NCBI GenBank assembly: GCA_905331295.1
Contig: CAJNYD010000459.1
Coordinates: 62,001-126,000 of the forward strand
Source of the DNA: Rotaria socialis
Lineage: Eukaryota
Direction of reading: 5' to 3'
DNA length: 64,000 nucleotides
Notes under the pieces: generated by a model
Seen by the model: only the letters and a program-made list of their open reading frames with translations
Told to the model about the DNA's origin: nothing
Database searches by the model: none
Program-made: the position numbers and the translations under genes
Shown: piece by piece, positions 1 to 64,000 of the stretch
How the letters are laid out: every line of letters starts with the position of its first letter
Numbering within the stretch: the stretch's first letter is position 1

Positions 1-809
1 GAAGACCGAAAAAAGTTTTTCGACATTATGGTATAAGCAGCAAGACGAATAAATATAGTGCTTTTATAAATCGTACCACTTGGTTTGGAAGAGAGCTGAA
101 CCTTTATTCGTGCTCTTCAGTGATAACAGGTCGTTTATTTTTCTTCTATTGTTATCTGCTTTTCAAAACATGAAATTAACAGCGGCCGATACTAATTTCA
201 TCCTTATGTTTTTTCGCTTTGTCTCTGAGTTGGCAAGAATTCTTGTATTCAGGTATTAACAAACATATACTGATAAAATAGTAAAAAATGCGAGTCAGCT
301 ATATTTGCAAAAAGCTAAGAAAGAAGACGCTTTTTATGGCAGTGCGTGATTTTCTACACGTGCGATAAATATAAAAGTTCACATCCCTGGGGGTAGACAA
401 GAACATGCCTGCACTCAGTTGCTATTTCGGCACACGTTATCAGAATGTCTATCATAATTATAATATTTACAAGAAAAGAAATCAATCATATGTTGTCTAT
501 GTTTTTTGCTCTTGCTGGTAAATAAGGAAACCTGATTTGAGAAGAATTACGGAGAAAACATGAAAAATTCAAAGAGAAAAACCATGTGACACGATGACTC
601 TGGAGTGTTTGTATACATACAAATACAATCAATGCAATTGTTGAGTTTTTTCTCTTTCATTTATGGCTGGGAACGTTGTTTTCAATTCAATAGGAATAAT
701 GATTTCTTCTTGAGTGTCAGGAAAAAAAATATGCATATGTCCTGCAGAAAAATCGAAACAAATAAAAAGTAACGACAAATCCTGATAAGAGGCGAAGTAC
801 TGGTGCCAA

Positions 810-2993
810 ATGGGTGGAAAAGAATCAAAACAAACTGTTTCGAAATTAATAACAAGTGCAACTGTACCATCGACTGCAGTGCGACCTAGTCGCCGCATAG
901 CTGAAAACTATTTAGTCATATGGGCTGATGAAAGTATAGACTCGAAAAATACAGATTGCCAAAATACATTAGATGAATTGCGTAGTGTAGTCAATGACGT
1001 TAATCCATGTACAACATCAACAGAATGCATTGGATGCCTCAATGACAATAAAGAGAAGATATCATTTGTCATCGCTTCTGGTGCTTTAGGACAACATCTA
1101 GTGCCCGAAATTCATAATATGCCAAATTTGAATGCTATTTATATTTTTTGTGGCAATAAACAGTATCATAGAGAATGGGTTCAAAAGTGGACCAAAATCA
1201 AAGAGTTAGATTCATCCATCAAATCAATATGCCAAGCGTTGTCACTGGCAATTAAGCAATGTAATCAAAATAATGTATCGGTGACCATTATCAGTGCACA
1301 CGAAGAAGACTTGAGTAAGAACTTAAATCGAATTGAACCAACGTTTATGTATTCCCAAATATTCAAGGAAATTCTTCTCGAGATGAAGCACGGCCACCAA
1401 GCTGTGAAAGATTTAGCCAAATTTTGCAAAAAAGGTGAATACCATGATAATAAAACTGAAATGAAAATTATCAAAGAATTTCAAGATACGTATCAACCAT
1501 CGGATGCCATTTGGTGGTACACACGTGAATGTTTCACATACAAATTGCTCAACAGCGCATTACGAACACTCAACGGTGACATCATCATTCGAATGGGTTT
1601 CTTTCTTTGTGATATACACCGACAGATCGAAGATCTACACAAGACACAAGTCAGTCTATATCGAAGGCAGCCATTCAAAATTTATCGAGGGCAAGGATTA
1701 TCAGCAGAAGACTTCGAAAAACTCAAAATAAACAAAGGTGGACTTATTTCTTTCAATAACTTTCTATCGACCAGTATCAAACGAGATATTTCTCTCGAGT
1801 TCGCCAATCATGCAATAGATGAACCTCATACAGTTGGTGTCCTTTTTCAAATGACAATCGATCCTACTATATCATCGAATCCATTTGCCTCCATACAAGA
1901 AATAAGTTATCACAATGAGGAAGCTGAAATTCTTTTCTCTATGCATACTGTTTTTCGAATTGATGAGACCGTCAAAGTTGATAGCAAACGTCCACTTTAT
2001 CAAGTTGATCTTAAACTTACGTCTAATGATGATAACCAACTGCGCCAGCTCACGGAAAGTATAAGAAGAGAAGCTGTAGGACCGACAGGTTGGGCCCGAT
2101 TGTGTCAGATGCTGCTCAAAATAGGTCAATTCGAAAAAGCTGAAGAATTATATACTGCACTACTCGAACAAGCGCCTACTGAGAGCGATAGAGCACTTTT
2201 TTATAACCAGCTTGGATTGATGAAGTACAATCAAGCAAAATACAAAGAAGCAATTTCATTTCATGAAAAATCACTCAAAATCAAGCGGAAAATGCTCCCA
2301 GATCATCATCACGAATTAGCTATTTCTTACAACAATATCGGTCAAGTCTACAATAGCATGGGTGACTATCCGAAAGCGCTTGAGTTTTATGAAAAAAGTG
2401 TAGAAATCAAGAAGAATACTTTTCCTTCGAATCATCCTTCATTAGCTACTTCCTACAGCAATATTGGTTCAGTTTATAACAATATGGGCGAGTATATGAA
2501 GGCACTTGAATTTCATGAAAAGGATCTTGAAATAGCGAAACAAACTCTGCCTCCAAATCATCCTGAATTGGCTGTATCCTATAACAACATAGGTCAAGTG
2601 TATAACAAGATGGGCAACTATCAGAAAGCCCTTGAATTTTACGAAAAAGCTCATAAAATAAAACATTCAGCTCTACCTCCGAATCATCCTGAACTTGCAA
2701 TATCTTATAACAACATGGGTGCAATGTACAAAAAAATAGGTATCTACTCGAAAGCACTTGAATTTTACGAAAAAGCACTGAAAATAAGACAAGAAATACT
2801 TTCGGATAATCATCCAGATCTAGCTCAATCATACAACAACATCGGAAATGTATACTGCGAAATGAAAGACTACTCTCAAGCAAAATCATTTCTAAAAAAG
2901 GCACTTGCTATCTGGCAAAAATCGTTACCTTCAACACATCCTTTTATTAGAACAGTCTTAGATAATCTTGGCTATGTTAAAAAGCAGCAGTAA
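810..2993 (+). CDS. ADP-ribosyltransferase (R-S-E clade) domain + TPR repeat protein, 727 aa, intronless
   Basis: ART motifs YRGQ, FLSTS and EAEILF (E-x-E). The C-terminal ~42-aa kinesin-light-chain-type TPRs read HPxLAxSYNNIGxVY...ALEFYEK. The N-terminus MGGKESK fits an N-myristoylation consensus. Confidence 0.9.
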   Translation: MGGKESKQTVSKLITSATVPSTAVRPSRRIAENYLVIWADESIDSKNTDCQNTLDELRSVVNDVNPCTTSTECIGCLNDNKEKISFVIASGALGQHLVPEIHNMPNLNAIYIFCGNKQYHREWVQKWTKIKELDSSIKSICQALSLAIKQCNQNNVSVTIISAHEEDLSKNLNRIEPTFMYSQIFKEILLEMKHGHQAVKDLAKFCKKGEYHDNKTEMKIIKEFQDTYQPSDAIWWYTRECFTYKLLNSALRTLNGDIIIRMGFFLCDIHRQIEDLHKTQVSLYRRQPFKIYRGQGLSAEDFEKLKINKGGLISFNNFLSTSIKRDISLEFANHAIDEPHTVGVLFQMTIDPTISSNPFASIQEISYHNEEAEILFSMHTVFRIDETVKVDSKRPLYQVDLKLTSNDDNQLRQLTESIRREAVGPTGWARLCQMLLKIGQFEKAEELYTALLEQAPTESDRALFYNQLGLMKYNQAKYKEAISFHEKSLKIKRKMLPDHHHELAISYNNIGQVYNSMGDYPKALEFYEKSVEIKKNTFPSNHPSLATSYSNIGSVYNNMGEYMKALEFHEKDLEIAKQTLPPNHPELAVSYNNIGQVYNKMGNYQKALEFYEKAHKIKHSALPPNHPELAISYNNMGAMYKKIGIYSKALEFYEKALKIRQEILSDNHPDLAQSYNNIGNVYCEMKDYSQAKSFLKKALAIWQKSLPSTHPFIRTVLDNLGYVKKQQ

Positions 2994-3167
2994 TGTGGGT
3001 GCGGGTGTGCGCACATATTATAGCTTGTTTCAGACCGAGAGCACAGATGCGACTCTTTACTTTCACATCCACATTCCCTCATTCCTTTTCGAATTTTGTT
3101 TTTCTATTCAGATATTTTTTGTATCTGTGTGTATTTTAAATATTATTATAACGTAGCAATAGATTCT

Positions 3168-3218
3168 TGAAGTACCTAATAATGACTATTCGAGCAGCAA
3201 TCGAAACGTGTCGTTTCA
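3168..3218 (+). ncRNA. Degenerate minimal type I hammerhead-like motif
   Basis: tgaagt-ac-CTAATAA-(imperfect stem II)-CGAAAC-GT-GTC-gtttca. The core is mutated from CTGATGA. A cacacccaca motif follows, as after the 59416 copy. Confidence 0.4.
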
Positions 3219-3813
3219 CGCTTTGAACCTATTTGAATTCATAATAAACACACCCACATCCTTGTTTTAAGCGATCAATCAGTTACAGATGATCGCCGAT
3301 TTCAGTGCAAAAAGTCGATTTTGTTGAGCGTGAATGATTGATAATTTCTGGATGGGGTGCACTGAGTAGTATAATTATACAGCGCCAACAATTCCAGAAG
3401 ACAATGAACACAAGTCACAAGAGAAAGATCTCCGATTTGAATATTACAGATGTTCCGAAACGCACTGTTTCGCGAAGAATGAATCTTGTTGATTTATTTT
3501 TCAACTATTATTACTTGAAACAGTCAATAGGATCTGGAACAAGAGGGATAAATGCGAGATTTGTTTTAATAAAAGTATTTACAAAGTACTCAACAAATAG
3601 ATAAGTATTGTGAAGCACTTACAACGATGAGGCATATTAATGAAAAGCAAATCAGTTGATTGTCTGCTAGTTTGATCATGGTTAACAGGCGACCGAACAA
3701 GAAAACTACACAATTCTGCCTTTGACATATCGTACTTCGGCCATCTATGCATTATTGTGATGTTTTGAAAATTGTGCCATGATAATTAGCACGATATTTG
3801 GTCTTCTGCCTTA

Positions 3814-4463
3814 TTATTTCATCAATCAATACGCTTCTTCATAAGCTAGAAAACAAACAGCATTGATGGGTATTGCTTTTGAGATTCCTCAAAGAAAAGC
3901 ACGATAAAATATGCGTTCACTACTTTCAGATTGAATTTCAGATCGAAACCGATTCAATGGATAACAAATTGACCAGGCGCAAAGTTCTTTATAAAAAACC
4001 ACGTAAACCACCATTATTTTCATAAACATATTTACAACAATCTTGTACATAAAAATCGAATGCGTGTGTATGGCGAACAAACAAATGTCCTTTAATCTGC
4101 CCATTAACTAGGCCAGTAGGTGTTTCAATGAACGATGATCCGAAACCAGTGAGAACACCAGCCACAAAAAAAAACTTTTCCTATTGTACGCTCACCATCA
4201 TTCTGATGGTTATGGAGATGTCGACTGATTTGTCCATAGAATAAATACTGTATCGCCATAACCGATGCTGGACTGATCAATGGTAAACTTAAATTACTTC
4301 AATAGAATCCATCGATGAAACCTTGTTTTTGGTAAATAGATAGAATAGAAGAGATTATATATTTATTACAGCCAAATAAATTGCTTTGCAGGCGGATAGA
4401 CAATGTTTCCCAAGGATGTGAAACGATAGCACCTGTCACACCACCAGCAATCAAATCTGTCAT
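3814..4463 (-). pseudogene. Mitochondrial carrier (SLC25) pseudogene
   Basis: Manual minus-strand translation gives MTDLIAGGVTGAIVSHPWETLSIRLQ...GFIDGFY*...FVAGVLTGFGSSFIETP...WSICYPLNRFRSEIQ...AIPINAVCFLAYEEAY*LMK. Three carrier repeats are recognisable, with TGA stops and poly-T frameshifts. Confidence 0.8.
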
Positions 4464-5291
4464 TATAGGACTCGAAATTAAGGATATATTTCAGGTATGC
4501 AGATTTATCAGTTCTTGTTCATATCAACAACATCCTCACTTGATTAGTAACTGATTTTGTAATATCAAGTATGCCGAGAAATGACATTCATTTTTGTTTA
4601 GTTTTTAGTTTTATGAAACCCAAAATGATTGGATGAAGCTCTCACACAGAATAAAGCTAATATTTTTTATTTCAAAAATTTTCGGTATAATTTCTAATTA
4701 AAGATCTTTCCGGAGATATGAATAAGATGTTGTTGTAGATGGCGGCATTTTTGAAGATATTTCGAAAACTGCTGAACATACGACACCGATCCATTTTTTA
4801 TTACAATCAAAAAAATTAGACTGATTTTTGTGAAAATTTTCTGCAATAAATTGTAACTTTATCTAGCTCAGAAAAGTAATAACAATCTATCGGCCGACCT
4901 GTTTCAGTCAATCAAAATCGAAGAAATAAAAGTGGCGTACACTCCTAAAATTGTAAGAGCAATTGTGTAAAGTATTTTGATTTTGATGGGTATCGGTGTG
5001 GATTCGAGTTCCACTAAGAAATGCATCATAGCCACACCACGCGATTAAGCACTCAATTGGGAACCGTGATTGTGAATCATTATAATTACTCAAAAAACAC
5101 CGCGTTACATTAATTCCTTGCTCAGAAAATATTCTAGATTTAAGCATCAGTGATCAAACATTTGTCTAATCCTCCGAACGCATATGTTTCTCTTAGTTTT
5201 AGTATTTGAGTCGAACTTGTATATTTTATATTAGTTTTTTTTCATTAGAAAAATGGAAACAATCAATATAAAAACAAGAATTATATCATCA

Positions 5292-7009
5292 TTATTTAGG
5301 TGTTTGTTTAATAACGTAATGGTTATTTTTAAATGCTTCTCGAGCACCTTCCGCTTCAATGTCATCAAAAAACGAACAATTTCGATTCCATATTTCAGAT
5401 AAGAATCCCTGATCAGGTGTGATATGGAAATGTCTAGGTGAAGATGGATCATAGCTGGACCATTGGCTCAATGGTCTTCCTGTTGTTGCTATATTAATCC
5501 AATGAGCAATTATTTCATTAGAAAATACTCTTGTTGGATTATCCCATGTACAATTGAATAATTCTTCTGAATGAAAATCACTAATAGTCCCGAATACAAA
5601 TGGAAGTTCAGCTGAATGTCTGCATATGCCCTCTTCAGGTACAACAGGACATTGAGGATAACAGTTTAGATGATACGAAAATAATTTATTTCGTTCGTAT
5701 TGTGGACCATATTTTAAGTAAAAAGCATTGAATATTCGACGAATGTCACAATCAAAAAGTTTATCCGTTGCCATCGAAAGAACGATATAACAGCAACGAC
5801 TATTATTAGCCATTCGATTTGATGAGCAATTTTGCAGATGATAATAATCCACGAGTGACGGTATCCATTTTTTTTCTATAGATTGACTTATTAAGTCTAT
5901 AGCCTGAGTATAATTCATATCAGGATAGTCAAGACATACTGTTAGGTCATAATCATTGTTACCCATAATAAGACTAATATTATTGTATTGCCCATTTTGA
6001 ATTGCTAAAGGTGGATACAACGGAAAGAAATAATTATCAATGATTGGTTTTGTATAACGATCACCATATATTGTAAATATATCTTCAATCGAAGAGTTGC
6101 GTATACATGAAAGAACTTTTTGTTTGTCTTCATTAGTACAATTCAATCGCTGAACAACTGAATTAGAACAATTGAGAGCATCACTCGTACTGTAGTAAGA
6201 CGTATACGTTCCAGGTGAACTTAAACCAGACTGACTTAATGCCGTTCGGTAAAGATCAGTTGATCCTTTCACTGCACCAAGATCAGTAACAGAAAGTCCT
6301 CCGGAACTTTGACCAAACAGTGAAACATTACTTGGGTCACCTCCATAATCGTGAATATTCTTCTTAATCCAACGAAGTGCAGATAGCATATCTAAGTACA
6401 TATAATTACCTGCTGTTGGCCATTCTGGATTCTCTTCAATTAATTCCTTCAAAAACATATCTGCTAATACGCCCAATCGGTAGTTGATTGTAATGATAAT
6501 AACAGGTTGATCTGATGGTGAATTCGCAATCATATTAGTACCATTATAGATCAATGGAATACTTTGTGATGAACATCCTATTTTATGAGCACCACCATGA
6601 ATCCAAACGAAAACTGGCAATAAAGAGTGATTCGATGGAACTATGGGTTTGTAGATGTTTAGATAGAGACATTGTTCATCTTGTTCAGGAATATAAGTAT
6701 CAGTTTTTGGTTGTGGACAACATGGGCCAAAGGATGTAGCTTGTAAAGAAAAATTTGGAAACATTTTTGATGCAAGATCCATTGGTGGTTTCCATCTCAC
6801 TACTTTTGCATATTGAATTCTAGGGAACAATGGCAACAACAAAAGTCATTAAACTTATTAGTTTTATCGTACCCTAAATATTCAATTGAATTTTGAGTTT
6901 GTCGACCATAGATGATTCCTTGTTGAGTGCGAAGACCAACATTTCCAGTTGCAGTAGTGATCGCAATAATCAAAAATAATATGTAGTGTGACAACCAAAA
7001 ATAAGTCAT
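5292..7009 (-). CDS. Secreted type-B carboxylesterase; exons 7009-6873 and 6819-5292
   Basis: Signal-peptide-like MTYFWLSHYILFLIIAITTA. A 53-bp GT-AG intron (6820-6872) joins EYLG|IQYA in frame. Motifs: EQCLYLNIY, WIHGG, NYRLG, catalytic GQSSGG, RHSAEL. Confidence 0.9.
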
Positions 7010-7559
7010 CTAAATAATTCAATGAATATACATGATCTGATATATTGTGGTGAGTGTCTGACAGGCTTTTAGTTAGGACAACGGAATAAGTGAGAAGAGT
7101 ATGGCCTTCGTTTATCGAGTAGGACCTCAAAAAACCTTGTTTTACAGTCGTTTCCCTTACACCTTTGTTATTTTATGAGAGACAATGTAATAAAACTATC
7201 TATGCTGTTTAACAGCGACTAAATAGTGAGGCATATTTTTTTATTCTTTTCTAATCTATGCTTTTATCTTCAAAAACTGCCCCATCACATAAATGACAGA
7301 GTAAAACAAATATTCATATGCTTAATAAAGGTGAGCTATTGATTTATTTCATATCCAAAAATGACGGCAGTAGAGTTTGCCTCATGTCAAATGTCTTCAT
7401 ATTGATGTCCTATTGGCTAGAAAATAGTCAATCATCCGATCAAATATTTACATTTTGCTAGTCAGTTGGACAAATCATAGCTCTTTCAATAAAAGGATGC
7501 TCTGTGAAGTAATTCATAATTTTTCATTTTTATTTTGAGTTACGTCGCAAAAGTGTATA

Positions 7560-8880
7560 TCTGATAGATACACCTAAAACGATTCTTTATCGTTTCAAAA
7601 GCACGTTATACTGCATTCCTTACCCTAACTAGTCCGCAATTAAACATACATACTTTTCTAGACATATTTGGTCTTTCAACATACGGTGTAAGAAGAGGTG
7701 AATTTAATGTAAATCAGAATCTACTATAATATGAGCATATATGTCACATTATTATCAATAAGATAATACTTTGTATATATTGAATTTCGCATTAACACCG
7801 TTTAGCGTTGATTTACTGTAAATGAAGCTATCATTGCAATGTTCAGATGCTCTTACATTCATGTATGTAAACATTAGATTACTATTGGCAACGACTAACA
7901 TAATCACCAGGGTGGCCAGATCTTCTGAAAACTAGGGAAAATTTCTGAATTTTGAACATGTTTCTGATTTTCTTCTGATCTTCTGATGTTTTTCTGAATT
8001 TGGAATCTTTTCAGATCGTTGCTTTGCCACTGAAATTAGGTACGATTATAACCCATTACTATAATAAAACAATAGTGTTTCATCAATTTTTTGTATTAAT
8101 CATCTTTTATATTCAACATTCGAATTCTGGAGTAAAATTGATTTTCGGTTATATGAAGAATTTATAGTCCGATTATCGTAATCCAGTAATATAAAACCAG
8201 ATAATGCTCAACTTAAAATAAAAGTGATTGGTAATAATTCTTGAGAAGGTTTTTATTAGCATATGTTATCTTAAACAAACTTCCCAGAGCAAATTCCAAA
8301 AGATACGAAATATGAATAACAATACCGAGATGATGGAATTTAACGTTTTTTTCTCGTTGGATTTCTTAATCTACGCAGAATGTATGTGATTTAGTTCTGC
8401 TCGTTTTTGTGAACGGGTTTTAAATTTAAAAAGAAGCTCAATATTAAGTATCTTGTATTGATGTTTGCGAATTAGCTAAACGATATATTCACTATAGTTT
8501 CTTTCGTTTTATTTAAATACCTTCGAAAATAAAGTTCCAGTCAGTGAACCGAAATGCAGCAGAATTTTAGATGCCAGTATTTTAGCGGAAGATCTACTAG
8601 TTTGCCAAAAACTGCCATTTTCTGATTAATTTCTGATTTTTCAGAGATTGTTTCTGATCGTTTTCTGATTTTGAAAAAATATTTTCTGATTTTTCAATTT
8701 TTGATCTGGCCACCCTGATAATCACCGAGTGGAACTTCTTGTAATTGTAATTATCGGGTTCAGCACCAGCAGGCGGCTTAATTTGGATGCACATAGCATC
8801 TAGCAATCCTAAACATGATGGATAGTCAGACTTGGTTAAAAATCTATTCATCGTTTCACGTATTTCAGCATCTTTCCTTG
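7560..8880 (-). pseudogene. PIF/Harbinger DDE transposase relic, split by a MITE
   Basis: YPSCLGLLDAMCIQIKPP...YNYKKFHSVI resumes after the MITE as MLVVANSNLMFTYMNV...CNDSFIY...LLTPY...FNCGLVRVRNAV*RAFETIKNRFRCI. It contains stops and frameshifts. Confidence 0.8.
7908..8717. mobile_element. Non-autonomous hAT-type MITE
   Basis: Perfect 15-bp TIR CAGGGTGGCCAGATC. Perfect 8-bp TSD ATAATCAC at 7900-7907 and 8718-8725. Subterminal TTCTGA repeats. Confidence 0.9.
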
Positions 8881-9515
8881 GACTAACCAGTCAAATGAAA
8901 GATATGCTATTGGCATCATATGCAGTAATTACAACCCTGACGCTACAACCTAGTGTACTGAATTTATTTATTTTTCTATATTTCTATCAAAATTACAGAT
9001 TTATACCTGACTATTAAAAAAAAACTCCGATTAATAGTGATTAATCGATTCGATTTTCAAGAAATGAATTTTTTCAAAATAAAAATACTCTATGATTTAA
9101 ATTGTTGGCAAGAACTTGTAAATATAACGGTAGAAATCTAGATTATACTTTGTAACGACAAACTAATAGATGACAAGTTTATCGTCAACCATCCCAATGA
9201 CGTTTACATTTGCACTTCATACAGCCAAAATGTGTCTATTTTACATACACCTCACGCTTATGTAGAAGAGAGACAGAAATGAGCACAGGATACAAAAAAG
9301 GAAGTGAGGATAAAGAGATAGGAGGAAAGAGAACAGAATGTCAATAGTAGATGCAATATCAATACTAGCACGTGTGCAGAGTTTGCTTTTATTTGTGATA
9401 TAATAGGCGAAAATAATCGATTACAAAATCTTGTTTTACAACGGTTCAGTGCACAATTATATTTTCGATATGTAGTGATTTTGAGGACATGAGTCAATAT
9501 TTTAATAGTCGTCCA

Positions 9516-10359
9516 CAGGGATATCAGATCTTCTGAATTTGGCAGAAAAGTTCTAATTTCTTGCTTTTTTTCTGCTCGATTTCTGGGTTTCTGAATTCTT
9601 CTGAATTTTGAGATTTTTTCAGTCTTTTTTTCTGAGTCCTGGTATTTGTCTACATTATCACTTTATAGTAATTTTACTATATATTTTACTGGTTTGCTGT
9701 GTCACCTTTATTTTCGCATTATTATTGGATAATTCATTGTATTTAGAATGATTCAGTAATGTACACTCGCTTCTGTCTAACCGTTAGACAGAAGCGTTAG
9801 ACTCTAACGTTTGTTCGCGTTCGCGTCCGACCGAATCTCATTACTATAAATAATATTTTCTAAGGTAAACTAAATTTCAAAGAAAGATGAAGTTTTACTT
9901 ATTATTTCGTACGTTTTAAAGTGGATTAGAGTAACGATGCATAATGAATCTGAATATTCAATTATGATTACAAGTTCAATTGAAGCAGAACAAGAAATTA
10001 TGGCAGTAACAATTACCATCCAAACAATAAAAACACCAGTTTCTCGTAAATTAAAGAAAAAGAAAGGTGTTTTTAAAAAAGATGGGCTAAATATAAAAGA
10101 ATATTCATTTTGGTTGCAGGAAATAAAAATGATTCTTCACAAGCTCGATGTAAATTTTGTTTAAAAACATTTAGTGTTCACTATGAAGGAAAATCAGCTG
10201 TAAACAAACATATTTTTCCAATAGAAACCTCAACATTTAGATCAAAACGTTTGACAATTTTTTTCTGAATTTACAGAAAATGGATTCTGAATTGGTCCTA
10301 ATGTCTCAGAATTTCAGTACGAACATTCCGATTTCTAACTTTTTGATCTGGCATCCCTG
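9516..10359. mobile_element. hAT-type MITE related to 7908-8717
   Basis: TIRs CAGGGATATCAGATC / GATCTGGCATCCCTG. TSD GTCGTCCA / GTCGTCCG (7/8). Same TTCTGA subterminal repeats. Confidence 0.8.
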
Positions 10360-11813
10360 GTCGTCCGTTATCTAGCATGTTATGATTATTCGTTAGTAAT
10401 TATAAAAAAAAGATCTTGGAAATATTTAAATAATATTTAAAAAGTCAATATTCATCTTATTATGGGTTTTATATCTCACTTTAAATGTAAAACTGGTGAA
10501 AGCGAATAAAAAAAAAATATATAAAATACAATTTAAATTTAAAATCTATTCTATTTTTATTGGGATGTATAAATTCTTTGAGATATTCCTCAAGCGATTC
10601 ATTTGTTGATTCATTACCAAAGCCTGTACAAACTCCATTAGGAATTCTTCTCATGATTGCTTGCGGCGTATTTGGACGACACTGTCGCGCTGAGAGGAAC
10701 AGATTAAAATTTCAACGTCGTAGACCTGTCCAACAAAACATAAATTCATTGTTTTATACAGGTAAACGACTATTATGAGTATCTGCTGTTGTTCAGTCGA
10801 ATGAAACGAACTTACCGATGGATAAAACAAATTTAAGAAAAATAGATAATTTCTTGAGGGTGTGGAAGTACAATGAAAAACATATTTCAAAATTTTCGCC
10901 TTATGATTGGTCAAACCTAGATTTACTGATAATACTTTCTTTTTATTTCTTTTTAGTTATCATCAAACAAATCGAATACAATTGAATCCTGTCGGGCGTC
11001 TTCATCTGATTCACCTTCACATGAAAAATGTTTAAAAGCGAACGACTAAAATATGTTAGAAAAATAAACAAAAAAGAAAATTGCTTAGCAATAGTTCTCA
11101 CTGAAACACCATTACATACCAATCATGAGAAATGTATTATTGTAAATCAAGATACAATGTTCCTCTTAATCGCTAGATTTTTTGTTCATTTTAATATGTT
11201 GGTTTCAATTTTTCTTTAAAATTAAGTTCATGTTGAAATAAATGCACTAGTAGGGTTTAAATTGGTGATTTACTGAGGAAAACGCATTTTTTCATATGCT
11301 ATATTCCGTATTCGCTGTTATGAGTAACCTTCTCCTCTGTACTATTGTTCGTTTTTGTTGCATTCGGTAATATTTTTATTGTCAATCGAAAAGTGCACTT
11401 TTTCATATTGGGTCATCCCGTGTGAAATGATCGTTTACGTGAAGCAACGCGCTTATTCTCATATTTTCTTGGTATTTTCTACCTCAATTCGCCTATTCAT
11501 CTCTGCTATTCTTCTTATTTTTATTGTACTGGATGCCGGATTTTATTCTAAATTCAGTTTTTATGTCACAAGATTTGTGTCATGACTAAAAAATACTATC
11601 TCTATTCTGATATAACATTATTACGTTGGATTGGAATTGTTCTTTTGTTCATTTAATATTATTCGCTTGGATGGATAAATGACGGTAGATAATAGAAAAG
11701 AGAATACAGGTTTGTTGCTTTTTTTTGTATTCATTCAACTGGTTTTTTGGTAAAAGAGGAGTCGTGAATATAAAAGGAATAAATGTATAACAAATGGTAC
11801 AAGAGGTAGGAAT

Positions 11814-12430
11814 CAGATGTGACCAGAGTCAATTTTATTGCCCTGCCCTGCTAATTAAGAAGAATTTTGTTCATGTTTTAATTCAAGTTTAAGTAATCTC
11901 TTTTATTCGAAAAATAGTTCAGCAAATCGATAAATGATCAACAAATAATAAACTAGCCTAATTGAAAAAGTGTATATGATGATATTGCATCATCACTGGT
12001 GATCCATCAGTAGATATATTTAACGAAGAGAGAATAGAAACGTCATTTTCATCGCCAGGAGGGATAGATGAAATATTAGCACATGAATCTATCGACGATG
12101 ATAGCAAGACATAGTTTTATTTTTAATAGTTTTATTGAAATAATCAGAACATGAGCAACTATTACAATTATATTTTAAATATATGTGCACTATTATCACT
12201 ATTATGATTCCTTTATTATTTCCTTTTGTTTTCTTACAAATTTGATTGGTCATCATGCAGACATAAATATAACTACCTATTTTACTATTTAATAACGCCA
12301 TCTGAATTTTTTAGTTTCTTTCACGCTACCGAGAAAAATAAAATTGCTATTATTTTCGAACTAAAGTAGGTCTATGCAGAATTTACAGGACATGAAGATA
12401 TAGCTCTGCCCTGCCCTGTGGACACCTCTG
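11814..12430. mobile_element. Older hAT-type MITE
   Basis: TIRs CAGATGTGACCAGAG / CTGTGGACACCTCTG (3 mismatches). TSD GTAGGAAT / GTAGGAAG. Subterminal TGCCC repeats at both ends. Confidence 0.7.
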
Positions 12431-13426
12431 GTAGGAAGCATCATAGAGCCCTTTCACGTTACAGAGAGGTTCACGAAGAATAAAATTTATATCGTTTTAC
12501 TTTTAGATCTCCCAAGTTATCCTTTTAGTAACTTTAACCCTTTTATTGCCTTTAGTTCGTCTTTAGTAAATGACAAGCTGTAAACATTTCAATGGTTGAA
12601 AATCCTCCGCCCGAATATCTTGAGTACCTAAAAATATAACACTCAATGCGTCTTCACGTACAGTATCAGTCTATATTCTTTTTGCTCGTCATCTTGATCT
12701 CAACAAATACGAAACAGCAAAGATACTAAAAACAAAATAGTGTAATCTAAAGAGACTGAAGAGATTATGTGCACTGAAATACTCTAACATATCTTGCTAT
12801 GTATCTTAATATAAAATTCTTTTCTCTTGGACCTATGAGTTAAATGACATCTAGTAAAATTGACAAAATCAAGCGAGGTATCATTTTATTTTCGGATAAT
12901 ATTTTAGTTTAATTCACCATGAGAAATTGAACACATAAACCTTAATATCATGGGATTGAATCACAGTTCTCATGTTCGTCTAGCTCAACTAGACTAGGCT
13001 TGGATTTGACATACGACGTCATCCTTTCGATGCAGAGAATAACTTTTGATAGTTTTCTTATTTATCATTGGCATTTTCTAGAGCATGCAAGAGTTCTAAT
13101 TAGCAATGCAATAGTTGTCTTTTTTTTCCAACGATCGAATGTGAGGACATATGAAATATAATCGAGTGACGACTAAGGGTGAATAATTCACCTATGAAAG
13201 AATTGCCATGTATTATTTTATTTAACTAGTACTATTATAAATGAAGGTATAATTACCTGATTACATGTCTCTAGAGACGTACTAAATAAGAATTACGGTA
13301 TTTTGATTTTTATCTGTTACAATTATTAGATTGTTATTATCACTATTTTATTTTCACTGTGTCAAATATTAAACTCAAACAATCGATTTCAACGAAAATT
13401 TGAGACCCTTATTGATTGATCTAATA

Positions 13427-14182
13427 ATGATGAACAAGAAACGAAAGAGGAACACTATCAATAGATACCAGCTAACAGAATATGAAAATTTCATTAAATT
13501 TCAACAATTGGTGCGAGCTTATTCATCAGAAGAACATGCAAAGTCTGCTCCTATGTTTTATGGTCTCAATGCGTCGCCGCTTGGTTTATGTGCATTTGCA
13601 TTAACAACATTTGTTGTATCAATGTACCTGGCCGGTGCTACAGTGCCAGTTGGTGCGTCTATGGGCGTCGTTATGGGTGCTGCTTTGTTCTATGGTGGAG
13701 TAGTTCAGATCTTAGGTGGCTATCTCGAATATCGTGAAGGAAATAATTTTGGAGCTCTTACATTTTGCTCTTATGGAGCATTTTGGCTTAGTTTCGCATC
13801 ACTTGATGTTGCAGCTTTCAATTTTCTAGTTGGATACAAAGATCCAGAGGTTCTCAGCAATGCATTTGGAGTTTTCTTTCTTGGATGGACAATTTTTACT
13901 GCGTTAATGTTTCTTTCCTCTCTGCGTACCAATTTAGTGACAAGTACTCTTTTCTTTTGTCTCCTTATCACTTTTATTCTTCTTACTAGCAGTAAATTTC
14001 TACTAGGCCATCAGAATTTACAACGAGCCTCTGGAGCATTCGGTATTCTTACTGCATCATTGGCTTGGTATTCAGGTTTTTCACAATTACTTAACAAGAG
14101 CAATTGGTTTTTTAAATGGCCTTTATTTGCAATAAGACATCGACCAGCCACGGACGCTGAAAAACTTTTAGAACCAGCGTAG
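13427..14182 (+). CDS. GPR1/FUN34/YaaH (acetate uptake transporter, SatP/Ady2-like) family membrane protein
   Basis: NASPLGLCAFALTT is a variant of the NPAPLGL signature. Also FYGG..Q, SYGAFWLS and about six hydrophobic helices. First ATG is at 13427. Confidence 0.85.
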   Translation: MMNKKRKRNTINRYQLTEYENFIKFQQLVRAYSSEEHAKSAPMFYGLNASPLGLCAFALTTFVVSMYLAGATVPVGASMGVVMGAALFYGGVVQILGGYLEYREGNNFGALTFCSYGAFWLSFASLDVAAFNFLVGYKDPEVLSNAFGVFFLGWTIFTALMFLSSLRTNLVTSTLFFCLLITFILLTSSKFLLGHQNLQRASGAFGILTASLAWYSGFSQLLNKSNWFFKWPLFAIRHRPATDAEKLLEPA

Positions 14183-15745
14183 TAAAAACGACAATGAAAA
14201 TGAATTGATATTAATTGCTACAAAACTCCTAAGACAATTTTATAGACAGAAAATCATTTTTAAGCAATTGATATAAATTAAATGAAATAACCGAAAAATC
14301 ATACGATAAAAGTCTGAATCAAGTATAATAAAGAAAAAACAGTGTAAGTTGTCTCCTGGACGTTGCTGCTAGATGTGCGAAGAAGGGTGTGGGTGTACGT
14401 GTTGTTATAGTCGATAACAAAAACTACAAAGAATATTCACTTTCTTTCGCCCACATTCTTCACAATTGTGCAGCAAGCCCCGTAAAATATGCATACCCAT
14501 TATTTTTTTCTCGACTGACATTCACCACTGAGAGCTACAGCTTTTCGATGAACTCATCTAACTATTTATAGTGTTGATGATACTAAAAATGAGATTATCC
14601 TTGTTGTCATTGCTTAATCAATATAACTAACGGCATTCTGCTTGTGAGCCACTGCATAAATACAGTAGTCATAAATCATGAAAATATATAAGCTAAGCTA
14701 AATGATTCGATTTTTATCATAATACACAGAATATTATCGACTAGATTAATGGAACAAAACGATACCAAACAAAATCAATCTATTCACTTTACTATAATAT
14801 GATGCACGATAATTTATACACCATAACTAACACAGTGAGTAAACAAAGAAAACAATATGAATTTAGTTTTCTAAATACATTTTGATTGTAAAAAGCACAC
14901 AAGCAATAGTTGGAACAATGAAGAAAAAAAAAGAATTTGTTTTCTTCGTGTTACTTCTGTAATATCTCTGACAACTGTCGGACTAAATAAAAAAATTATT
15001 TAAAGTAGTTTTCTCTGTTTCTCTGCTAAAAAATAGTTAAAGTATTAGTACAATCAAGAGCAGAACAACAAACAAAAATATCTTCTGTGTGTCGGATAAA
15101 TTTAACCATCATTACGGACATAACCAAATGATGAAAAAGGAGAAAAAAATGAAACTAATCAAGTAGGATTGTTCACATGGTGAGGCTCAACTAAGAGAAT
15201 AAAGGATCATCTAATGACTGAATTCCGTTGCTAAAAGTGTGGATATGGGTCATTTCTACACTCACATCCATCACTTATTGGTTAAACCGTATGATTTTTT
15301 TCGTGTTAAAAGCGAGCGAATAAGGAAATCTATTTTATGATGAATCATATTTACTCGATGATGTAAATTGAGTCAAATAGTGTGATCTTAAATAGTGAAA
15401 AATTACATGTATGTTAGTTTTCCTGTTTATGTGTTGCCTACTATGAAATGATTCGTTCCTAATGGCTCCGATTATTAAATTATGTACATTATTATCTAAT
15501 GCATGCTAATGATGGAAAATTACATCCATAGATTAAGAAAAATTGTTTAGTTGAACAAAGCCTGCATCAGATTATTATCTAGAGAGACAGAGAGAGATAT
15601 ATAATTAGTACGTGTTTGCATGACGCATGCTAATATTTTCCGAGAAAGTTGAAGACATACCATTGAAGAATATATTCCCTTTGCTATCATTCTCCTAACT
15701 GAATTTAACAGAAGACACGTTTAATTGTATAGACGTAGCACAGCA

Positions 15746-16696
15746 ATGAACGTCAGTAGCAACTTGGAAGAAATCATTAAACTTACGAGGGCATCTCAAG
15801 CTCTTTTTATGTCATCTGGTCTTATTATTTTCATTATTGGAACATTTGGAAATTTAGCCAATATTATATTGTTTATTCGTCTGGAAAGTCTAAAAACATT
15901 AGCAAGTTCAATGTTTTTACTAGCATCGTTCTTTGGCAATGAGTCTGTATTGATTTTTGGCTTATTACCCCGCGTCATTCAAGGTTTCCAATACTATGAT
16001 TTTCTTGGCTATTCAGCATTTCTGTGTAAGGCACGTTGGTACTTGAGAACCGTAAGCGCTACATTCGCACTGACCTCTGTATGCTTTGCTTCTGTGGATC
16101 GCTATTTAGTTTCATGTGTCAACGTACATCTTCAACGATTTACTACTTTAAACCGAGCTCGTTGGACTATTTTGATTGCTGCTATCTTTTGGCTCGTCGT
16201 TCTCTCGCCATTTACCGTATTTTATACAACAACAGCACAGTCATGTTTTATTGCCGATGTAATCTTCGCAAAATTTGCATCGTATTACAGTTTATTTTTC
16301 TACAGCATACTACCATTCAGTATTTTATCGATTTTCAGTGCATTGACTTGGCGAAATTTAGGTGTACAACAAGCAATATATGTGCGCGCAGGTGGTCGTT
16401 TATACGATCAAATTACTCGAATGCTTATTGCACAAATTATTGTCCTTGTTTTTACAAGTTTCCCGAATGCCATATTTCAACTATATACCATATTAACAAG
16501 CACATCATCGACATTTTCATTACATTATGCACAAGATAATTTGGCCAATGACATATGTTTGGTCGTTGGTGATCTTACTTTTGCTCTACCATTCTATGTT
16601 TATTGGATTGCTTCACCAATCTTTCGAAAAAATGTTAAATCAATGTTGCTAATCCGTCGTCGAATTACGCCACCAACGAACATTCAAATAGCGTGA
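15746..16696 (+). CDS. Class A (rhodopsin-like) GPCR, intronless
   Basis: Seven hydrophobic segments, GN in TM1, C in LCKARWY, SVDRY motif, FP in TM6, PFYVY..ASPIFR at TM7/helix 8. ATG at 15746. Confidence 0.85.
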   Translation: MNVSSNLEEIIKLTRASQALFMSSGLIIFIIGTFGNLANIILFIRLESLKTLASSMFLLASFFGNESVLIFGLLPRVIQGFQYYDFLGYSAFLCKARWYLRTVSATFALTSVCFASVDRYLVSCVNVHLQRFTTLNRARWTILIAAIFWLVVLSPFTVFYTTTAQSCFIADVIFAKFASYYSLFFYSILPFSILSIFSALTWRNLGVQQAIYVRAGGRLYDQITRMLIAQIIVLVFTSFPNAIFQLYTILTSTSSTFSLHYAQDNLANDICLVVGDLTFALPFYVYWIASPIFRKNVKSMLLIRRRITPPTNIQIA

Positions 16697-18397
16697 ATTT
16701 TGCCTATCTAACAGCAACCTTAACTTCTGAAAAGAGATACTTTCTAAATAAACATTTTTCTATTTAAATATTTTCATGACTGTGACGTGCATAATAATGC
16801 TTACAATGATTTTTTAATTGTAAGAAACAGTGTCCTTGAAGATTTTCATTCATCAAGTTTTTCAACTCAGATTTAATACTTGGATTGGAAGTGTCAATAA
16901 AAATAGTTTTTCAGAAATGTTATTGTTTTTCTATTTCTCACGAATTCGAATGAAGTAAGAACTATATACATTAATTTTATAGACAAAACGTCACTGAACA
17001 ATAATAATACTTCATGAACATAATGATTTAAAAAAAGGGGTGTGTGGTAGGGATGCACCAGTACCAGTATTGTACTGGTCTAGTGGTCCAGTAAATACTG
17101 GTTTTCTACGTTCGAAAATAACTATTAGCTAAATGAATCATTTCCTCATCCATCACTTCCTTTGTCTATATTCAAGTGAAACTTGAGTTTTGCCGCATTT
17201 TGAAACAGCATAAGATATTGTATACTCAACTAGCTGATAATATTATATAGAAGTTTTTTCAATAGTTTTCAACGTTTTTGAAGAAAAAAGAATTTCATTC
17301 ATGGATTTAGTCAGATAGTAAAACAATCTTATAAGATAAACCAATGAATCGGAATACTGTGTTTAACATACCAAGTTGAACTTGGGTTTAATCAATCGCG
17401 AAAAAAGCAATTGGATATTTAGTGAACTTTATCAACTTTTAGTTACATAAATCTCATATAAGTAAATGACTTGATTTTTCTACTTCTCTCTCGGTCGAAT
17501 GACACTATTTTCACATATCTATTACGTTGGCCTATGAATATAGCCCATGTCGCTCGGACCGCTCAAAAACCGACGGTTAACCGCAGTTCTGCAGCTAGAT
17601 TTTTTTAAACATAATAATGAATGAAAATCTTTTAATTCTTACAAAATTGATAGATGTTACTCAAAATCGCTGGCTCTATTAATTTTAAGCGAGCTGAAGC
17701 CGCCGGTGCAAGCCACATCAACCAAATTTGCTTAGTTTTTGAGTTTGGTTCTTATTAAAGATGCCGCCATAAAAGAATAGCTATTTATTGTATTACTTAA
17801 CCAATAGAAAAATTAGTCGCGCCATATAGTATAATTGAATGTGATATAAAAATAATCATATTTTTGAGCTGCAATCGAGTTTTTCAATACTGAAAATGTT
17901 AATTTATGCGCAAAATTTAAAAAAATCGATTAATAAAGGGTGAAACCGCTCAAACCGCCGGTTTTATTAAGAACCCCCGGTTACCGTTGGTTTTGATGAA
18001 AAATGAACGACATAGGAAGTTACACAGCTAAAGCTAGAGCTTTTTCGTTCACGATATCGGATACGGAACAGATAATACATATATTAAATGATAATTACGG
18101 CACGGCGAACAAGCAAATCAGTGCAAAAGCTGCCCTCGTATCAATGGTATTTTCTTATTTAATACTAATACAAGTGACAATTGTCATCGTTTACAACATA
18201 TACATTTACTGTTTTCTCCATTGACTGACGTTTAGTGTTATATAATATGCTCAATATAGATTTTCGAGCACAACTAAACTTTTTACCATGACTATGATCT
18301 GACTTAATGATCTTTTCTCCTCAAAAAATTTGAAAGCCATTGAAACTAGATGGTATTCGAGTTTCACTCGCATACGAAATGCGATGCGAAGCAGGAA

Positions 18398-18683
18398 CCC
18401 ATATCGAACATTCCGGTCACCGATCCCTTAGGATGCTCCAGGGAATATGCTGGAAAGTCACCATATCCTGCAGGAAAACACTGGAAATCGCTGGAACATG
18501 GAAGCAGTATTCCGGTCAAAAATACGGCCGGACTTTTCCGGCGAATTCCTGCCACGCCCAGGTGCTTTTTGGCAGGAATTGATCGGAAATCACCGGAAAA
18601 ATTTCCAGCCGGAATACTGCTTCCACAAAATCAACGGAACTACTCGGAACCGGCCGTTTCCAGGCCGGACTTTTCGACCTGGG
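18398..18683. mobile_element. CCGG-rich non-autonomous TIR element with CCC...GGG ends
   Basis: Imperfect TIR CCCATATCGAACATTCCGG versus rc CCCAGGTCGAAAAGTCCGG. Dense internal CCGGAA/TTCCGG motifs. No clean TSD. Confidence 0.55.
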
Positions 18684-18747
18684 AGTCTGGATCCACGAAA
18701 AATTTTTAATTCGAAAAATCTTGAGTGCATTTGAAGTATCTCAAGAC

Positions 18748-18960
18748 AGTCGATCCTGCCTCCGGATTCTACCGGAACCCATCGGAACCAGCACCGGATC
18801 CCTCCAGAAGTCGACATGTTTCCCACTCAAATCTGCCAGGATACGACAGGAATTTCGCCGGAATCTCTGCTCCCGGAATCCGAGCCGGAATTCAAAGAAA
18901 AATGGTCCGGTCGCTTCCTGCCGGAAAATACAACCGAACATTGTCGAAAGTGATCGACCC
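18748..18960. mobile_element. Second CCGG-rich repeat element
   Basis: Ends CAGTCGATC / GATCGACCC, with the same CCGGAA internal motifs as the adjacent element. Confidence 0.4.
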
Positions 18961-21706
18961 AGACTACCGGATAATACCTGGTTCACAAGGACTTCACCAC
19001 ATATTTGGCCGGGTTCCATCAGATTCCGATGGCAAGGACCTCATAAAGAATCTCTCATACAAGCGTCCTTCAATCACAAGATGAATCAATTGTAGTCTTC
19101 AAGAAAACGCATAACAACCGACCCGATCATGCCGCCTGAATGATCGCACATAATCCATATCCTCACCACCAAACAGATCACCAACAAGCATTTACCCCCA
19201 CAACAACAACTCTGAGAAAAGTTGTAACCCAGAACAAACAACATCTTGGCTCACCAATACACACTCTTAGAATGATCCAGAACCATTCTACTATACATCG
19301 TATTCATTTAACAAATTACAAAAACGTTTACTGCGTCATCTTGTTCCATTACAGTTCTTGAAAACATCGCTCCACACATCATTTTGCACCCATCGAAATC
19401 ATCAATAGTTCATAGATAATCCATCTGCACATCATTCTGGGCCATCACGACTTACTCTTTCATCAATTAGTAACATTCTAAAGCTAAAAAATGAGTTATC
19501 TAGTTGCATAATAATGAACAGAAAATTACTCCACAGCTCAACCTCGACGTATCGAAAAATTCACTAAGTAGTAGAGAATCGTTGAGATAATCATTCTCGA
19601 TGGTTCAAACTTACCTTTGCTTCATGAAACAGGATTCTGAGCGACATCCAAAAACGATTTAGTGGCATATGAAGTAATTAATATTATGTGTAAGCAAGGT
19701 TCTGGTGTTCGCAAAAGCGTTTGTTGGTTTTTTCTAATGATGCTTTCGGTCTTGTCAGGCCGAGTAAACACGTGTGTAAGACGTTTTAGATTTTTTCGAG
19801 TTACATAGACGAACAACATAGTATGCATATAGCAAGTTTATCGCGCCCTGGATAATCATTAATGGCTCTGGATTTCGCGTTAGACCAGGGGTCGATCGTA
19901 GAATTAGTTTACATTACCAGGAGTTATGATAAACGACTGGAGTGAGATTGATTCGGGTCGATAACGGCGCTCATCGTAAATAAATACGCGATCCTATCGC
20001 TAATTTGGATCGATTTTTTTATAAAAAACCTATTAGATCGACTATAATTTTCAATTCATGACTATCATCGTTTGTACGAGTTGTTAAGTATCAGTATGAA
20101 TGAATCACACGATGCTCCTTTAGTATCTGTTAATTANATTTTAAATTTAAATTAATAAACTATAAGATCAAATCAAATCAAATTAAATTGATTTAAATTT
20201 AAAATAAATTAAAATAAAATAAAAGAAGAGAATTAAATCATGTCTAAGAATGGAACCCATACCCACACCCACCCACACCCCTATTAATCTAATATGATAT
20301 TTTTTTGTTAGTGGAACAGAAATAAATTATTAAATGAATAATATTTCCCTGGTCGAACTTTATTGTCAATATTATAAATAGAAAATAAGGTTTCAACAGA
20401 GTGCTATCTATATTGAGATAAGTTCACTTCTTATTATGAGCGATATTATGTTTTATGATCTATATTGTAACTCAAGATAGTACGGAGACTATTCGAATTC
20501 TTAGATTTGCTGTGCAGAATCGAATTTCGTTTATTTCATAGTGTAGTAATTAGAACCTTCAGTTGATGTTTTATAAAGAGCTAACTAACCATTTTCAACA
20601 GACTACCTCGATATGATACTTATCCCGTATCTACTCTATATTCCAATGAAGAAACGACGTACTTTGTACTCGAGGTTGGTTTGAGCTACTTGAAAGTCCG
20701 TACATCTCAGTAATTTTAAAGTAGTTCATTGTAGTTGAAATGTGCCCCTTCTCTCGTGCCCTACACATACGGATAATATCCATAAGGGGCCAAACACAGT
20801 AGAAAAAATACACTGAATTAAGAAATGTGATTGATTAATTCAGATTTAAGTCAAATTTTTGAGGTGAATTAGTGGTTAGGTGAAAAGTTGTTGACAATTT
20901 AGTATGCGTATTCGATAGAGATTGCATAAAAAATTCAGCTTTTTCAAAGTTCTTGACGAAAAATTGATGCTTTCAACTTGTTAAAAACAAACTTTTTTTT
21001 AGAAAAAACTTGGCAAATGTCCCTGAGAAAACTTTTCAGAGAAATCTGATATTCAAGATTCGATGTTGTTTCGTTGTCCCTTTCAAACGGCAAAAACCGA
21101 GTCTCACTATCTATTTTCTATCAGATGCTATTCAAAAGCGACTCATTCTTCCTTTAATTTGAAATGCATATTATTTGTTCTACACTATGGTACTTTCCTA
21201 GTCAGTTTCGAACACAATATCTTCTATCGAAAAATAAATCTAATCATTTGAATAAATTTCTCTAGACTCTGAAGCTGATATTTAAATTAGAAAACACGAT
21301 ATCGAGCATAATAATGAACTGAAGTTATACCAAAATCAAATCATAATTCATGAGTAAATGTATTCTGGATCAATAAGTTTTCAATATACATAATGGTTTA
21401 TTTATATCACTTTTTCAATTCACGGTTTTGGCTAGAAAATGTTATATAAAATTTCTATTGATCTAACAATTCATTTCTATTTAAATAATAATAATATAGC
21501 TGTTCAATTCATGAGCAAATAAAATCTTAGAGATTTTTAGATGCCTTCAGCTCATTACAAAAGGCAAACATTTATTTTCATCATATATTATCTTATACTT
21601 CCACCAAAAATGACCTAACAAACATAAGATTTGTCAAAAGCACAAAAGGTTTTTACAAAAAAACACAATTGAACTAAGAGTCAAACTTGTGTTCGTTCAC
21701 CCAACT

Positions 21707-22810
21707 TTAATACTGCAATTAATATAAATATTGACTGGCCCAAATTAATCTCCACGTCACCACCTAAGTATCCTTTTGTAATTAGTAGTAAAGCGTTGCC
21801 ATTAATTTGGAATTTATAAAAAGTTTCAGCGATTTCATCATCAATTAATTATGAGATAAAATTTTTAACTTCGACTATAGTCCATTTGTTTGGATTACTT
21901 GATAACTATAAATGCTCTGTTTCCTATTCATTCGAATTTTCATTTTGACCAACAACACTATCATTTTCTATTTGACCAATTAAAGCACGAAGAGTACTTG
22001 ATCTTTGACAGGATGTTGTTGTTACATTTGGTTTTTTGTACCTTCAAGTGATGAGCAGATTTTTATTCTGCTACTTGATGATGATTTAGATTCATTTAAT
22101 CTAAAAAGAATAAGAAGAAAATGTAATATTAAAATCTTCATGTTTTACCTTCGTCGCCCCGTCTTTTATCTGATACAGTTGATTTACTATAACTAAAAAA
22201 AATGAAAGAAAAAAAAAGAAAATTTCTTTTACCTATGAATTTGTTGATGATGATAAGGTGTATGTACTATTTGTGTATTTGAAAATCCAAGACAAGCATC
22301 TGTTGCTGTTAAATGATCTAAATTTATTCAAATAAATTTGACTTCATTTGTTATTGCATATTTAACTAACTAAAGGTATTGCTGTATAATGGTTCATCAT
22401 AAATTGCTGCTGAATTAACTGTTGAAAATAACTGTGTATGACTTGTATTTGGCTGTGAAGGTGTCATCCCTATATTATTTGTAAATGTATCAAAAAATCT
22501 TTTTCGTATAAAATTTTAATAAAAATAATTTACTTGAATTGAATTCGTATTCCACCATGGATTTTCAGGAACGACATTAAATGTTTGTAAAGAATTGCTA
22601 TATAACTAATGAAAAGACTTTCTTATTACATAACATACAAAAACGTTTTCTTAAATTTTACCTGTTGTACCGCATGAGATGATAACGGTGTTTGTTGATT
22701 TTGCTGAAATATATATATTCGAGAATAACTACAGTCTAAAAAGCAATCAATACTTTTTGTTTTCTTTTTCGTTAAATGACTTGCAATTGGTTGTTGTTTG
22801 TAGCATAAAG
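21707..22810 (-). pseudogene. Degraded multi-exon gene ending in a Polyhomeotic/Scm-type SAM domain
   Basis: Minus strand reads LSSNPNKWTIVEVKNFIS*LIDDEIAETFYKFQINGNALLLIT..YL...VEINLG (21707-21905). Upstream are Q/S/T-rich exon-like blocks separated by short GT-AG segments. In-frame TAA/TAG stops are present. The 5' boundary is approximate. Confidence 0.6.
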
Positions 22811-23366
22811 TATTCTAGACAAAACAAAAAATATATATATCTCAATGTATGTTTTTAATTCTAAGACTAATCCATTATATTATGAATCGATTTTGTGTTG
22901 ATGATGTTTATACTGGATGTCGAATGAAGCGCACCCACACCCACACCCAACTGCACGCACAAGCTGATCTGAGTCTGAGTCATGGCACTGTTAAACGAGT
23001 GTGGGTGTGGCTGGGTGTAAATGCTTTAACCAGGCCCAGGCACACATCCTCTTTTCAAATTTCTCCTATCCTCGATCTTGCTAGCTCGAAGATCAAACAA
23101 ATGCTTTTCACATCTATACTAGAGAAAGCATATACTGACTGAGTCAGTGTGAGAACACTACAATTAGAATAATTGTGGAACAACTGTTTACTTCTTCCTT
23201 TCATTCTTCTATTGACGCAAGCCATCTCACATACTCGGCATACCAACTTCAGTTTGTTTTATTTTGTAATTAAAATTTTCTCTCCTGATTAAGTAAATGG
23301 ATAAAATGAAAAAAAAGCAAACGAGCACGCAAAAAAATTAAAAGAACTCGAATTTAGTCTGTCCTA

Positions 23367-26300
23367 CTACATGAATTCACTTGCAATGATCGTGTTAACT
23401 TGTTGCATCACTTCGTTCAAGAGTGATGATGTATCACTTTTATTTAATTTGACTCGTTTAACAAGGTTCTCTTTCTTATCTCTTTTATAGATCGCTTCAA
23501 TGTTTTGTAGCATCGTTTGAACATATGTAGTGAAATCAGATAACAGTAGAAATATCCCACGATCTTTGATTTGATTAATAAGATTTTCCATCAGTGGCAC
23601 ATCTGGTAAACCACCAAGATAGCTATCCCAACCTGATCCTTGGTCATGACAAAACGGTGTGTGACCAGGCGCATCACCAACCCAAACTAGTATCTGTGCT
23701 GCTCGTGAACTACCATCTTTTGTCCAGCTTAATTTCAAAGCTTTCTCTAGCCCACCTTGAACATCTTCACACATATCGTCACCACCGTCCGCTTCTTGAC
23801 TAGCAATTTTAGCTTCAACTGGTGCAATATTAGGCGCTTGATGAAAATCAATTAAATCGAAACGATTTGAATCAGTATAGTCACGATAGGCAACAAATGC
23901 CATTCGTAGAACACTATTTTTGTCAAATTTTTCTTGCATATCCTTCTGTATTCCATCGCCGATCGCCTTAATATATTTTTTACAAGCTTCAATCCAACTT
24001 CCCATGGAGCCGGTACAATCCAGTACAAAACATATTTCAACGGTTAGTGGTGTATTATGCGCATTGCTGGAAAATGTTAAATCGATAGTACGTTTCGTAC
24101 TTTGTGTGACAGCATCAAAGTGTGTTTTCATTTCTTCGTTCCATACTTGGTCTGTCGATGAATAGGCCTTATTATCATCTCCAATGAACGTCGATGTTTT
24201 ATCTACATGATAAAGTGGATCATTCGGTGTTCGTCCATCGCTTAGTTCATTTGACCAATTAATCAATGCATCACAAACTAGACGTGGATTTTGTGCAACA
24301 ATCCAATCATTGAATGACAAGCAAACACCATTCGATTCAAGTCCAAGTCCAATTCCGATGACAGTAATCGAACGCTGCTCTGCATGAGCAATGATACGCT
24401 GCATGAAACTGCCACGTTTATCATAACCATCAGTCAATACGAAAATAAACATCGGACCATGATTATTGTTGTGTGCTGATTGTTGTTGTAGTAATTCTGA
24501 AGCTGCAAAGATAGCGTCACTTAACAATGTTGTTTCACCATCGATTTTCAATGCATTCAATAAATGGTGTAAAAATAAACGATCATAGCTTTGCTTGTAA
24601 CTCTTCACTAGCTCTATACACTTTCCGAACGTTAAAACACTAAAATCTTCGATACCTGTTTTGTTTAATGCCGCACAAATGGAAAGTAATATGTCGACAG
24701 ATGAAAAGTACGTTGGTCCAGTCATTGATACTGATTGATCGAGAAGAATGGCAATACGATATTCTGGTTTTTGTGAACCAATTTGATTTAAATAGATTCG
24801 ATTGTATTGTCCTTGTGTACAAATAAATTTAACAATACCTGGTATAAATAATCGATTGCCTTTCGTATCTGGTAGAGCTTGTGTAGGCTTATAAGCTGGA
24901 AGAACATTGTCTTCCATGGTTCGTACTAGTTCACCAATATATGTTTCTAGGTGTTGTTCAATTTGTTGTAAGCGTTTATCTGTATCACTAAGAATTGTAT
25001 CATGTAGTTCCAAATTCGAATAACTTTTCTCTAGTGCATCCATTGTTTTATCTAAATTTTCTATGAATTCATTGGAAGCACTTGAGAAATCAATATTCAT
25101 TTGTTGTTGGAATGCTTGCTGTTCAAGTTTTTGTCTGGAATCGCTGACATAGAATTGACCGGCAAGAGCAATATCTGGATGTGTCCATAAATCAACATTT
25201 CTTGCATCCGATAAAGTGAAGGCACTTAATTGTTGAAATTTAATTGCATTCGCTGTCGATGTTTTAGTTTCAGGTGTAGCTGAATTGTTTGTATGTACTA
25301 AAATTGATTGTTCGATGATAGTGATAAGATCACCGACAACTGTTTTTGTTAAAGTATCAAGTTGCCCAATTTCAATTAACTGATTTCGTTCAGGAGCGAC
25401 ACGTTGTATGAATTCTTTTGCTTTTTTCTCATGTTCAACAGCGAAATTCCTATAATCATCGGAGAATCTGCTATCGCCGGACTTCGGTAATTCAGGTATA
25501 ATGCAAACCATATAAAGATCAGCATGTGCCTTTTGTAATTGTGTTGTGAATAAGTCAACTTCTGTTTGAGCTGAGATACCATCAGTAATCATGATAATAA
25601 AACGTTTGACATTCGGTTTTATTGTATTACCGAAAAGTTCTTTATTTTCAGCGATTTGCTTTAAAGCTGTTGCAGGCAATGTTTTCTCATCGGTCGTAAA
25701 GGACTCGAGAATGTATTGTCCTCGTGCCACTTGTTTTTGTTGAAGACTAAGTGATTCACTGGTGGCGGTAGTAGTAGTAGTAGTGATTGGACTCGTTCCT
25801 GATTTAACAGTGTCATGCATTGATTCATGCCCTAGAGATTTAAGGATTTTTTGTTCGGCGCCAAATCGAAGAACGGCAAATTTCCATTCCAGACGACGAA
25901 ATGTCTCCATAAGAATGACTAATGTAGTCAGTGCTTCTCGGATTTTTTTCCCACTCATGCTTCCACTATTATCAACGCAAAATACAAACTCAAATTGTAG
26001 ATCGTCCTGTTCTGTTTGTTGTTTACTATACTGTTTTGTTAATGCTGAACGTAAACGCGTCAATAGCATACCTTGAATATTTCGTGTAAGTCGGGCTAAT
26101 AGAGCATATCGAGGCTTATCTAATTTAGTATTGGGTAAATCCTCAGGATCACAACTTTCACTAATCTTTCCGATATCGCACTTGTTGACCGATTGTAAAA
26201 GATTTGCGTACATGTTGTTTGAGCGTTCTTTCAATTTATCTAGGTCATTTTTACTGATTTTTACCGTTTTACTTTCATCTTTCGATTTTGAATCGGTTGT

Positions 26301-29300
26301 TCCTGTATTTGAACCAATATTATTTCCAATTTGAACACGAACGACCCCAGCTTCTTTGATGTCTACTTTCGGTGAAACGTTTTCTGCGTCAGAATTTTCC
26401 ACTCTCCCATCATCATCTATTACTAGAGAGACATCACGATTCGCGGCTGTTGAGCCTTCTTTTGCTAATGCTTGCTCATCAGTGTCAGATTTCTCAGGAT
26501 CTTCGCTACCATCATCCAATGCAGAATTCAACTCGCTCTCATGATTCGATAGAATATTATTCAATTGAATGCCTAGCTTGTGTAATATTGGATTGCCGAT
26601 TATTTCACCTTGCTCAAATTTTGAATCTTCAAATCCTTGTAAAAGTTGTTTCACGTTCTCAAGATTTGTTCTTTGCTGCTGACCTTGCATATGATCAGGC
26701 AGATCAGAAATATTTCCATCTTCAGGTATGTCGTAGTCATCAGCCAAATCGCTCTTCTTATTTAATTTACACATTTTTCGCAACGAATCTGAGCCACTAA
26801 GTTTATCTAAAACTTGAATTAAGTCCTTCCTTATTTCTTGACATTTCTGTTTTATATGACCATTAATATCGCCTGAACATTTATCAATCTCCTCCAATGA
26901 TTGATACAATTGTAGGGATATTTCGATAACTTGGCATAACGTTGTTTGGGCTAAGCTATCAATTTCTTTTTTCATATTATTCGCTACCATCTGTTGTAAA
27001 GTGTTCATAGCTGCTTGAATTTTATTGCTGATCGCAGTTGCTGTTGCTAAACATGTTATTGTTTCTGTCAATACTAATTCATCTTCCTTAGCTATACTGG
27101 ATACTTGCTGCTCTGACTTTTTACTCAACTCGGCAGCTTCCGTTGCCAGCTTCTTTATTTCAGCTACTGCTTCTTCTTTAACTTCCTCACTTGGTTCACT
27201 CATTAAGAGAGGACTCGTTGGTTCACCAGAGTGATAATCAGTGAATTTTGTGTCGCCTGGTATTTTTCCACGCCTGTTCGCTAATGGATTCTCGCTGGTG
27301 GTGCGATCAGAAATAGTCTTCTTTGTTGTTGAACCTTCACTAGGTCTGCCTGATGATGCAGCTGCCATTGACGACAGCACTTCACTACCATCGCTTGTAC
27401 TGCTTACGTGGCTATCTGCTTCTTTAGTAGCACCACTTGGCGTCCCACTGCCTGTACTACCACTACTGCTAACACTTGCTTTGTCACTGAGTCCAGTACC
27501 ATTACTGGCACCGCTGGGGTGGCTCTTAGCTTCATCACTGGAACCAATCGGTTTAGCCCTATATTCACTACCGATATCTGTACTACTACTTGCACTGCCG
27601 GTTCCACCAGTACGTGCACTGCCAGTTCCACCAGTACTTACACTACCAGTTCCACCAGTACTACCAGTTCCACCAGTACTTGCACTACCAGTTCCACCAG
27701 TACTTGCACTGCCAGTTCCACCAGTACTTGAACTGTCAGATCCACCGCCATCGCCACTGCCACCGCCGAACAATCCACTGAATGCACCGCAGAGGGAGAG
27801 AGCTAAGCCTATGGCGGCTAGCACGAGACCTACTGGATTGGTAGCCATCAGAAGTGTAACTATGCCACCTATGATTGCAGAAGCATGTTTAACTGACTCT
27901 GGTATACCAGGTATAATTTCTGTGAGTATGGACATTGCAGCTGTTGCAATGGAACCTATTTGAGCTACTTTTGCAGATATTGTAGTTGCTTTAGATAGGG
28001 CCGAAACGCATTCAGTTATTTTTTGAACATTTCTGTATACAGTTCTGCCTTTCTCTAGTGCATTAACTACATCTTTATCTACACCAGCTGCAGTGAGTAG
28101 ATCGGTAGCTAGCTGAAGATAGTTATCACCCGAAAGAGGCTTTCCAGACGTTAACGCTTTCACCAATGGTTTGCTTGCGGCCAGTATTTGTTGCCCTTTA
28201 CCACCGATCATGGAACCAGCAGCATCTATCATATCTTCGTAGCTAATCGATTGCTTGTTGAGCCTTTTCTGCAGTAATGGCATAACTGATTGAACGAACG
28301 GACGAACCTCGTCTGGAAGAATAGTACTGATGGCATTCAACGAATGATCAAGTATTTTTTGTGGATTTTTCGATTGAATAGCATCCATTATATCCACAAC
28401 AGCATGAACTTGTTCTGCATATTCTGGGGGTAAAAATGATGCTCCCATATTCAATGCACACTTGGCTATATCTTCAGTTGCCATAGCTTTGTGCTTGACA
28501 ATTGTTTGTAGCTCTTGAGCCATAGTATAAACACTCTTTAATTCTGGTGGTAAATATGACTTTAAATTGTCGTCATTCATTAGACTATTGAACAATTGTA
28601 GCGGATCATTTGTTTTCGAGAGAACTTTAGCAGCTGACTTTGCTATAGCCATAGCTATATCGATTTTGTTTGCATGCTCTGGAAAATATTCATTTGTTAT
28701 CGAATGAACTACTGCTTGAAGATCATTATTTTGTATCTGATTCACGACATTTTGTGCAACAATCAATGATTTCGCCGTTTTCTCATCGACGATACCTATG
28801 GCTGCATCAAAAGCACAACCTAGTAGATTCTCTTTCGTTATTGGTTGTTTCATCAGTTGAGTTAACGATGACATGACCTTTTGAGCTTGTTCTGGCACAT
28901 GTGGAATAAGCGTGAGAGCATCTTTGATTGCGTCAATTTCCTGATGATTTGTCAATTTTTCATAGATATTGCCAGCAGTTCGCAACATGACAGATGTTTT
29001 CTTGGGTGCAAGAACTGAAGCTAAGTCAAACGTTGTGTGGATTATATGTTTTAATTCGCACGTTTCTAACCGACTGAACTGTTCCATGTTTTCAAAAACT
29101 GTTTGAACTTCTTTATTGGGCATTAGTTGTGATAAATATTTCAATGATTGTAGTTTGTCTGTTGACAATAAATTCAATGCATTCAACGATACTTGTAGGA
29201 CATTTCCTGTTTCCGCTCCGTATAATTCAGTTATGGTATTGACGACTTTATTTTGTACTGCATCTGAAGAAGTCAATTGTTTTACACCTTCGTTAAATCC

Positions 29301-32300
29301 CAATCGAAGATTTTCTGGAAGTAAAACTGAAATTGATTTCAGTGCTTGAATTGGTTCTTCTATTCCTCTATCGAGTATTCTTCCTAGACTGATCTCTGAC
29401 GAGTCTATAGAGATGATTCCGTGTGCTAATTCAAGAATTTTTTGTTTCACATCACCAACAATTATTTCTGGAGTAGATCCTAAGATAGCTTTAGCTTGAT
29501 TAGAAATTTGTTCATCAGGTATGAGATGAAGAACTTCATCAATGACGATCATCGTCGGATTCTTGTTGTTACTCAAACTGTCCAATGCATTTGAAATTGG
29601 TTTGAGAAATTGTTTCATATGCTCATCAGGAATACACTCAATCGTTTGATCGATAAAATTCGAAATATTTGCTTGTGTAAATTCTCCATTCATAGCTGGC
29701 ATCAAATTTTTATAGGATTCCAATAATGTGTTAAGATGTTCGATTGGTTTCAATCCAATATCGCTATCGTTCAGTTGACTTGCTAGTTTAATACCCTGTT
29801 CCAATACTTCTAATTGTGTCATAGTCGTTGATGTCACATGCGAAATGACTCTTATTAATTCATCGTTAACTTTTTGTTCTTTATCGATTGGATTCATTAA
29901 ATCGCAAATATCAGAAATGGTTTGCATTAAAGGAATTATTCTCTTGTTCTGAATACTATCTACTATGCTTACTAAATGATTATTGAGTTTTCTATGATCT
30001 GGTAATTTCAATTCGTCGATAAAAGATTCTTTGGCTGTTTTAACAAAACTCGTAATCGAATCTGGTGTTATTGGTCCTGATTGGAATCCTGCAAAATGCT
30101 TCTGTAATATTTCCATCCAAGCGATTTGTTTTGATTTCAATTGACGGCAGTTACATGTTAATGATAGAACTGATTCCAAAAGATTGAATGAATCTTTGGG
30201 TTCCATTAGTTTTTTCAAATCACAAGATAATAATCGGCAACGATCATTTCCAAAATTTAACATCGAAGAAACAATATTCGTAGAAATTTGATTATCACAA
30301 GCCGATGTCTGGTCCGATAGTAGCGTAATTGTGAGCACTGTTCGCAGCGAGTCAATAGTCGTTTGATCAATATGAGCTTGCAATATTGTACATATATCGT
30401 CAATAAACATTTTCCAGTCTCGACCTGCTTTGTCTGCTCGTCTAATTCCATCTGTCAAATTCGAAATGATACTTTGTAAACCTTGAAGAGTGTTCTTCTC
30501 GGTTGAACTCAAACCGGGTGATAGCGAAGCAAGAATACCCGGGAAGGCGGATACATCGTTTAATGATGGCTCAAACTCTTCATTCGAAATCCGTTCGCTT
30601 AATTTCATGAATTCGACGATATTTTTTGATTCATTTTTATCGTCTAATTGTTCTTGAACGTAATCGAAAACAGTAGAAACAGATAGCGTATTGTCCGATG
30701 TAGCTATCGCCTGTGTAACAAGTTGACATTCAGTCAGCGGTATATTCGACTCAAACATTTTTTGTAAAATGACTTGTTCATTGATCGATTCACCATTCGA
30801 TGATAATTCTAATAGTCGATCGAGAAATTTCAGTGGATCGCGGTTCGTTTCAGTTGTCATTTCTGAGATAAGCGTACTTAATGCCTTTTCTGGATTTTTC
30901 GTTTTCTCCACTGTTTCAACTGTACTAACAACTTTTTCCATCAAATTCCTCAATTGCTGCTTATCACTGTTCGATAGTTTTTGAGCTTCCTCTTGATTCA
31001 TCACTAAATCACTTGCATAATCAAGTAAGCGTTTGTTTGCCAAGTGTTCTTTACTAGGATCCTTATGATTATTCTTTTCATATTCAATCAAACGTGCCAA
31101 TATTTGTTCGTGTTCAGTTTTTCCATGTTGTTCGAAAAGAATCGATAGTTTTTCAGCGCAATTAACTGCTAACGATAGATTTTCGGTTTGTGTCATTCCT
31201 TCTACGCCTATAATAGCCTGTGGCAAATGCCCATTCAAAATTGCGTCCATTTTTTCATACATAAGTCTCCACTCTACTGTTGTTAGTTTGCCAAATGTAT
31301 ATTGGATCTTTTCGTGGATATTATTTGTATATGTTGCTACTTGGTGACTATCAGACTCAATAGCCGACACTATCAGATCACATGTCAAATCTTCAGGGGT
31401 ATCTGAACGTTTTGGATCTGAATGTACTAACCCATCGATTAGAATTATGACTGGAGCAATCGCTGTAGCTGCACGTTGACGATATAGATTTGTGGTGTCT
31501 TCGAGTAATTGCATCAATCGTTTTTCGATTTCGGATTGAGATAAATGTTTCAATGGCGATGGGAGATCAATTGGCTTTATCTTATCTGTCGATTTATCTT
31601 TAGGTTCAATGCGTCCGGTAATGATTAATTTATATTTTTTGATTGTTTTTTCTGAAGATCGAGCAACTAAACGTTGATCGATTTTGAAATTACCGATTGG
31701 TGCAGTTTTTTTTATTTCAACGTTACATGCAATTTTTTTCGGATGAAGGGGAGATATTATGAAGTTTTTTTCATTATTCGCAAATTTGAAACTGAATATA
31801 GAATTCTCTTCTGTTTCGTATTCTAACTTTGCAGATACATTTCCATCGTTTTTAACCGTAATTGAAAACGGTAGAACTTTTGATTCTGGTGCTCGTGTGC
31901 CACAATGAAGAATATTTTGATCGAATGAAATGATTGCAGCCATTCGTTTACAATGGAATGGAATACGATGTATTGGCTCTTTACAATTAGTTTTCAGAAC
32001 AAATTCACAATCGAACGAGGCTGATTTCTTTTGAACTGTATATATATAATGGCATTCAATGGTTTGTTGAGGTAAGATGATAAATGGAAGTAGGACATGA
32101 TTATTGATGGTAACGTGTGTCGATGTTGTATGTATATCATCAATTAGCATTTTTACTGGACCTTTGTTTTGCAGAATGAGTTGACCTGCGGTTTCGTTAG
32201 CTTCTTCAGAAACTTGAAGTTTCGTCAGAGAACCAAAGTGAAATTTATCAAATTCAGGCCAGCCAGATGTTGTCTTGAGTATTAATTTAAATGACGGACG

Positions 32301-35300
32301 TTGACTTGCATTTGGAAAAAGAAAATCAATTAGATTGTCAATAATTCGGTGTGCATCTTTGATTTGTAACTCAATTTTCAATATTAACGATGCACCTGGT
32401 TCGATGAGAACTTGTCCGTGAGATAGTCTAGTAACAACAAGTTTAGAAGAATTTTCGGGCTTTGATTCCACGACCATTTTTACTTCGCCCGTATTGCGTA
32501 CTGTAAGTTCTTCGTATAGAGTGGTACCAGGAATACATGATTCTAAGTCAATAGAAAATTTTCTTTCTGTTAAAGGTATTGATCTATAAATGAGATCAAA
32601 GGAAATTCTTCGCGATTTTCCTAAACAAATAATTCGAACTTTGAAGTCTTTACTAAAATAAATTTCATAGACGCATTTAGCATCTTGAACTATATCTTGT
32701 ATGCACCAATCAATATTCAATATTTTGGATTCGTAGGCAAGTAAAATAAATGTTGAATATTTACTATCGATCTCAAATTTCCCAATAGCACCACCTTCTC
32801 GACGTATTTTAACCCGGAGATCGAGTGCTGTTGGGTTTTGAAGAGTAAACGCACGTTTTTCATATTTACCAGAACAGGTAAGTGCTAGACCAAAATCAAT
32901 TAAGTACGTTTTTAATTGATTCAATGATTGATCATCAACTGCTACTTCAAATAATGGTAGATCGATGTCAATTGAAAATGATTTTATTTCGCAACATAGA
33001 ATAACAGAAATGATCAATCGATCATTTCCTAGCTTCAATTGCCAACGTTCTTGATATTTGCCTTCAATACATTGACTATTTGGTGTGATTTTGATAGTAC
33101 TTGAATCATGTGGATCAACAACAGATGATGAGGAACGAATAACGAATGCTGATTGAGTATGCTTATCTGAATTCGATGACATCTCAAAATTAATTTCATC
33201 ATCACTATTATTTACAATTTGAATCGATTTTGTATGTAATTGTGCATAGGACCAATTCTGAATGATTTGTCCTAGTTGTATAACTATTGATGAATGAGAT
33301 CCGAAATAATCACCGTTCTGTTTGTTGATCGTTATTTTACTAGTAGATGGTGAGCCAGTTGATTTCATCAATGTTGTAACATTGACCTTTTTACTTATCT
33401 CATTTATATTATTTAGACGTGGTGGCTGTGTAATAGAACGCATTTGTTTTTTTCGTTCATGAATTAGTACTAATGTTTCATCGATAATCACTTGAAACGT
33501 AGTTAATTGTTTTTCATTCATCAATGTTTGTTGTTGTTTTCGAATTAAATGATTCTTTATTGTGTCAAGTAAAGAAATCGCTTTTTCACAATGTTCTTTT
33601 GTTTCGAGTGGATGAACAATCAATTGAATTAGATTTAATTCAATGCAAATTAGAATATGATAGATTTCTAAACCAAAATTAAGTTCACGTTGAGCCAGTG
33701 CACTTCCATCACGAAGTAATAGACGCATTCGAATTGTATTGATTTTGTTTATACTTTCTTTTGATACAATTTCGTCGTTCTTACTCAACTCTACGAGAAC
33801 ACCGCTTCGCTGAAAAGTTTCCAATGATTTATCGAGAGCCTGTCGAAATTCTATATTCGATTGTAGGTCTTTTTCTATGGCAAGCGATGCGTCATGTAAT
33901 TTCGATAGGGTGGTTGCTAATTTTTCGAAATGAAATGTTTCTTTGAATATTTGTAATTCTCGTTTTAAAGTATCAGCTGAATCAAATCCCAGAAAAATGC
34001 CATGTTGTATTCGATTAAGCTCATTTTCATCAACCATTGCATTTAATGTATTTACTGTGCGTACTATTGTTCTTTCTAAATATTCGTATTTCAATGTCAG
34101 TTGAGTCATAAGCAAATGGTGCGTTGGCGGAGATGAAATCTTTAATAATTGCATATCTTTTTCCAGTGCAATGGTAGGCATTGTGGCTATACTTTCTTGT
34201 TTAGGTATACTGTAATAGCTTGGCGATCTTGGCATTTCACAATCGGATACCTTTGTTTTTTCAATGTTTTTGCACAGACGATTGAGGTCCTCTATCCAAT
34301 TTTTAAGCTGCTTCTTTCTGTCTTTAGCATTTAATTCCCGATATTTTTCAAGTAAGTCAAAATATGCATGATCCACTAAAGTATCGGCTAACGTAATAGA
34401 TTCATCCGTTGTTATTGGATCTGCCGTTGATTCATCTAATGTCGAAGTAATAGACTCATCTTTTTTTACCGTACCCTCTTGAATTACGATATCACAGAGT
34501 TGTATCGACGTATTAGGAGTAATACGTATCTTAATCGTATTATCCTTGTATTTCCCGAACTTATAGTATACATCGATATCTTCTAATGAGCAAATATCAA
34601 CGTCTTGGAGCTGAATAATACCCATTTCTGTCCAACTGCCTGTGTCTCCATTGCCAGCCAGAATTTTTAAGTACCAAGTCTTTTTACAATGTATTGGGTC
34701 CAATATTATGTCTGTAAATATATCTTCTACATAATTTGAAATTACCAAAGATTTTAATGGTTTTATTGCGCTTTCGGATATGAGCGTGTCGGGCTCCTTT
34801 GTAAAGAGTTGAATTTTATTATCCCACATATTGCGCCGTGGTTGCTTATGTTCGGGTTTCTCATATAAATATTCGACACATTTGATTTCGATCCGCACAG
34901 AATCGATATTTATCATGTTCATTAACTCTTTTCCTTCCTTTTCTCGATCCAGTTGGCAAGGCACTGGAACTTTTTGCTGAGCTTTCATTAGCAGCCGGAC
35001 AAGTTTTACACAATCATTTGTTAAAATATCCTCGTCTATTATATCGAAATGGTTCGATTTAAATTTTGCTGTTTGCAAAAGTTTACCAATAAGTTTAATA
35101 TCATGCAATATTTTTATTGAATCTGATTTGGTTTTTTCAATTGTTTTACATACTCGATCACGATTTAAATCATATTCCTGCTTTAAGCGTTCGTTTTTTT
35201 GTCTAATGTGTTGAGTTTTACTATCAAATTCATCATTCATACGTTGTACCCATCGTTCTCGAATTCGTTTTCTCTGTTGAAGCAATGCATCGATTTCTTT

Positions 35301-38300
35301 ATTCCAATCGTCTATTGTCGATTGAACCTGCGTCAGACTTGGCCGCAAAGTGAGACGATCCATATTATTCAAATCGATTTTCAATTGATTTAAATTCATC
35401 ATTGACATTCGCATTAATTCATAACGAAGTAATTTTGTTAATCGAACGAGATAAACTATGACGGGTTCATCATTGATTAATTCCTTTTGAGGATATTTAC
35501 GTTCTAATTCACCAATTGTTTGCTGTAGAAATACGATGATTCGTTGTCCTTCTTCATTTAATAATTTGAAAGCAAATGAATATCGTAATCGTTTTGCAGT
35601 CGATTGTTGGTTGCTTGTCGTTGCTGATGTAAACGTACGAAGAAAGCGAGATGCTTGTGACCAGCCTTGAATGAGAAATTGTGTCAATTGATTGTACCAA
35701 TCAAATTCTTCATCGAGTTTTTCATCATAATGAAAGTAACGCATTAAATTTGCTTTTGATACAGTTTCTAGTAGATAAATATTATCGCGCTTTAAACGAC
35801 TTTTGATCGTTGTACTATATTTTTTCTGTAAGGAATCAATTTCTTTTTGTTGATGCTGTTGTACTAATTGAATGAAAAATAAAATAAATTGATCGACGAA
35901 ATTTTCTATTACTGATCGTATGTGACTTAATGATTCAATTAGTTTCTTGCGTTCATTGTGTAAAATATTAATTGACATTAAACCTTGATCTAATAATAAA
36001 TCTAATTGATCTTTAAGAATATATTCTAAGAATTCTGAATACATTGTTTCAAATGACGAGGAACATGATAGATGAATAGATTTAACTAGATTCTCTAGAA
36101 ACGGAGCGATGGCTTTAACTGTTTCAAGTTCGAATTTATCGGCATTATTTTCGAGAATTTTCATTAATAAATATTGTGTATTACTGACGAGTACATTCAA
36201 ATTATAACTGACTTGAATAAGAGGATTTGTTTTCGATACTGATTCATTCCAATCGCCAATTTGTGAAAGTACTTTCATTTTTCGTTCGATATCATCCATG
36301 AGTGCAGCTGGATCATAGCAAATATTACCAAATGCATGTGTATATTGAAGTTTGAGACTATACTCTAACAAGGGAAAGTCGTGGCATAGACGTTGATGAA
36401 CTTCTCTTAAGGAATATTCGTCGACAGGCAAACTTGTACCGGGTATATCTAAACGTTCTCGAAAACCACTAAGAATAACCAGTCGTTTCATATTATTATC
36501 CCATTCGAATGATTGTTTATCGAATTTAATGGGCATGGTTTTCAATTGCGTAAATACTAATGGATTTGATTGCTGAATTTTGAATAATTGGACAAGAAAA
36601 ATGGCCATGCGCGCATAGAAACTGGAACAATGGTACAATAATATCGACAGTACTTTAGATCGATAACTAACTCTTGTCTCATTAGAAGACTTTTCAATAT
36701 GAAAAGCAATTCGACTGAGTTCTTCTACTGTTTGATGAACGGTGTTCATGTCCATGGTAATCAATGATACTTGAGGAGCTTTAATTATAGGCTGAACAAT
36801 ATCGAGAGTTTCATTCAGATATGCACGTGTTTCATGGATTGTTTTCTCGATTTCGTTTACGAATGAATTCCGTTGATGAATCATGTCATTGAGCCAATTT
36901 TCAAATGAATTCAGTAGTTGAGTATGTGCTAATTTGTATGCTAATAGGAAACGCGTGAATATTTGATAGAGATTATCATCTGGCATTAACCATTTGAGTG
37001 CTTCATGATATTCATCATAGGACTTTGCCAACTCATTTCTCAGTTTTTCAATGAATTCAGTAACACGAGATTTCAATTGATTAAATTCGGTTAAATTCAT
37101 CTTTAACAGGCTTGCTTTTGCGCTAAATAAAGTTGCATAGAATTCACTAGATGTTGTTAATTTTTGTTGCTGTTGTTGATTACTATTGGCTTCTGATTTT
37201 GGTTTGTCGAGTTTTTCGATGAGTTGTGACGGTAAATAATTGCCCTTCACTTGTAATTGACGATTGACTTCTAAAAGTCGTCGTATTCGTTCAACGGCAA
37301 CTCCATTTAAAATTTTTTGATAGTCTTTTTCGAGTGTAATGTATTCATCATTGATTTTACTGTTTTCTCGTTCTAATTCTCGACGCTTGTAATCAAGCAG
37401 CGTGGGAGACATGAGTTCTTTTTCAATTGTAGCTTTTCGAGCTTTACATTGTTGAAAATCTCGTCCAGTTGCTTGAACAATGGAACTAGAGAATTTCAAA
37501 TAATTAGTTGCTGTACAAGAATCGGACACACCCAGTTGCTTCGTGAATTGAGACAAATTGTCTTGCATTTCATCGAATAGTTTACTCAATAACGATTGTA
37601 TTTCGAGAGCAAAAAATGAATGATATTCGTTACTTTCGGTCAACTGATAAAACCAATGATTTTTTAGATCCTCGATTTCAACTGATTCATTCATTTTATT
37701 AATTAAACTTCTCATGAATTCGACAAGCTTGTTTGTTGCTTGTGAACTATCGAATGACAATAGAGATAGAGATTCATCTTTACCATTCCTTAAAGTAAAT
37801 CGTTCTACGTGTAAATCTTTGATAGTTGTTCGAAACTCGGGAGATGCCAAATATTTTTTCAATTTTTCAATATCCTTGAAAGTGAAGTCATCCAATTGTA
37901 GTGTTTCCATGAATAGTACAGGTAATTCAGGAAATAGAAGAGCAATTATATCGGACAGCCGAAGATAAGATAGCTGCATTCCAGCTGATTGATTATAATT
38001 TGCTTGATCGTGTAAGATCCGCATAAGAGCTTCACGTCGTTCGTAGAGTCGAACAAGAAGTGGATATATGTGAATTAATTCATACGTTTGAATATCTTGA
38101 TCAGCCGATGTTATTAGTAGAAGTTTCGATTTATCGCAAGGATTTAAACGTTTTAATTGATTCGATCGTTGTTGAATGATATTTTCCAATGTTTTCGTTT
38201 GAAGTTCTTTTAAACGCAATTCCGGCAAATTAAAACGATCCTCTTCACCTTTTGCATGTTCTTGACAGAATTGTAAAAGTTCTCTACATGTCTCAGCCAA

Positions 38301-41300
38301 CGAAGTGGAATCGAGAAAGATAAATATGGCCATGAGTGATTTCAAATTATCAATAATAGATTGAACAGTTAAATGACCCGCATTCGATGAACACAGATCG
38401 TAGATTAGCTTTTCGACATTGGTCCACATTGATTCATATGTTTGTTGTTGAAAATAATCGGTTAAAAATTCTAAAGCTTCATCTTTCCCGGAAAATTTTT
38501 CCTCCATTAAGGATTGAACTAAAGTAACGAGACGATTTCGTTCGTTATCTGAAAAATCATAAGTAGTGTCACTCGCATATCTGATCGTCTTCTCAAGCAT
38601 ATCAGGTGTAACATCGATTGATTTTTCATGTTTAAATCGTTTTATATTAAAGATATCAGATTTTTTACGTTCGATAGATTCAGCTGTGATTTGTCGTTGC
38701 AATTGTTTTGGTGATTTTCGCCAATGCAAAAGCCCGAGTTCATTCAAAATTGTCTTGTTACGTTTTATTTCATGCAATTCCATTAGTAACATCACAATAG
38801 CATATTGTATTCGTGATAGGCCATTTTGTTTGGCTAATTGTCGTAACTGTTCTAATTCTTTTTCCACTTTTGTTAATTCTTCATTTTGACGATCTAACAT
38901 TGTTTCTTCAGCATTTCTTTTAATTATGGTAGTTGGTGGTTGAAATGAAGATGATTCTGTTGGTCGAACAACTTCAGGGATGTTAGTGTTTTGAATGATA
39001 TTATCTAGTTCAGCTTTTGTAATCAATTTAAAATCATCGATTTCATTCGTTGTTAATTGTTCAACTGTTTTAAATTGCGAATAAGCAACATGTTTCAGTA
39101 TATCGTCATTGTACAATTTCATAGTTTCATAGTATGTTTCAACAGATATTTTTATACCATATGTATCGACACTATCCATCGTATATTTCATGATGTTGAT
39201 CAGAAGCTTTGAAATCTGATGCGATTTCTTATAGAAATCGATTTCATTTGTATTTGTTCGATAGCGTAAAATTATTTGTAATAGTTTCGCTTGAATCATA
39301 TGTAGACGATCGATTAGGGTTGATATGAATACATGAAATCTAGTATGTGGATCGACTAAGAATCGTTTCAATTGATTCAAAACAGGATATTGAAATTGTT
39401 TTCTTTCGACTATGTTCAATGTTCGTGCTTTCGCTATTGGTTCTTTTGGTATGCACATTTCTAATGTATCCTCTAGTTTTCTCTCTAACTTTGTTATGAC
39501 TTGTCGACCTAAATCTTGACGTGTTTCGTTAACTAACTTGGCCAGTTGTGAAATATTGATAGGCGCCGATGGTAATGTTTGATTTGCAATCGTCTTTACT
39601 TGATCAACAATTTTCAATAGAAATTCAATGTCTGCGTGAATTTCATTTTCAACAAGATTTTGATAAGTATGTTGTTCATTTCGAATGGTACCTAGTTGTA
39701 CTTGTTTTTGAATCCAATTTTGAACATCGAGATCGAGTTGTTGTAAATAGGTAGGTTCGATCATCGAGTTGAAATCATCATTTATATCAGAATTATGAAA
39801 AATATGTTGTAATGCATATGGTAAGATAAAGTATGCTAAATCATTATCAATGTTCACCGTAATGAATTTTCGTTCTATATCGATATCAGTATCAGTGGAT
39901 CTTTGTTTTATTTCATTCGTAAATCGATCAATTAACTGAACAAAATTTTTGTCGACTGTATTTGAATCCATTTGATGTTCAATCGCAAAATAGCGAAATG
40001 AAATCTTTTGACTGAAATAAGCTATACCAGATTCATTTGTTAAGTACCTATTGTACGAACGTTTATCGATCAGTATAAAATTCGTCAAACGAACGTTGAC
40101 AATAATATCGATTGCATTAGTTGTTTCCAAACAATTATTAATTGTTAAATGTGCATTATCATCTCTGAATACAAACAGAAGAATATTCTGTTCGAACAGT
40201 TCAGGATAGATAAGTTGCATCAGAGTAAGACTTGCACGCCCATGTGCTGTATTAATCTCATCAAAATTGACTTTCTTAAAAACATGCTGCCGAAGAACGT
40301 CAGATTTTAACTGTTTTCGTTCTTCGTCGAGTATATTCGATGATGAATATGTTTGACTTGATTCGTATTCTTTCAAATAGATTTTCGATATGGTGCAGAG
40401 TAACTCATTTATAATATTTTCTTGTCGTCTACAGCCATAGTCATGAATAATTTGAAGCCATCCATTAGCTTCGAACTTTTTCAATTCTTGTCTTAATGGT
40501 AAGAATAAAGTTCTGATATTCTCATTCAGTTGTTCGATATTTTTTAGTGCTGTATCGTGTCTGGCTTTTGTATCATTCAATGTATTTTCTTCTTGTTGAA
40601 CTGTATCTAGTTCTACGTCAATATTTGATGTTTTATCTGATACTGATTCTAGAAGACTATCAATTTTCAGATGAATTTCTGTAATTCTTCTCTTGACGTC
40701 TTCAATATTCTTGACTAGCATGTGCTCTTGAGAGCGGTATCGACTTTGAATATCATCGAGCTGAACTTTACACGATGCTACTTCTTCGTAGATAACATTA
40801 AGTATCGTATGAATGAAATACAAAGAATTCAAGCTGGCAAGTAAATTCGATGAACTCAATAACGTTTGTTGTTCGTCCATTTTCTCTATAAAATCCGATT
40901 TAATCATAAGATTCATCGAAAATTTGCATGCAACATTTAATTCTAATTTCGATGCGGCTAATAAAATAAATTGATCTTCTTTCATTATTGAAAGATACTG
41001 GCATAACTTTAATATGATATCCAATCGTTGATCAGCTGAAGATACTATTGGAATTGATTGTACTTTTTGTAGATGTACGTTGATTAGCTTCAATGCTGCA
41101 TGAAAATCGTTATCGTCATCGTCAACATTCGTTTGGTTTTGTTGCCGAATGAATTCTTGCGTTTGCAAAAGAATGTGTAGATCTTTCTTCGCCATTTGTT
41201 GACATGGAAACGAAACCCATTTCATATATGTTTCCGTGATGAGAAGTTTATCGAGATCATTCTGAATCATAACGCTCCAATGAGCTATAATTGATGATCG

Positions 41301-44300
41301 CGATAGCTTACAGATGATTTGCAATTTTTTCGATAATGAGGAGAGTTTTTGAATTGTGTTGTTCAATCGTTGCAATTCTGAAAGACGATACGGTGCATCG
41401 ATGAATGACGTTTGCTCGACAAAATTAATAATTTGCTTATAACATTCTTGAACAGTGATATCTAATAGATGTAACGAATCTTCAGTATTATCAAGTGAAA
41501 GTAAAATTCTTGTGGACAATAAATATTGATGAATTTTAAGAAGCAATTTTTTCAAATCAGCACCTAGTACCATTGATTGAAGTGCATCATTGAGTAGAAC
41601 TCGTGATCGAATAGTTGAAACTTGCGAAAAGAGATCATCTGAGATGGTTTCCTCTTTGGATTTTAGTAATGGTTGAAGATAATCCAATAAAAACAGACCA
41701 TAATCGATAAAGTCTTCTTTGAGGCACGCTTCTTCGTTAATGTACTGATTGATAACTCTCAAGTGAAGATCTAATGTGCATTCTTCGATTGATGCAATTA
41801 AATCGTGTAGATTCTCTGCTGATCTATACCAGGCCATTTGTTGATGTCGATTTTCTATTCCAACCACGGATGAAAGCATTGGTAGAGTCGTGTAAGTTGT
41901 TTTATTCAGTTCGGCATTCGACAAATGTTGAATGAAGCTTTTGATTAAAGATATTTTTCCACTAGGATTTAAAATCGGATCGAGATAACTTCGAAAGATC
42001 GATGGTTTTAATGCAAATACCGGATCGCGTTCATTCATTGCGTATGTTCGTAGGATACGTGCTGACCGTTTTATATTTTGATAAGATAATTGATACGATG
42101 TAATAAATTGTAAATCTTTAGTGTTCGATAGCTCTTTTGCTGACGCATGCAAACGTAGCAATGTATGCGTGAGTTCTTGGCCCCCATTGATTCCTTGAAG
42201 TTCACCTTTGACAATTTCCGCTAGATCATGTTGATCGACATTGTGAACTGTTAATTCATCATCTAACGGTTGCATCCGTATAATTAAACATCGATTTCTC
42301 CAAGCACTGGATAGTTTATTTGCCATTTTTCGATTATTATTTGCAATGACAAACAATCGAAAATCATTATGAATACCGTTTCCACGACTGTACTGTTGAG
42401 ATGTTGCTGATTCGTATAAAGTTAATGTTGGTTCAGCTTCAGCTAACGAATTCAAACGTTCGATAACATCTCCACGAGCACAATTAACATTATCTAATAG
42501 AATCCAATCACCACGTTCCATAGCTTGTATTAAAGGTCCTTTGTTAAAAGTAAATGTCAGCCCTTCGCCAAGGTTTTGCACCAATTTATAGTCGTCTTCA
42601 ACTTGTTCAAGTATATCGAGATATTTTTCTATTTCTTGTGAAATCAGTTCGACATATGTTTCGTGCGAATGCTGTAACGCATTTTCCAATAATATTCGAC
42701 ATTGTTTGTAGGCATCAAGAGCAAGATCATTCTTTTCTATAAGAATCAATAAGAAAAAGAAAATTTTTAATTCTAGAAATTATAGCAATATGAACATTTA
42801 CTATTGTTAAATGTGAGGTTTTCATGAGAGCAATCATTTTGTCAGATCTCTATACAAATTAGCTATAGATGGAGCGACACTGTTTTTGCTTATTTAGATT
42901 CAGAAATTAGCACTTCACACACATATATGAAGTCATCTTGGTAATGATCGTATGAGAAAACGAGTATAATTAAATGGTACTTTCAGAATAGGAAATATCT
43001 GAATTGATCTGGGAGGGGTAATCGAGCAGCTATGCCCAAATATTTTCAATTTTGACGCCGCACCAGTTGGATGCGCATTGACATGAACAGAGTGGAGATA
43101 GTTCATCAGAAAATGTGTCCTTTTATATTTCTATCTTACGTGTACATTTCCTATCAATGTCATAATGTTGAACTACATCTGAACTCAATGGGTACGAATG
43201 GTTGTGATTGTTATAGATGGAACTTCTATGATTTATCTCATGTCTACAATAGGATTCATCCAACACTCACATTCAAATCCATATGATATGGATGTGCAGT
43301 GTCGGTGTACTGACCACCCACTACGCCAACACTGTTCCCCAGGGAGTACTGACTACACCGGGAGAGTGTGCAGTAGAACACCGACCACACTGTCACCGGT
43401 GTCACTGAAACACTGAAGATAGGGACACTGACGGCACCGACACTGCACACCTCTATCCATATTGAGACTAGCGTATCTATGGTTCTAGCTGCATCAGTCT
43501 GACTTCTTTATCATGGTTCCCGATTCAATCAACTTCAATTATTAGTGTTTCTGTACATAGTAAACAGTTAATTATAACTAACCGTGTTCCCATTGAAAAA
43601 GCATACGTGCTATTGTACGAATCAATTGTTCGGATTCGTCAAATTTTTGTAACAATGGTATAAGTACAGCCAATGCAAAACGAATGATGTCATTGAGTAG
43701 TTGTTTACTATTCTGTTTGCGACGTTTATCATAAGAATGTTTATTGATCACAGTCCACGAGCCCAGCAAATCTGATGTTGTTGTTTCATGATTGAGATTC
43801 AATACCAATAAGCGTCGCCCACATATGCGAGCTAATTCACAAACAGTAGCTGTTTTGCCCGAACAATCACCTCCTTCAATCAAAACTGTCGCTTTACTCA
43901 CTGTAGCTGCTGCTAATAGTTGTAGTCTTTCCAATGTTCGTTTGCTATGAATGCATGGCCTGTACGTCGACGGATATTCTTTTTTCTCGATATAGACGAA
44001 GCCGAGTCGTGTATAACCTTGCAAATTTAAATCACTATCAATCAATTCTTGGCAACTCGCTGCTCCAGTGGGCGTATCCAAAGTAAAATGCTGTCGTATC
44101 ATTTCACGAACTAAAGTTTGATCGGCAACGTATTCGAACCGAGAGGCATAGACAATATCCAAGTAAACATGTAGACTACGAATTATGTTCTGTTCTTCGA
44201 TTTTACCAACACTTTCATCATCAGTTGTATTTGTTATTGGTGGTGTTATCGTTTCTGAAAGACTAATATGAGCTCGATGTGTTACTGAATGTGCTGCAAT

Positions 44301-47300
44301 TAAATTTGATAGTTTTTCAATATCTCGAAGATTAAAATCGTACGGTCCGCCAAGACGACCAATCTGTCGAAGTCGTGCCTTTTCGCTTATTTCAAAATGA
44401 AACATATTTATCTTCTCAACGAGTTTCTCAGTTAGATAGCCTGCATCAAGATGAGGACGCAACAATGAAATGGTGATGTGCATTAATTCATGAACTTCGA
44501 ATGATGCCAATTGAACTTGAATAAAATGTGTTTGAGTTGAACGAGGCAATTTCTCTCGGCCACCACCAATCGAAGCTGGATTCATAGCAGCAACAATAAT
44601 TGAACCATCGATTTGAATCGATTTTGCTAGTGCAGGTATAAACAATTCTTTTTCGTTGCCAAATAATGGTGACAATTGATTTAATAACTCTTTACGTGCT
44701 AAATTTAATTCATCGAATAAAATGACCGTATTTTGACGATCTTCATTCAGTGAAATGTACAACGGTCCTTCTTGAAATTCAAATGATCTTTGTCCACCAA
44801 CAACCCGCGGTACGAACGACCCGATAAGATCTTCAAATGTAGTATTACTACTAAAATTGATACGAACAACATTGTATCCTAACATTTTCGCTAGAACTTC
44901 AATGATTTTTGTTTTACCAACACCTGGCGGACCGGCTAATAATTGTCGATTGGATGAATGTAATGAAAACATGATTCGTGATATATTATTAAAGACAGAT
45001 TTTGTTAGAGCAAGAGGAAATTTAAGTTTGTCAGGTTTAGTTTTTACTTGTGGTGCAAATGGTGCTATCAAACCATTCGATAGAAGACGTAAACCCCAAT
45101 GTTTTCGTAGTTGTTTCGTCTCTTTATCAAATATCATCATATCTTCTACTGCACACCATTCATCAAGTCGTGTATAAACACCTGCTTCTTCGAGTTTTTT
45201 ATCAGTCGTAATACAATCATTGGTGCAATTAAATTCTTTCAGTACATTTTGCCAGACTACATCTGCTGTTTGTAAATTCGAGATAGACGATTTTTTGACT
45301 TCATTGACACCGTCAAGAAATAGAAATTTAACGCAAAGTGCAGCTGCTTGTTCGATAGGCATATGTTCAAGATGTAATTGCAAACATTCACCAAAACGAA
45401 CAAAATGACGGGAATCCAATGAATCGATTTTCATTGCTTGAGCCAATGTTGGAGCAAGTTTATTAGCTAGAATATCGACCATTTTATTCATTTCTAATTG
45501 AATATGTTCATTTTTGACATGATCTAATCGCGATTTTGTTGCTAACTGTTGTAATTCATTGTTGTCATAAGGTAGAACACGTATTTCTGTCATTCTTGAT
45601 CGTGTTGCTGCGCTCAATTGCAAACGATTTTCTGTTTTCTCATCTGTGTGTACAGTTGCAAATACTTGAAATGTCGATAGAATCGGAATTTTAGCACGTT
45701 GTGGATTAATACCGGTTTTTGCTGTTGTTTCTTGAGCAGTAAAGTCTTCGTAGAGAATAAATGATGGTTCAGTTTCAAATAGACTGTTGAGACGTTCAAT
45801 AACAGCCTGCGACGGTTCATTGATATCTTCTAAGATTAAAACTTTACCTTCTTTTACAGCGGTAGTAACTGGACCATCTTGAAATAGAAAGATGTTCGAT
45901 TTTCCTTGTTCGATGGCTCGTCGAATTTCTGCAATGATACTTTCACAACGAGCTTTTATTAGTAGAACACCATTCTCATTCGATGCAAGTTTACATATAT
46001 AATCGAGACGTTCGCAAATAGTTTCAAGTTTAAGACCAACAACTTCGAATGCTTGAGGAACTAGATTGGCACCTTGCTCATCTGAGAATGCGATTGAAGC
46101 AGAAGACGTTGTCATTTGTTGAAAATCATGCTGTGTAGCATCATGAAATGCCAGAAGATTTTGCTCTTCAGTGAGTTCGACTGGTTGTATCATTGCAAAT
46201 GGATCGATATCTTCTTGTCCTTGTGTTCCCAATGGCATGCTCGCAGTATTTTCATAATTAGTTGAGACATTACTATTTTGTATCATGCTGAAAGGATCGA
46301 TTTCTTCTTGTTGATTGTTGACCATTGCAAACGGATCGATCTCTTCTCGTTTATCGATAAACGCTGCAAATGGATCAATTTCTTCTTCTTCTTTATGCGT
46401 ATCGTTCGACATAATATCTATAAGTTGTCCAGAACTGCAAACAGCTTCAAAATCATCATCATCATCATCATTATAGATTATGGATGTGCTCTTTGACATG
46501 GCTGACGGTGATTGTGCTCGCGGAACTGAAACTGTCGATGGTATATATACATACTCTTTCATCTGATCTTCAGTATTTTCATTCAATTGTGTTTCGTTCT
46601 CGCCGTTCTCTAGATATTCGCTTGTATGTGCTATTTTTGTTCGATGTTTTCTCGGCGTTCGTTTTTGTTGTTCTTTTATTTTTCGTACAAATGTATCGAT
46701 ATCTTGAGCTAAGCTATTGATACTTCGTCGGAAATCATTAAAGTCATCGTGTTGACTTGAAGTAATTGTTTCCGAGAAACTCTTTTCTATACGTGTACAC
46801 AGTTGATTTAAACAGTTAAACAATAGATTTAATGCATCAGCATGTGTGTAGGGTCTTGAAAAACAAACAATTTTATGAATATGAAAAGAGAGCTGATCTC
46901 GATAGAACTCACCTGATCGAACCAATCAGATCATTTGTTTCTGTTGATGTTGAACATGTAATTGTGCAAATGTCAGATTCTTTTCCCATTAATTTCGACC
47001 ATAGTTTGATCAAATATGATTTATAACAAGTTGGACCAAGTAGAAGAACTGGTTCATGTTGATCTGTAGCTGCAAATATTCGCCAAAGTGAAAGAAGTAA
47101 ATTTTGTGGTGCCGAAGACAATTGCAGAGTTTTAACTGCATCGATATCGACAAAAGAATAGGATATAGGCAAACGAGGTGCACAATGAAGATCAATATGA
47201 TCAGGTTCAATTTTGATTTTAAACGAAGGATCGATGAGTTCTGGAAACGCTTCCTTGTGCTGGAGACATTTGATGAATTCAGAATAGAATTTTTTCGGTA

Positions 47301-50300
47301 CACGCGATTCTAACAGTCGTAGCGCGTGTTCTTCCCAACTGACATCAGATTTTCGTTGTTTTCGATTAATCCATTTGATAACTTCTCGCATTGTTAAGCC
47401 GAGTTTTGCTGCACCAAATATCGGTCGTTGCGAGTCTTCAACATGACGATTCAGAATAGTCACAGACGATGCTATAAGTGGTGCAAAAATTTTTAAATCA
47501 TTATTGAATGCTTCCGATGCTGTCGAAACAGTTGATGTCGATTTTCGCTGTATAATAATAAATTCGAGTTCTTTTTCAGAGAACGAATGAAATTGAATTT
47601 CTAAAAATCGTGAGCGTAACGTTTTCGGTAATTGTTTTCGTCCAACATAGCTTGTACCGTTTTGTGTTGCAAAAAATCTAAATCCATCACGTGCAACTAA
47701 TGTTTGCCCAGTATTGGGAACAGTTAGTTGCTGTTGACCTTCTAAAATCGGATAGAGAACATTCATAACAGCCGGCTCGGCCAAATCGAATTCATCGGCA
47801 ACAAACCAATTTCCATCTAACATCGCACGTGATAGAGCTCCATTAAGAAATTCACCATTGGGCATATATGAACCAAAATAATCTTGAATCGTAGTTCCTT
47901 TCGTGTTATTGACACGATAGAGAACTTTTCCATTACATTGTGCAATATATTCAATTAAACTTGTTTTACCAGTGGCAGCAGGACCTTCGAGAAGAACCGG
48001 CCGCGCACAAATGATGGATGCACACAGACGTTTCGCTGCTTCGTATCGTGTTGGTGTCGATTCAGAATCAATGATATGTTCGCGATGCTTGTTACGTTCT
48101 TCAATTGGAGCTGATAGATCGAAGAAATTTATTGGTTTGTTTCTGGCTTGTTTTTGTAAATATATTTTAATATTTTCATTTTCGCTTGATGATGTTAAAT
48201 CAATATTGAATACTAGTTCATAGGCTGACAGTAAAACTGAAGATAGATCTAAGTTAAGTCTCTCTGTTGCTTTCGAATGCTGTAATTTGAATGCACAATC
48301 GACGAATTGAACTAATTGTCTTGTTGTTAATTTTTGAGATTGAATTTCCGCGCAAAGCTTATTTATGATGAGTTGCTCATCGATCGGAAAATAAGAAGTA
48401 AACACATTCTTGTAGACATCTAAGGACGATAAGTTTAAACCTTGATAATGAATAATCAAGAATCGATTATATAATGCAGGCGTGAGTTCATGATTTGTTT
48501 CAATCGATGCATTTTGTAGTCGTCCAGTGGGCGGTGACATCGTAGCAATGATACGGAAATTCGGCGACACAGAAACTGGCTCTGTTTCATTATTTTCTAC
48601 TTTTACCCATTGAACTGGCTGTTCAAGAACCGGATTAAGACGTTCGAGAACAGCTGATGATGCTTCAGAAAAGTTTTCAAGAATGAGCCAATGACCTTTC
48701 GCGATGGCTTCACTGACAGCACCATCATGCCATTGTGGCAGTTTTGGATGTGGAACAAGAGAGCCGACAAGTGCTGCTGGTTCCGTTTGCGGAGTTAAAT
48801 ATAAATGTTGGCAATGAACATTAGTCAACGTGGCTATGGCTTGAACAAGATGGCTTTTACCGCAACCTTCAGAACCAACGATTAGAATAGGTTGTGATGG
48901 AGATGATGATAAAATAAATTGTGCGATACGATTTGTCTCATCATCGATATAAAATGATGAGCGAGCCGATGAAAGGGATGCAGCAGCTTCAATTAAAGTC
49001 TCTAAAGGTTCCCGAAACTCCGTTCCAATATATTTAATAATGCTCTCTCGTTGATTTCTATCTCGACATAAGTTTGCATAGGTTTCAACGAGCAGTTCAG
49101 GTAGTGTACTCATATCAGATCCATATCGTCGTTCTAGTACTGATCTGAACAATTCATACGAACAATCGTAAATTTGTGTTATCGGTCCATCATGCAATCG
49201 TTTAAAAATAGCACTATGAATTTTAACGATTTTTTCAATTTCTTGAGTACTCGTTGGCTTTAATATGTGCGATGGCCAATCGTTGAGAACACGTTCGAGT
49301 GTAATCATTGGCATTTGTAATAATAAACGCTTTTGTGAAAGAAATGAAATTGAATTAGCGCTTCGAAAATCTACTACTAATTTTGATGTCGACAGAGGAT
49401 TGATTTGAAATAATTTTTCAATTGACGAAGCAATTTGAATTTGACATTGTCGTTCACGAAATCTTAGACCATAGGTGGCAAAAGCTTGCTCACTGATTAT
49501 TTGACCGAATGTATTTGCGTCAAGACTTTTGACTGATTGCGAAACATTGTTCAACATCTTTTCATAATCACATAAACTTTGACACCATCGAAAAAGTTCT
49601 CGAATTGTTATTTCTGTATAGCTTTTATTTCGTTCCTTGAATTCATTGTCTTTAATGAGATTCATGATAGTTAAATGTAATTTGACCATTTGTGTGGCTT
49701 GTGTAACAAATGGAAATTTTTCGTTTTCTAATCGATTAGCGACAATGCTAGCTAACTCTTCAGTTTGTGGTCCTTCAACAATAAAAATACTGAAACGACT
49801 AAGTAAAGCAGTTGATTGAGCATCACGTGCTCCTTTATATTGGCCAGTTGATGGATTTTGTGTTGCAAAAAGACGAAATTCTGGATGCACTTGATAGACA
49901 CGATAATTTTGTTTGGTTTGATTTTGCTGTTCATTCGTATTTGCATTATCGTCATCTTCGATATTAGGTAATATTAAAACACCTGATTCTAATGCTTGTT
50001 CAATAGCTTGAAGAACATTTGGCGGTGCTAAATTCATTTCATCTAATAAAAGCCAATGGCCATGGCGATATGCAGTTGTGAATGGGCCTTCTTCGTAGTC
50101 CAATTCGATGTCTTGTTGTGTTTTATTAGTATTGGTGACTGTTTTTAATTTAACCGATCCAAATAGCCCACCAATATCAGTTTTTGATGATAGATTAAAA
50201 CGAATCAACGGTTTTTTAAGATCGGCAGCAACATCAAGAATCAAACTACTCTTTCCGACACCAGTTTCTCCTTGTAATAATAAATGAATTGGTGTTCGTA

Positions 50301-53300
50301 TACATTCAATGATTCGTTTACGATTGTTCAACATTGTTTTGGTTTGTACTAGCGACGGTAATGTTCGACGATTAGGTATCAAATGACGAAATTCTTCAGG
50401 ACATGGCCTAATCAAATGTTTTATACCATCTAAACTATTCGAATCTGTTGATGAGCTATCTTCCATCAGAGTTGTTTTCTCTAGATCAGCAGCCAATGCT
50501 TGAAAATCGGATCTTTTTATAAGACGAAATGGTATTTGAGATTTTGAACGTTTCAATTCACGTTCTAAAAGATACATCGACATTGATTGATTTTGCGCTA
50601 ACATTGGTTGTTGATCATGATTTGTATCCAACGATGGTATGGATGATGTTGTTTTCGTAGTGAAATCTTCGTCATTCTGATCTTTCAAACTAGCTAGTAG
50701 TTTCATAAGATCATCGAATTGAATATTCAATGCACGACCAACTAAACGGGCAGTTGACACTCGTACATTTGAATTTTTATGTAAGAGGCCCTGAAGAAAC
50801 ATCGACAATGATTGTTGAATGAACGATGAGAGGAAACTAAATGATGGCATTGAAATCAGATGTACAACTTGATCGAGTTTTTCTCGTAATAATTCAATAA
50901 GATCATGAATATAAATGTCAAAATATTCGAGCGTAGTTGATGGTCGAAGATAAAATGAAAAGTGTGCTTCATTCGATGGAATATAATCAAGTTTTTCTTG
51001 TTCATTTAAATTCTCATTGGTAAATGCCGCCATTATTAATAGATTATTGAGCCATGAATGAATGAGTGCTGGTTGTTTTAATTGAAGAATAAAATTGAAT
51101 AATCGTAACATTTGTTTATATTCAATTGAGAGTAGTACTGTTGATTCGACAATACGCTTCAAATCAACGGCATCAATGATCGAAGTCCTTGTTGCTGTTT
51201 GATTGATCAAATGAAGAATAACCGAAATGGTACATGAAAAAAGACGATGACGAAATGAGGAATTCCATGCTGGTTGATCATTATTATTGGTAGAAAATAT
51301 ACGATCAAGTAAATTACCTATCGTTTTAATGGTACTAGTGAAATCAATATTTTTTAAGCGTAGTTTATGTTGCGATTGTGAATCAAACGCTTTTTCTAGT
51401 AATATGAGAAGTTCTAATACTAATGTTGGATTATCAATTTGATGAGCTTGTATTAACGAGAGAAGAAGATTGAAACTTGTAGATATTTGCCATTGATCAA
51501 AAGCGTATTGACGACATTTTTTCAATAATTCAACAAAATCAATGTGTGCTCGTTGTGCATCAATATTTTCGAGTATAACTTTAATCCAATCTTTTTTCAC
51601 ATGCTTAATGATGAATTTCAATCCTGGAAATGAATTTCGTAGTGTTGAATGCATCAATTGAACGAATAGTGATGTTTGAATTTGTTGACTAAATTCAATG
51701 AAATTTTTATTCGTAATTGTCTGTGATAATTTTAATCGATCGAAATTATGATTGAGAATGTCGACAAAGAATTGGAACCATAATTGATAACGATCGACTG
51801 CTTTTGATACTTCACTTAATTTCATAGCTAACATTGTTAAAAGTAAACAAAGATCATCGATCGGCCAATCCAATAATGGATTCAAGCATGCAGTTAATAG
51901 AATTTCGTCAATATACGAGGTTTCATTTGTAATCATCTTTTGTAATATATTCCTAATAATTGAACATGATATCAGTGGTGGCAAGCTGACATGATTCGAT
52001 TGAGGTAAATCTTGAACAAAGCTAATAAATAATTGTGCACCCATATGTCGTACTTGTTCATCATTGTTAAATAGAAAAAAAAGGAGAAAATCTGTCAGAT
52101 TCATCTCTGCTAACTGATAGTTTGATTCTGTCGTTTCTAAAGTTTTTGTAAATAATTGATGAATCTTTTGTAATAATAATATCCAGCGTACTACAGCATC
52201 GACATCATCATGATTTTGTTGCTGAACGTGTGCATACTTCAATATTTCAGAAAAGGGCGGTAGAAAGGATGGTCGCTCATGAATTTTACTACTATGATAC
52301 ATGAATTCTCTACCATCAGTCCATTTGACTTTACAATCAGCTAGAATGACTTTGGCTTCATTATTGTTCGAACTAGGCATGTAGTGCAATTGATTTAACA
52401 TTTGACTTTTAATGGATGTTAACTGTGATTTTGCTGATAAATTTGTGACATCTACTAATTGTACTTCAAGTATCCGTTGGCGTTGTATGGCAAAAGAAAG
52501 CATCAATGATAGACAATGATCGGCATTTGCAAATGCTTTTAAAATAAATTCTAAATGAAGTAGTAGATTTAAAATATCCTGTAGAAGAGCGAGTTCATCC
52601 GCATTTGTACGTTGCGATTGTCTTGCTTTTTCAATGAAAGAAACGTACTGTTCAGTGATATCCAAAGGAAACGTATTATCATCAGATAACGCATTACATA
52701 GCTGCGAGCCAGGTGCAAATGGAAATGGTTTTCCAGATTGGTAAGAATACGTATTCGTTAATGAACTTTGACCAATTTGCTTACCAAGCCAAGCATTCTT
52801 AGACCATTTGTCAATACTCATAATTGTGGATTCTGGTGGATAAAGCTTTGAACGCGAAATAATAACGGCGATCGAGAATAGATAGTTTTCATTGTTTGAT
52901 ACGGATTGATGGGATATAACTAGATAGAACAATTGAAAGAAAGGCAACGAAAATATGTTGTGCGTCGAATAGAACCGATAACAGGGAACTATCAATGTAT
53001 CAGTGACTAATGAGACGAGAGCTGCATCATCACCGGCTACGCCACTGTGTTGAACTTTATCTTTTAGGTACTTGAATGCTTTGATTAAACATTCAATTTC
53101 AGCTTCATTATCACTTGTCGTTGTCGATGCCGTTGGCGTTGACGACGTTGATGAAGCTGTCAGCGAAAAATTTCGAAGAAGTTCAAGTGCCTTTAATAAA
53201 GGCGATGGATTTACATCGGTCAGTAATTTAACAAAGGAATATGAAAGCTCTCGAACTGGAAAATCTGCATTAGGAGAGCTACCGCTTTTAGCCTGTGACA

Positions 53301-53301
53301 T
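23367..53301 (-). CDS. Giant midasin/Rea1-like AAA+ ATPase with tandem Ig-like domains, hydrophobic hairpin and three vWA domains (~9,676 aa); exons 53301-46913, 46854-43583, 42736-23367
   Basis: Three long ORFs join via phase-compatible GT-AG introns (DLIGSIR|PYT; QWEH|EKNDL) to give 29,031 nt. Six Walker A/B pairs: GETGVGKS/LLLDE, GSEGCGKS/LILEN, GPAATGKT/FVADE, GPTCYKS/LILED, GPPGVGKT/ILFDE, GGDCSGKT/ILLDN, with midasin-type DLIGS, EGP/DGP and ERLNSL motifs. MIDAS motifs DNSGS, DQSVS and DCTGS. Confidence 0.9.
27592..27730 (-). repeat. Coding minisatellite, ~24-bp unit, encoding (STGGTGSA)n
   Basis: Six gttccaccagta cores in tandem on the + strand; one unit is shortened. Confidence 0.9.
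42737..43582 (-). other. Intron 2 of the giant AAA+ gene (846 bp, phase 1)
   Basis: Donor G|GTTAGT. A pyrimidine tract precedes acceptor TTATAG|AA. Splicing restores the frame inside AAA module 6. Confidence 0.75.
43287..43455. mobile_element. Short MITE inside intron 2
   Basis: TIR core TGTGCAGTGTCGGTG / CACCGACACTGCACA. TSD-like TCCATAT on both sides. Internal CACTG/CACCG repeats. Confidence 0.65.
46855..46912 (-). other. Intron 1 of the giant AAA+ gene (58 bp, phase 2)
   Basis: Donor AG|GTGAGT and acceptor TTTTTCAAG|A. Splicing yields the midasin-like DLIGSIRP motif. Confidence 0.9.
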
Positions 53302-53507
53302 GTGTACAATATCAAAGAATCATGTATTAAAATACGTATTGAATATTTATATCTACAAAAAAAACGATCGTTTTAGTAAAATTTTGAACATGACAACAGT
53401 CTAAATTTTGCAAAAAACCTGCGATGCACCATTGAAGCGCGTGAATAGAAAAAATTGTTCAATTTCACTTCTACCATATGCAAGTGTAGCGTCGAATGTG
53501 GATTCTT

Positions 53508-54424
53508 CCCTAGTCAAACCTTTTTATTCATGCGCTTGCTAAGACTTGAGCTCAATATGTGTTCATAGTGCATGACTTTCTTGCTCAAGACAAGCGCTTG
53601 AATGCTTGCATAAGTTACAAAACAAGCTTGTTAGCGCAGCTCCTACGGAGCTGAAATGTGGAACTCATGTATGCCTTTAGCTTTGTTACCTGACGCATCA
53701 TCTGTATGCTGAAAGACTTCTCGTCAACCATAGTTATTTTCCTTGAGGATCGATGAAAAGAGCGGAAATTTATTATTTATTTGTATATTAAAAAAATATA
53801 TTAAAAAATAAAATATTGTTTTTTCATTTAAGCACGCTTGATTTCATTTATAATTATTGCTATATACTCGATAACAATCTTTCTTTTTTTGCTTTCTAAT
53901 TTGAAATTATTTTTCTCCAATATCGACTATTTGATGAATACGGTTGTTGCAGTCTGTAATGGGTGTGAGTGTGGGTAGTTATATGGTCACCGCATCCACA
54001 CCAGAGCCTGGGCAAGTACAAGTACAGCAAGTACAAGTGAAAATACTTGTTACTTACTGTGCCAATATTGATGACACGCTTCGATGATTCTCCTTCCTTC
54101 TCTTTCTGTTCTCTTTCCATTGTTCTAATGNAACCTCGAACTTAAAACTTACACTCACTATTTTCTTCGAAAATATATGTGAGTGCCACAAAATGCAACT
54201 ATAAATTTTTATTACAAGTTGAGTTATTTTGAACGTAAAATTGAAATAGTTCTTTAATAACAGAAACGCTTCGATAAAATCTCAAGTGCATGAGCAAGAA
54301 GTATAAGAACTTGAGCTCACCGAAAGGCCTCATGTCTTCCCTCAAGATGTGTCCATAGTTCTTGACTTTCTTGATCAAGAAAGTCAAGAATTGCATGCGC
54401 TTGCAAAAAGCAGTTCGACTAGGG
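53508..54424. mobile_element. Non-autonomous TIR element with CCC...GGG termini (CMC/EnSpm-like)
   Basis: CCCTAGTCAAAC / GTTCGACTAGGG, with a possible 2-bp TSD TT and CTTGA/TCAAG subterminal repeats. It spans the N join at 54131, so contiguity is uncertain. Confidence 0.55.
53960..54130 (-). repeat. Near-identical inverted copy of 55336-55506
   Basis: About 170 bp, essentially identical (one visible mismatch), and ending exactly at the N at 54131. Confidence 0.85.
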
Positions 54425-54818
54425 TTACTAATATAACTCTATCATTGAAACAGTCTCATTTAGGATTCAAAAATTTTCAAGGCGAGGTTCCAATAGTACT
54501 GTCTTTAAAATGAATAGAGAAATATCAAGTATTTTTCTTCTAAGTATTGATCCGACCTCCATGAGATACCTAGTTCGAATTCGAATATAAATGGATACCC
54601 AACTGCATGGTGCCAATTCGAAAATAAGTGATAAAAGTAGATTTAGTTTTAGATTTAGTTTAAGATGGAGTGGGTGTGGGTTGCTGGAGGTTAAGGGATA
54701 ACTGTGGGTGGCGGTGCGAGTGAGGGGGTGGGCAGGAAAGATACCCGAGGGACTTCAAATTTTGGTGTGGGTAGTGGATACCCTGGATGTGTGCTCCAAT
54801 GCGGATGTGGGTGTGGAT

Positions 54819-55464
54819 CAGAGACTGGATACTGAGTACAATTACTCAGTATTTTCGTACTTCTTACTTAAAAATCGTAAGTACAAAATATACTTTAGAA
54901 GTACAAGTAAATTTACTTGTACTCCTCGAATGTACTTAAGTGCCGATACTTAGTAATTACAAATTTACTTAAGTACAAGTACCAAGTACTGATGTCTCGA
55001 TGATCATATAAATGTTTCAAATGTACTTGGTAATTTTACTTAAGTACCGGTACTCAGTACAAATGTACTTAAGTAATTGTACTTGAGTAAAAGTCCAAAG
55101 TACAACTAGTAAGTGTAACGAACAACTTGATTAGCGTAGCTTGTGCCACTCTCGGCAATGATGTTTATTAGACTACTTCAAGTTATCCAGAGTGTAACGA
55201 CAAAACTAGAGACTGTCGCCTATGCCCGTCGGCATGATGGTGTATTGTGTCATCTGACATCTCCAGAGTGTAACAACTTCATACATAACGCACGTATATA
55301 TAGGAGAGAGATTGAAGAGAGACAATAGAGAGATACATTAGAACAATGGAAAGAGAACAGAAAGAGAAGGAAGGAGAATCATCGAAGCGTGTCATCAATA
55401 TTGGCACAGTAAGTAACAAGTATTTTCACTTGTACTTGCTGTACTTGTACTTGCCCAGTCTCTG
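54819..55464. mobile_element. hAT-type MITE with AAGTAC/GTACTT arrays
   Basis: TIR CAGAGACTGG / CCAGTCTCTG. Perfect 8-bp TSD GTGTGGAT at 54811-54818 and 55465-55472. Confidence 0.88.
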
Positions 55465-55688
55465 GTGTGGATGCGGTGACCATATAACTACCCACACTCA
55501 CACCCACCAACATCCCCCAAAAAACCTCGAATTTTAGTATTCATGTATCAGCTTGTACCATCCCATCTTCCCCCAAAAATCTAGAATTCTAAGTTTTCGG
55601 GGAGGGTGGGGAGCAGGTCGAGCAATCCGACAGTAGGCACCTATCGGAACCCGTAGCTTCTCAAAATAGATACTTTTTAATTAGCATA

Positions 55689-55809
55689 CAGCTATTTAAA
55701 ACTTTCTATAGCTATTTAAACTGTCATGACTATTGAAAGCGCCATACCTATTTAAACTGCACAGCTATTTAAAATTACCAAAGCTATTGAAACTGTCATA
55801 GCTATTTAA
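55689..55809 (+). repeat. Minisatellite, ~19-21 bp unit (AGCTATTTAAACTG...)
   Basis: About seven degenerate ctatt(t/g)aaa units in tandem. Confidence 0.75.
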
Positions 55810-56210
55810 TCCATATTGATGTATACTTTAGGTTATCTAACAATTTTATGTCAACTACTTTGAGGCCATATTAAAACTTCGGTCCCTGAAATTTTCAAAG
55901 CAGTTAAATATTTCTTTAAGATTACCAGTCATCGATGAAATTTTTCTTCCAAAAGCTAGTTTCTTTAAATAGTTACAAATCGTTAGTACTGATCATTAAA
56001 AAAATATCACACAAAGGTGAAGAAATCTTTAAAATAATACAACGAGGTTGACGAAGAATCATCGATAAAACTATAAGATCAGAGGAAAAGCATAGCTTGG
56101 TAAATCTGTTAACATTGCGAATTTTCAGATCGAAAATTACTGCATAGACATAATAAAAGCCTAAAAATAATAAATTATTTACAATGTTAAATAAGACAAT
56201 TTCTTAAAAT

Positions 56211-56296
56211 TTTTTTCCCAATCGTGTTCGTCTTTTTTTTCCCAATCCTGCTCGTCTTTTTTCCCAATCCTGCTTTTTTCCCAATCCTGCTCTTCT
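56211..56296 (+). repeat. Short tandem repeat (TTTTTCCCAATCCTGCTC)
   Basis: Four cccaatc(c/g)tg units separated by T runs. Confidence 0.8.
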
Positions 56297-56569
56297 TTAT
56301 TTTTTTGAGAGCAAGAGTTTAGTGTTCAAGCTTGTCAAAACCGTGAAAGCTGCACACTGCAAAAAAGATATTTCGGAAGAATTTCTAAATAACGATTATA
56401 GTCAGGACTTATTTACTTTTTCTCCAGTTTTTTCTTGATATTAGATTACCTAAATTTGTATAACTTGCGCAAAACTAAGACATGTGTCTCTTTCTGTTCT
56501 GGCAATTCTAACAGAATAGGATACACGTTCCTGAGAAAATTTTCAATATCATGGCTTCATTGGTTAAAG

Positions 56570-57140
56570 ATGATTTTAGTTTATGATAACTTTCACCTTC
56601 GGACTATGCGGCCAAGATAAAAATTTATGGAAGGTGATATTCGACCTAAGTGATAAAATTGTGTCAAAACTTTTTCTAGTCGTGGTTTCTGGATATTTTT
56701 TATTTCCACTACCTCAGTTAACTTGTTGTCATTTTAGTAGAATTTGATTTTAATCATAATTTACAGTGGATTCTATCGACAAATCTCAAATCTCATTTAA
56801 ATATATGGTTCCATTTGAGTTACAACATTTTGAATTTTTGTCACTGTTTCTGCGACATATCGCAAAATTCTCAATCGCTACAATTCTTAAATGGAAACAT
56901 TCTTACGTTAGATCCAATTTTAAATCCGTCGACGGAATCCGCTATCAATTATGATTAAATAAAAAACAAAACAATTTCAGAGGATGGCACTTTAGAAATG
57001 TTTCTGTCAATATCAATTGCAATTTTTAAAAACGTTTTTGACGAAAACTCATCACTAGGGTTCAATCCAATATCACCTTCCATAAGTTTAATTTTGATTC
57101 CATGCTCTGAAGTTGGCAGTCAACATAAATCATAATTATC
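56570..57140. repeat. Diverged inverted-repeat (foldback-like) element
   Basis: TTATGGAAGGTGATATT (~56626) and its reverse complement AATATCACCTTCCATAA (~57069), with diverged similarity extending on both sides. Ends are approximate. Confidence 0.55.
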
Positions 57141-57269
57141 GATACATCACTGCATCGCTTTTTTTACGGCAAATTTCTCTGCTGAACTAGGTACGAATAC
57201 GAATTGCATATATATCGTTCGTTCAAGCCTTTACGGTTTAATAAAAGGCTTATTAAAATAAGCTTCCCT

Positions 57270-57729
57270 NNNNNNNNNNNNNNNNNNNNNNNNNNNNNNN
57301 NNNNNNNNNNNNNNNNNNNNNNNNNNNNNNNNNNNNNNNNNNNNNNNNNNNNNNNNNNNNNNNNNNNNNNNNNNNNNNNNNNNNNNNNNNNNNNNNNNNN
57401 NNNNNNNNNNNNNNNNNNNNNNNNNNNNNNNNNNNNNNNNNNNNNNNNNNNNNNNNNNNNNNNNNNNNNNNNNNNNNNNNNNNNNNNNNNNNNNNNNNNN
57501 NNNNNNNNNNNNNNNNNNNNNNNNNNNNNNNNNNNNNNNNNNNNNNNNNNNNNNNNNNNNNNNNNNNNNNNNNNNNNNNNNNNNNNNNNNNNNNNNNNNN
57601 NNNNNNNNNNNNNNNNNNNNNNNNNNNNNNNNNNNNNNNNNNNNNNNNNNNNNNNNNNNNNNNNNNNNNNNNNNNNNNNNNNNNNNNNNNNNNNNNNNNN
57701 NNNNNNNNNNNNNNNNNNNNNNNNNNNNN
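57270..57729. other. Assembly gap
   Basis: Run of N. Confidence 1.
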
Positions 57730-58175
57730 ATACTGTGGTACATGTCGACACATGAATTTTAGAATTTTAGGTTTTGGGGAGAAGATGGGGTGATACAAGT
57801 AGGTACATACCAAGTTAAACGAAACGGGTAGAGTATATTGCGGGCCGTTCGGTGCAAGTTGTACTCGTATTTTTGCACCCCTCCATTCCGTTGAAAAAGA
57901 TGAAAAAATAGCACACTTACAAATAGTAATGAGTTCTGGAGAAAAAATTTGTACATAATGTCAATCGCAAAATTCAACGCAAGAATGTGCGTAAAAAGAA
58001 CAAACAGAAAAGGAAAAAGTTGAAATCGATGTGAAGTCACCATGACAACCAATAGAAATGCAGCTAAAAACAACCAATCATTGACGCTCCATGCTTTGCC
58101 ATTCCGCATTCATAATTTACCATCATCGACCCTGTGACCGCTCACTTTGTCGCAATTACTTCGTCGCAGAACAGT

Positions 58176-59123
58176 TCGTCGCACGACACTTCGTCGCAGA
58201 AAAATTCTTTTCGTTCTGTTGTTCTTACCTATTTGTCGCATCTCTCTTAATAAATTATATGTTTTGTGCATAATACACATAACATAATGAGGAACAGATT
58301 GAGAATAGAAACAGTCTAAAGGAAAAAAATTACCTAAAGGTAATGTTGCCTGCTATCTTTTTTAAGATATGGTCTAGTTGAGATAAGTCGAGGGAGTTGA
58401 CCGGTTGAATTTTAATATCACTTTTTAATTAAATAATCGGAAAACGATCGGGTTTTGGAGCATGGGAGTGTGATGTTGGTGGTGAGAGAATTGTCTTCAG
58501 GAATAAATTCGTATAACAACGACCTTCATTGATAAATGATTTTTATTTCAATTAATTGATTGATATTCAAAACGATTTTAGCTTTACAATCTCAATTCAG
58601 AGATCGAAGAATAAATTTAGTCGTTATTGTACGTTTTTCAGTATAGATGTCACCTTCTTGGAGCATCATTGTTTTGTCTTTTATACAAAACAGCTTTTCT
58701 ATTTGAAACACTTTGCTTGAAAACTAGTGCGTAGTGAAAATTGAAATTAAGGAGTGAAATGTATTTTTTTATTTGACTTATAGTCCAATAGTTAAGAATG
58801 TCAGACCAGTATTATTTTTAGTTTGGATTACACAGGAATTCCTGAATCGAGCGACGAATCTAATTAGTCCTCATTAGCTTTAGCACTATCACAATTACAT
58901 GAGAAAATGTTTTTTAATTTATCCTTTCATCCAATTAAAATTATATGTCTCAGCACAATTAATTATCTATCCCTATTTTACATATCTCTTGCAATATTTC
59001 ATTTATTTTACGTTATTTCCATTGGTTGTACACAAAACATATGATTTATTAAGAGAGATGCGATAAATAGATAAGGACAACAGAAGGAAAAGAATTTTTC
59101 TGCGACGAAGTGTCGTGCGACGA
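58176..59123. mobile_element. Non-autonomous element with ~95-bp terminal inverted repeats
   Basis: TCGTCGCACGACACTTCGTCGCAGAAAAATTCTTTT...CATCTCTCTTAATAAAT is mirrored at ~59030-59123. TCGTCGCA sub-repeats. TSD not resolved. Confidence 0.7.
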
Positions 59124-59415
59124 TATGTACTAGTGCCAAATTAACAGATGGCTCCCTATTACTATCAATGGAGAAAATATTTACACTCTTTTCGATTCAA
59201 AATTCAGACTTCAGTGCTTTAAAGGGTGTGGGTACGGGTGCCTGCCTCCTTTTCAGATACACCCACACCCCTTCGAAATCCGAATATGATTCCAGTGCCA
59301 ATGATGTAACTACTATACAATTCACTTTAAGCTAATCAAATAAGATTCATAGGGAGGCAAAATGAGTAACTTATTATTCTCATTTTAGAATCACTCGAAT
59401 AGTTCCACAAAATAA

Positions 59416-59460
59416 AACCATCTGAAAAGTCCTTTAGCAGGGACGAAACGCGTCGTGGTT
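59416..59460 (+). ncRNA. Minimal type I hammerhead ribozyme-like motif (G8A variant)
   Basis: aaccat-CTGAAAA-GTCCTT(TAGC)AGGGAC-GAAAC-GC-GTC-gtggtt. Stems I and II pair fully and there is a GUC cleavage triplet. The core reads CUGAAAA instead of CUGANGA. Confidence 0.7.
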
Positions 59461-59579
59461 GCTGTTCAAAACACACCCACACTCTCAAGATATTAGATTA
59501 TTGGGAAAAGTTTTCATTAAGTCTCATAATTCTCTTTTGAATCTGCAGACTTCAGTTCATCAATTGCACATCATTTATT

Positions 59580-59648
59580 ATTATTCCGAATTTCCCTGAT
59601 GAGTCTGGTGAGTCAGGACAAAAACTGCCGTAAATAGCTCGGAATAAT
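59580..59648 (+). ncRNA. Second, degenerate hammerhead-like motif
   Basis: attattccga...CTGATGA-gtctggtgagtcaggac-AAAA-ac-tgcc-gt-a...tcggaataat. CTGATGA and the closing stem are intact; GAAA is mutated. Confidence 0.5.
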
Positions 59649-59815
59649 CTTCTGAAAATCTACCGTCACCCTCACTCTTATTCCCTCTCATTGCGTGAGA
59701 AATAATCACTAGTTTCCTATAAGTTGAATAGGTTGCATTTTCAATAATGGATGATTCAAAGAAAAAGCCGCAAAAATTCTAGTCTTTTCCTCATTTTCAT
59801 GTGAACTGCCGAAGC

Positions 59816-60334
59816 TCAAAGGCCCCGAACATGTGTGTCGGGTACCACTCGAAAAATGCGCTTGGTGTGATGGTCAAGACCGTAATGGTCACGTGCTGCG
59901 GGGCGTCGATAACCTCCTGAATCATAGATCTTGTCCCGATGTAGCAGTATAATATGCGATTGAGTAACAAAGCCAGTACTATCTGGGTCGCCCAGAATTT
60001 CCTCTGGATTATAGGTGGTATAGAAGCTGAGGGCGAATAAGTCATCTAAAGCGATCAGTTCTTCGATGTAAAACTTCAGTTTACGTGCATCGTGTGGACA
60101 ATAGGCCAATTTCATCCCATATGGCTTCAGGGCAGCTGACCAGGACACAGGATCTTGCGTGTTTAAGTTGCCTTGGAAATCTTCGGGTTGCCTGCCGGTA
60201 AGCATGGCCAAACAATTAGATACGCAGGTGGGACCTCGCTGACTGAGTCGCCGAATGGTAAGGTCACGAAAATAGTGTTCCCCTTCATTTGCTGGCCAGA
60301 GAGGGGTGTCTCGGTCACTCTTAAATGTTGACAT
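59816..60334 (-). CDS. Small papain-fold (peptidase C39-like) protein, 172 aa, intronless
   Basis: Q-x4-C (QRGPTCVSNCLAML), then SHIILL and IYDS, giving the Q/C/H/D order of C39-like peptidases. Visibly more GC-rich than its flanks. Confidence 0.65.
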   Translation of the reverse strand: MSTFKSDRDTPLWPANEGEHYFRDLTIRRLSQRGPTCVSNCLAMLTGRQPEDFQGNLNTQDPVSWSAALKPYGMKLAYCPHDARKLKFYIEELIALDDLFALSFYTTYNPEEILGDPDSTGFVTQSHIILLHRDKIYDSGGYRRPAARDHYGLDHHTKRIFRVVPDTHVRGL

Positions 60335-60485
60335 TGCTCAGCACGGTGAATGTATCTGAAATATATGTTTTTTTTTGTGTAAGACCGCACACAGGGGTGG
60401 ATCAATGAAGAAAGGATATATCCTGCAATTCTTGGTTTTTTCCTTCCTCTCACTTTCGATGAACAAACAGAAAATGAATATATAT

Positions 60486-60562
60486 GCTTCAATCAGGATT
60501 CGAACCCAAGTTGCGATAACTGGTTGACAGGACCGTTGCTCTGACCCTTGAGCTATCGAAGT
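60486..60562 (-). pseudogene. tRNA-derived sequence (tRNA-Thr-like pseudogene or SINE head), copy A
   Basis: ACTTCGATAGCTCAAGGGTCAGAGCA...GGGTTCGAATCC...GAAGC retains A and B boxes; the anticodon arm is disrupted. Confidence 0.6.
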
Positions 60563-60832
60563 CCGACGAACATAATATTTCATTTCTGAATGATATTTAA
60601 TCGTCGAAAATATTTTAACGTCGATACGATGTATACGACGCACATGGATAAAGCGACGCTATTTATAACCATGTAAAGATGATCGTAAATGTTCTCCTCT
60701 TGTCGAGGGTAAATACATGTGTATGGATGGAAAAAGAGTTTATCTAACTATATAAAGCAATACTTCATTTTTCACGTCCTTTCACTTTCGACGATTAAAT
60801 ATCATTCAGAAATACAACATCATTTTCATCGC

Positions 60833-60909
60833 GCTTGGATACCTCAATGGTTAGAGCACTGGTCCAGTAAACCAGATATCGCATCTTGGGTTCGATTGCG
60901 GATTGAAGC
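60833..60909 (+). pseudogene. tRNA-Thr(AGT)-like pseudogene, copy B, inverted relative to copy A
   Basis: GCTTGGATACCTCAATGGTTAGAGCACTGGTCCAGTAAACCAG...GGGTTCGATTG: CTGGT/ACCAG anticodon stem with an AGT loop. Mismatched D and T arms. Confidence 0.6.
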
Positions 60910-61272
60910 ATATATATTTATTTGTTGTTTCTTCATCAAAGTGGAACGAACGGAATATCCAAGAATTTTATGATATATACCCGTGGAAAGCAAAGTTGGA
61001 CTTTGTATTTCGAATATATTTGTACTAAAGAAGTACTTTTAAAAAAATACAAATTACATATTCTGAAAGTCCGTGGAGTTCTCTTTCATGTTGTATAATT
61101 ATGATTTTATTTAGATCTATTCGTTACCGAAATAAATTGCATACAACGAAGACACCCCTATGCCGCGATCTCCAAAGATTTAATTCTTTTTCTCCCATCA
61201 AAATTAGTTCTTTGAATTTTTCATCCATATAGGATTACCTATTTAAAAAAACAGTTTTAGATTCTGATAGAG

Positions 61273-62231
61273 CTTAACAATCTCTATCATGCCATATATT
61301 GGCTTATTTTTTTATGTTCACTTGTTTTAACAAAAACTTTACTACAGTAAACATGTCATCAATTGACAAATATCTAAAATCGGTATTTTTCGTTGCTGTT
61401 GGTGCTCTCTTTTTGCATTTATTATTTTTTTGCGAAAATGTTTTTGAATAAGCAATTATATATTCTGGTAGAGCTTGAAATACTCTATCATTGTGCACTT
61501 TTGAAACAATAAACGAGAGAGTGAATAAAAAAAGCTACTTGCATATCGAGGTTGTCAACAAGTTTATCGATGTAATATTCAAATTATTCTCCAGCACACC
61601 AATGCAAGATAATTAAAAAACGTGCAGGGTGATAGAGTATTTCAAACTCTACCAGAATATATAACTGCTTAATCAAAAAAAGTTTCTGGTAGTAGTAACA
61701 AATTCAAAAAGAGAGCTGAAAACAACGAAAGACGCAAATAACTATTTGTCGATTCAGAATTGTTTCATTGTACTTAAATTATTTGTCGCTAGGCAAACGC
61801 AAGAAAATAAGAAAGAAAAGAAAGAAAGAATACCCTTGCCTTGCGGCTACCTTTCAGTATAGGGTAGCTGCCCGGAGACAGTTTCAAGAGCCCCGATATT
61901 TTTCCTACAACTATTACTAGCTGCAGCTCTGGACAGAAGGCCGGCCTGACTCAGAGTTCCTTCCGCTTAATTACTTAAGCTTCCCATGCATACTGACTAA
62001 CCACATACTATCCACGAGGATATTTTTATGTATGTCACATGTAATCAGCGTGCTATCGGATGGGTGATCCGAGACAAAGCAGCCGTTAGTAACTTATCCA
62101 ATGTTATTCTATGGATGATGGCGCCGAGGTTTGAACACACTATCTTGTGGATATGTGCCGAACATCTTAACCATCCAGCCATAGCGGCTTAAGAAAATAA
62201 GCAAATATATGGGGTGATAGAGATTTTTAAG
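61273..62231. mobile_element. Foldback element (~225-bp diverged arms) with a SINE in its right arm
   Basis: 61273-61498 aligns to the reverse complement of 61622-61800 plus 62191-62231 (e.g. TATATATTCTGGTAGAG..TGAAATACTCTATCA). Confidence 0.75.
61812..62190 (-). mobile_element. tRNA-derived SINE with (CTTT)n-like tail and 11-bp TSD
   Basis: Head GCCGCTATGGCTGGATGGTTAAG...GTTCAAACC has A and B boxes. The 3' tail is TCTTTCTTTTCTTTC. TSD AAGAAAATAAG at 61801-61811 and 62191-62201. Confidence 0.8.
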
Positions 62232-63398
62232 ACAGGGTCCGCGGAACCACTTAGCAACTTTACTAGGAGTCGGCCGCAGGTAAAATTTTGATTTTCGATT
62301 TAACTATTTTAAATCGAAAGTCTAGTCAAACCATAAATGAATCCAAAATATTAGGTCTTTCTGATGTGCCGGAGAAAAATGTCAGCGCTAGCAAGTTATA
62401 CACCACTTACATTTGGTAAAAAAAGTGAAGTTTTTAGGGTGTCAGCAGTATTTTATACTTTCCTCCGCGTTCGCTCATTCGTTTGACTTCGGGAATGTCT
62501 CAAAAGATAGAGAAATGCTTTCTCTACAAAACGCAGTGGTTAATTTATTTATCCAACACCACATATCAGTAGATACTACCAATATACAGACAAAAATTTC
62601 GATTGGTTAAAATGAGGATTTTTCAGTATTTTGACAATACCCACGCTGAATTATGTCATCCCAAATTAATTTGCATATTTTCTGAAAGCCCTTTGAATTG
62701 TGCATCTCCTCTGGTATTGCTTTTTCAGATAAAAGTTGAGCGAAAATAGCTAATCTACACGACAAATGTTGACATTGGATAGTTTCTCTGTTCAATCGGA
62801 TGCAAGATTAGCTGAGTATATTCTGTATGATTGCCCAAATGCAAAATTTGATTTCAGATTCGTGATTGGCATGAAAATTTGATCATAAAAATATCATTTG
62901 CTTGAATACATAGTTATTTCAGATAAGAACACCTACAGCGTAGCAACAATTTGAAGCATTTTTTCGGAATACTTTCTGGTATGTCTCTCTAATCACTAAG
63001 TCAGAGATCTAAAAATAAGAATTTTGCTTTACTTAGAATCTCTGAACACTTAGCTCGAAAATCTGCTTTTTACTTTTCTCGGTTCATACTTTACCGTTGA
63101 GCAAATTGAACTTTTCTTGATGCTGTCGAAAATCGATATAAATATGTTAAAATTGCTATTATTTATGGATGTGGGTGTCAGAAGAAGTCTCCTAATCACA
63201 CCACACCCACACCCTGCGTAGATTAAGAAATCCAACGAGAAAATAAAACGTTAAATTCCATTATCTCCGTATTGTTATTCATATTTCGTATCTTTTGGAA
63301 TTTGCTCTTGGAAGTTTGTTTAAGATAACATATGCTAATAAAAACCTTCTCAAGAATTATTACCAGTCACTTTTATTTCAAGTTAATATTATCTGGTT

Positions 63399-63850
63399 TT
63401 ATTCCCTCGACTGGAAGGAGGGTCATATGAAATAAAATGCGTTTGTTTGTTATCTTGCTTGCTTGGGGTTAAAAAAACATATATCAGAGATTTGCTTATT
63501 TTCAGAGTTTTCCCTGTTTTGACGGCATTTTGCCATAGGTTATCGAGGGCCCTGAATCCAAATCCGAAGCCCACTTCTTTGGCCGAGGTTTCATTGGTCG
63601 GGAAGTGACCAATCAGAAATGATTCTTCTCATTTAAGGCTTTTGGCCGTTTTCATCGAACTTTGCCATAGGTTATCGAGGGCCCTGAATCCGAAGCCCAC
63701 TTCTTTGGCTCAGGTTTCATTGGTCAGGAACTGACCAATCGAAAACGAACTTTGTTATTTTAAGGCTTTTCAAGGTTCTGATTGAACTTTGTTATTCCCT
63801 AGACTGAAGGGAGGGTCATAGGCACGCAAATGAGTGTGTCTGTCTGTCGA
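63399..63850 (+). repeat. Repeat cluster: two ~130-bp tandem units between two TTATTCCCT..GGAGGGTCATA motifs (possible Helentron/DINE-like element)
   Basis: TTGCCATAGGTTATCGAGGGCCCTGAATCC...TGACCAATC occurs at ~63530 and ~63662. The TTATTCCCT..GGAGGGTCATA motif occurs at 63399 and 63793, and the second is followed by GTCT repeats. Confidence 0.55.
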
Positions 63851-64000
63851 TGTATCAATGGCAGGTTGAAGGTCAAGGAATAGATAAAAATGTTAATAGA
63901 ATTTCTCGGTAGCTGCATTCAGTCAATCAGATGTTTTTGGGGTATTGGCTCTCAACGAATAAAATTTTGCGATGGCTTTTCTAGGTAGGGGAACGTCTTT

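Follow-up and report, generated by a model that had tools for sequence, protein, structure and literature searches.

A predicted giant six-module AAA protein of Rotaria socialis from an apparently undescribed sister family of midasin

The window analysed here is a stretch of 64,000 nucleotides of the Rotaria socialis contig CAJNYD010000459.1 (positions 62,001 to 126,000). Three long open reading frames of its minus strand are predicted to form one gene for a midasin-like protein of 9,676 residues, the joins being supported by homologues. The protein appears to be a member of an eukaryote-wide sister family of midasin which, apparently, has not been described. Judged from these comparisons, the whole reading, a single three-exon gene of this family whose product likely acts as an ATP-driven remodeller of complexes outside the nucleus, is rather probable.

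Gene structure and AAA ring

The three reading frames lie at 46909-53319, 43578-46925 and 23367-42779. The first-pass annotation had proposed that they are spliced through two GT-AG introns into about 9,676 codons, with a terminal exon of 19.4 kb devoid of stop codons. Joining 53301-46913, 46854-43583 and 42736-23367 confirmed both points, since the resulting 9,676-residue frame has a single, terminal stop and none inside. The gene is divided as follows.

46913..53301, minus strand: exon 1, coding (aa 1-2130); from the N-terminal region through AAA1-AAA3 to the Walker A half of AAA4
46855..46912, minus strand: intron 1, 58 nt, GT-AG; separates Walker A from Walker B of AAA4
43583..46854, minus strand: exon 2 (aa 2130-3221); rest of AAA4 with its acidic insert and Walker B, then AAA5 and the first (Walker A) half of AAA6
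42737..43582, minus strand: intron 2, 846 nt, GT-AG; within AAA6, with a short repeated element near 43320-43410
23367..42736, minus strand: exon 3, 19,370 nt with the stop (aa 3221-9676)

The splice pairs were chosen among 18 (intron 1) and 16 (intron 2) in-phase candidate pairs and their phase matches; retained-intron alternatives were rejected at both junctions. The three frames are assigned to one gene because both introns cut an AAA module between its Walker A and its Walker B, because the Rotaria gene model P0307 carries the identical two joins, residue for residue, and because eight other single chains link a part of the ring (AAA5/6) to vWA domains, two to four in number, and carry an Ig array. 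Furthermore, the starts of the P0002 and P0004 reading frames fit the chosen acceptors, and P0004 reads through the site of intron 2 with an in-frame insert of 18 residues. For exon 3, the chance of 6,455 stop-free codons at the local base composition is about 1e-215. The region from 22.5 to 42 kb was covered in 30/30 bins by contigs from two other DNA runs, with no indel among the variants listed; none of the 40 exon 3 variants listed (of 135) creates a stop and 17 are synonymous. That the frames are separate genes, or that the locus is misassembled or decaying, is thus considered extremely unlikely. Such a reading can draw on the fact that the joins are supported by homologues and not by transcripts, on the contigs of run X2, which end at the repeat within intron 2 (read depth 218 versus about 45), and on several database models (P0001-P0003, P0307) that are broken up or leave out exons. 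It has to face the interrupted AAA modules, the P0307 and P0004 models, the exon 3 variants and the intronless rings which occur elsewhere in the family. The gene was not found in the expression tables searched (one file of PMC10809525, 12 of the 16 files of PMC11258130 and also its file 13, part of one file of PMC12220480). One run presumed to be RNA aligned to repeats alone, which is no guide to expression.

The N-terminal part of the protein and its ring comprise the following segments.

50362..53301, minus strand: N-terminal region of about 980 aa; probably helical, without a Pfam family; its start is not hydrophobic in the manner of a signal peptide
49402..50349, minus strand: AAA1; Walker A and Walker B (DE) complete, predicted active
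48142..48939, minus strand: AAA2; Walker B without catalytic Glu, midasin H2 plug absent
47212..48039, minus strand: AAA3; Walker A and B complete, predicted active
45144..47079, minus strand: AAA4, interrupted by intron 1; Walker A degenerate, Walker B reading 'ED'; about 310 aa of acidic insert carrying short EEIDPF-type repeats
44094..45011, minus strand: AAA5; Walker A and B complete, predicted active; own arginine finger lost
41958..43961, minus strand: AAA6, spanning intron 2; Walker B 'DN' like midasin, predicted inactive

The six tandem AAA+ modules noticed at first pass are present as six Walker A/B pairs, but only three of these are catalytically complete. They are dynein-related modules on one chain, collinear with the order found in midasin, and AAA1, AAA3 and AAA5 are predicted to be active and the other three inactive. 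The same alternation is observed in the family, in which the Walker B glutamate is found in AAA1 (7/7), AAA3 (10/10) and AAA5 (17/17) and in no AAA2 (0/9), AAA4 (0/13) or AAA6 (0/18), whereas in 20/20 MDN1 sequences it is present in AAA2 to AAA5 and absent from AAA1 and AAA6. The MDN1 pattern is that reported for S. pombe midasin, which has a catalytic Walker B in AAA2-AAA5 and none in AAA1 or AAA6, and the AAA2 and AAA4 sites of Mdn1 are essential (PMC6920918). With the direction of the arginine fingers (which site a finger serves) taken from the same work, the fingers serving the live sites are kept in AAA2 (10/10), AAA4 (13/13) and AAA6 (18/18), and that of AAA5, whose partner would be the dead AAA4 site, is missing from 18/18 family members. 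The spacing of the motifs differs as well: Walker A and B of AAA2 are 61 residues apart, against 149-181 in 20/20 MDN1, and the AAA2 plug is missing in the 5/5 family rings measured; in AAA4 the spacing is 334-482 residues in the family versus 65-136 in MDN1. The N-terminal region gave no significant match to the N-termini of six other family members.

Arm, Ig array and vWA head

Exon 3 continues the chain beyond the ring with the following segments.

33363..41957, minus strand: arm of about 2,860 aa; probably helical, without a Pfam family, diverging fast
31578..33350, minus strand: ASH/Hydin/PapD-type Ig array of about five domains; Pfam PF22544, PF15780; Atlas 0.96
27978..31565, minus strand: helical stretch, about 1,200 aa; last 516 aa modelled all-helical (pLDDT 72.8, pTM 0.31)
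27768..27965, minus strand: hydrophobic helices (aa 8145-8210) closing the helical stretch; may be a membrane-inserting hairpin
27228..27776, minus strand: Gly/Ser/Thr-rich low-complexity tether; 24-bp tandem repeat at 27587-27746
26028..27227, minus strand: mildly acidic tether; D+E at most 23% per 150 aa
25293..26000, minus strand: vWA1; DxSxS MIDAS motif (aa 8809)
24768..24995, minus strand: segment between vWA1 and vWA2, adjoining vWA2
24198..24767, minus strand: vWA2; DxSxS MIDAS motif (aa 9220), counterpart of the midasin MIDAS domain
23370..24050, minus strand: vWA3; DxTGS motif (aa 9460), Pfam VWA_4-like

Comparison of the arm with the midasin linker revealed no significant similarity and no HMM hit in either direction, one weak motif match being returned by hhalign (probability 2.6%). 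Arms of distant family members are not significantly similar to each other either, and among 13 arm-segment profiles only one, that of the hairpin, found relatives outside rotifers. Between rotifer homologues the ring and the vWA domains are mostly 55-91% identical, parts of the arm down to 29-50%.

The Ig-like array announced by the first-pass annotation is real and of the ASH/Hydin type. It passes the Pfam cut-offs for ASH (PF22544, 38.1 bits for a cut-off of 25.5) and for the HYDIN/VesB Ig (PF15780, 28.5 for 27), matches OCRL-like ASH and MSP as well, and contains an N-x-G/S-type motif repeated five times at a spacing of about 110-125 aa. With an iterated profile, the array was detected in 26/26 sequences having at least 2,000 residues before vWA1, and independent Pfam matches to ASH/Hydin (E<0.01) were obtained in 7/13 sequences scanned. 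A model of the array folded without alignment was not usable (pLDDT 33). ASH domains target the centrosome and cilia, and ASH/PapD-type domains also occur in trafficking proteins (PMC4094338). Ig domains of this type are a better pointer to cilia, the centrosome or trafficking than to immunity.

The hydrophobic hairpin, also predicted at first pass, corresponds to a single genuine peak of hydrophobicity (Kyte-Doolittle 2.19 at aa 8189), but it is not a trait of the family: a peak of at least 1.9 located 250-950 residues upstream of vWA1 is found in 10/43 sequences and is absent from the close rotifer-clade homologues P0004 and P0146. On this count a family-wide membrane anchor was rejected. 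The succession of hairpin and Gly-rich tether is conserved in P0187, one distant protein of very different composition. In fold comparisons of the region, Foldseek gave no match at E<=0.001 and the best Z score (9.0, VIA) concerned generic helices; Atlas and Pfam leads were all sub-threshold, the RTX lead (0.79) being below the useful range. The helices may simply cap the helical stretch. In the mildly acidic tether, D+E reaches at most 23% per 150 aa, against 51% in the single MDN1 measured.

Three MIDAS motifs had been announced; two are of the DxSxS form and the third is a DxTGS variant. With an MDN1 MIDAS profile, vWA2 outscores vWA1 in 16/16 family proteins, and vWA2 of the R. socialis protein together with its element II loop matches the MDN1 profile with an E value of 4e-12. 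A fourth motif was detected in 39/89 top clusters. The basic PY-type nuclear signal of the MIDAS loop is present in 106/111 MDN1 and a PY in 0/106 family loops; many of the latter are rich in basic residues and could still act as nuclear signals.

Relationship to midasin and other AAA systems

Midasins (Rea1/Mdn1/MDN1; PDB 6or5, 6hyp, 5jcs, 6qt8) are the closest PDB matches of both the ring and the vWA tail. They take part in ribosome building, binding the UBL domains of Rsa4/Ytm1 and remodelling pre-60S particles. They share with the R. socialis protein six AAA modules in the same order, a long arm, a flexible tether and a MIDAS domain with its element II loop. The latter protein is, however, about twice as long, its live sites are AAA1/3/5 instead of AAA2-5, the AAA2 plug is absent, the AAA4 insert is larger, the D/E tail appears weak, an ASH-Ig array is present, and there are three vWA domains (three or four in the family) in place of the single terminal MIDAS of midasin. 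Its ring is 22-24% identical to those of 20 MDN1, versus 29-33% to those of distant family members. The PY signal is missing, and several paralogues are present per species.

The vWA tail matches 89 clusters (50% identity) at E<=1e-30; among the carriers, those known by name include a sponge, a monogonont rotifer, green algae, a cryptophyte, a rhizarian and an alveolate. To our knowledge, all of these have ciliated or flagellated stages. No named match from a model ciliated organism was present among 29 proteins identified by name, which do not constitute a census, and the distribution is patchy. The layout of ring, ASH-Ig array and three or four vWA domains recurs in algae, a rhizarian and other records, arguing for an old sister family. 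In this respect the earlier idea of a midasin paralogue holds, as far as a relative distinct from MDN1 and lacking ribosome-specific elements is meant; a recent, one-off neofunctionalisation is not what the distribution shows. R. socialis itself has members in both vWA subfamilies, a second, diverged copy was found in a sequencing run from the same organism, and two further rings come from Rotaria sp. Silwood1. A canonical rotifer MDN1 was not seen among the 120 of 388 matches listed. Scanning metagenomes with the vWA tail yielded no loci, and scanning viruses with the ring yielded one, a single-module match at 25%.

In a tree of AAA5+6, 15 family rows were separated from 18 MDN1 rows at 100/100, and forcing the clade of the R. 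socialis protein together with the sole animal MDN1 was rejected (p-AU 3e-9); the MDN1 set is nearly all fungal, with one named animal sequence. Orthology to MDN1 was rejected on the grounds of this separation, of the dead AAA2 and AAA4 sites and of the missing AAA2 plug and PY signal. In a tree of individual modules, family and MDN1 sequences group together for AAA3 (92/88) and AAA5 (82/88), and odd and even modules are split at 98/95, the live family sites alternating along that split. A shared six-module ancestor is only moderately supported, since the tree does not place AAA1, 2, 4 and 6.

Other systems show partial likeness. The MoxR-vWA pairs (NorQ-NorD, CbbQ-CbbO, RavA-ViaA, CobS-CobT) belong to the same AAA clade and have a vWA with a finger; theirs enters the ring pore (PMC13036017), and a corresponding finger is predicted from the sequence of the R. 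socialis protein. These pairs are single-module homohexamers with a separate vWA protein, in contrast to six unequal modules and three vWA domains on one chain. Bacterial single-chain midasin-like giants (P0076, L010) also fuse several AAA_5 modules. The pre-vWA loop is shared by P0076, which however has one vWA only, HEAT repeats and no ASH match among the 25 of 55 families listed, and which does not align collinearly with the R. socialis ring. Tandem PapD-like ASH-type Ig domains are shared with Hydin, CFAP65, CFAP74, CEP192, TRAPPC8-13 and OCRL; their combination with a midasin or a MIDAS head was not found in the literature searched. RNF213 (mysterin) is likewise a giant chain; it fuses six AAA modules, not all of them active. 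Compared with its general description, the R. socialis protein has no RING motif, a midasin-type ring and a chain ending in vWA domains. No RING pattern and, in Pfam scans, no E3 family was detected in it, whereas RING-like motifs lie between Ig array and vWA1 in three relatives (P0156, P0244, P0167). A published description of the family was not found in the literature searched, most subscription papers lying outside that search. One bdelloid giant, g37061 of Rotaria magnacalcarata, is reported as 'midasin-similar' (7,479 residues, about 1,000 of which align to midasins at about 25% identity); in the accessible text it appears only as an LTR insertion target, with no architecture or family given (PMC7943196). 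Its length is near that of exons 2+3 and, going by this description rather than by its sequence, we would guess that it is a member.

Proposed mechanism and biological meaning

By homology to Rea1 and NorQ-NorD, we infer that a client would be held by its acidic residues, bound via Mg2+ at the MIDAS sites, and that the loop of vWA2 would reach into the pore of the ring, as described for vWA fingers or loops (PMC6624252, PMC13036017). ATP hydrolysis at the three alternating sites would then pull or twist the vWA head so that the client is stripped. The place of midasin's AAA2 plug as a gate may be taken by the acidic insert of AAA4, and the ASH array would tether the machine at its place of work, for which the ciliary, basal-body or centrosomal apparatus is our single best, and tentative, guess. 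In some members a hydrophobic hairpin may add a membrane anchor; its topology would keep ring and vWA head on one side of the membrane.

The same ring-MIDAS mechanics could instead serve cell-autonomous defence, in which arm and vWA head would recognise an invader or its vacuole and the effector would be the hairpin or else a RING finger, as in RNF213. The support is circumstantial: the RING-like motifs of three relatives, the paralogues of R. socialis and Silwood1, the variable arm, the patchy distribution and the participation of prokaryotic MoxR-vWA systems in conflicts (PMC7159879). The protein studied here nevertheless has no RING motif, its hairpin matches no specific pore-forming fold, the order of domains is constant across kingdoms instead of being shuffled and the Ig domains are of the ASH type; this reading is rather unlikely. 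The OCRL-like ASH and MSP matches and the hairpin and tether kept in P0187 would also be compatible with a remodeller that is anchored in a membrane and serves trafficking or the biogenesis of organelles (Golgi, endosome, extrusome), in which ASH domains work as in TRAPP or OCRL. Such a role is quite improbable given the rarity of the hydrophobic peak, its loss from close homologues and the possibility that the helices are a mere cap. As for a divergent ribosome-assembly factor, be it the MDN1 of this organism or an additional remodeller of pre-60S particles, midasins are indeed the best PDB matches of ring and tail; the sites essential in Mdn1 are dead, plug and PY signal are missing, the tree splits the protein from MDN1 and species have several copies, which makes this very unlikely.

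The chances are about even that, besides midasin, early eukaryotes possessed a sister machine of the same type, since lost from the usual models. It would have been a chain of about 1 MDa with three alternating firing sites, a cilium-type ASH arm, a three- or four-fold MIDAS head stripping cytoplasmic clients and a variable slot for RING ligases or a membrane hairpin. The family may have been overlooked because its genes are so long that databases mostly store fragments. The eukaryotic AAA rings with six modules in one chain that PMC3495828 and PMC5100056 discuss are those of dynein and midasin. Their history would gain a branch if midasin has a conserved sister family that is present in animals, green algae, cryptophytes, rhizarians and alveolates. 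The live sites of this family, alternating along the odd/even split, would provide a test case for the firing of such rings and for their origin from a two-module unit, and in this family the ring-plus-MIDAS device is likely used away from ribosomes, fused to ASH domains.

Gene model and surroundings

Three long ORFs lie on the minus strand of the window. All in-phase GT/GC-AG pairs near each junction were considered, and the following introns were retained:

46912-46855, minus strand: intron 1, 58 nt, chosen among 18 in-phase candidate pairs
43582-42737, minus strand: intron 2, 846 nt, chosen among 16 in-phase candidate pairs

With both removed, the frame stays open for 9,676 residues (the query). 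Intron 1 splits AAA4 (Walker A at aa 2089, Walker B at aa 2473) and intron 2 splits AAA6 (aa 3124 and aa 3303, respectively). Both joins were matched residue for residue in the homologue P0307, an NCBI predicted model from Rotaria sp. Silwood2; as the Silwood2 models were built with RNA-seq of a related species (PMC7943196, excerpt), this match counts as prediction only. In the homologue P0004, a single ORF runs through exons 2 and 3, and 18 extra residues sit precisely at junction 2, which is what an in-frame short intron would give. The terminal exon measures 19,370 nt, a stop-free run expected by chance at about 1e-215. Contigs from two other DNA runs covered 22.5-42 kb with no indel listed, and contigs of run X2 covered the remainder of the gene, with gaps at the repeat within intron 2 and near 49.6-49.9 kb. 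The intron positions, the P0307 joins and the P0004 ORF agree with the first-pass annotation, in which the three ORFs were spliced into one frame: the giant gene is real and is predicted to be a single three-exon gene. Rotaria and Adineta supply the nearest proteins (74-79% for the vWA tail), and the window therefore very likely belongs to a bdelloid rotifer. A second copy, about 80% alike, is present in a sequencing run from this organism. The P0307 model skips from the start of the arm directly to vWA1, probably through a mis-predicted long intron, and gene finders seem to be defeated by giant exons.

A 1.55-kb element (53960-55506), bounded by a 171-bp inverted pair (99.4% alike), lies about 660 bp ahead of the start codon. 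Owing to this pair and to the very high read depth over the element, it is likely a non-autonomous DNA transposon. Further features noted in the window are:

789-2993, plus strand: ORF with an ADP-ribosyltransferase-like domain, then TPR repeats (126-bp periodicity)
5292-6845, minus strand: carboxylesterase ORF
13373-14182, plus strand: GPR1/FUN34/YaaH-family ORF
15725-16696, plus strand: rhodopsin-type GPCR ORF
59816-60337, minus strand: 173-codon ORF with a cysteine motif
58168-59131, 60416-60978 and 61404-61716: further inverted repeats
8191-8378, paired with 63214-63402: 190-bp dispersed repeat

The carboxylesterase, GPR1/FUN34/YaaH-family and GPCR ORFs show no obvious connection with the giant gene. 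The inverted and dispersed repeats are likely small mobile elements. The 173-codon ORF had no Pfam or NCBIfam match; its cysteine motif is one which we take to recall papain-like peptidases.

The AAA ring and its relation to midasin

The query ring aligned module by module with canonical midasin (MDN1). In an unrooted AAA5+AAA6 tree, with mostly fungal MDN1 rows and one near-duplicate row left out, 15 rows of the family (the query and its relatives) and 18 MDN1 rows fell into separate groups with 100/100 support. Placing Tigriopus MDN1 in one clade with the query and two rotifer-type homologues was rejected in the same analysis (p-AU 3e-9). The query does not qualify as an MDN1. In the single-module tree, odd and even modules parted at 98/95; the family and MDN1 came together for AAA3 (92/88) and AAA5 (82/88) but without supported grouping for AAA1, 2, 4 and 6, so that a common six-module ancestor is likely rather than firm.

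All six tandem AAA modules annotated at first are there, but Walker B is glutamate-complete in AAA1, AAA3 and AAA5 only. Among family rows having the module concerned, this glutamate was present in AAA1 (7/7), AAA3 (10/10) and AAA5 (17/17) and in none for AAA2 (0/9), AAA4 (0/13) and AAA6 (0/18). In contrast, MDN1 has it in AAA2-5 only (20/20), and the AAA2-5 sites of S. pombe Mdn1 are required for growth (PMC6920918, excerpt). Walker A of the family AAA4 is also broken, and the arginine finger with which AAA5 would complete that site has gone from all 18 rows (18/18), whereas each of the three live sites keeps its finger. Such concerted loss speaks for an arrangement of three alternating sites that has been maintained. 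The family lacks the AAA2 insert, the pore plug of Rea1 (61-74 residues versus 149-181 in MDN1), whereas the AAA4 insert is far larger (334-482 versus 65-136). Within the latter (window ~46130-46440), four short acidic EEIDPF-type repeats, partly retained in P0307, are candidate linear motifs or pore-gating peptides.

C-terminal part and spread of the family

With the MDN1 MIDAS profile, vWA2 was the top-scoring vWA in every family protein compared (16/16); in most of them the match reached into the upstream loop. The best PDB match of the family profile was midasin, over the same stretch. The Rea1 loop bears a PY nuclear signal and occupies the ring pore (PMC6624252, excerpt), and its NorD counterpart, a finger that inserts into the pore of NorQ, is required for remodelling (PMC13036017, excerpt). 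A basic-PY pattern was found in 106 of 111 MDN1 loops versus PY in none of 106 family loops. No other part of the vWA tail is as well conserved as this loop, yet it lacks PY, which suggests that pore docking was retained without that nuclear signal. We infer that the family works in the cytoplasm, and go no further because many family loops are still basic. At window 23745-23795, a variant cluster in one low-depth (4.1) run X7 contig alters several vWA3-loop residues near the metal site, and run X4 contigs also break up there; this is possibly allelic variation at a ligand-binding face, possibly error.

Of 48 long sequences, 27 showed the Ig array with an iterated profile, which members join by construction; these include all 26 with at least 2,000 residues ahead of vWA1, and the 21 sequences with no match are fragments starting later or ending earlier. 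Pfam, as an independent check of 13 members, gave ASH or Hydin-type matches (E<0.01) in 7. The query exceeded both Pfam cut-offs, in agreement with the Ig-like array proposed for it. The centrosome and cilia are targets of ASH domains (PMC4094338).

The query has one strong hydrophobic peak (2.19 at aa 8189), a putative hairpin, but this is not family-wide: a peak of at least 1.9 occurred at a similar position in 10 of 43 sequences and was missing in P0004 and the homologue P0146. The region was modelled all-helical (pLDDT 72.8, pTM 0.31), with no specific fold match found. A hairpin of clear homology, with a Gly-rich tether after it, was seen in the rotifer clade and one distant protein, P0187; in three relatives this stretch contains a RING-like motif. 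Judged from these comparisons, the position is a variable slot and no family hallmark.

Among 1.84 billion cluster representatives, 89 matched the vWA tail at E<=1e-30; the loop was found in 78 of these, vWA1, loop and vWA3 in that order in 58, and a fourth vWA motif in 39. Eight chains (5,553-7,408 aa) link at least AAA5/6 with the vWA tail, and the metagenome loci L001, L002/3 and L006/7 encode the whole ring as a single ORF (>5,300 codons). The 29 proteins looked up by name included green algae (Bryopsis, Mesostigma viride), protists (Chlorarachnion reptans, Rhodomonas salina, Amoebophrya) and animals (the sponge Corticium candelabrum, Brachionus calyciflorus, bdelloids). The vWA tree contained two subfamilies, with one Rotaria socialis member in each, and the query grouped with the sponge protein (SH-aLRT 96). 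The architecture thus recurs well beyond rotifers: the distinctness from MDN1 of the midasin paralog first proposed stands, and the query is, by these matches, a family member and not an oddity.

At L006 and L007 (3161-7439), an intronless family gene lies head to head with tightly packed kinase, ankyrin and NHL-repeat ORFs. L010 (6167-24208; also L011 and L012) holds a bacterial-looking multi-AAA giant, a 6,014-codon ORF adjoining a purine-synthesis GARS gene, and P0076, a bacterial-looking HEAT, multi-AAA and vWA protein, has the same pre-vWA loop as the family.

No account of a midasin sister family or of this architecture was found in the titles and abstract openings searched. Excerpts of PMC7943196 refer briefly to a Rotaria gene of 7,479 residues with weak similarity to midasin. 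No such family appeared around the search terms in PMC3495828, PMC7159879, PMC5100056, PMC11573180, PMC6431247, PMC6927961 and preprint 10.1101/2025.10.20.683490, nor any trace of the gene in the portions searched of the supplements to PMC10809525, PMC11258130 and PMC12220480. The family is apparently an undescribed, widespread sister group of midasin.

Predicted mechanism and place of work

The MIDAS sites would bind a client via metal, the vWA2 loop would dock in the ring pore, ATP would be hydrolysed at AAA1/3/5 and the client would be removed, a combination that we consider probable. The place of work is a weaker matter. A ciliary or centrosomal site is our tentative first choice, because of the targets of ASH domains and because all named carriers, to our knowledge, have ciliated or flagellated stages; against it, no model ciliated organism was among the few named matches, and nothing relevant on midasin in ciliary proteomes was found in the literature searched. 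A role in defence, to which the RING insertions of relatives, the paralogues and the fast-changing arm would point, is rather unlikely and comes after the ciliary or centrosomal site; trafficking is improbable, and ribosome assembly very improbable indeed. Wherever it acts, the giant protein would work like midasin and the MoxR-vWA pairs.

Follow-up and report, generated by a model that had tools for sequence, protein, structure and literature searches.

The window analysed here, a stretch of 64,000 nucleotides from Rotaria socialis, carries three sets of vWA motifs in close succession. A sequence-only reading of it had proposed three tandem domains of different origins, one ancestral, one duplicated and one acquired, by which several substrates could be gripped. 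The locus thus raises the question of what kind of protein carries such a cassette, where its three domains come from, and what they would do together.

Results

The motifs of all three domains lie on the minus strand in one stop-free frame of the ORF listing (42779-23367, 6470 codons): DNSGS (25973) and ITDG (25589) in vWA1; DQSVS (24740) and LTDG (24437) in vWA2, with KPTQ (24890) and GNRL (24860) in the segment upstream of it; and DCTGS (24020), YRDY (23888), GGDDMCEDV (23786) and GDAPGH (23678) in vWA3. Two upstream ORFs match AAA_5 and the midasin lid in Pfam. From the ORFs and GT..AG splice signals we predict a protein of 9,676 residues, encoded by three exons with two introns and ~29 kb of coding sequence (Table 1). 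The exon joins are based on splice signals and on homologue alignments, in which 6 of 8 homologues span the join at intron 1 and 7 of 8 that at intron 2; one relative (P0005) has an in-frame extra stretch of 18 residues at the intron 2 position. Contigs presumed to derive from RNA give scattered cover with no joint at either intron, and one of them spans 23259-24059 (vWA3), not reaching vWA2. The predicted domain order is an N-terminal region of ~1,000 residues, for which blastp found no match among the compared proteins of >2,000 residues, followed by six AAA modules, a helical linker of ~3,000 residues, five ASH-type Ig repeats, more helical repeats, a Gly/Ser/Thr-rich stretch and the three vWAs. 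The AAA4 helix-2 insert in exon 2 is acidic, ~330 residues long, and bears four [EI]DPF repeats. The closest relatives are Rotaria and Adineta proteins (75-80% identity). A hydrophobic stretch near residue 8182 was considered as a membrane anchor and dropped as borderline.

Table 1. Predicted features of the locus, in positions of the window
Feature	Coordinates	Strand	Remarks
Predicted exon 1	46913..53301	-	~1,000-residue N-terminal region, AAA1-AAA3, first half of AAA4; putative start ATG
Predicted intron 1	46855..46912	-	58 nt, GT..AG
Predicted exon 2	43583..46854	-	AAA4 helix-2 insert, rest of AAA4, AAA5, first half of AAA6
Predicted intron 2	42737..43582	-	846 nt, GT..AG; contains repeated element
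Predicted exon 3	23367..42736	-	end of AAA6, helical linker, Ig repeats, G/S/T tether, three vWAs, stop codon
Six-module midasin-type AAA+ ring	42270..50301	-	Walker B DE in AAA1, AAA3 and AAA5
Five ASH/HYDIN-type Ig-like repeats in linker	31638..33311	-	Pfam PF22544 E 1.4e-6; own profile finds 5
Gly/Ser/Thr-rich low-complexity stretch	27198..27785	-	occupies the place of midasin's D/E-rich tether
vWA1 and its N-terminal helices	25284..26117	-	Rea1-MIDAS-like, without finger loop; MIDAS residues intact
Helices and finger loop before vWA2	24762..25085	-	equivalent of Rea1 elements I and II; without PY motif
vWA2 core	24249..24758	-	Rea1-MIDAS-like, without element III hairpin; MIDAS residues intact
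vWA3	23370..24056	-	integrin beta-I-like, VWA_4 subfamily; DxTGS, DxxED, DAPGH
Last helix of vWA3	23370..23426	-	ends in conserved acidic-x-hydrophobic C-terminus

An AlphaFold2 model of the cassette (55-row alignment; mean pLDDT 85.4, pTM 0.71) contains three Rossmann-type domains, so that the tandem arrangement first read from the motifs is borne out. Scanned separately against Pfam, vWA1 and vWA2 match VWA (E 6.7e-12 and 6.7e-10, respectively) and vWA3 matches VWA_4 with an E of 1.8e-5, its 24.8 bits lying below the curated 27-bit cut-off. When their folds were compared (997 chains aligned), vWA1 and vWA2 best matched Rea1 MIDAS structures (6QT8, Z 22.6, rmsd 2.9 A over 210 residues; 6QTB, Z 21.1, rmsd 2.5 A over 210 residues), and vWA3 matched integrin beta8 (6OM2, Z 19.7, rmsd 3.1 A over 195 residues). 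A search of solved structures with the single sequence returned no match, but a profile search did match Rea1 MIDAS for vWA1 and vWA2; the ESM Atlas returned generic vWA clusters only, under 0.9.

Some relatives have a fourth domain, vWA4, whose insertion point in vWA3 follows the last strand and precedes the last helix. The MIDAS residues are near-invariant in all four positions across the family (kept in 75-77 of 76-77 rows for vWA1, 100 of 100 for vWA2, 68-69 of 68-69 for vWA3 and 35-37 of 37 for vWA4), so none of the four is a dead spacer. A ring-docking finger is found before vWA2 only, vWA1 having the helices without the loop, and the vWAs are therefore likely not equivalent grippers. 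The finger in the window reads TQA against TRR in the family consensus, so its docking may differ. At the other end of the cassette, 55 of 63 complete-length members end in [DE]x[LMF].

Recent duplication does not account for the three domains. The best pairwise blastp E among them is 0.06, which is not significant, and in a tree of 75 domains they fall into separate, position-specific clades that run across eukaryotes: vWA1 (15 rows), vWA2 (15), vWA4 (8) and midasin MIDAS (12) each lie on one side of a branch (support 97-99), and vWA3 (14 rows) lies together with 11 stand-alone domains on one side of another (SH-aLRT 99). The different origins first proposed are supported by this, vWA1 and vWA2 being midasin-MIDAS-like and vWA3 belonging to a separate subfamily that includes alpha-kinase, Hsp70 and protein-kinase fusions. 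The segment before vWA2 had been likened to the midasin pre-MIDAS segment, and it scores 44.9 bits against a midasin C-terminus profile built from 92 of 103 canonical midasins, as compared to 17.0 bits for vWA1 and no match for vWA3. The likeness of vWA3 to the vWA type of alpha-kinases also held: it groups with 11 of 11 stand-alone VWA_4 domains, which are found fused to Hsp70 (3), a protein kinase, an alpha-kinase (P0156) and DUF2828, and it shares YRD, DxxED and DAPxH with the VWA_4 (PF25106) domains of vWA-alpha-kinases and Hsp70 fusions, although no kinase domain is present here. Dictyostelium VwkA (PMC2827801) is likened to vWA3 by description, not by sequence. By its place in the tree, vWA3 is a member of a mobile vWA subfamily. 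Its acquisition may have run in either direction, since 3 of those 11 domains branch from within the family vWA3s, although with weak support. Nor is vWA3 part of a separate transcript, since it shares its ORF with the other two here and its chain with them in Chlorarachnion P0033 and Salpingoeca P0105, both taken as transcript-derived from their names.

The proposal of one ancestral, one duplicated and one acquired MIDAS is thus partly supported. The origins differ, but the cassette did not arise by remodelling of midasin within rotifers; it is the conserved tail of an old, separate family of paralogues, many of which have four vWAs. Among vWA1, vWA2 and midasin MIDAS no sister pairing was rejected (AU p 0.75 and 0.77). 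For one bacterial vWA encoded beside a MoxR ATPase, the vWA2 profile gives 62 bits and the midasin profile 10, which, on this one sequence, fits vWA2 as the older form.

The predicted ring alternates between intact and degenerate modules. In the window, Walker B reads DE in AAA1, AAA3 and AAA5 and is replaced in AAA2 (EN), AAA4 (ED) and AAA6 (DN); arginine fingers are present in AAA2, AAA4 and AAA6 and absent in AAA5. Across the family, DE is found in AAA1 (21/21), AAA3 (23/24) and AAA5 (31/32) and never in AAA2 (0/24), AAA4 (0/28) or AAA6 (0/34), and the arginine finger in AAA2 (24/24), AAA4 (28/28) and AAA6 (33/34) and not in AAA5 (0/31). These counts leave out four near-duplicate rows and one unrelated match, and those for AAA1-3 are weighted to bdelloid paralogues (14 of 34 proteins), the other 20 having the same pattern. 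Judged from these motifs, the even modules supply arginine fingers to the odd sites, and AAA5 no longer has the finger that the dead AAA4 site would need. Canonical midasins have DE in AAA2-5 and in 0 of 103 cases in AAA1 and AAA6; Rea1 hydrolyses ATP at AAA2-5, where the catalytic Walker B is found (none in AAA1/AAA6), and midasin AAA5 supplies the arginine finger for the AAA4 site (PMC6286127). The Rea1 ring is plugged by the AAA2 insert, which binds Rix1 (PMC6286127, PMC6920918). This helix-2 insert amounts to ~6 extra residues in the window and at most 19 in 10 of 11 family rings, versus 84-124 in 12 of 12 midasins; the AAA4 insert of family rings has 261-370. The Tritrichomonas-cluster member has a long branch, a 167-residue AAA2 insert and degenerate motifs. 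In a ring tree, 18 of 18 family rows lie outside the MDN1 clade of 14 midasins (SH-aLRT 100); this tree and those of the domains and the cassette are unrooted and come from quick searches. A per-module tree joining family AAA1, AAA3 and AAA5 had low support and was set aside. The scan of prokaryotic genomes yielded two loci from 26 candidates, neither of them a ring outgroup, one being an intron-containing family gene in a record labelled bacterial and the other a single MoxR-vWA pair.

Searching 1.84 billion representatives with the 930-residue tail gave 3,409 matches at E 0.001 and 92 at 1e-30. We scored 156 proteins, comprising the best 150 of the 3,409, the matches from the search that gave the closest relatives, and the window protein, and found vWA1-2-3 in 39 (several cut inside vWA3), vWA1-2-3-4 in 31, vWA2-3 in 28, vWA2-3-4 in 17, vWA3 alone in 16 and other fragments in 25; 70 of the 156 thus hold vWA1, vWA2 and vWA3 in order. 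The same order is present in sponge, choanoflagellate, parabasalid, algal, rhizarian and alveolate proteins. An organism could be assigned to 10 of 30 clusters (Bryopsis, Mesostigma, Chlorarachnion, Rhodomonas, Amoebophrya, Salpingoeca, Corticium, Tritrichomonas, Adineta and Rotaria), covering nine lineages, and the family is present in five major eukaryote groups. In the window protein, P0008/P0165, P0289 and P0295, a single chain carries six AAA modules of the family type together with the cassette; P0291 has the six modules and the cassette minus vWA1, and P0294 the six modules and a cassette ending after vWA2. In the cassette tree, 27 of 27 four-vWA rows lie on one side of a branch with six cut rows and Mesostigma (SH-aLRT 100), the window protein joins a sponge protein and two others (support 99), and a second bdelloid type, with four vWAs, is placed among protist rows.

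Close relatives are 65-90% identical in the cassette versus 23-63% in the linker. Ig repeats were found with our own profile in part of the long members only, and the Tritrichomonas-cluster member carries an extra inserted domain. Canonical midasin co-occurs with the family at the level of genus (Tritrichomonas) and phylum (sponges). The spread of the predicted proteins across lineages suggests a very old family, although the patchy presence could reflect gene transfer between lineages, not great age. Some bdelloid paralogues are automatically named 'Midasin' in UniRef.

Discussion

The predicted protein has much in common with midasin (Rea1/Mdn1/MDN1). In both, an N-terminal region is followed in the same chain by six AAA+ modules of the helix-2-insert type that alternate odd/even (six in tandem, of the dynein/midasin type, given the two predicted splice joins), and then by a long linker and a C-terminal MIDAS vWA, here vWA2, bearing elements I and II. 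The element II finger loop is common to both, its docking here being predicted from its sequence. However, family proteins are up to ~2x as long, have Walker B in AAA1/3/5 rather than AAA2-5, lack the AAA2 insert in 10 of 11 rings, and carry three or four vWAs, whereas 97 of 103 canonical proteins have a single MIDAS (none was detected in the other 6). In Rea1, a PY-NLS lies in the MIDAS loop, which inserts into the ring pore, while Rsa4 and Ytm1 are bound through their UBL by the element III hairpin (PMC6624252). A PY motif is present in the loop of 80 of 92 midasins and 0 of 91 family members, and the element III stretch, measurable in 82 midasin and 66 family rows of 92 each, has a median of 86 residues in midasin versus 53 in family vWA2, i.e., ~33 shorter. 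The highest D/E share before the vWA has a median of 0.44 in midasins (n = 97, range 0.335-0.545) versus 0.20 in the family (n = 41, highest 0.28; window 0.21). Ig repeats were found in 0 of 103 canonical midasins with our own profile, which finds 5 in the window protein. On these comparisons, the family is a sister of midasin, not a midasin orthologue.

A second comparison is with the MoxR-class pairs NorQ-NorD, CbbQ-CbbO and CobS-CobT. The class is defined by a helix-2-insert AAA+ coupled to a vWA with an intact MIDAS (PMC7159879), and the window protein combines such modules with vWAs whose MIDAS residues are intact. These pairs have a finger-bearing vWA without element III, like vWA2, and a conserved free C-terminus, like the family, and the AAA modules match CobS and GvpN models. 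They differ in being homohexamers with a separate single-vWA partner, whereas here one chain has three dead modules and a fused multi-vWA tail, with the finger and the conserved C-terminus on different vWA domains. In NorQ-NorD, the vWA finger sits in the pore, the C-terminus contacts the ring, and ATP turnover twists the partner (PMC13036017). Because these parts are also present here, a metal-bridged grip on a client, docking of vWA2 on the ring and dislodging of the client by the three live sites are likely.

For vWA3, the fold match extends to many integrin beta I domains (Z 18-19.7), and the DxxE and DxxxH metal-site loops of these align with it, the beta8 alignment (E 0.1) being weak alone; its MIDAS Glu is kept in 69 of 69 family rows. 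We take the DxxE and DxxxH loops of vWA3 to correspond to integrin metal sites. Sequence identity to integrins is 14-19%, and vWA3 lacks a propeller or hybrid domain, being the C-terminal domain of an AAA+ chain rather than part of an extracellular alpha/beta heterodimer. No conserved membrane segment was found in the family, the one hydrophobic stretch being weaker in P0005. A further giant bdelloid protein, encoded by a 7,479-residue gene of Rotaria magnacalcarata, has ~25% identity to midasins over ~1,000 residues and is mentioned in passing as an LTR insertion site of unknown function (PMC7943196); going by that published description, it probably belongs to this midasin-sister family.

The reading that we favor, and regard as reasonably probable, is that this giant midasin-sister AAA+ protein grips a client through vWA metal sites and uses ATP to pull or twist it off a large complex, probably not the nuclear pre-60S particle. 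If the protein works like Rea1 and NorQ-NorD, acidic residues of the client would complete the Mg2+ coordination in the MIDAS sites, and the finger before vWA2 would enter the ring pore; the conserved free C-terminus may touch the ring at a second point, as it does in NorD. The stroke would be driven by hydrolysis at AAA1, AAA3 and AAA5, with the dead module that follows lending its arginine finger to each site, and regulation may have passed from the AAA2 plug to the large AAA4 insert. Since only vWA2 has the finger, it is less likely that the domains take turns in the pore than that vWA1 and vWA3 (and vWA4 if present) strengthen the hold on that client or assembly, or have a regulatory role. 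The long arm with its Ig repeats would hold the body of the assembly.

Alternatively, one could envision a divergent midasin that still acts on ribosomes with one vWA per assembly factor, the closest form of the multi-substrate idea of the sequence-only reading. The overall plan is that of midasin, Rea1 MIDAS is the best match of both vWA1 and vWA2 in profile and structure comparisons, some bdelloid paralogues bear the automatic UniRef name, and no canonical bdelloid midasin appeared among the 120 matches listed (3,739-5,000 residues only). However, the PY-NLS, the Rsa4/Ytm1-binding element III hairpin and the D/E tether are absent, and 10 of 11 rings have no Rix1-binding AAA2 insert; the loss of these four ribosome-specific elements argues against a pre-60S role. 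Canonical midasin, moreover, occurs alongside family members within one genus (Tritrichomonas) and one phylum (sponges), and we consider this account quite improbable. A cytoplasmic site is suggested by the loss of the PY-NLS alone, and one lost NLS is no proof. We find it scarcely credible that the three vWAs were fused recently in a single lineage, or that an error of assembly or annotation produced them. Bdelloids are known for gene transfer, and only two introns are predicted in 29 kb of coding sequence; but the frame is free of stops, a DNA run from another sample covers 30 of 30 bins of exon 3, and for the cassette the matching order and spacing in distant eukaryotes, together with the position-specific clades, refute it.

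Two leading guesses, each drawn from indirect evidence, give the favored dislodging activity a specific setting. A cell-autonomous defence ATPase like RNF213, in which the vWA array would bind repetitive acidic microbial or viral surfaces and the ring strip or disrupt them, is a narrower form of the favored reading and a tentative possibility, if on the unlikely side. It would suit the several bdelloid paralogues, the two on one Bryopsis contig, the fast-evolving linker, the varying number of vWAs, the extra domain of the Tritrichomonas-cluster member, and the action of MoxR-vWA pairs in prokaryotic conflict systems (PMC7159879), but Pfam detected no effector or ubiquitin-ligase domain in the window protein and four long relatives, and the cassette is well conserved, not diversifying. 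A remodeller of ciliary or centriolar assemblies, whose ASH-type Ig repeats would bind microtubule-linked structures, strikes us as unlikely. The repeats match HYDIN, CFAP65 and Cep192 models, although ASH-type folds are found in non-ciliary proteins too. All nine named lineages are ciliated or flagellated at some stage, and no fungus or land plant is among the 10 named clusters, whereas fungi dominate the canonical midasin matches; yet the organism is known for only 10 of 30 clusters, and there is no vertebrate, insect or Chlamydomonas member among the named matches.

More speculatively, the last common eukaryote ancestor might have had two midasin-type giants, the second of which kept the alternating live/dead ring. 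Its tail would apply integrin logic inside the cell, with the beta-I-like vWA3 binding an acidic ligand from the protein itself (either the conserved C-terminus or the nested vWA4) and so switching the grip of the neighboring vWAs; this would make an ATP-driven, mechanically gated clamp that was lost in most model organisms. We hold this to be doubtful.

To our knowledge, midasin has been treated as the sole eukaryotic AAA+/MIDAS giant. We found no description of the midasin-sister family in the open-access literature, although subscription papers may cover it, and the family is apparently undescribed. Automatic 'midasin' calls in rotifers, sponges and algae mix two families. Regardless of its client, a ring with three live and three dead modules is a natural test of the division of labor in single-chain AAA+ rings (midasin, dynein, RNF213), and of which pattern is older, and the presence of a beta-I-like domain alongside further vWAs, in a chain that is intracellular, is relevant to the origin of integrin I domains. 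With proteins of up to ~1 MDa that databases wrongly call 'midasin', a second widespread family would mean that early eukaryotes had one more motor, as yet unstudied.

The gene and its surroundings

A diverged second copy of the vWA tail of the midasin-sister gene is present in the DNA sequencing run X2, where it matches 23368-27027 of the window at about 80-85% identity across the pieces listed and has a similar depth. Bdelloid tetraploidy leads one to expect a second gene copy, and this one may be either a paralogue or the second copy arising from tetraploidy. Further upstream in the window's own gene, the acidic AAA4 insert carries four [EI]DPF repeats (about 46200-46370, minus strand); DPF motifs of other proteins are bound by clathrin adaptors.

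High-copy repeats adjoin the gene on its upstream side, where summed contig depth reaches up to about 4,250, as against about 8, and also lie within intron 2 (see table). Among the other predicted genes, the ADP-ribosyltransferase-like type with TPR repeats is expanded in bdelloids; the GPR1/FUN34/YaaH family is typical of fungi and prokaryotes, and its member here is possibly a transferred gene. The 173-codon ORF had no matches in a Pfam scan; in the ESM Atlas comparison, similar clusters were found at 0.96-0.98, all unnamed and of bacterial, viral or archaeal origin, with Peptidase_C39 as a weak lead, and this ORF is a candidate for a transferred papain-like gene.

Predicted genes, repeats and assembly gap in the window
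Feature	Position	Strand	Basis or remark
ADP-ribosyltransferase-like + TPR ORF, 734 codons	789-2993	+	PF03496, E 2.7e-7; TPR repeats C-terminal of domain
Carboxylesterase ORF	5292-6845	-	PF00135
GPR1/FUN34/YaaH acetate-transporter family ORF	13373-14182	+	
Rhodopsin-family GPCR ORF	15725-16696	+	
High-copy repeats, intron 2 of midasin-sister gene	about 43290-43440		contig depth
High-copy repeats, directly upstream of midasin-sister gene	53218-54500		contig depth
Assembly gap (run of N)	about 57270-57760		outside midasin-sister gene, on its upstream side
173-codon ORF	59816-60337	-	

Related genes and domains elsewhere

In the Tritrichomonas member (P0008/P0165), an additional domain of about 350 residues lies between vWA2 and vWA3.

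The scan of prokaryotic genomes yielded a family gene with GT..AG introns (L001:2483-21209); the record that contains it, 6.9 Mb long, has the title of a chromosome from a bacterial MAG, but because this gene is nearest to Bryopsis-side members, the record is probably mislabelled eukaryotic DNA. A protein of 3,778 residues (P0296) combines SecA-like DEAD and P-loop domains with a vWA4-type domain at its C-terminus, so vWA4 is mobile too.
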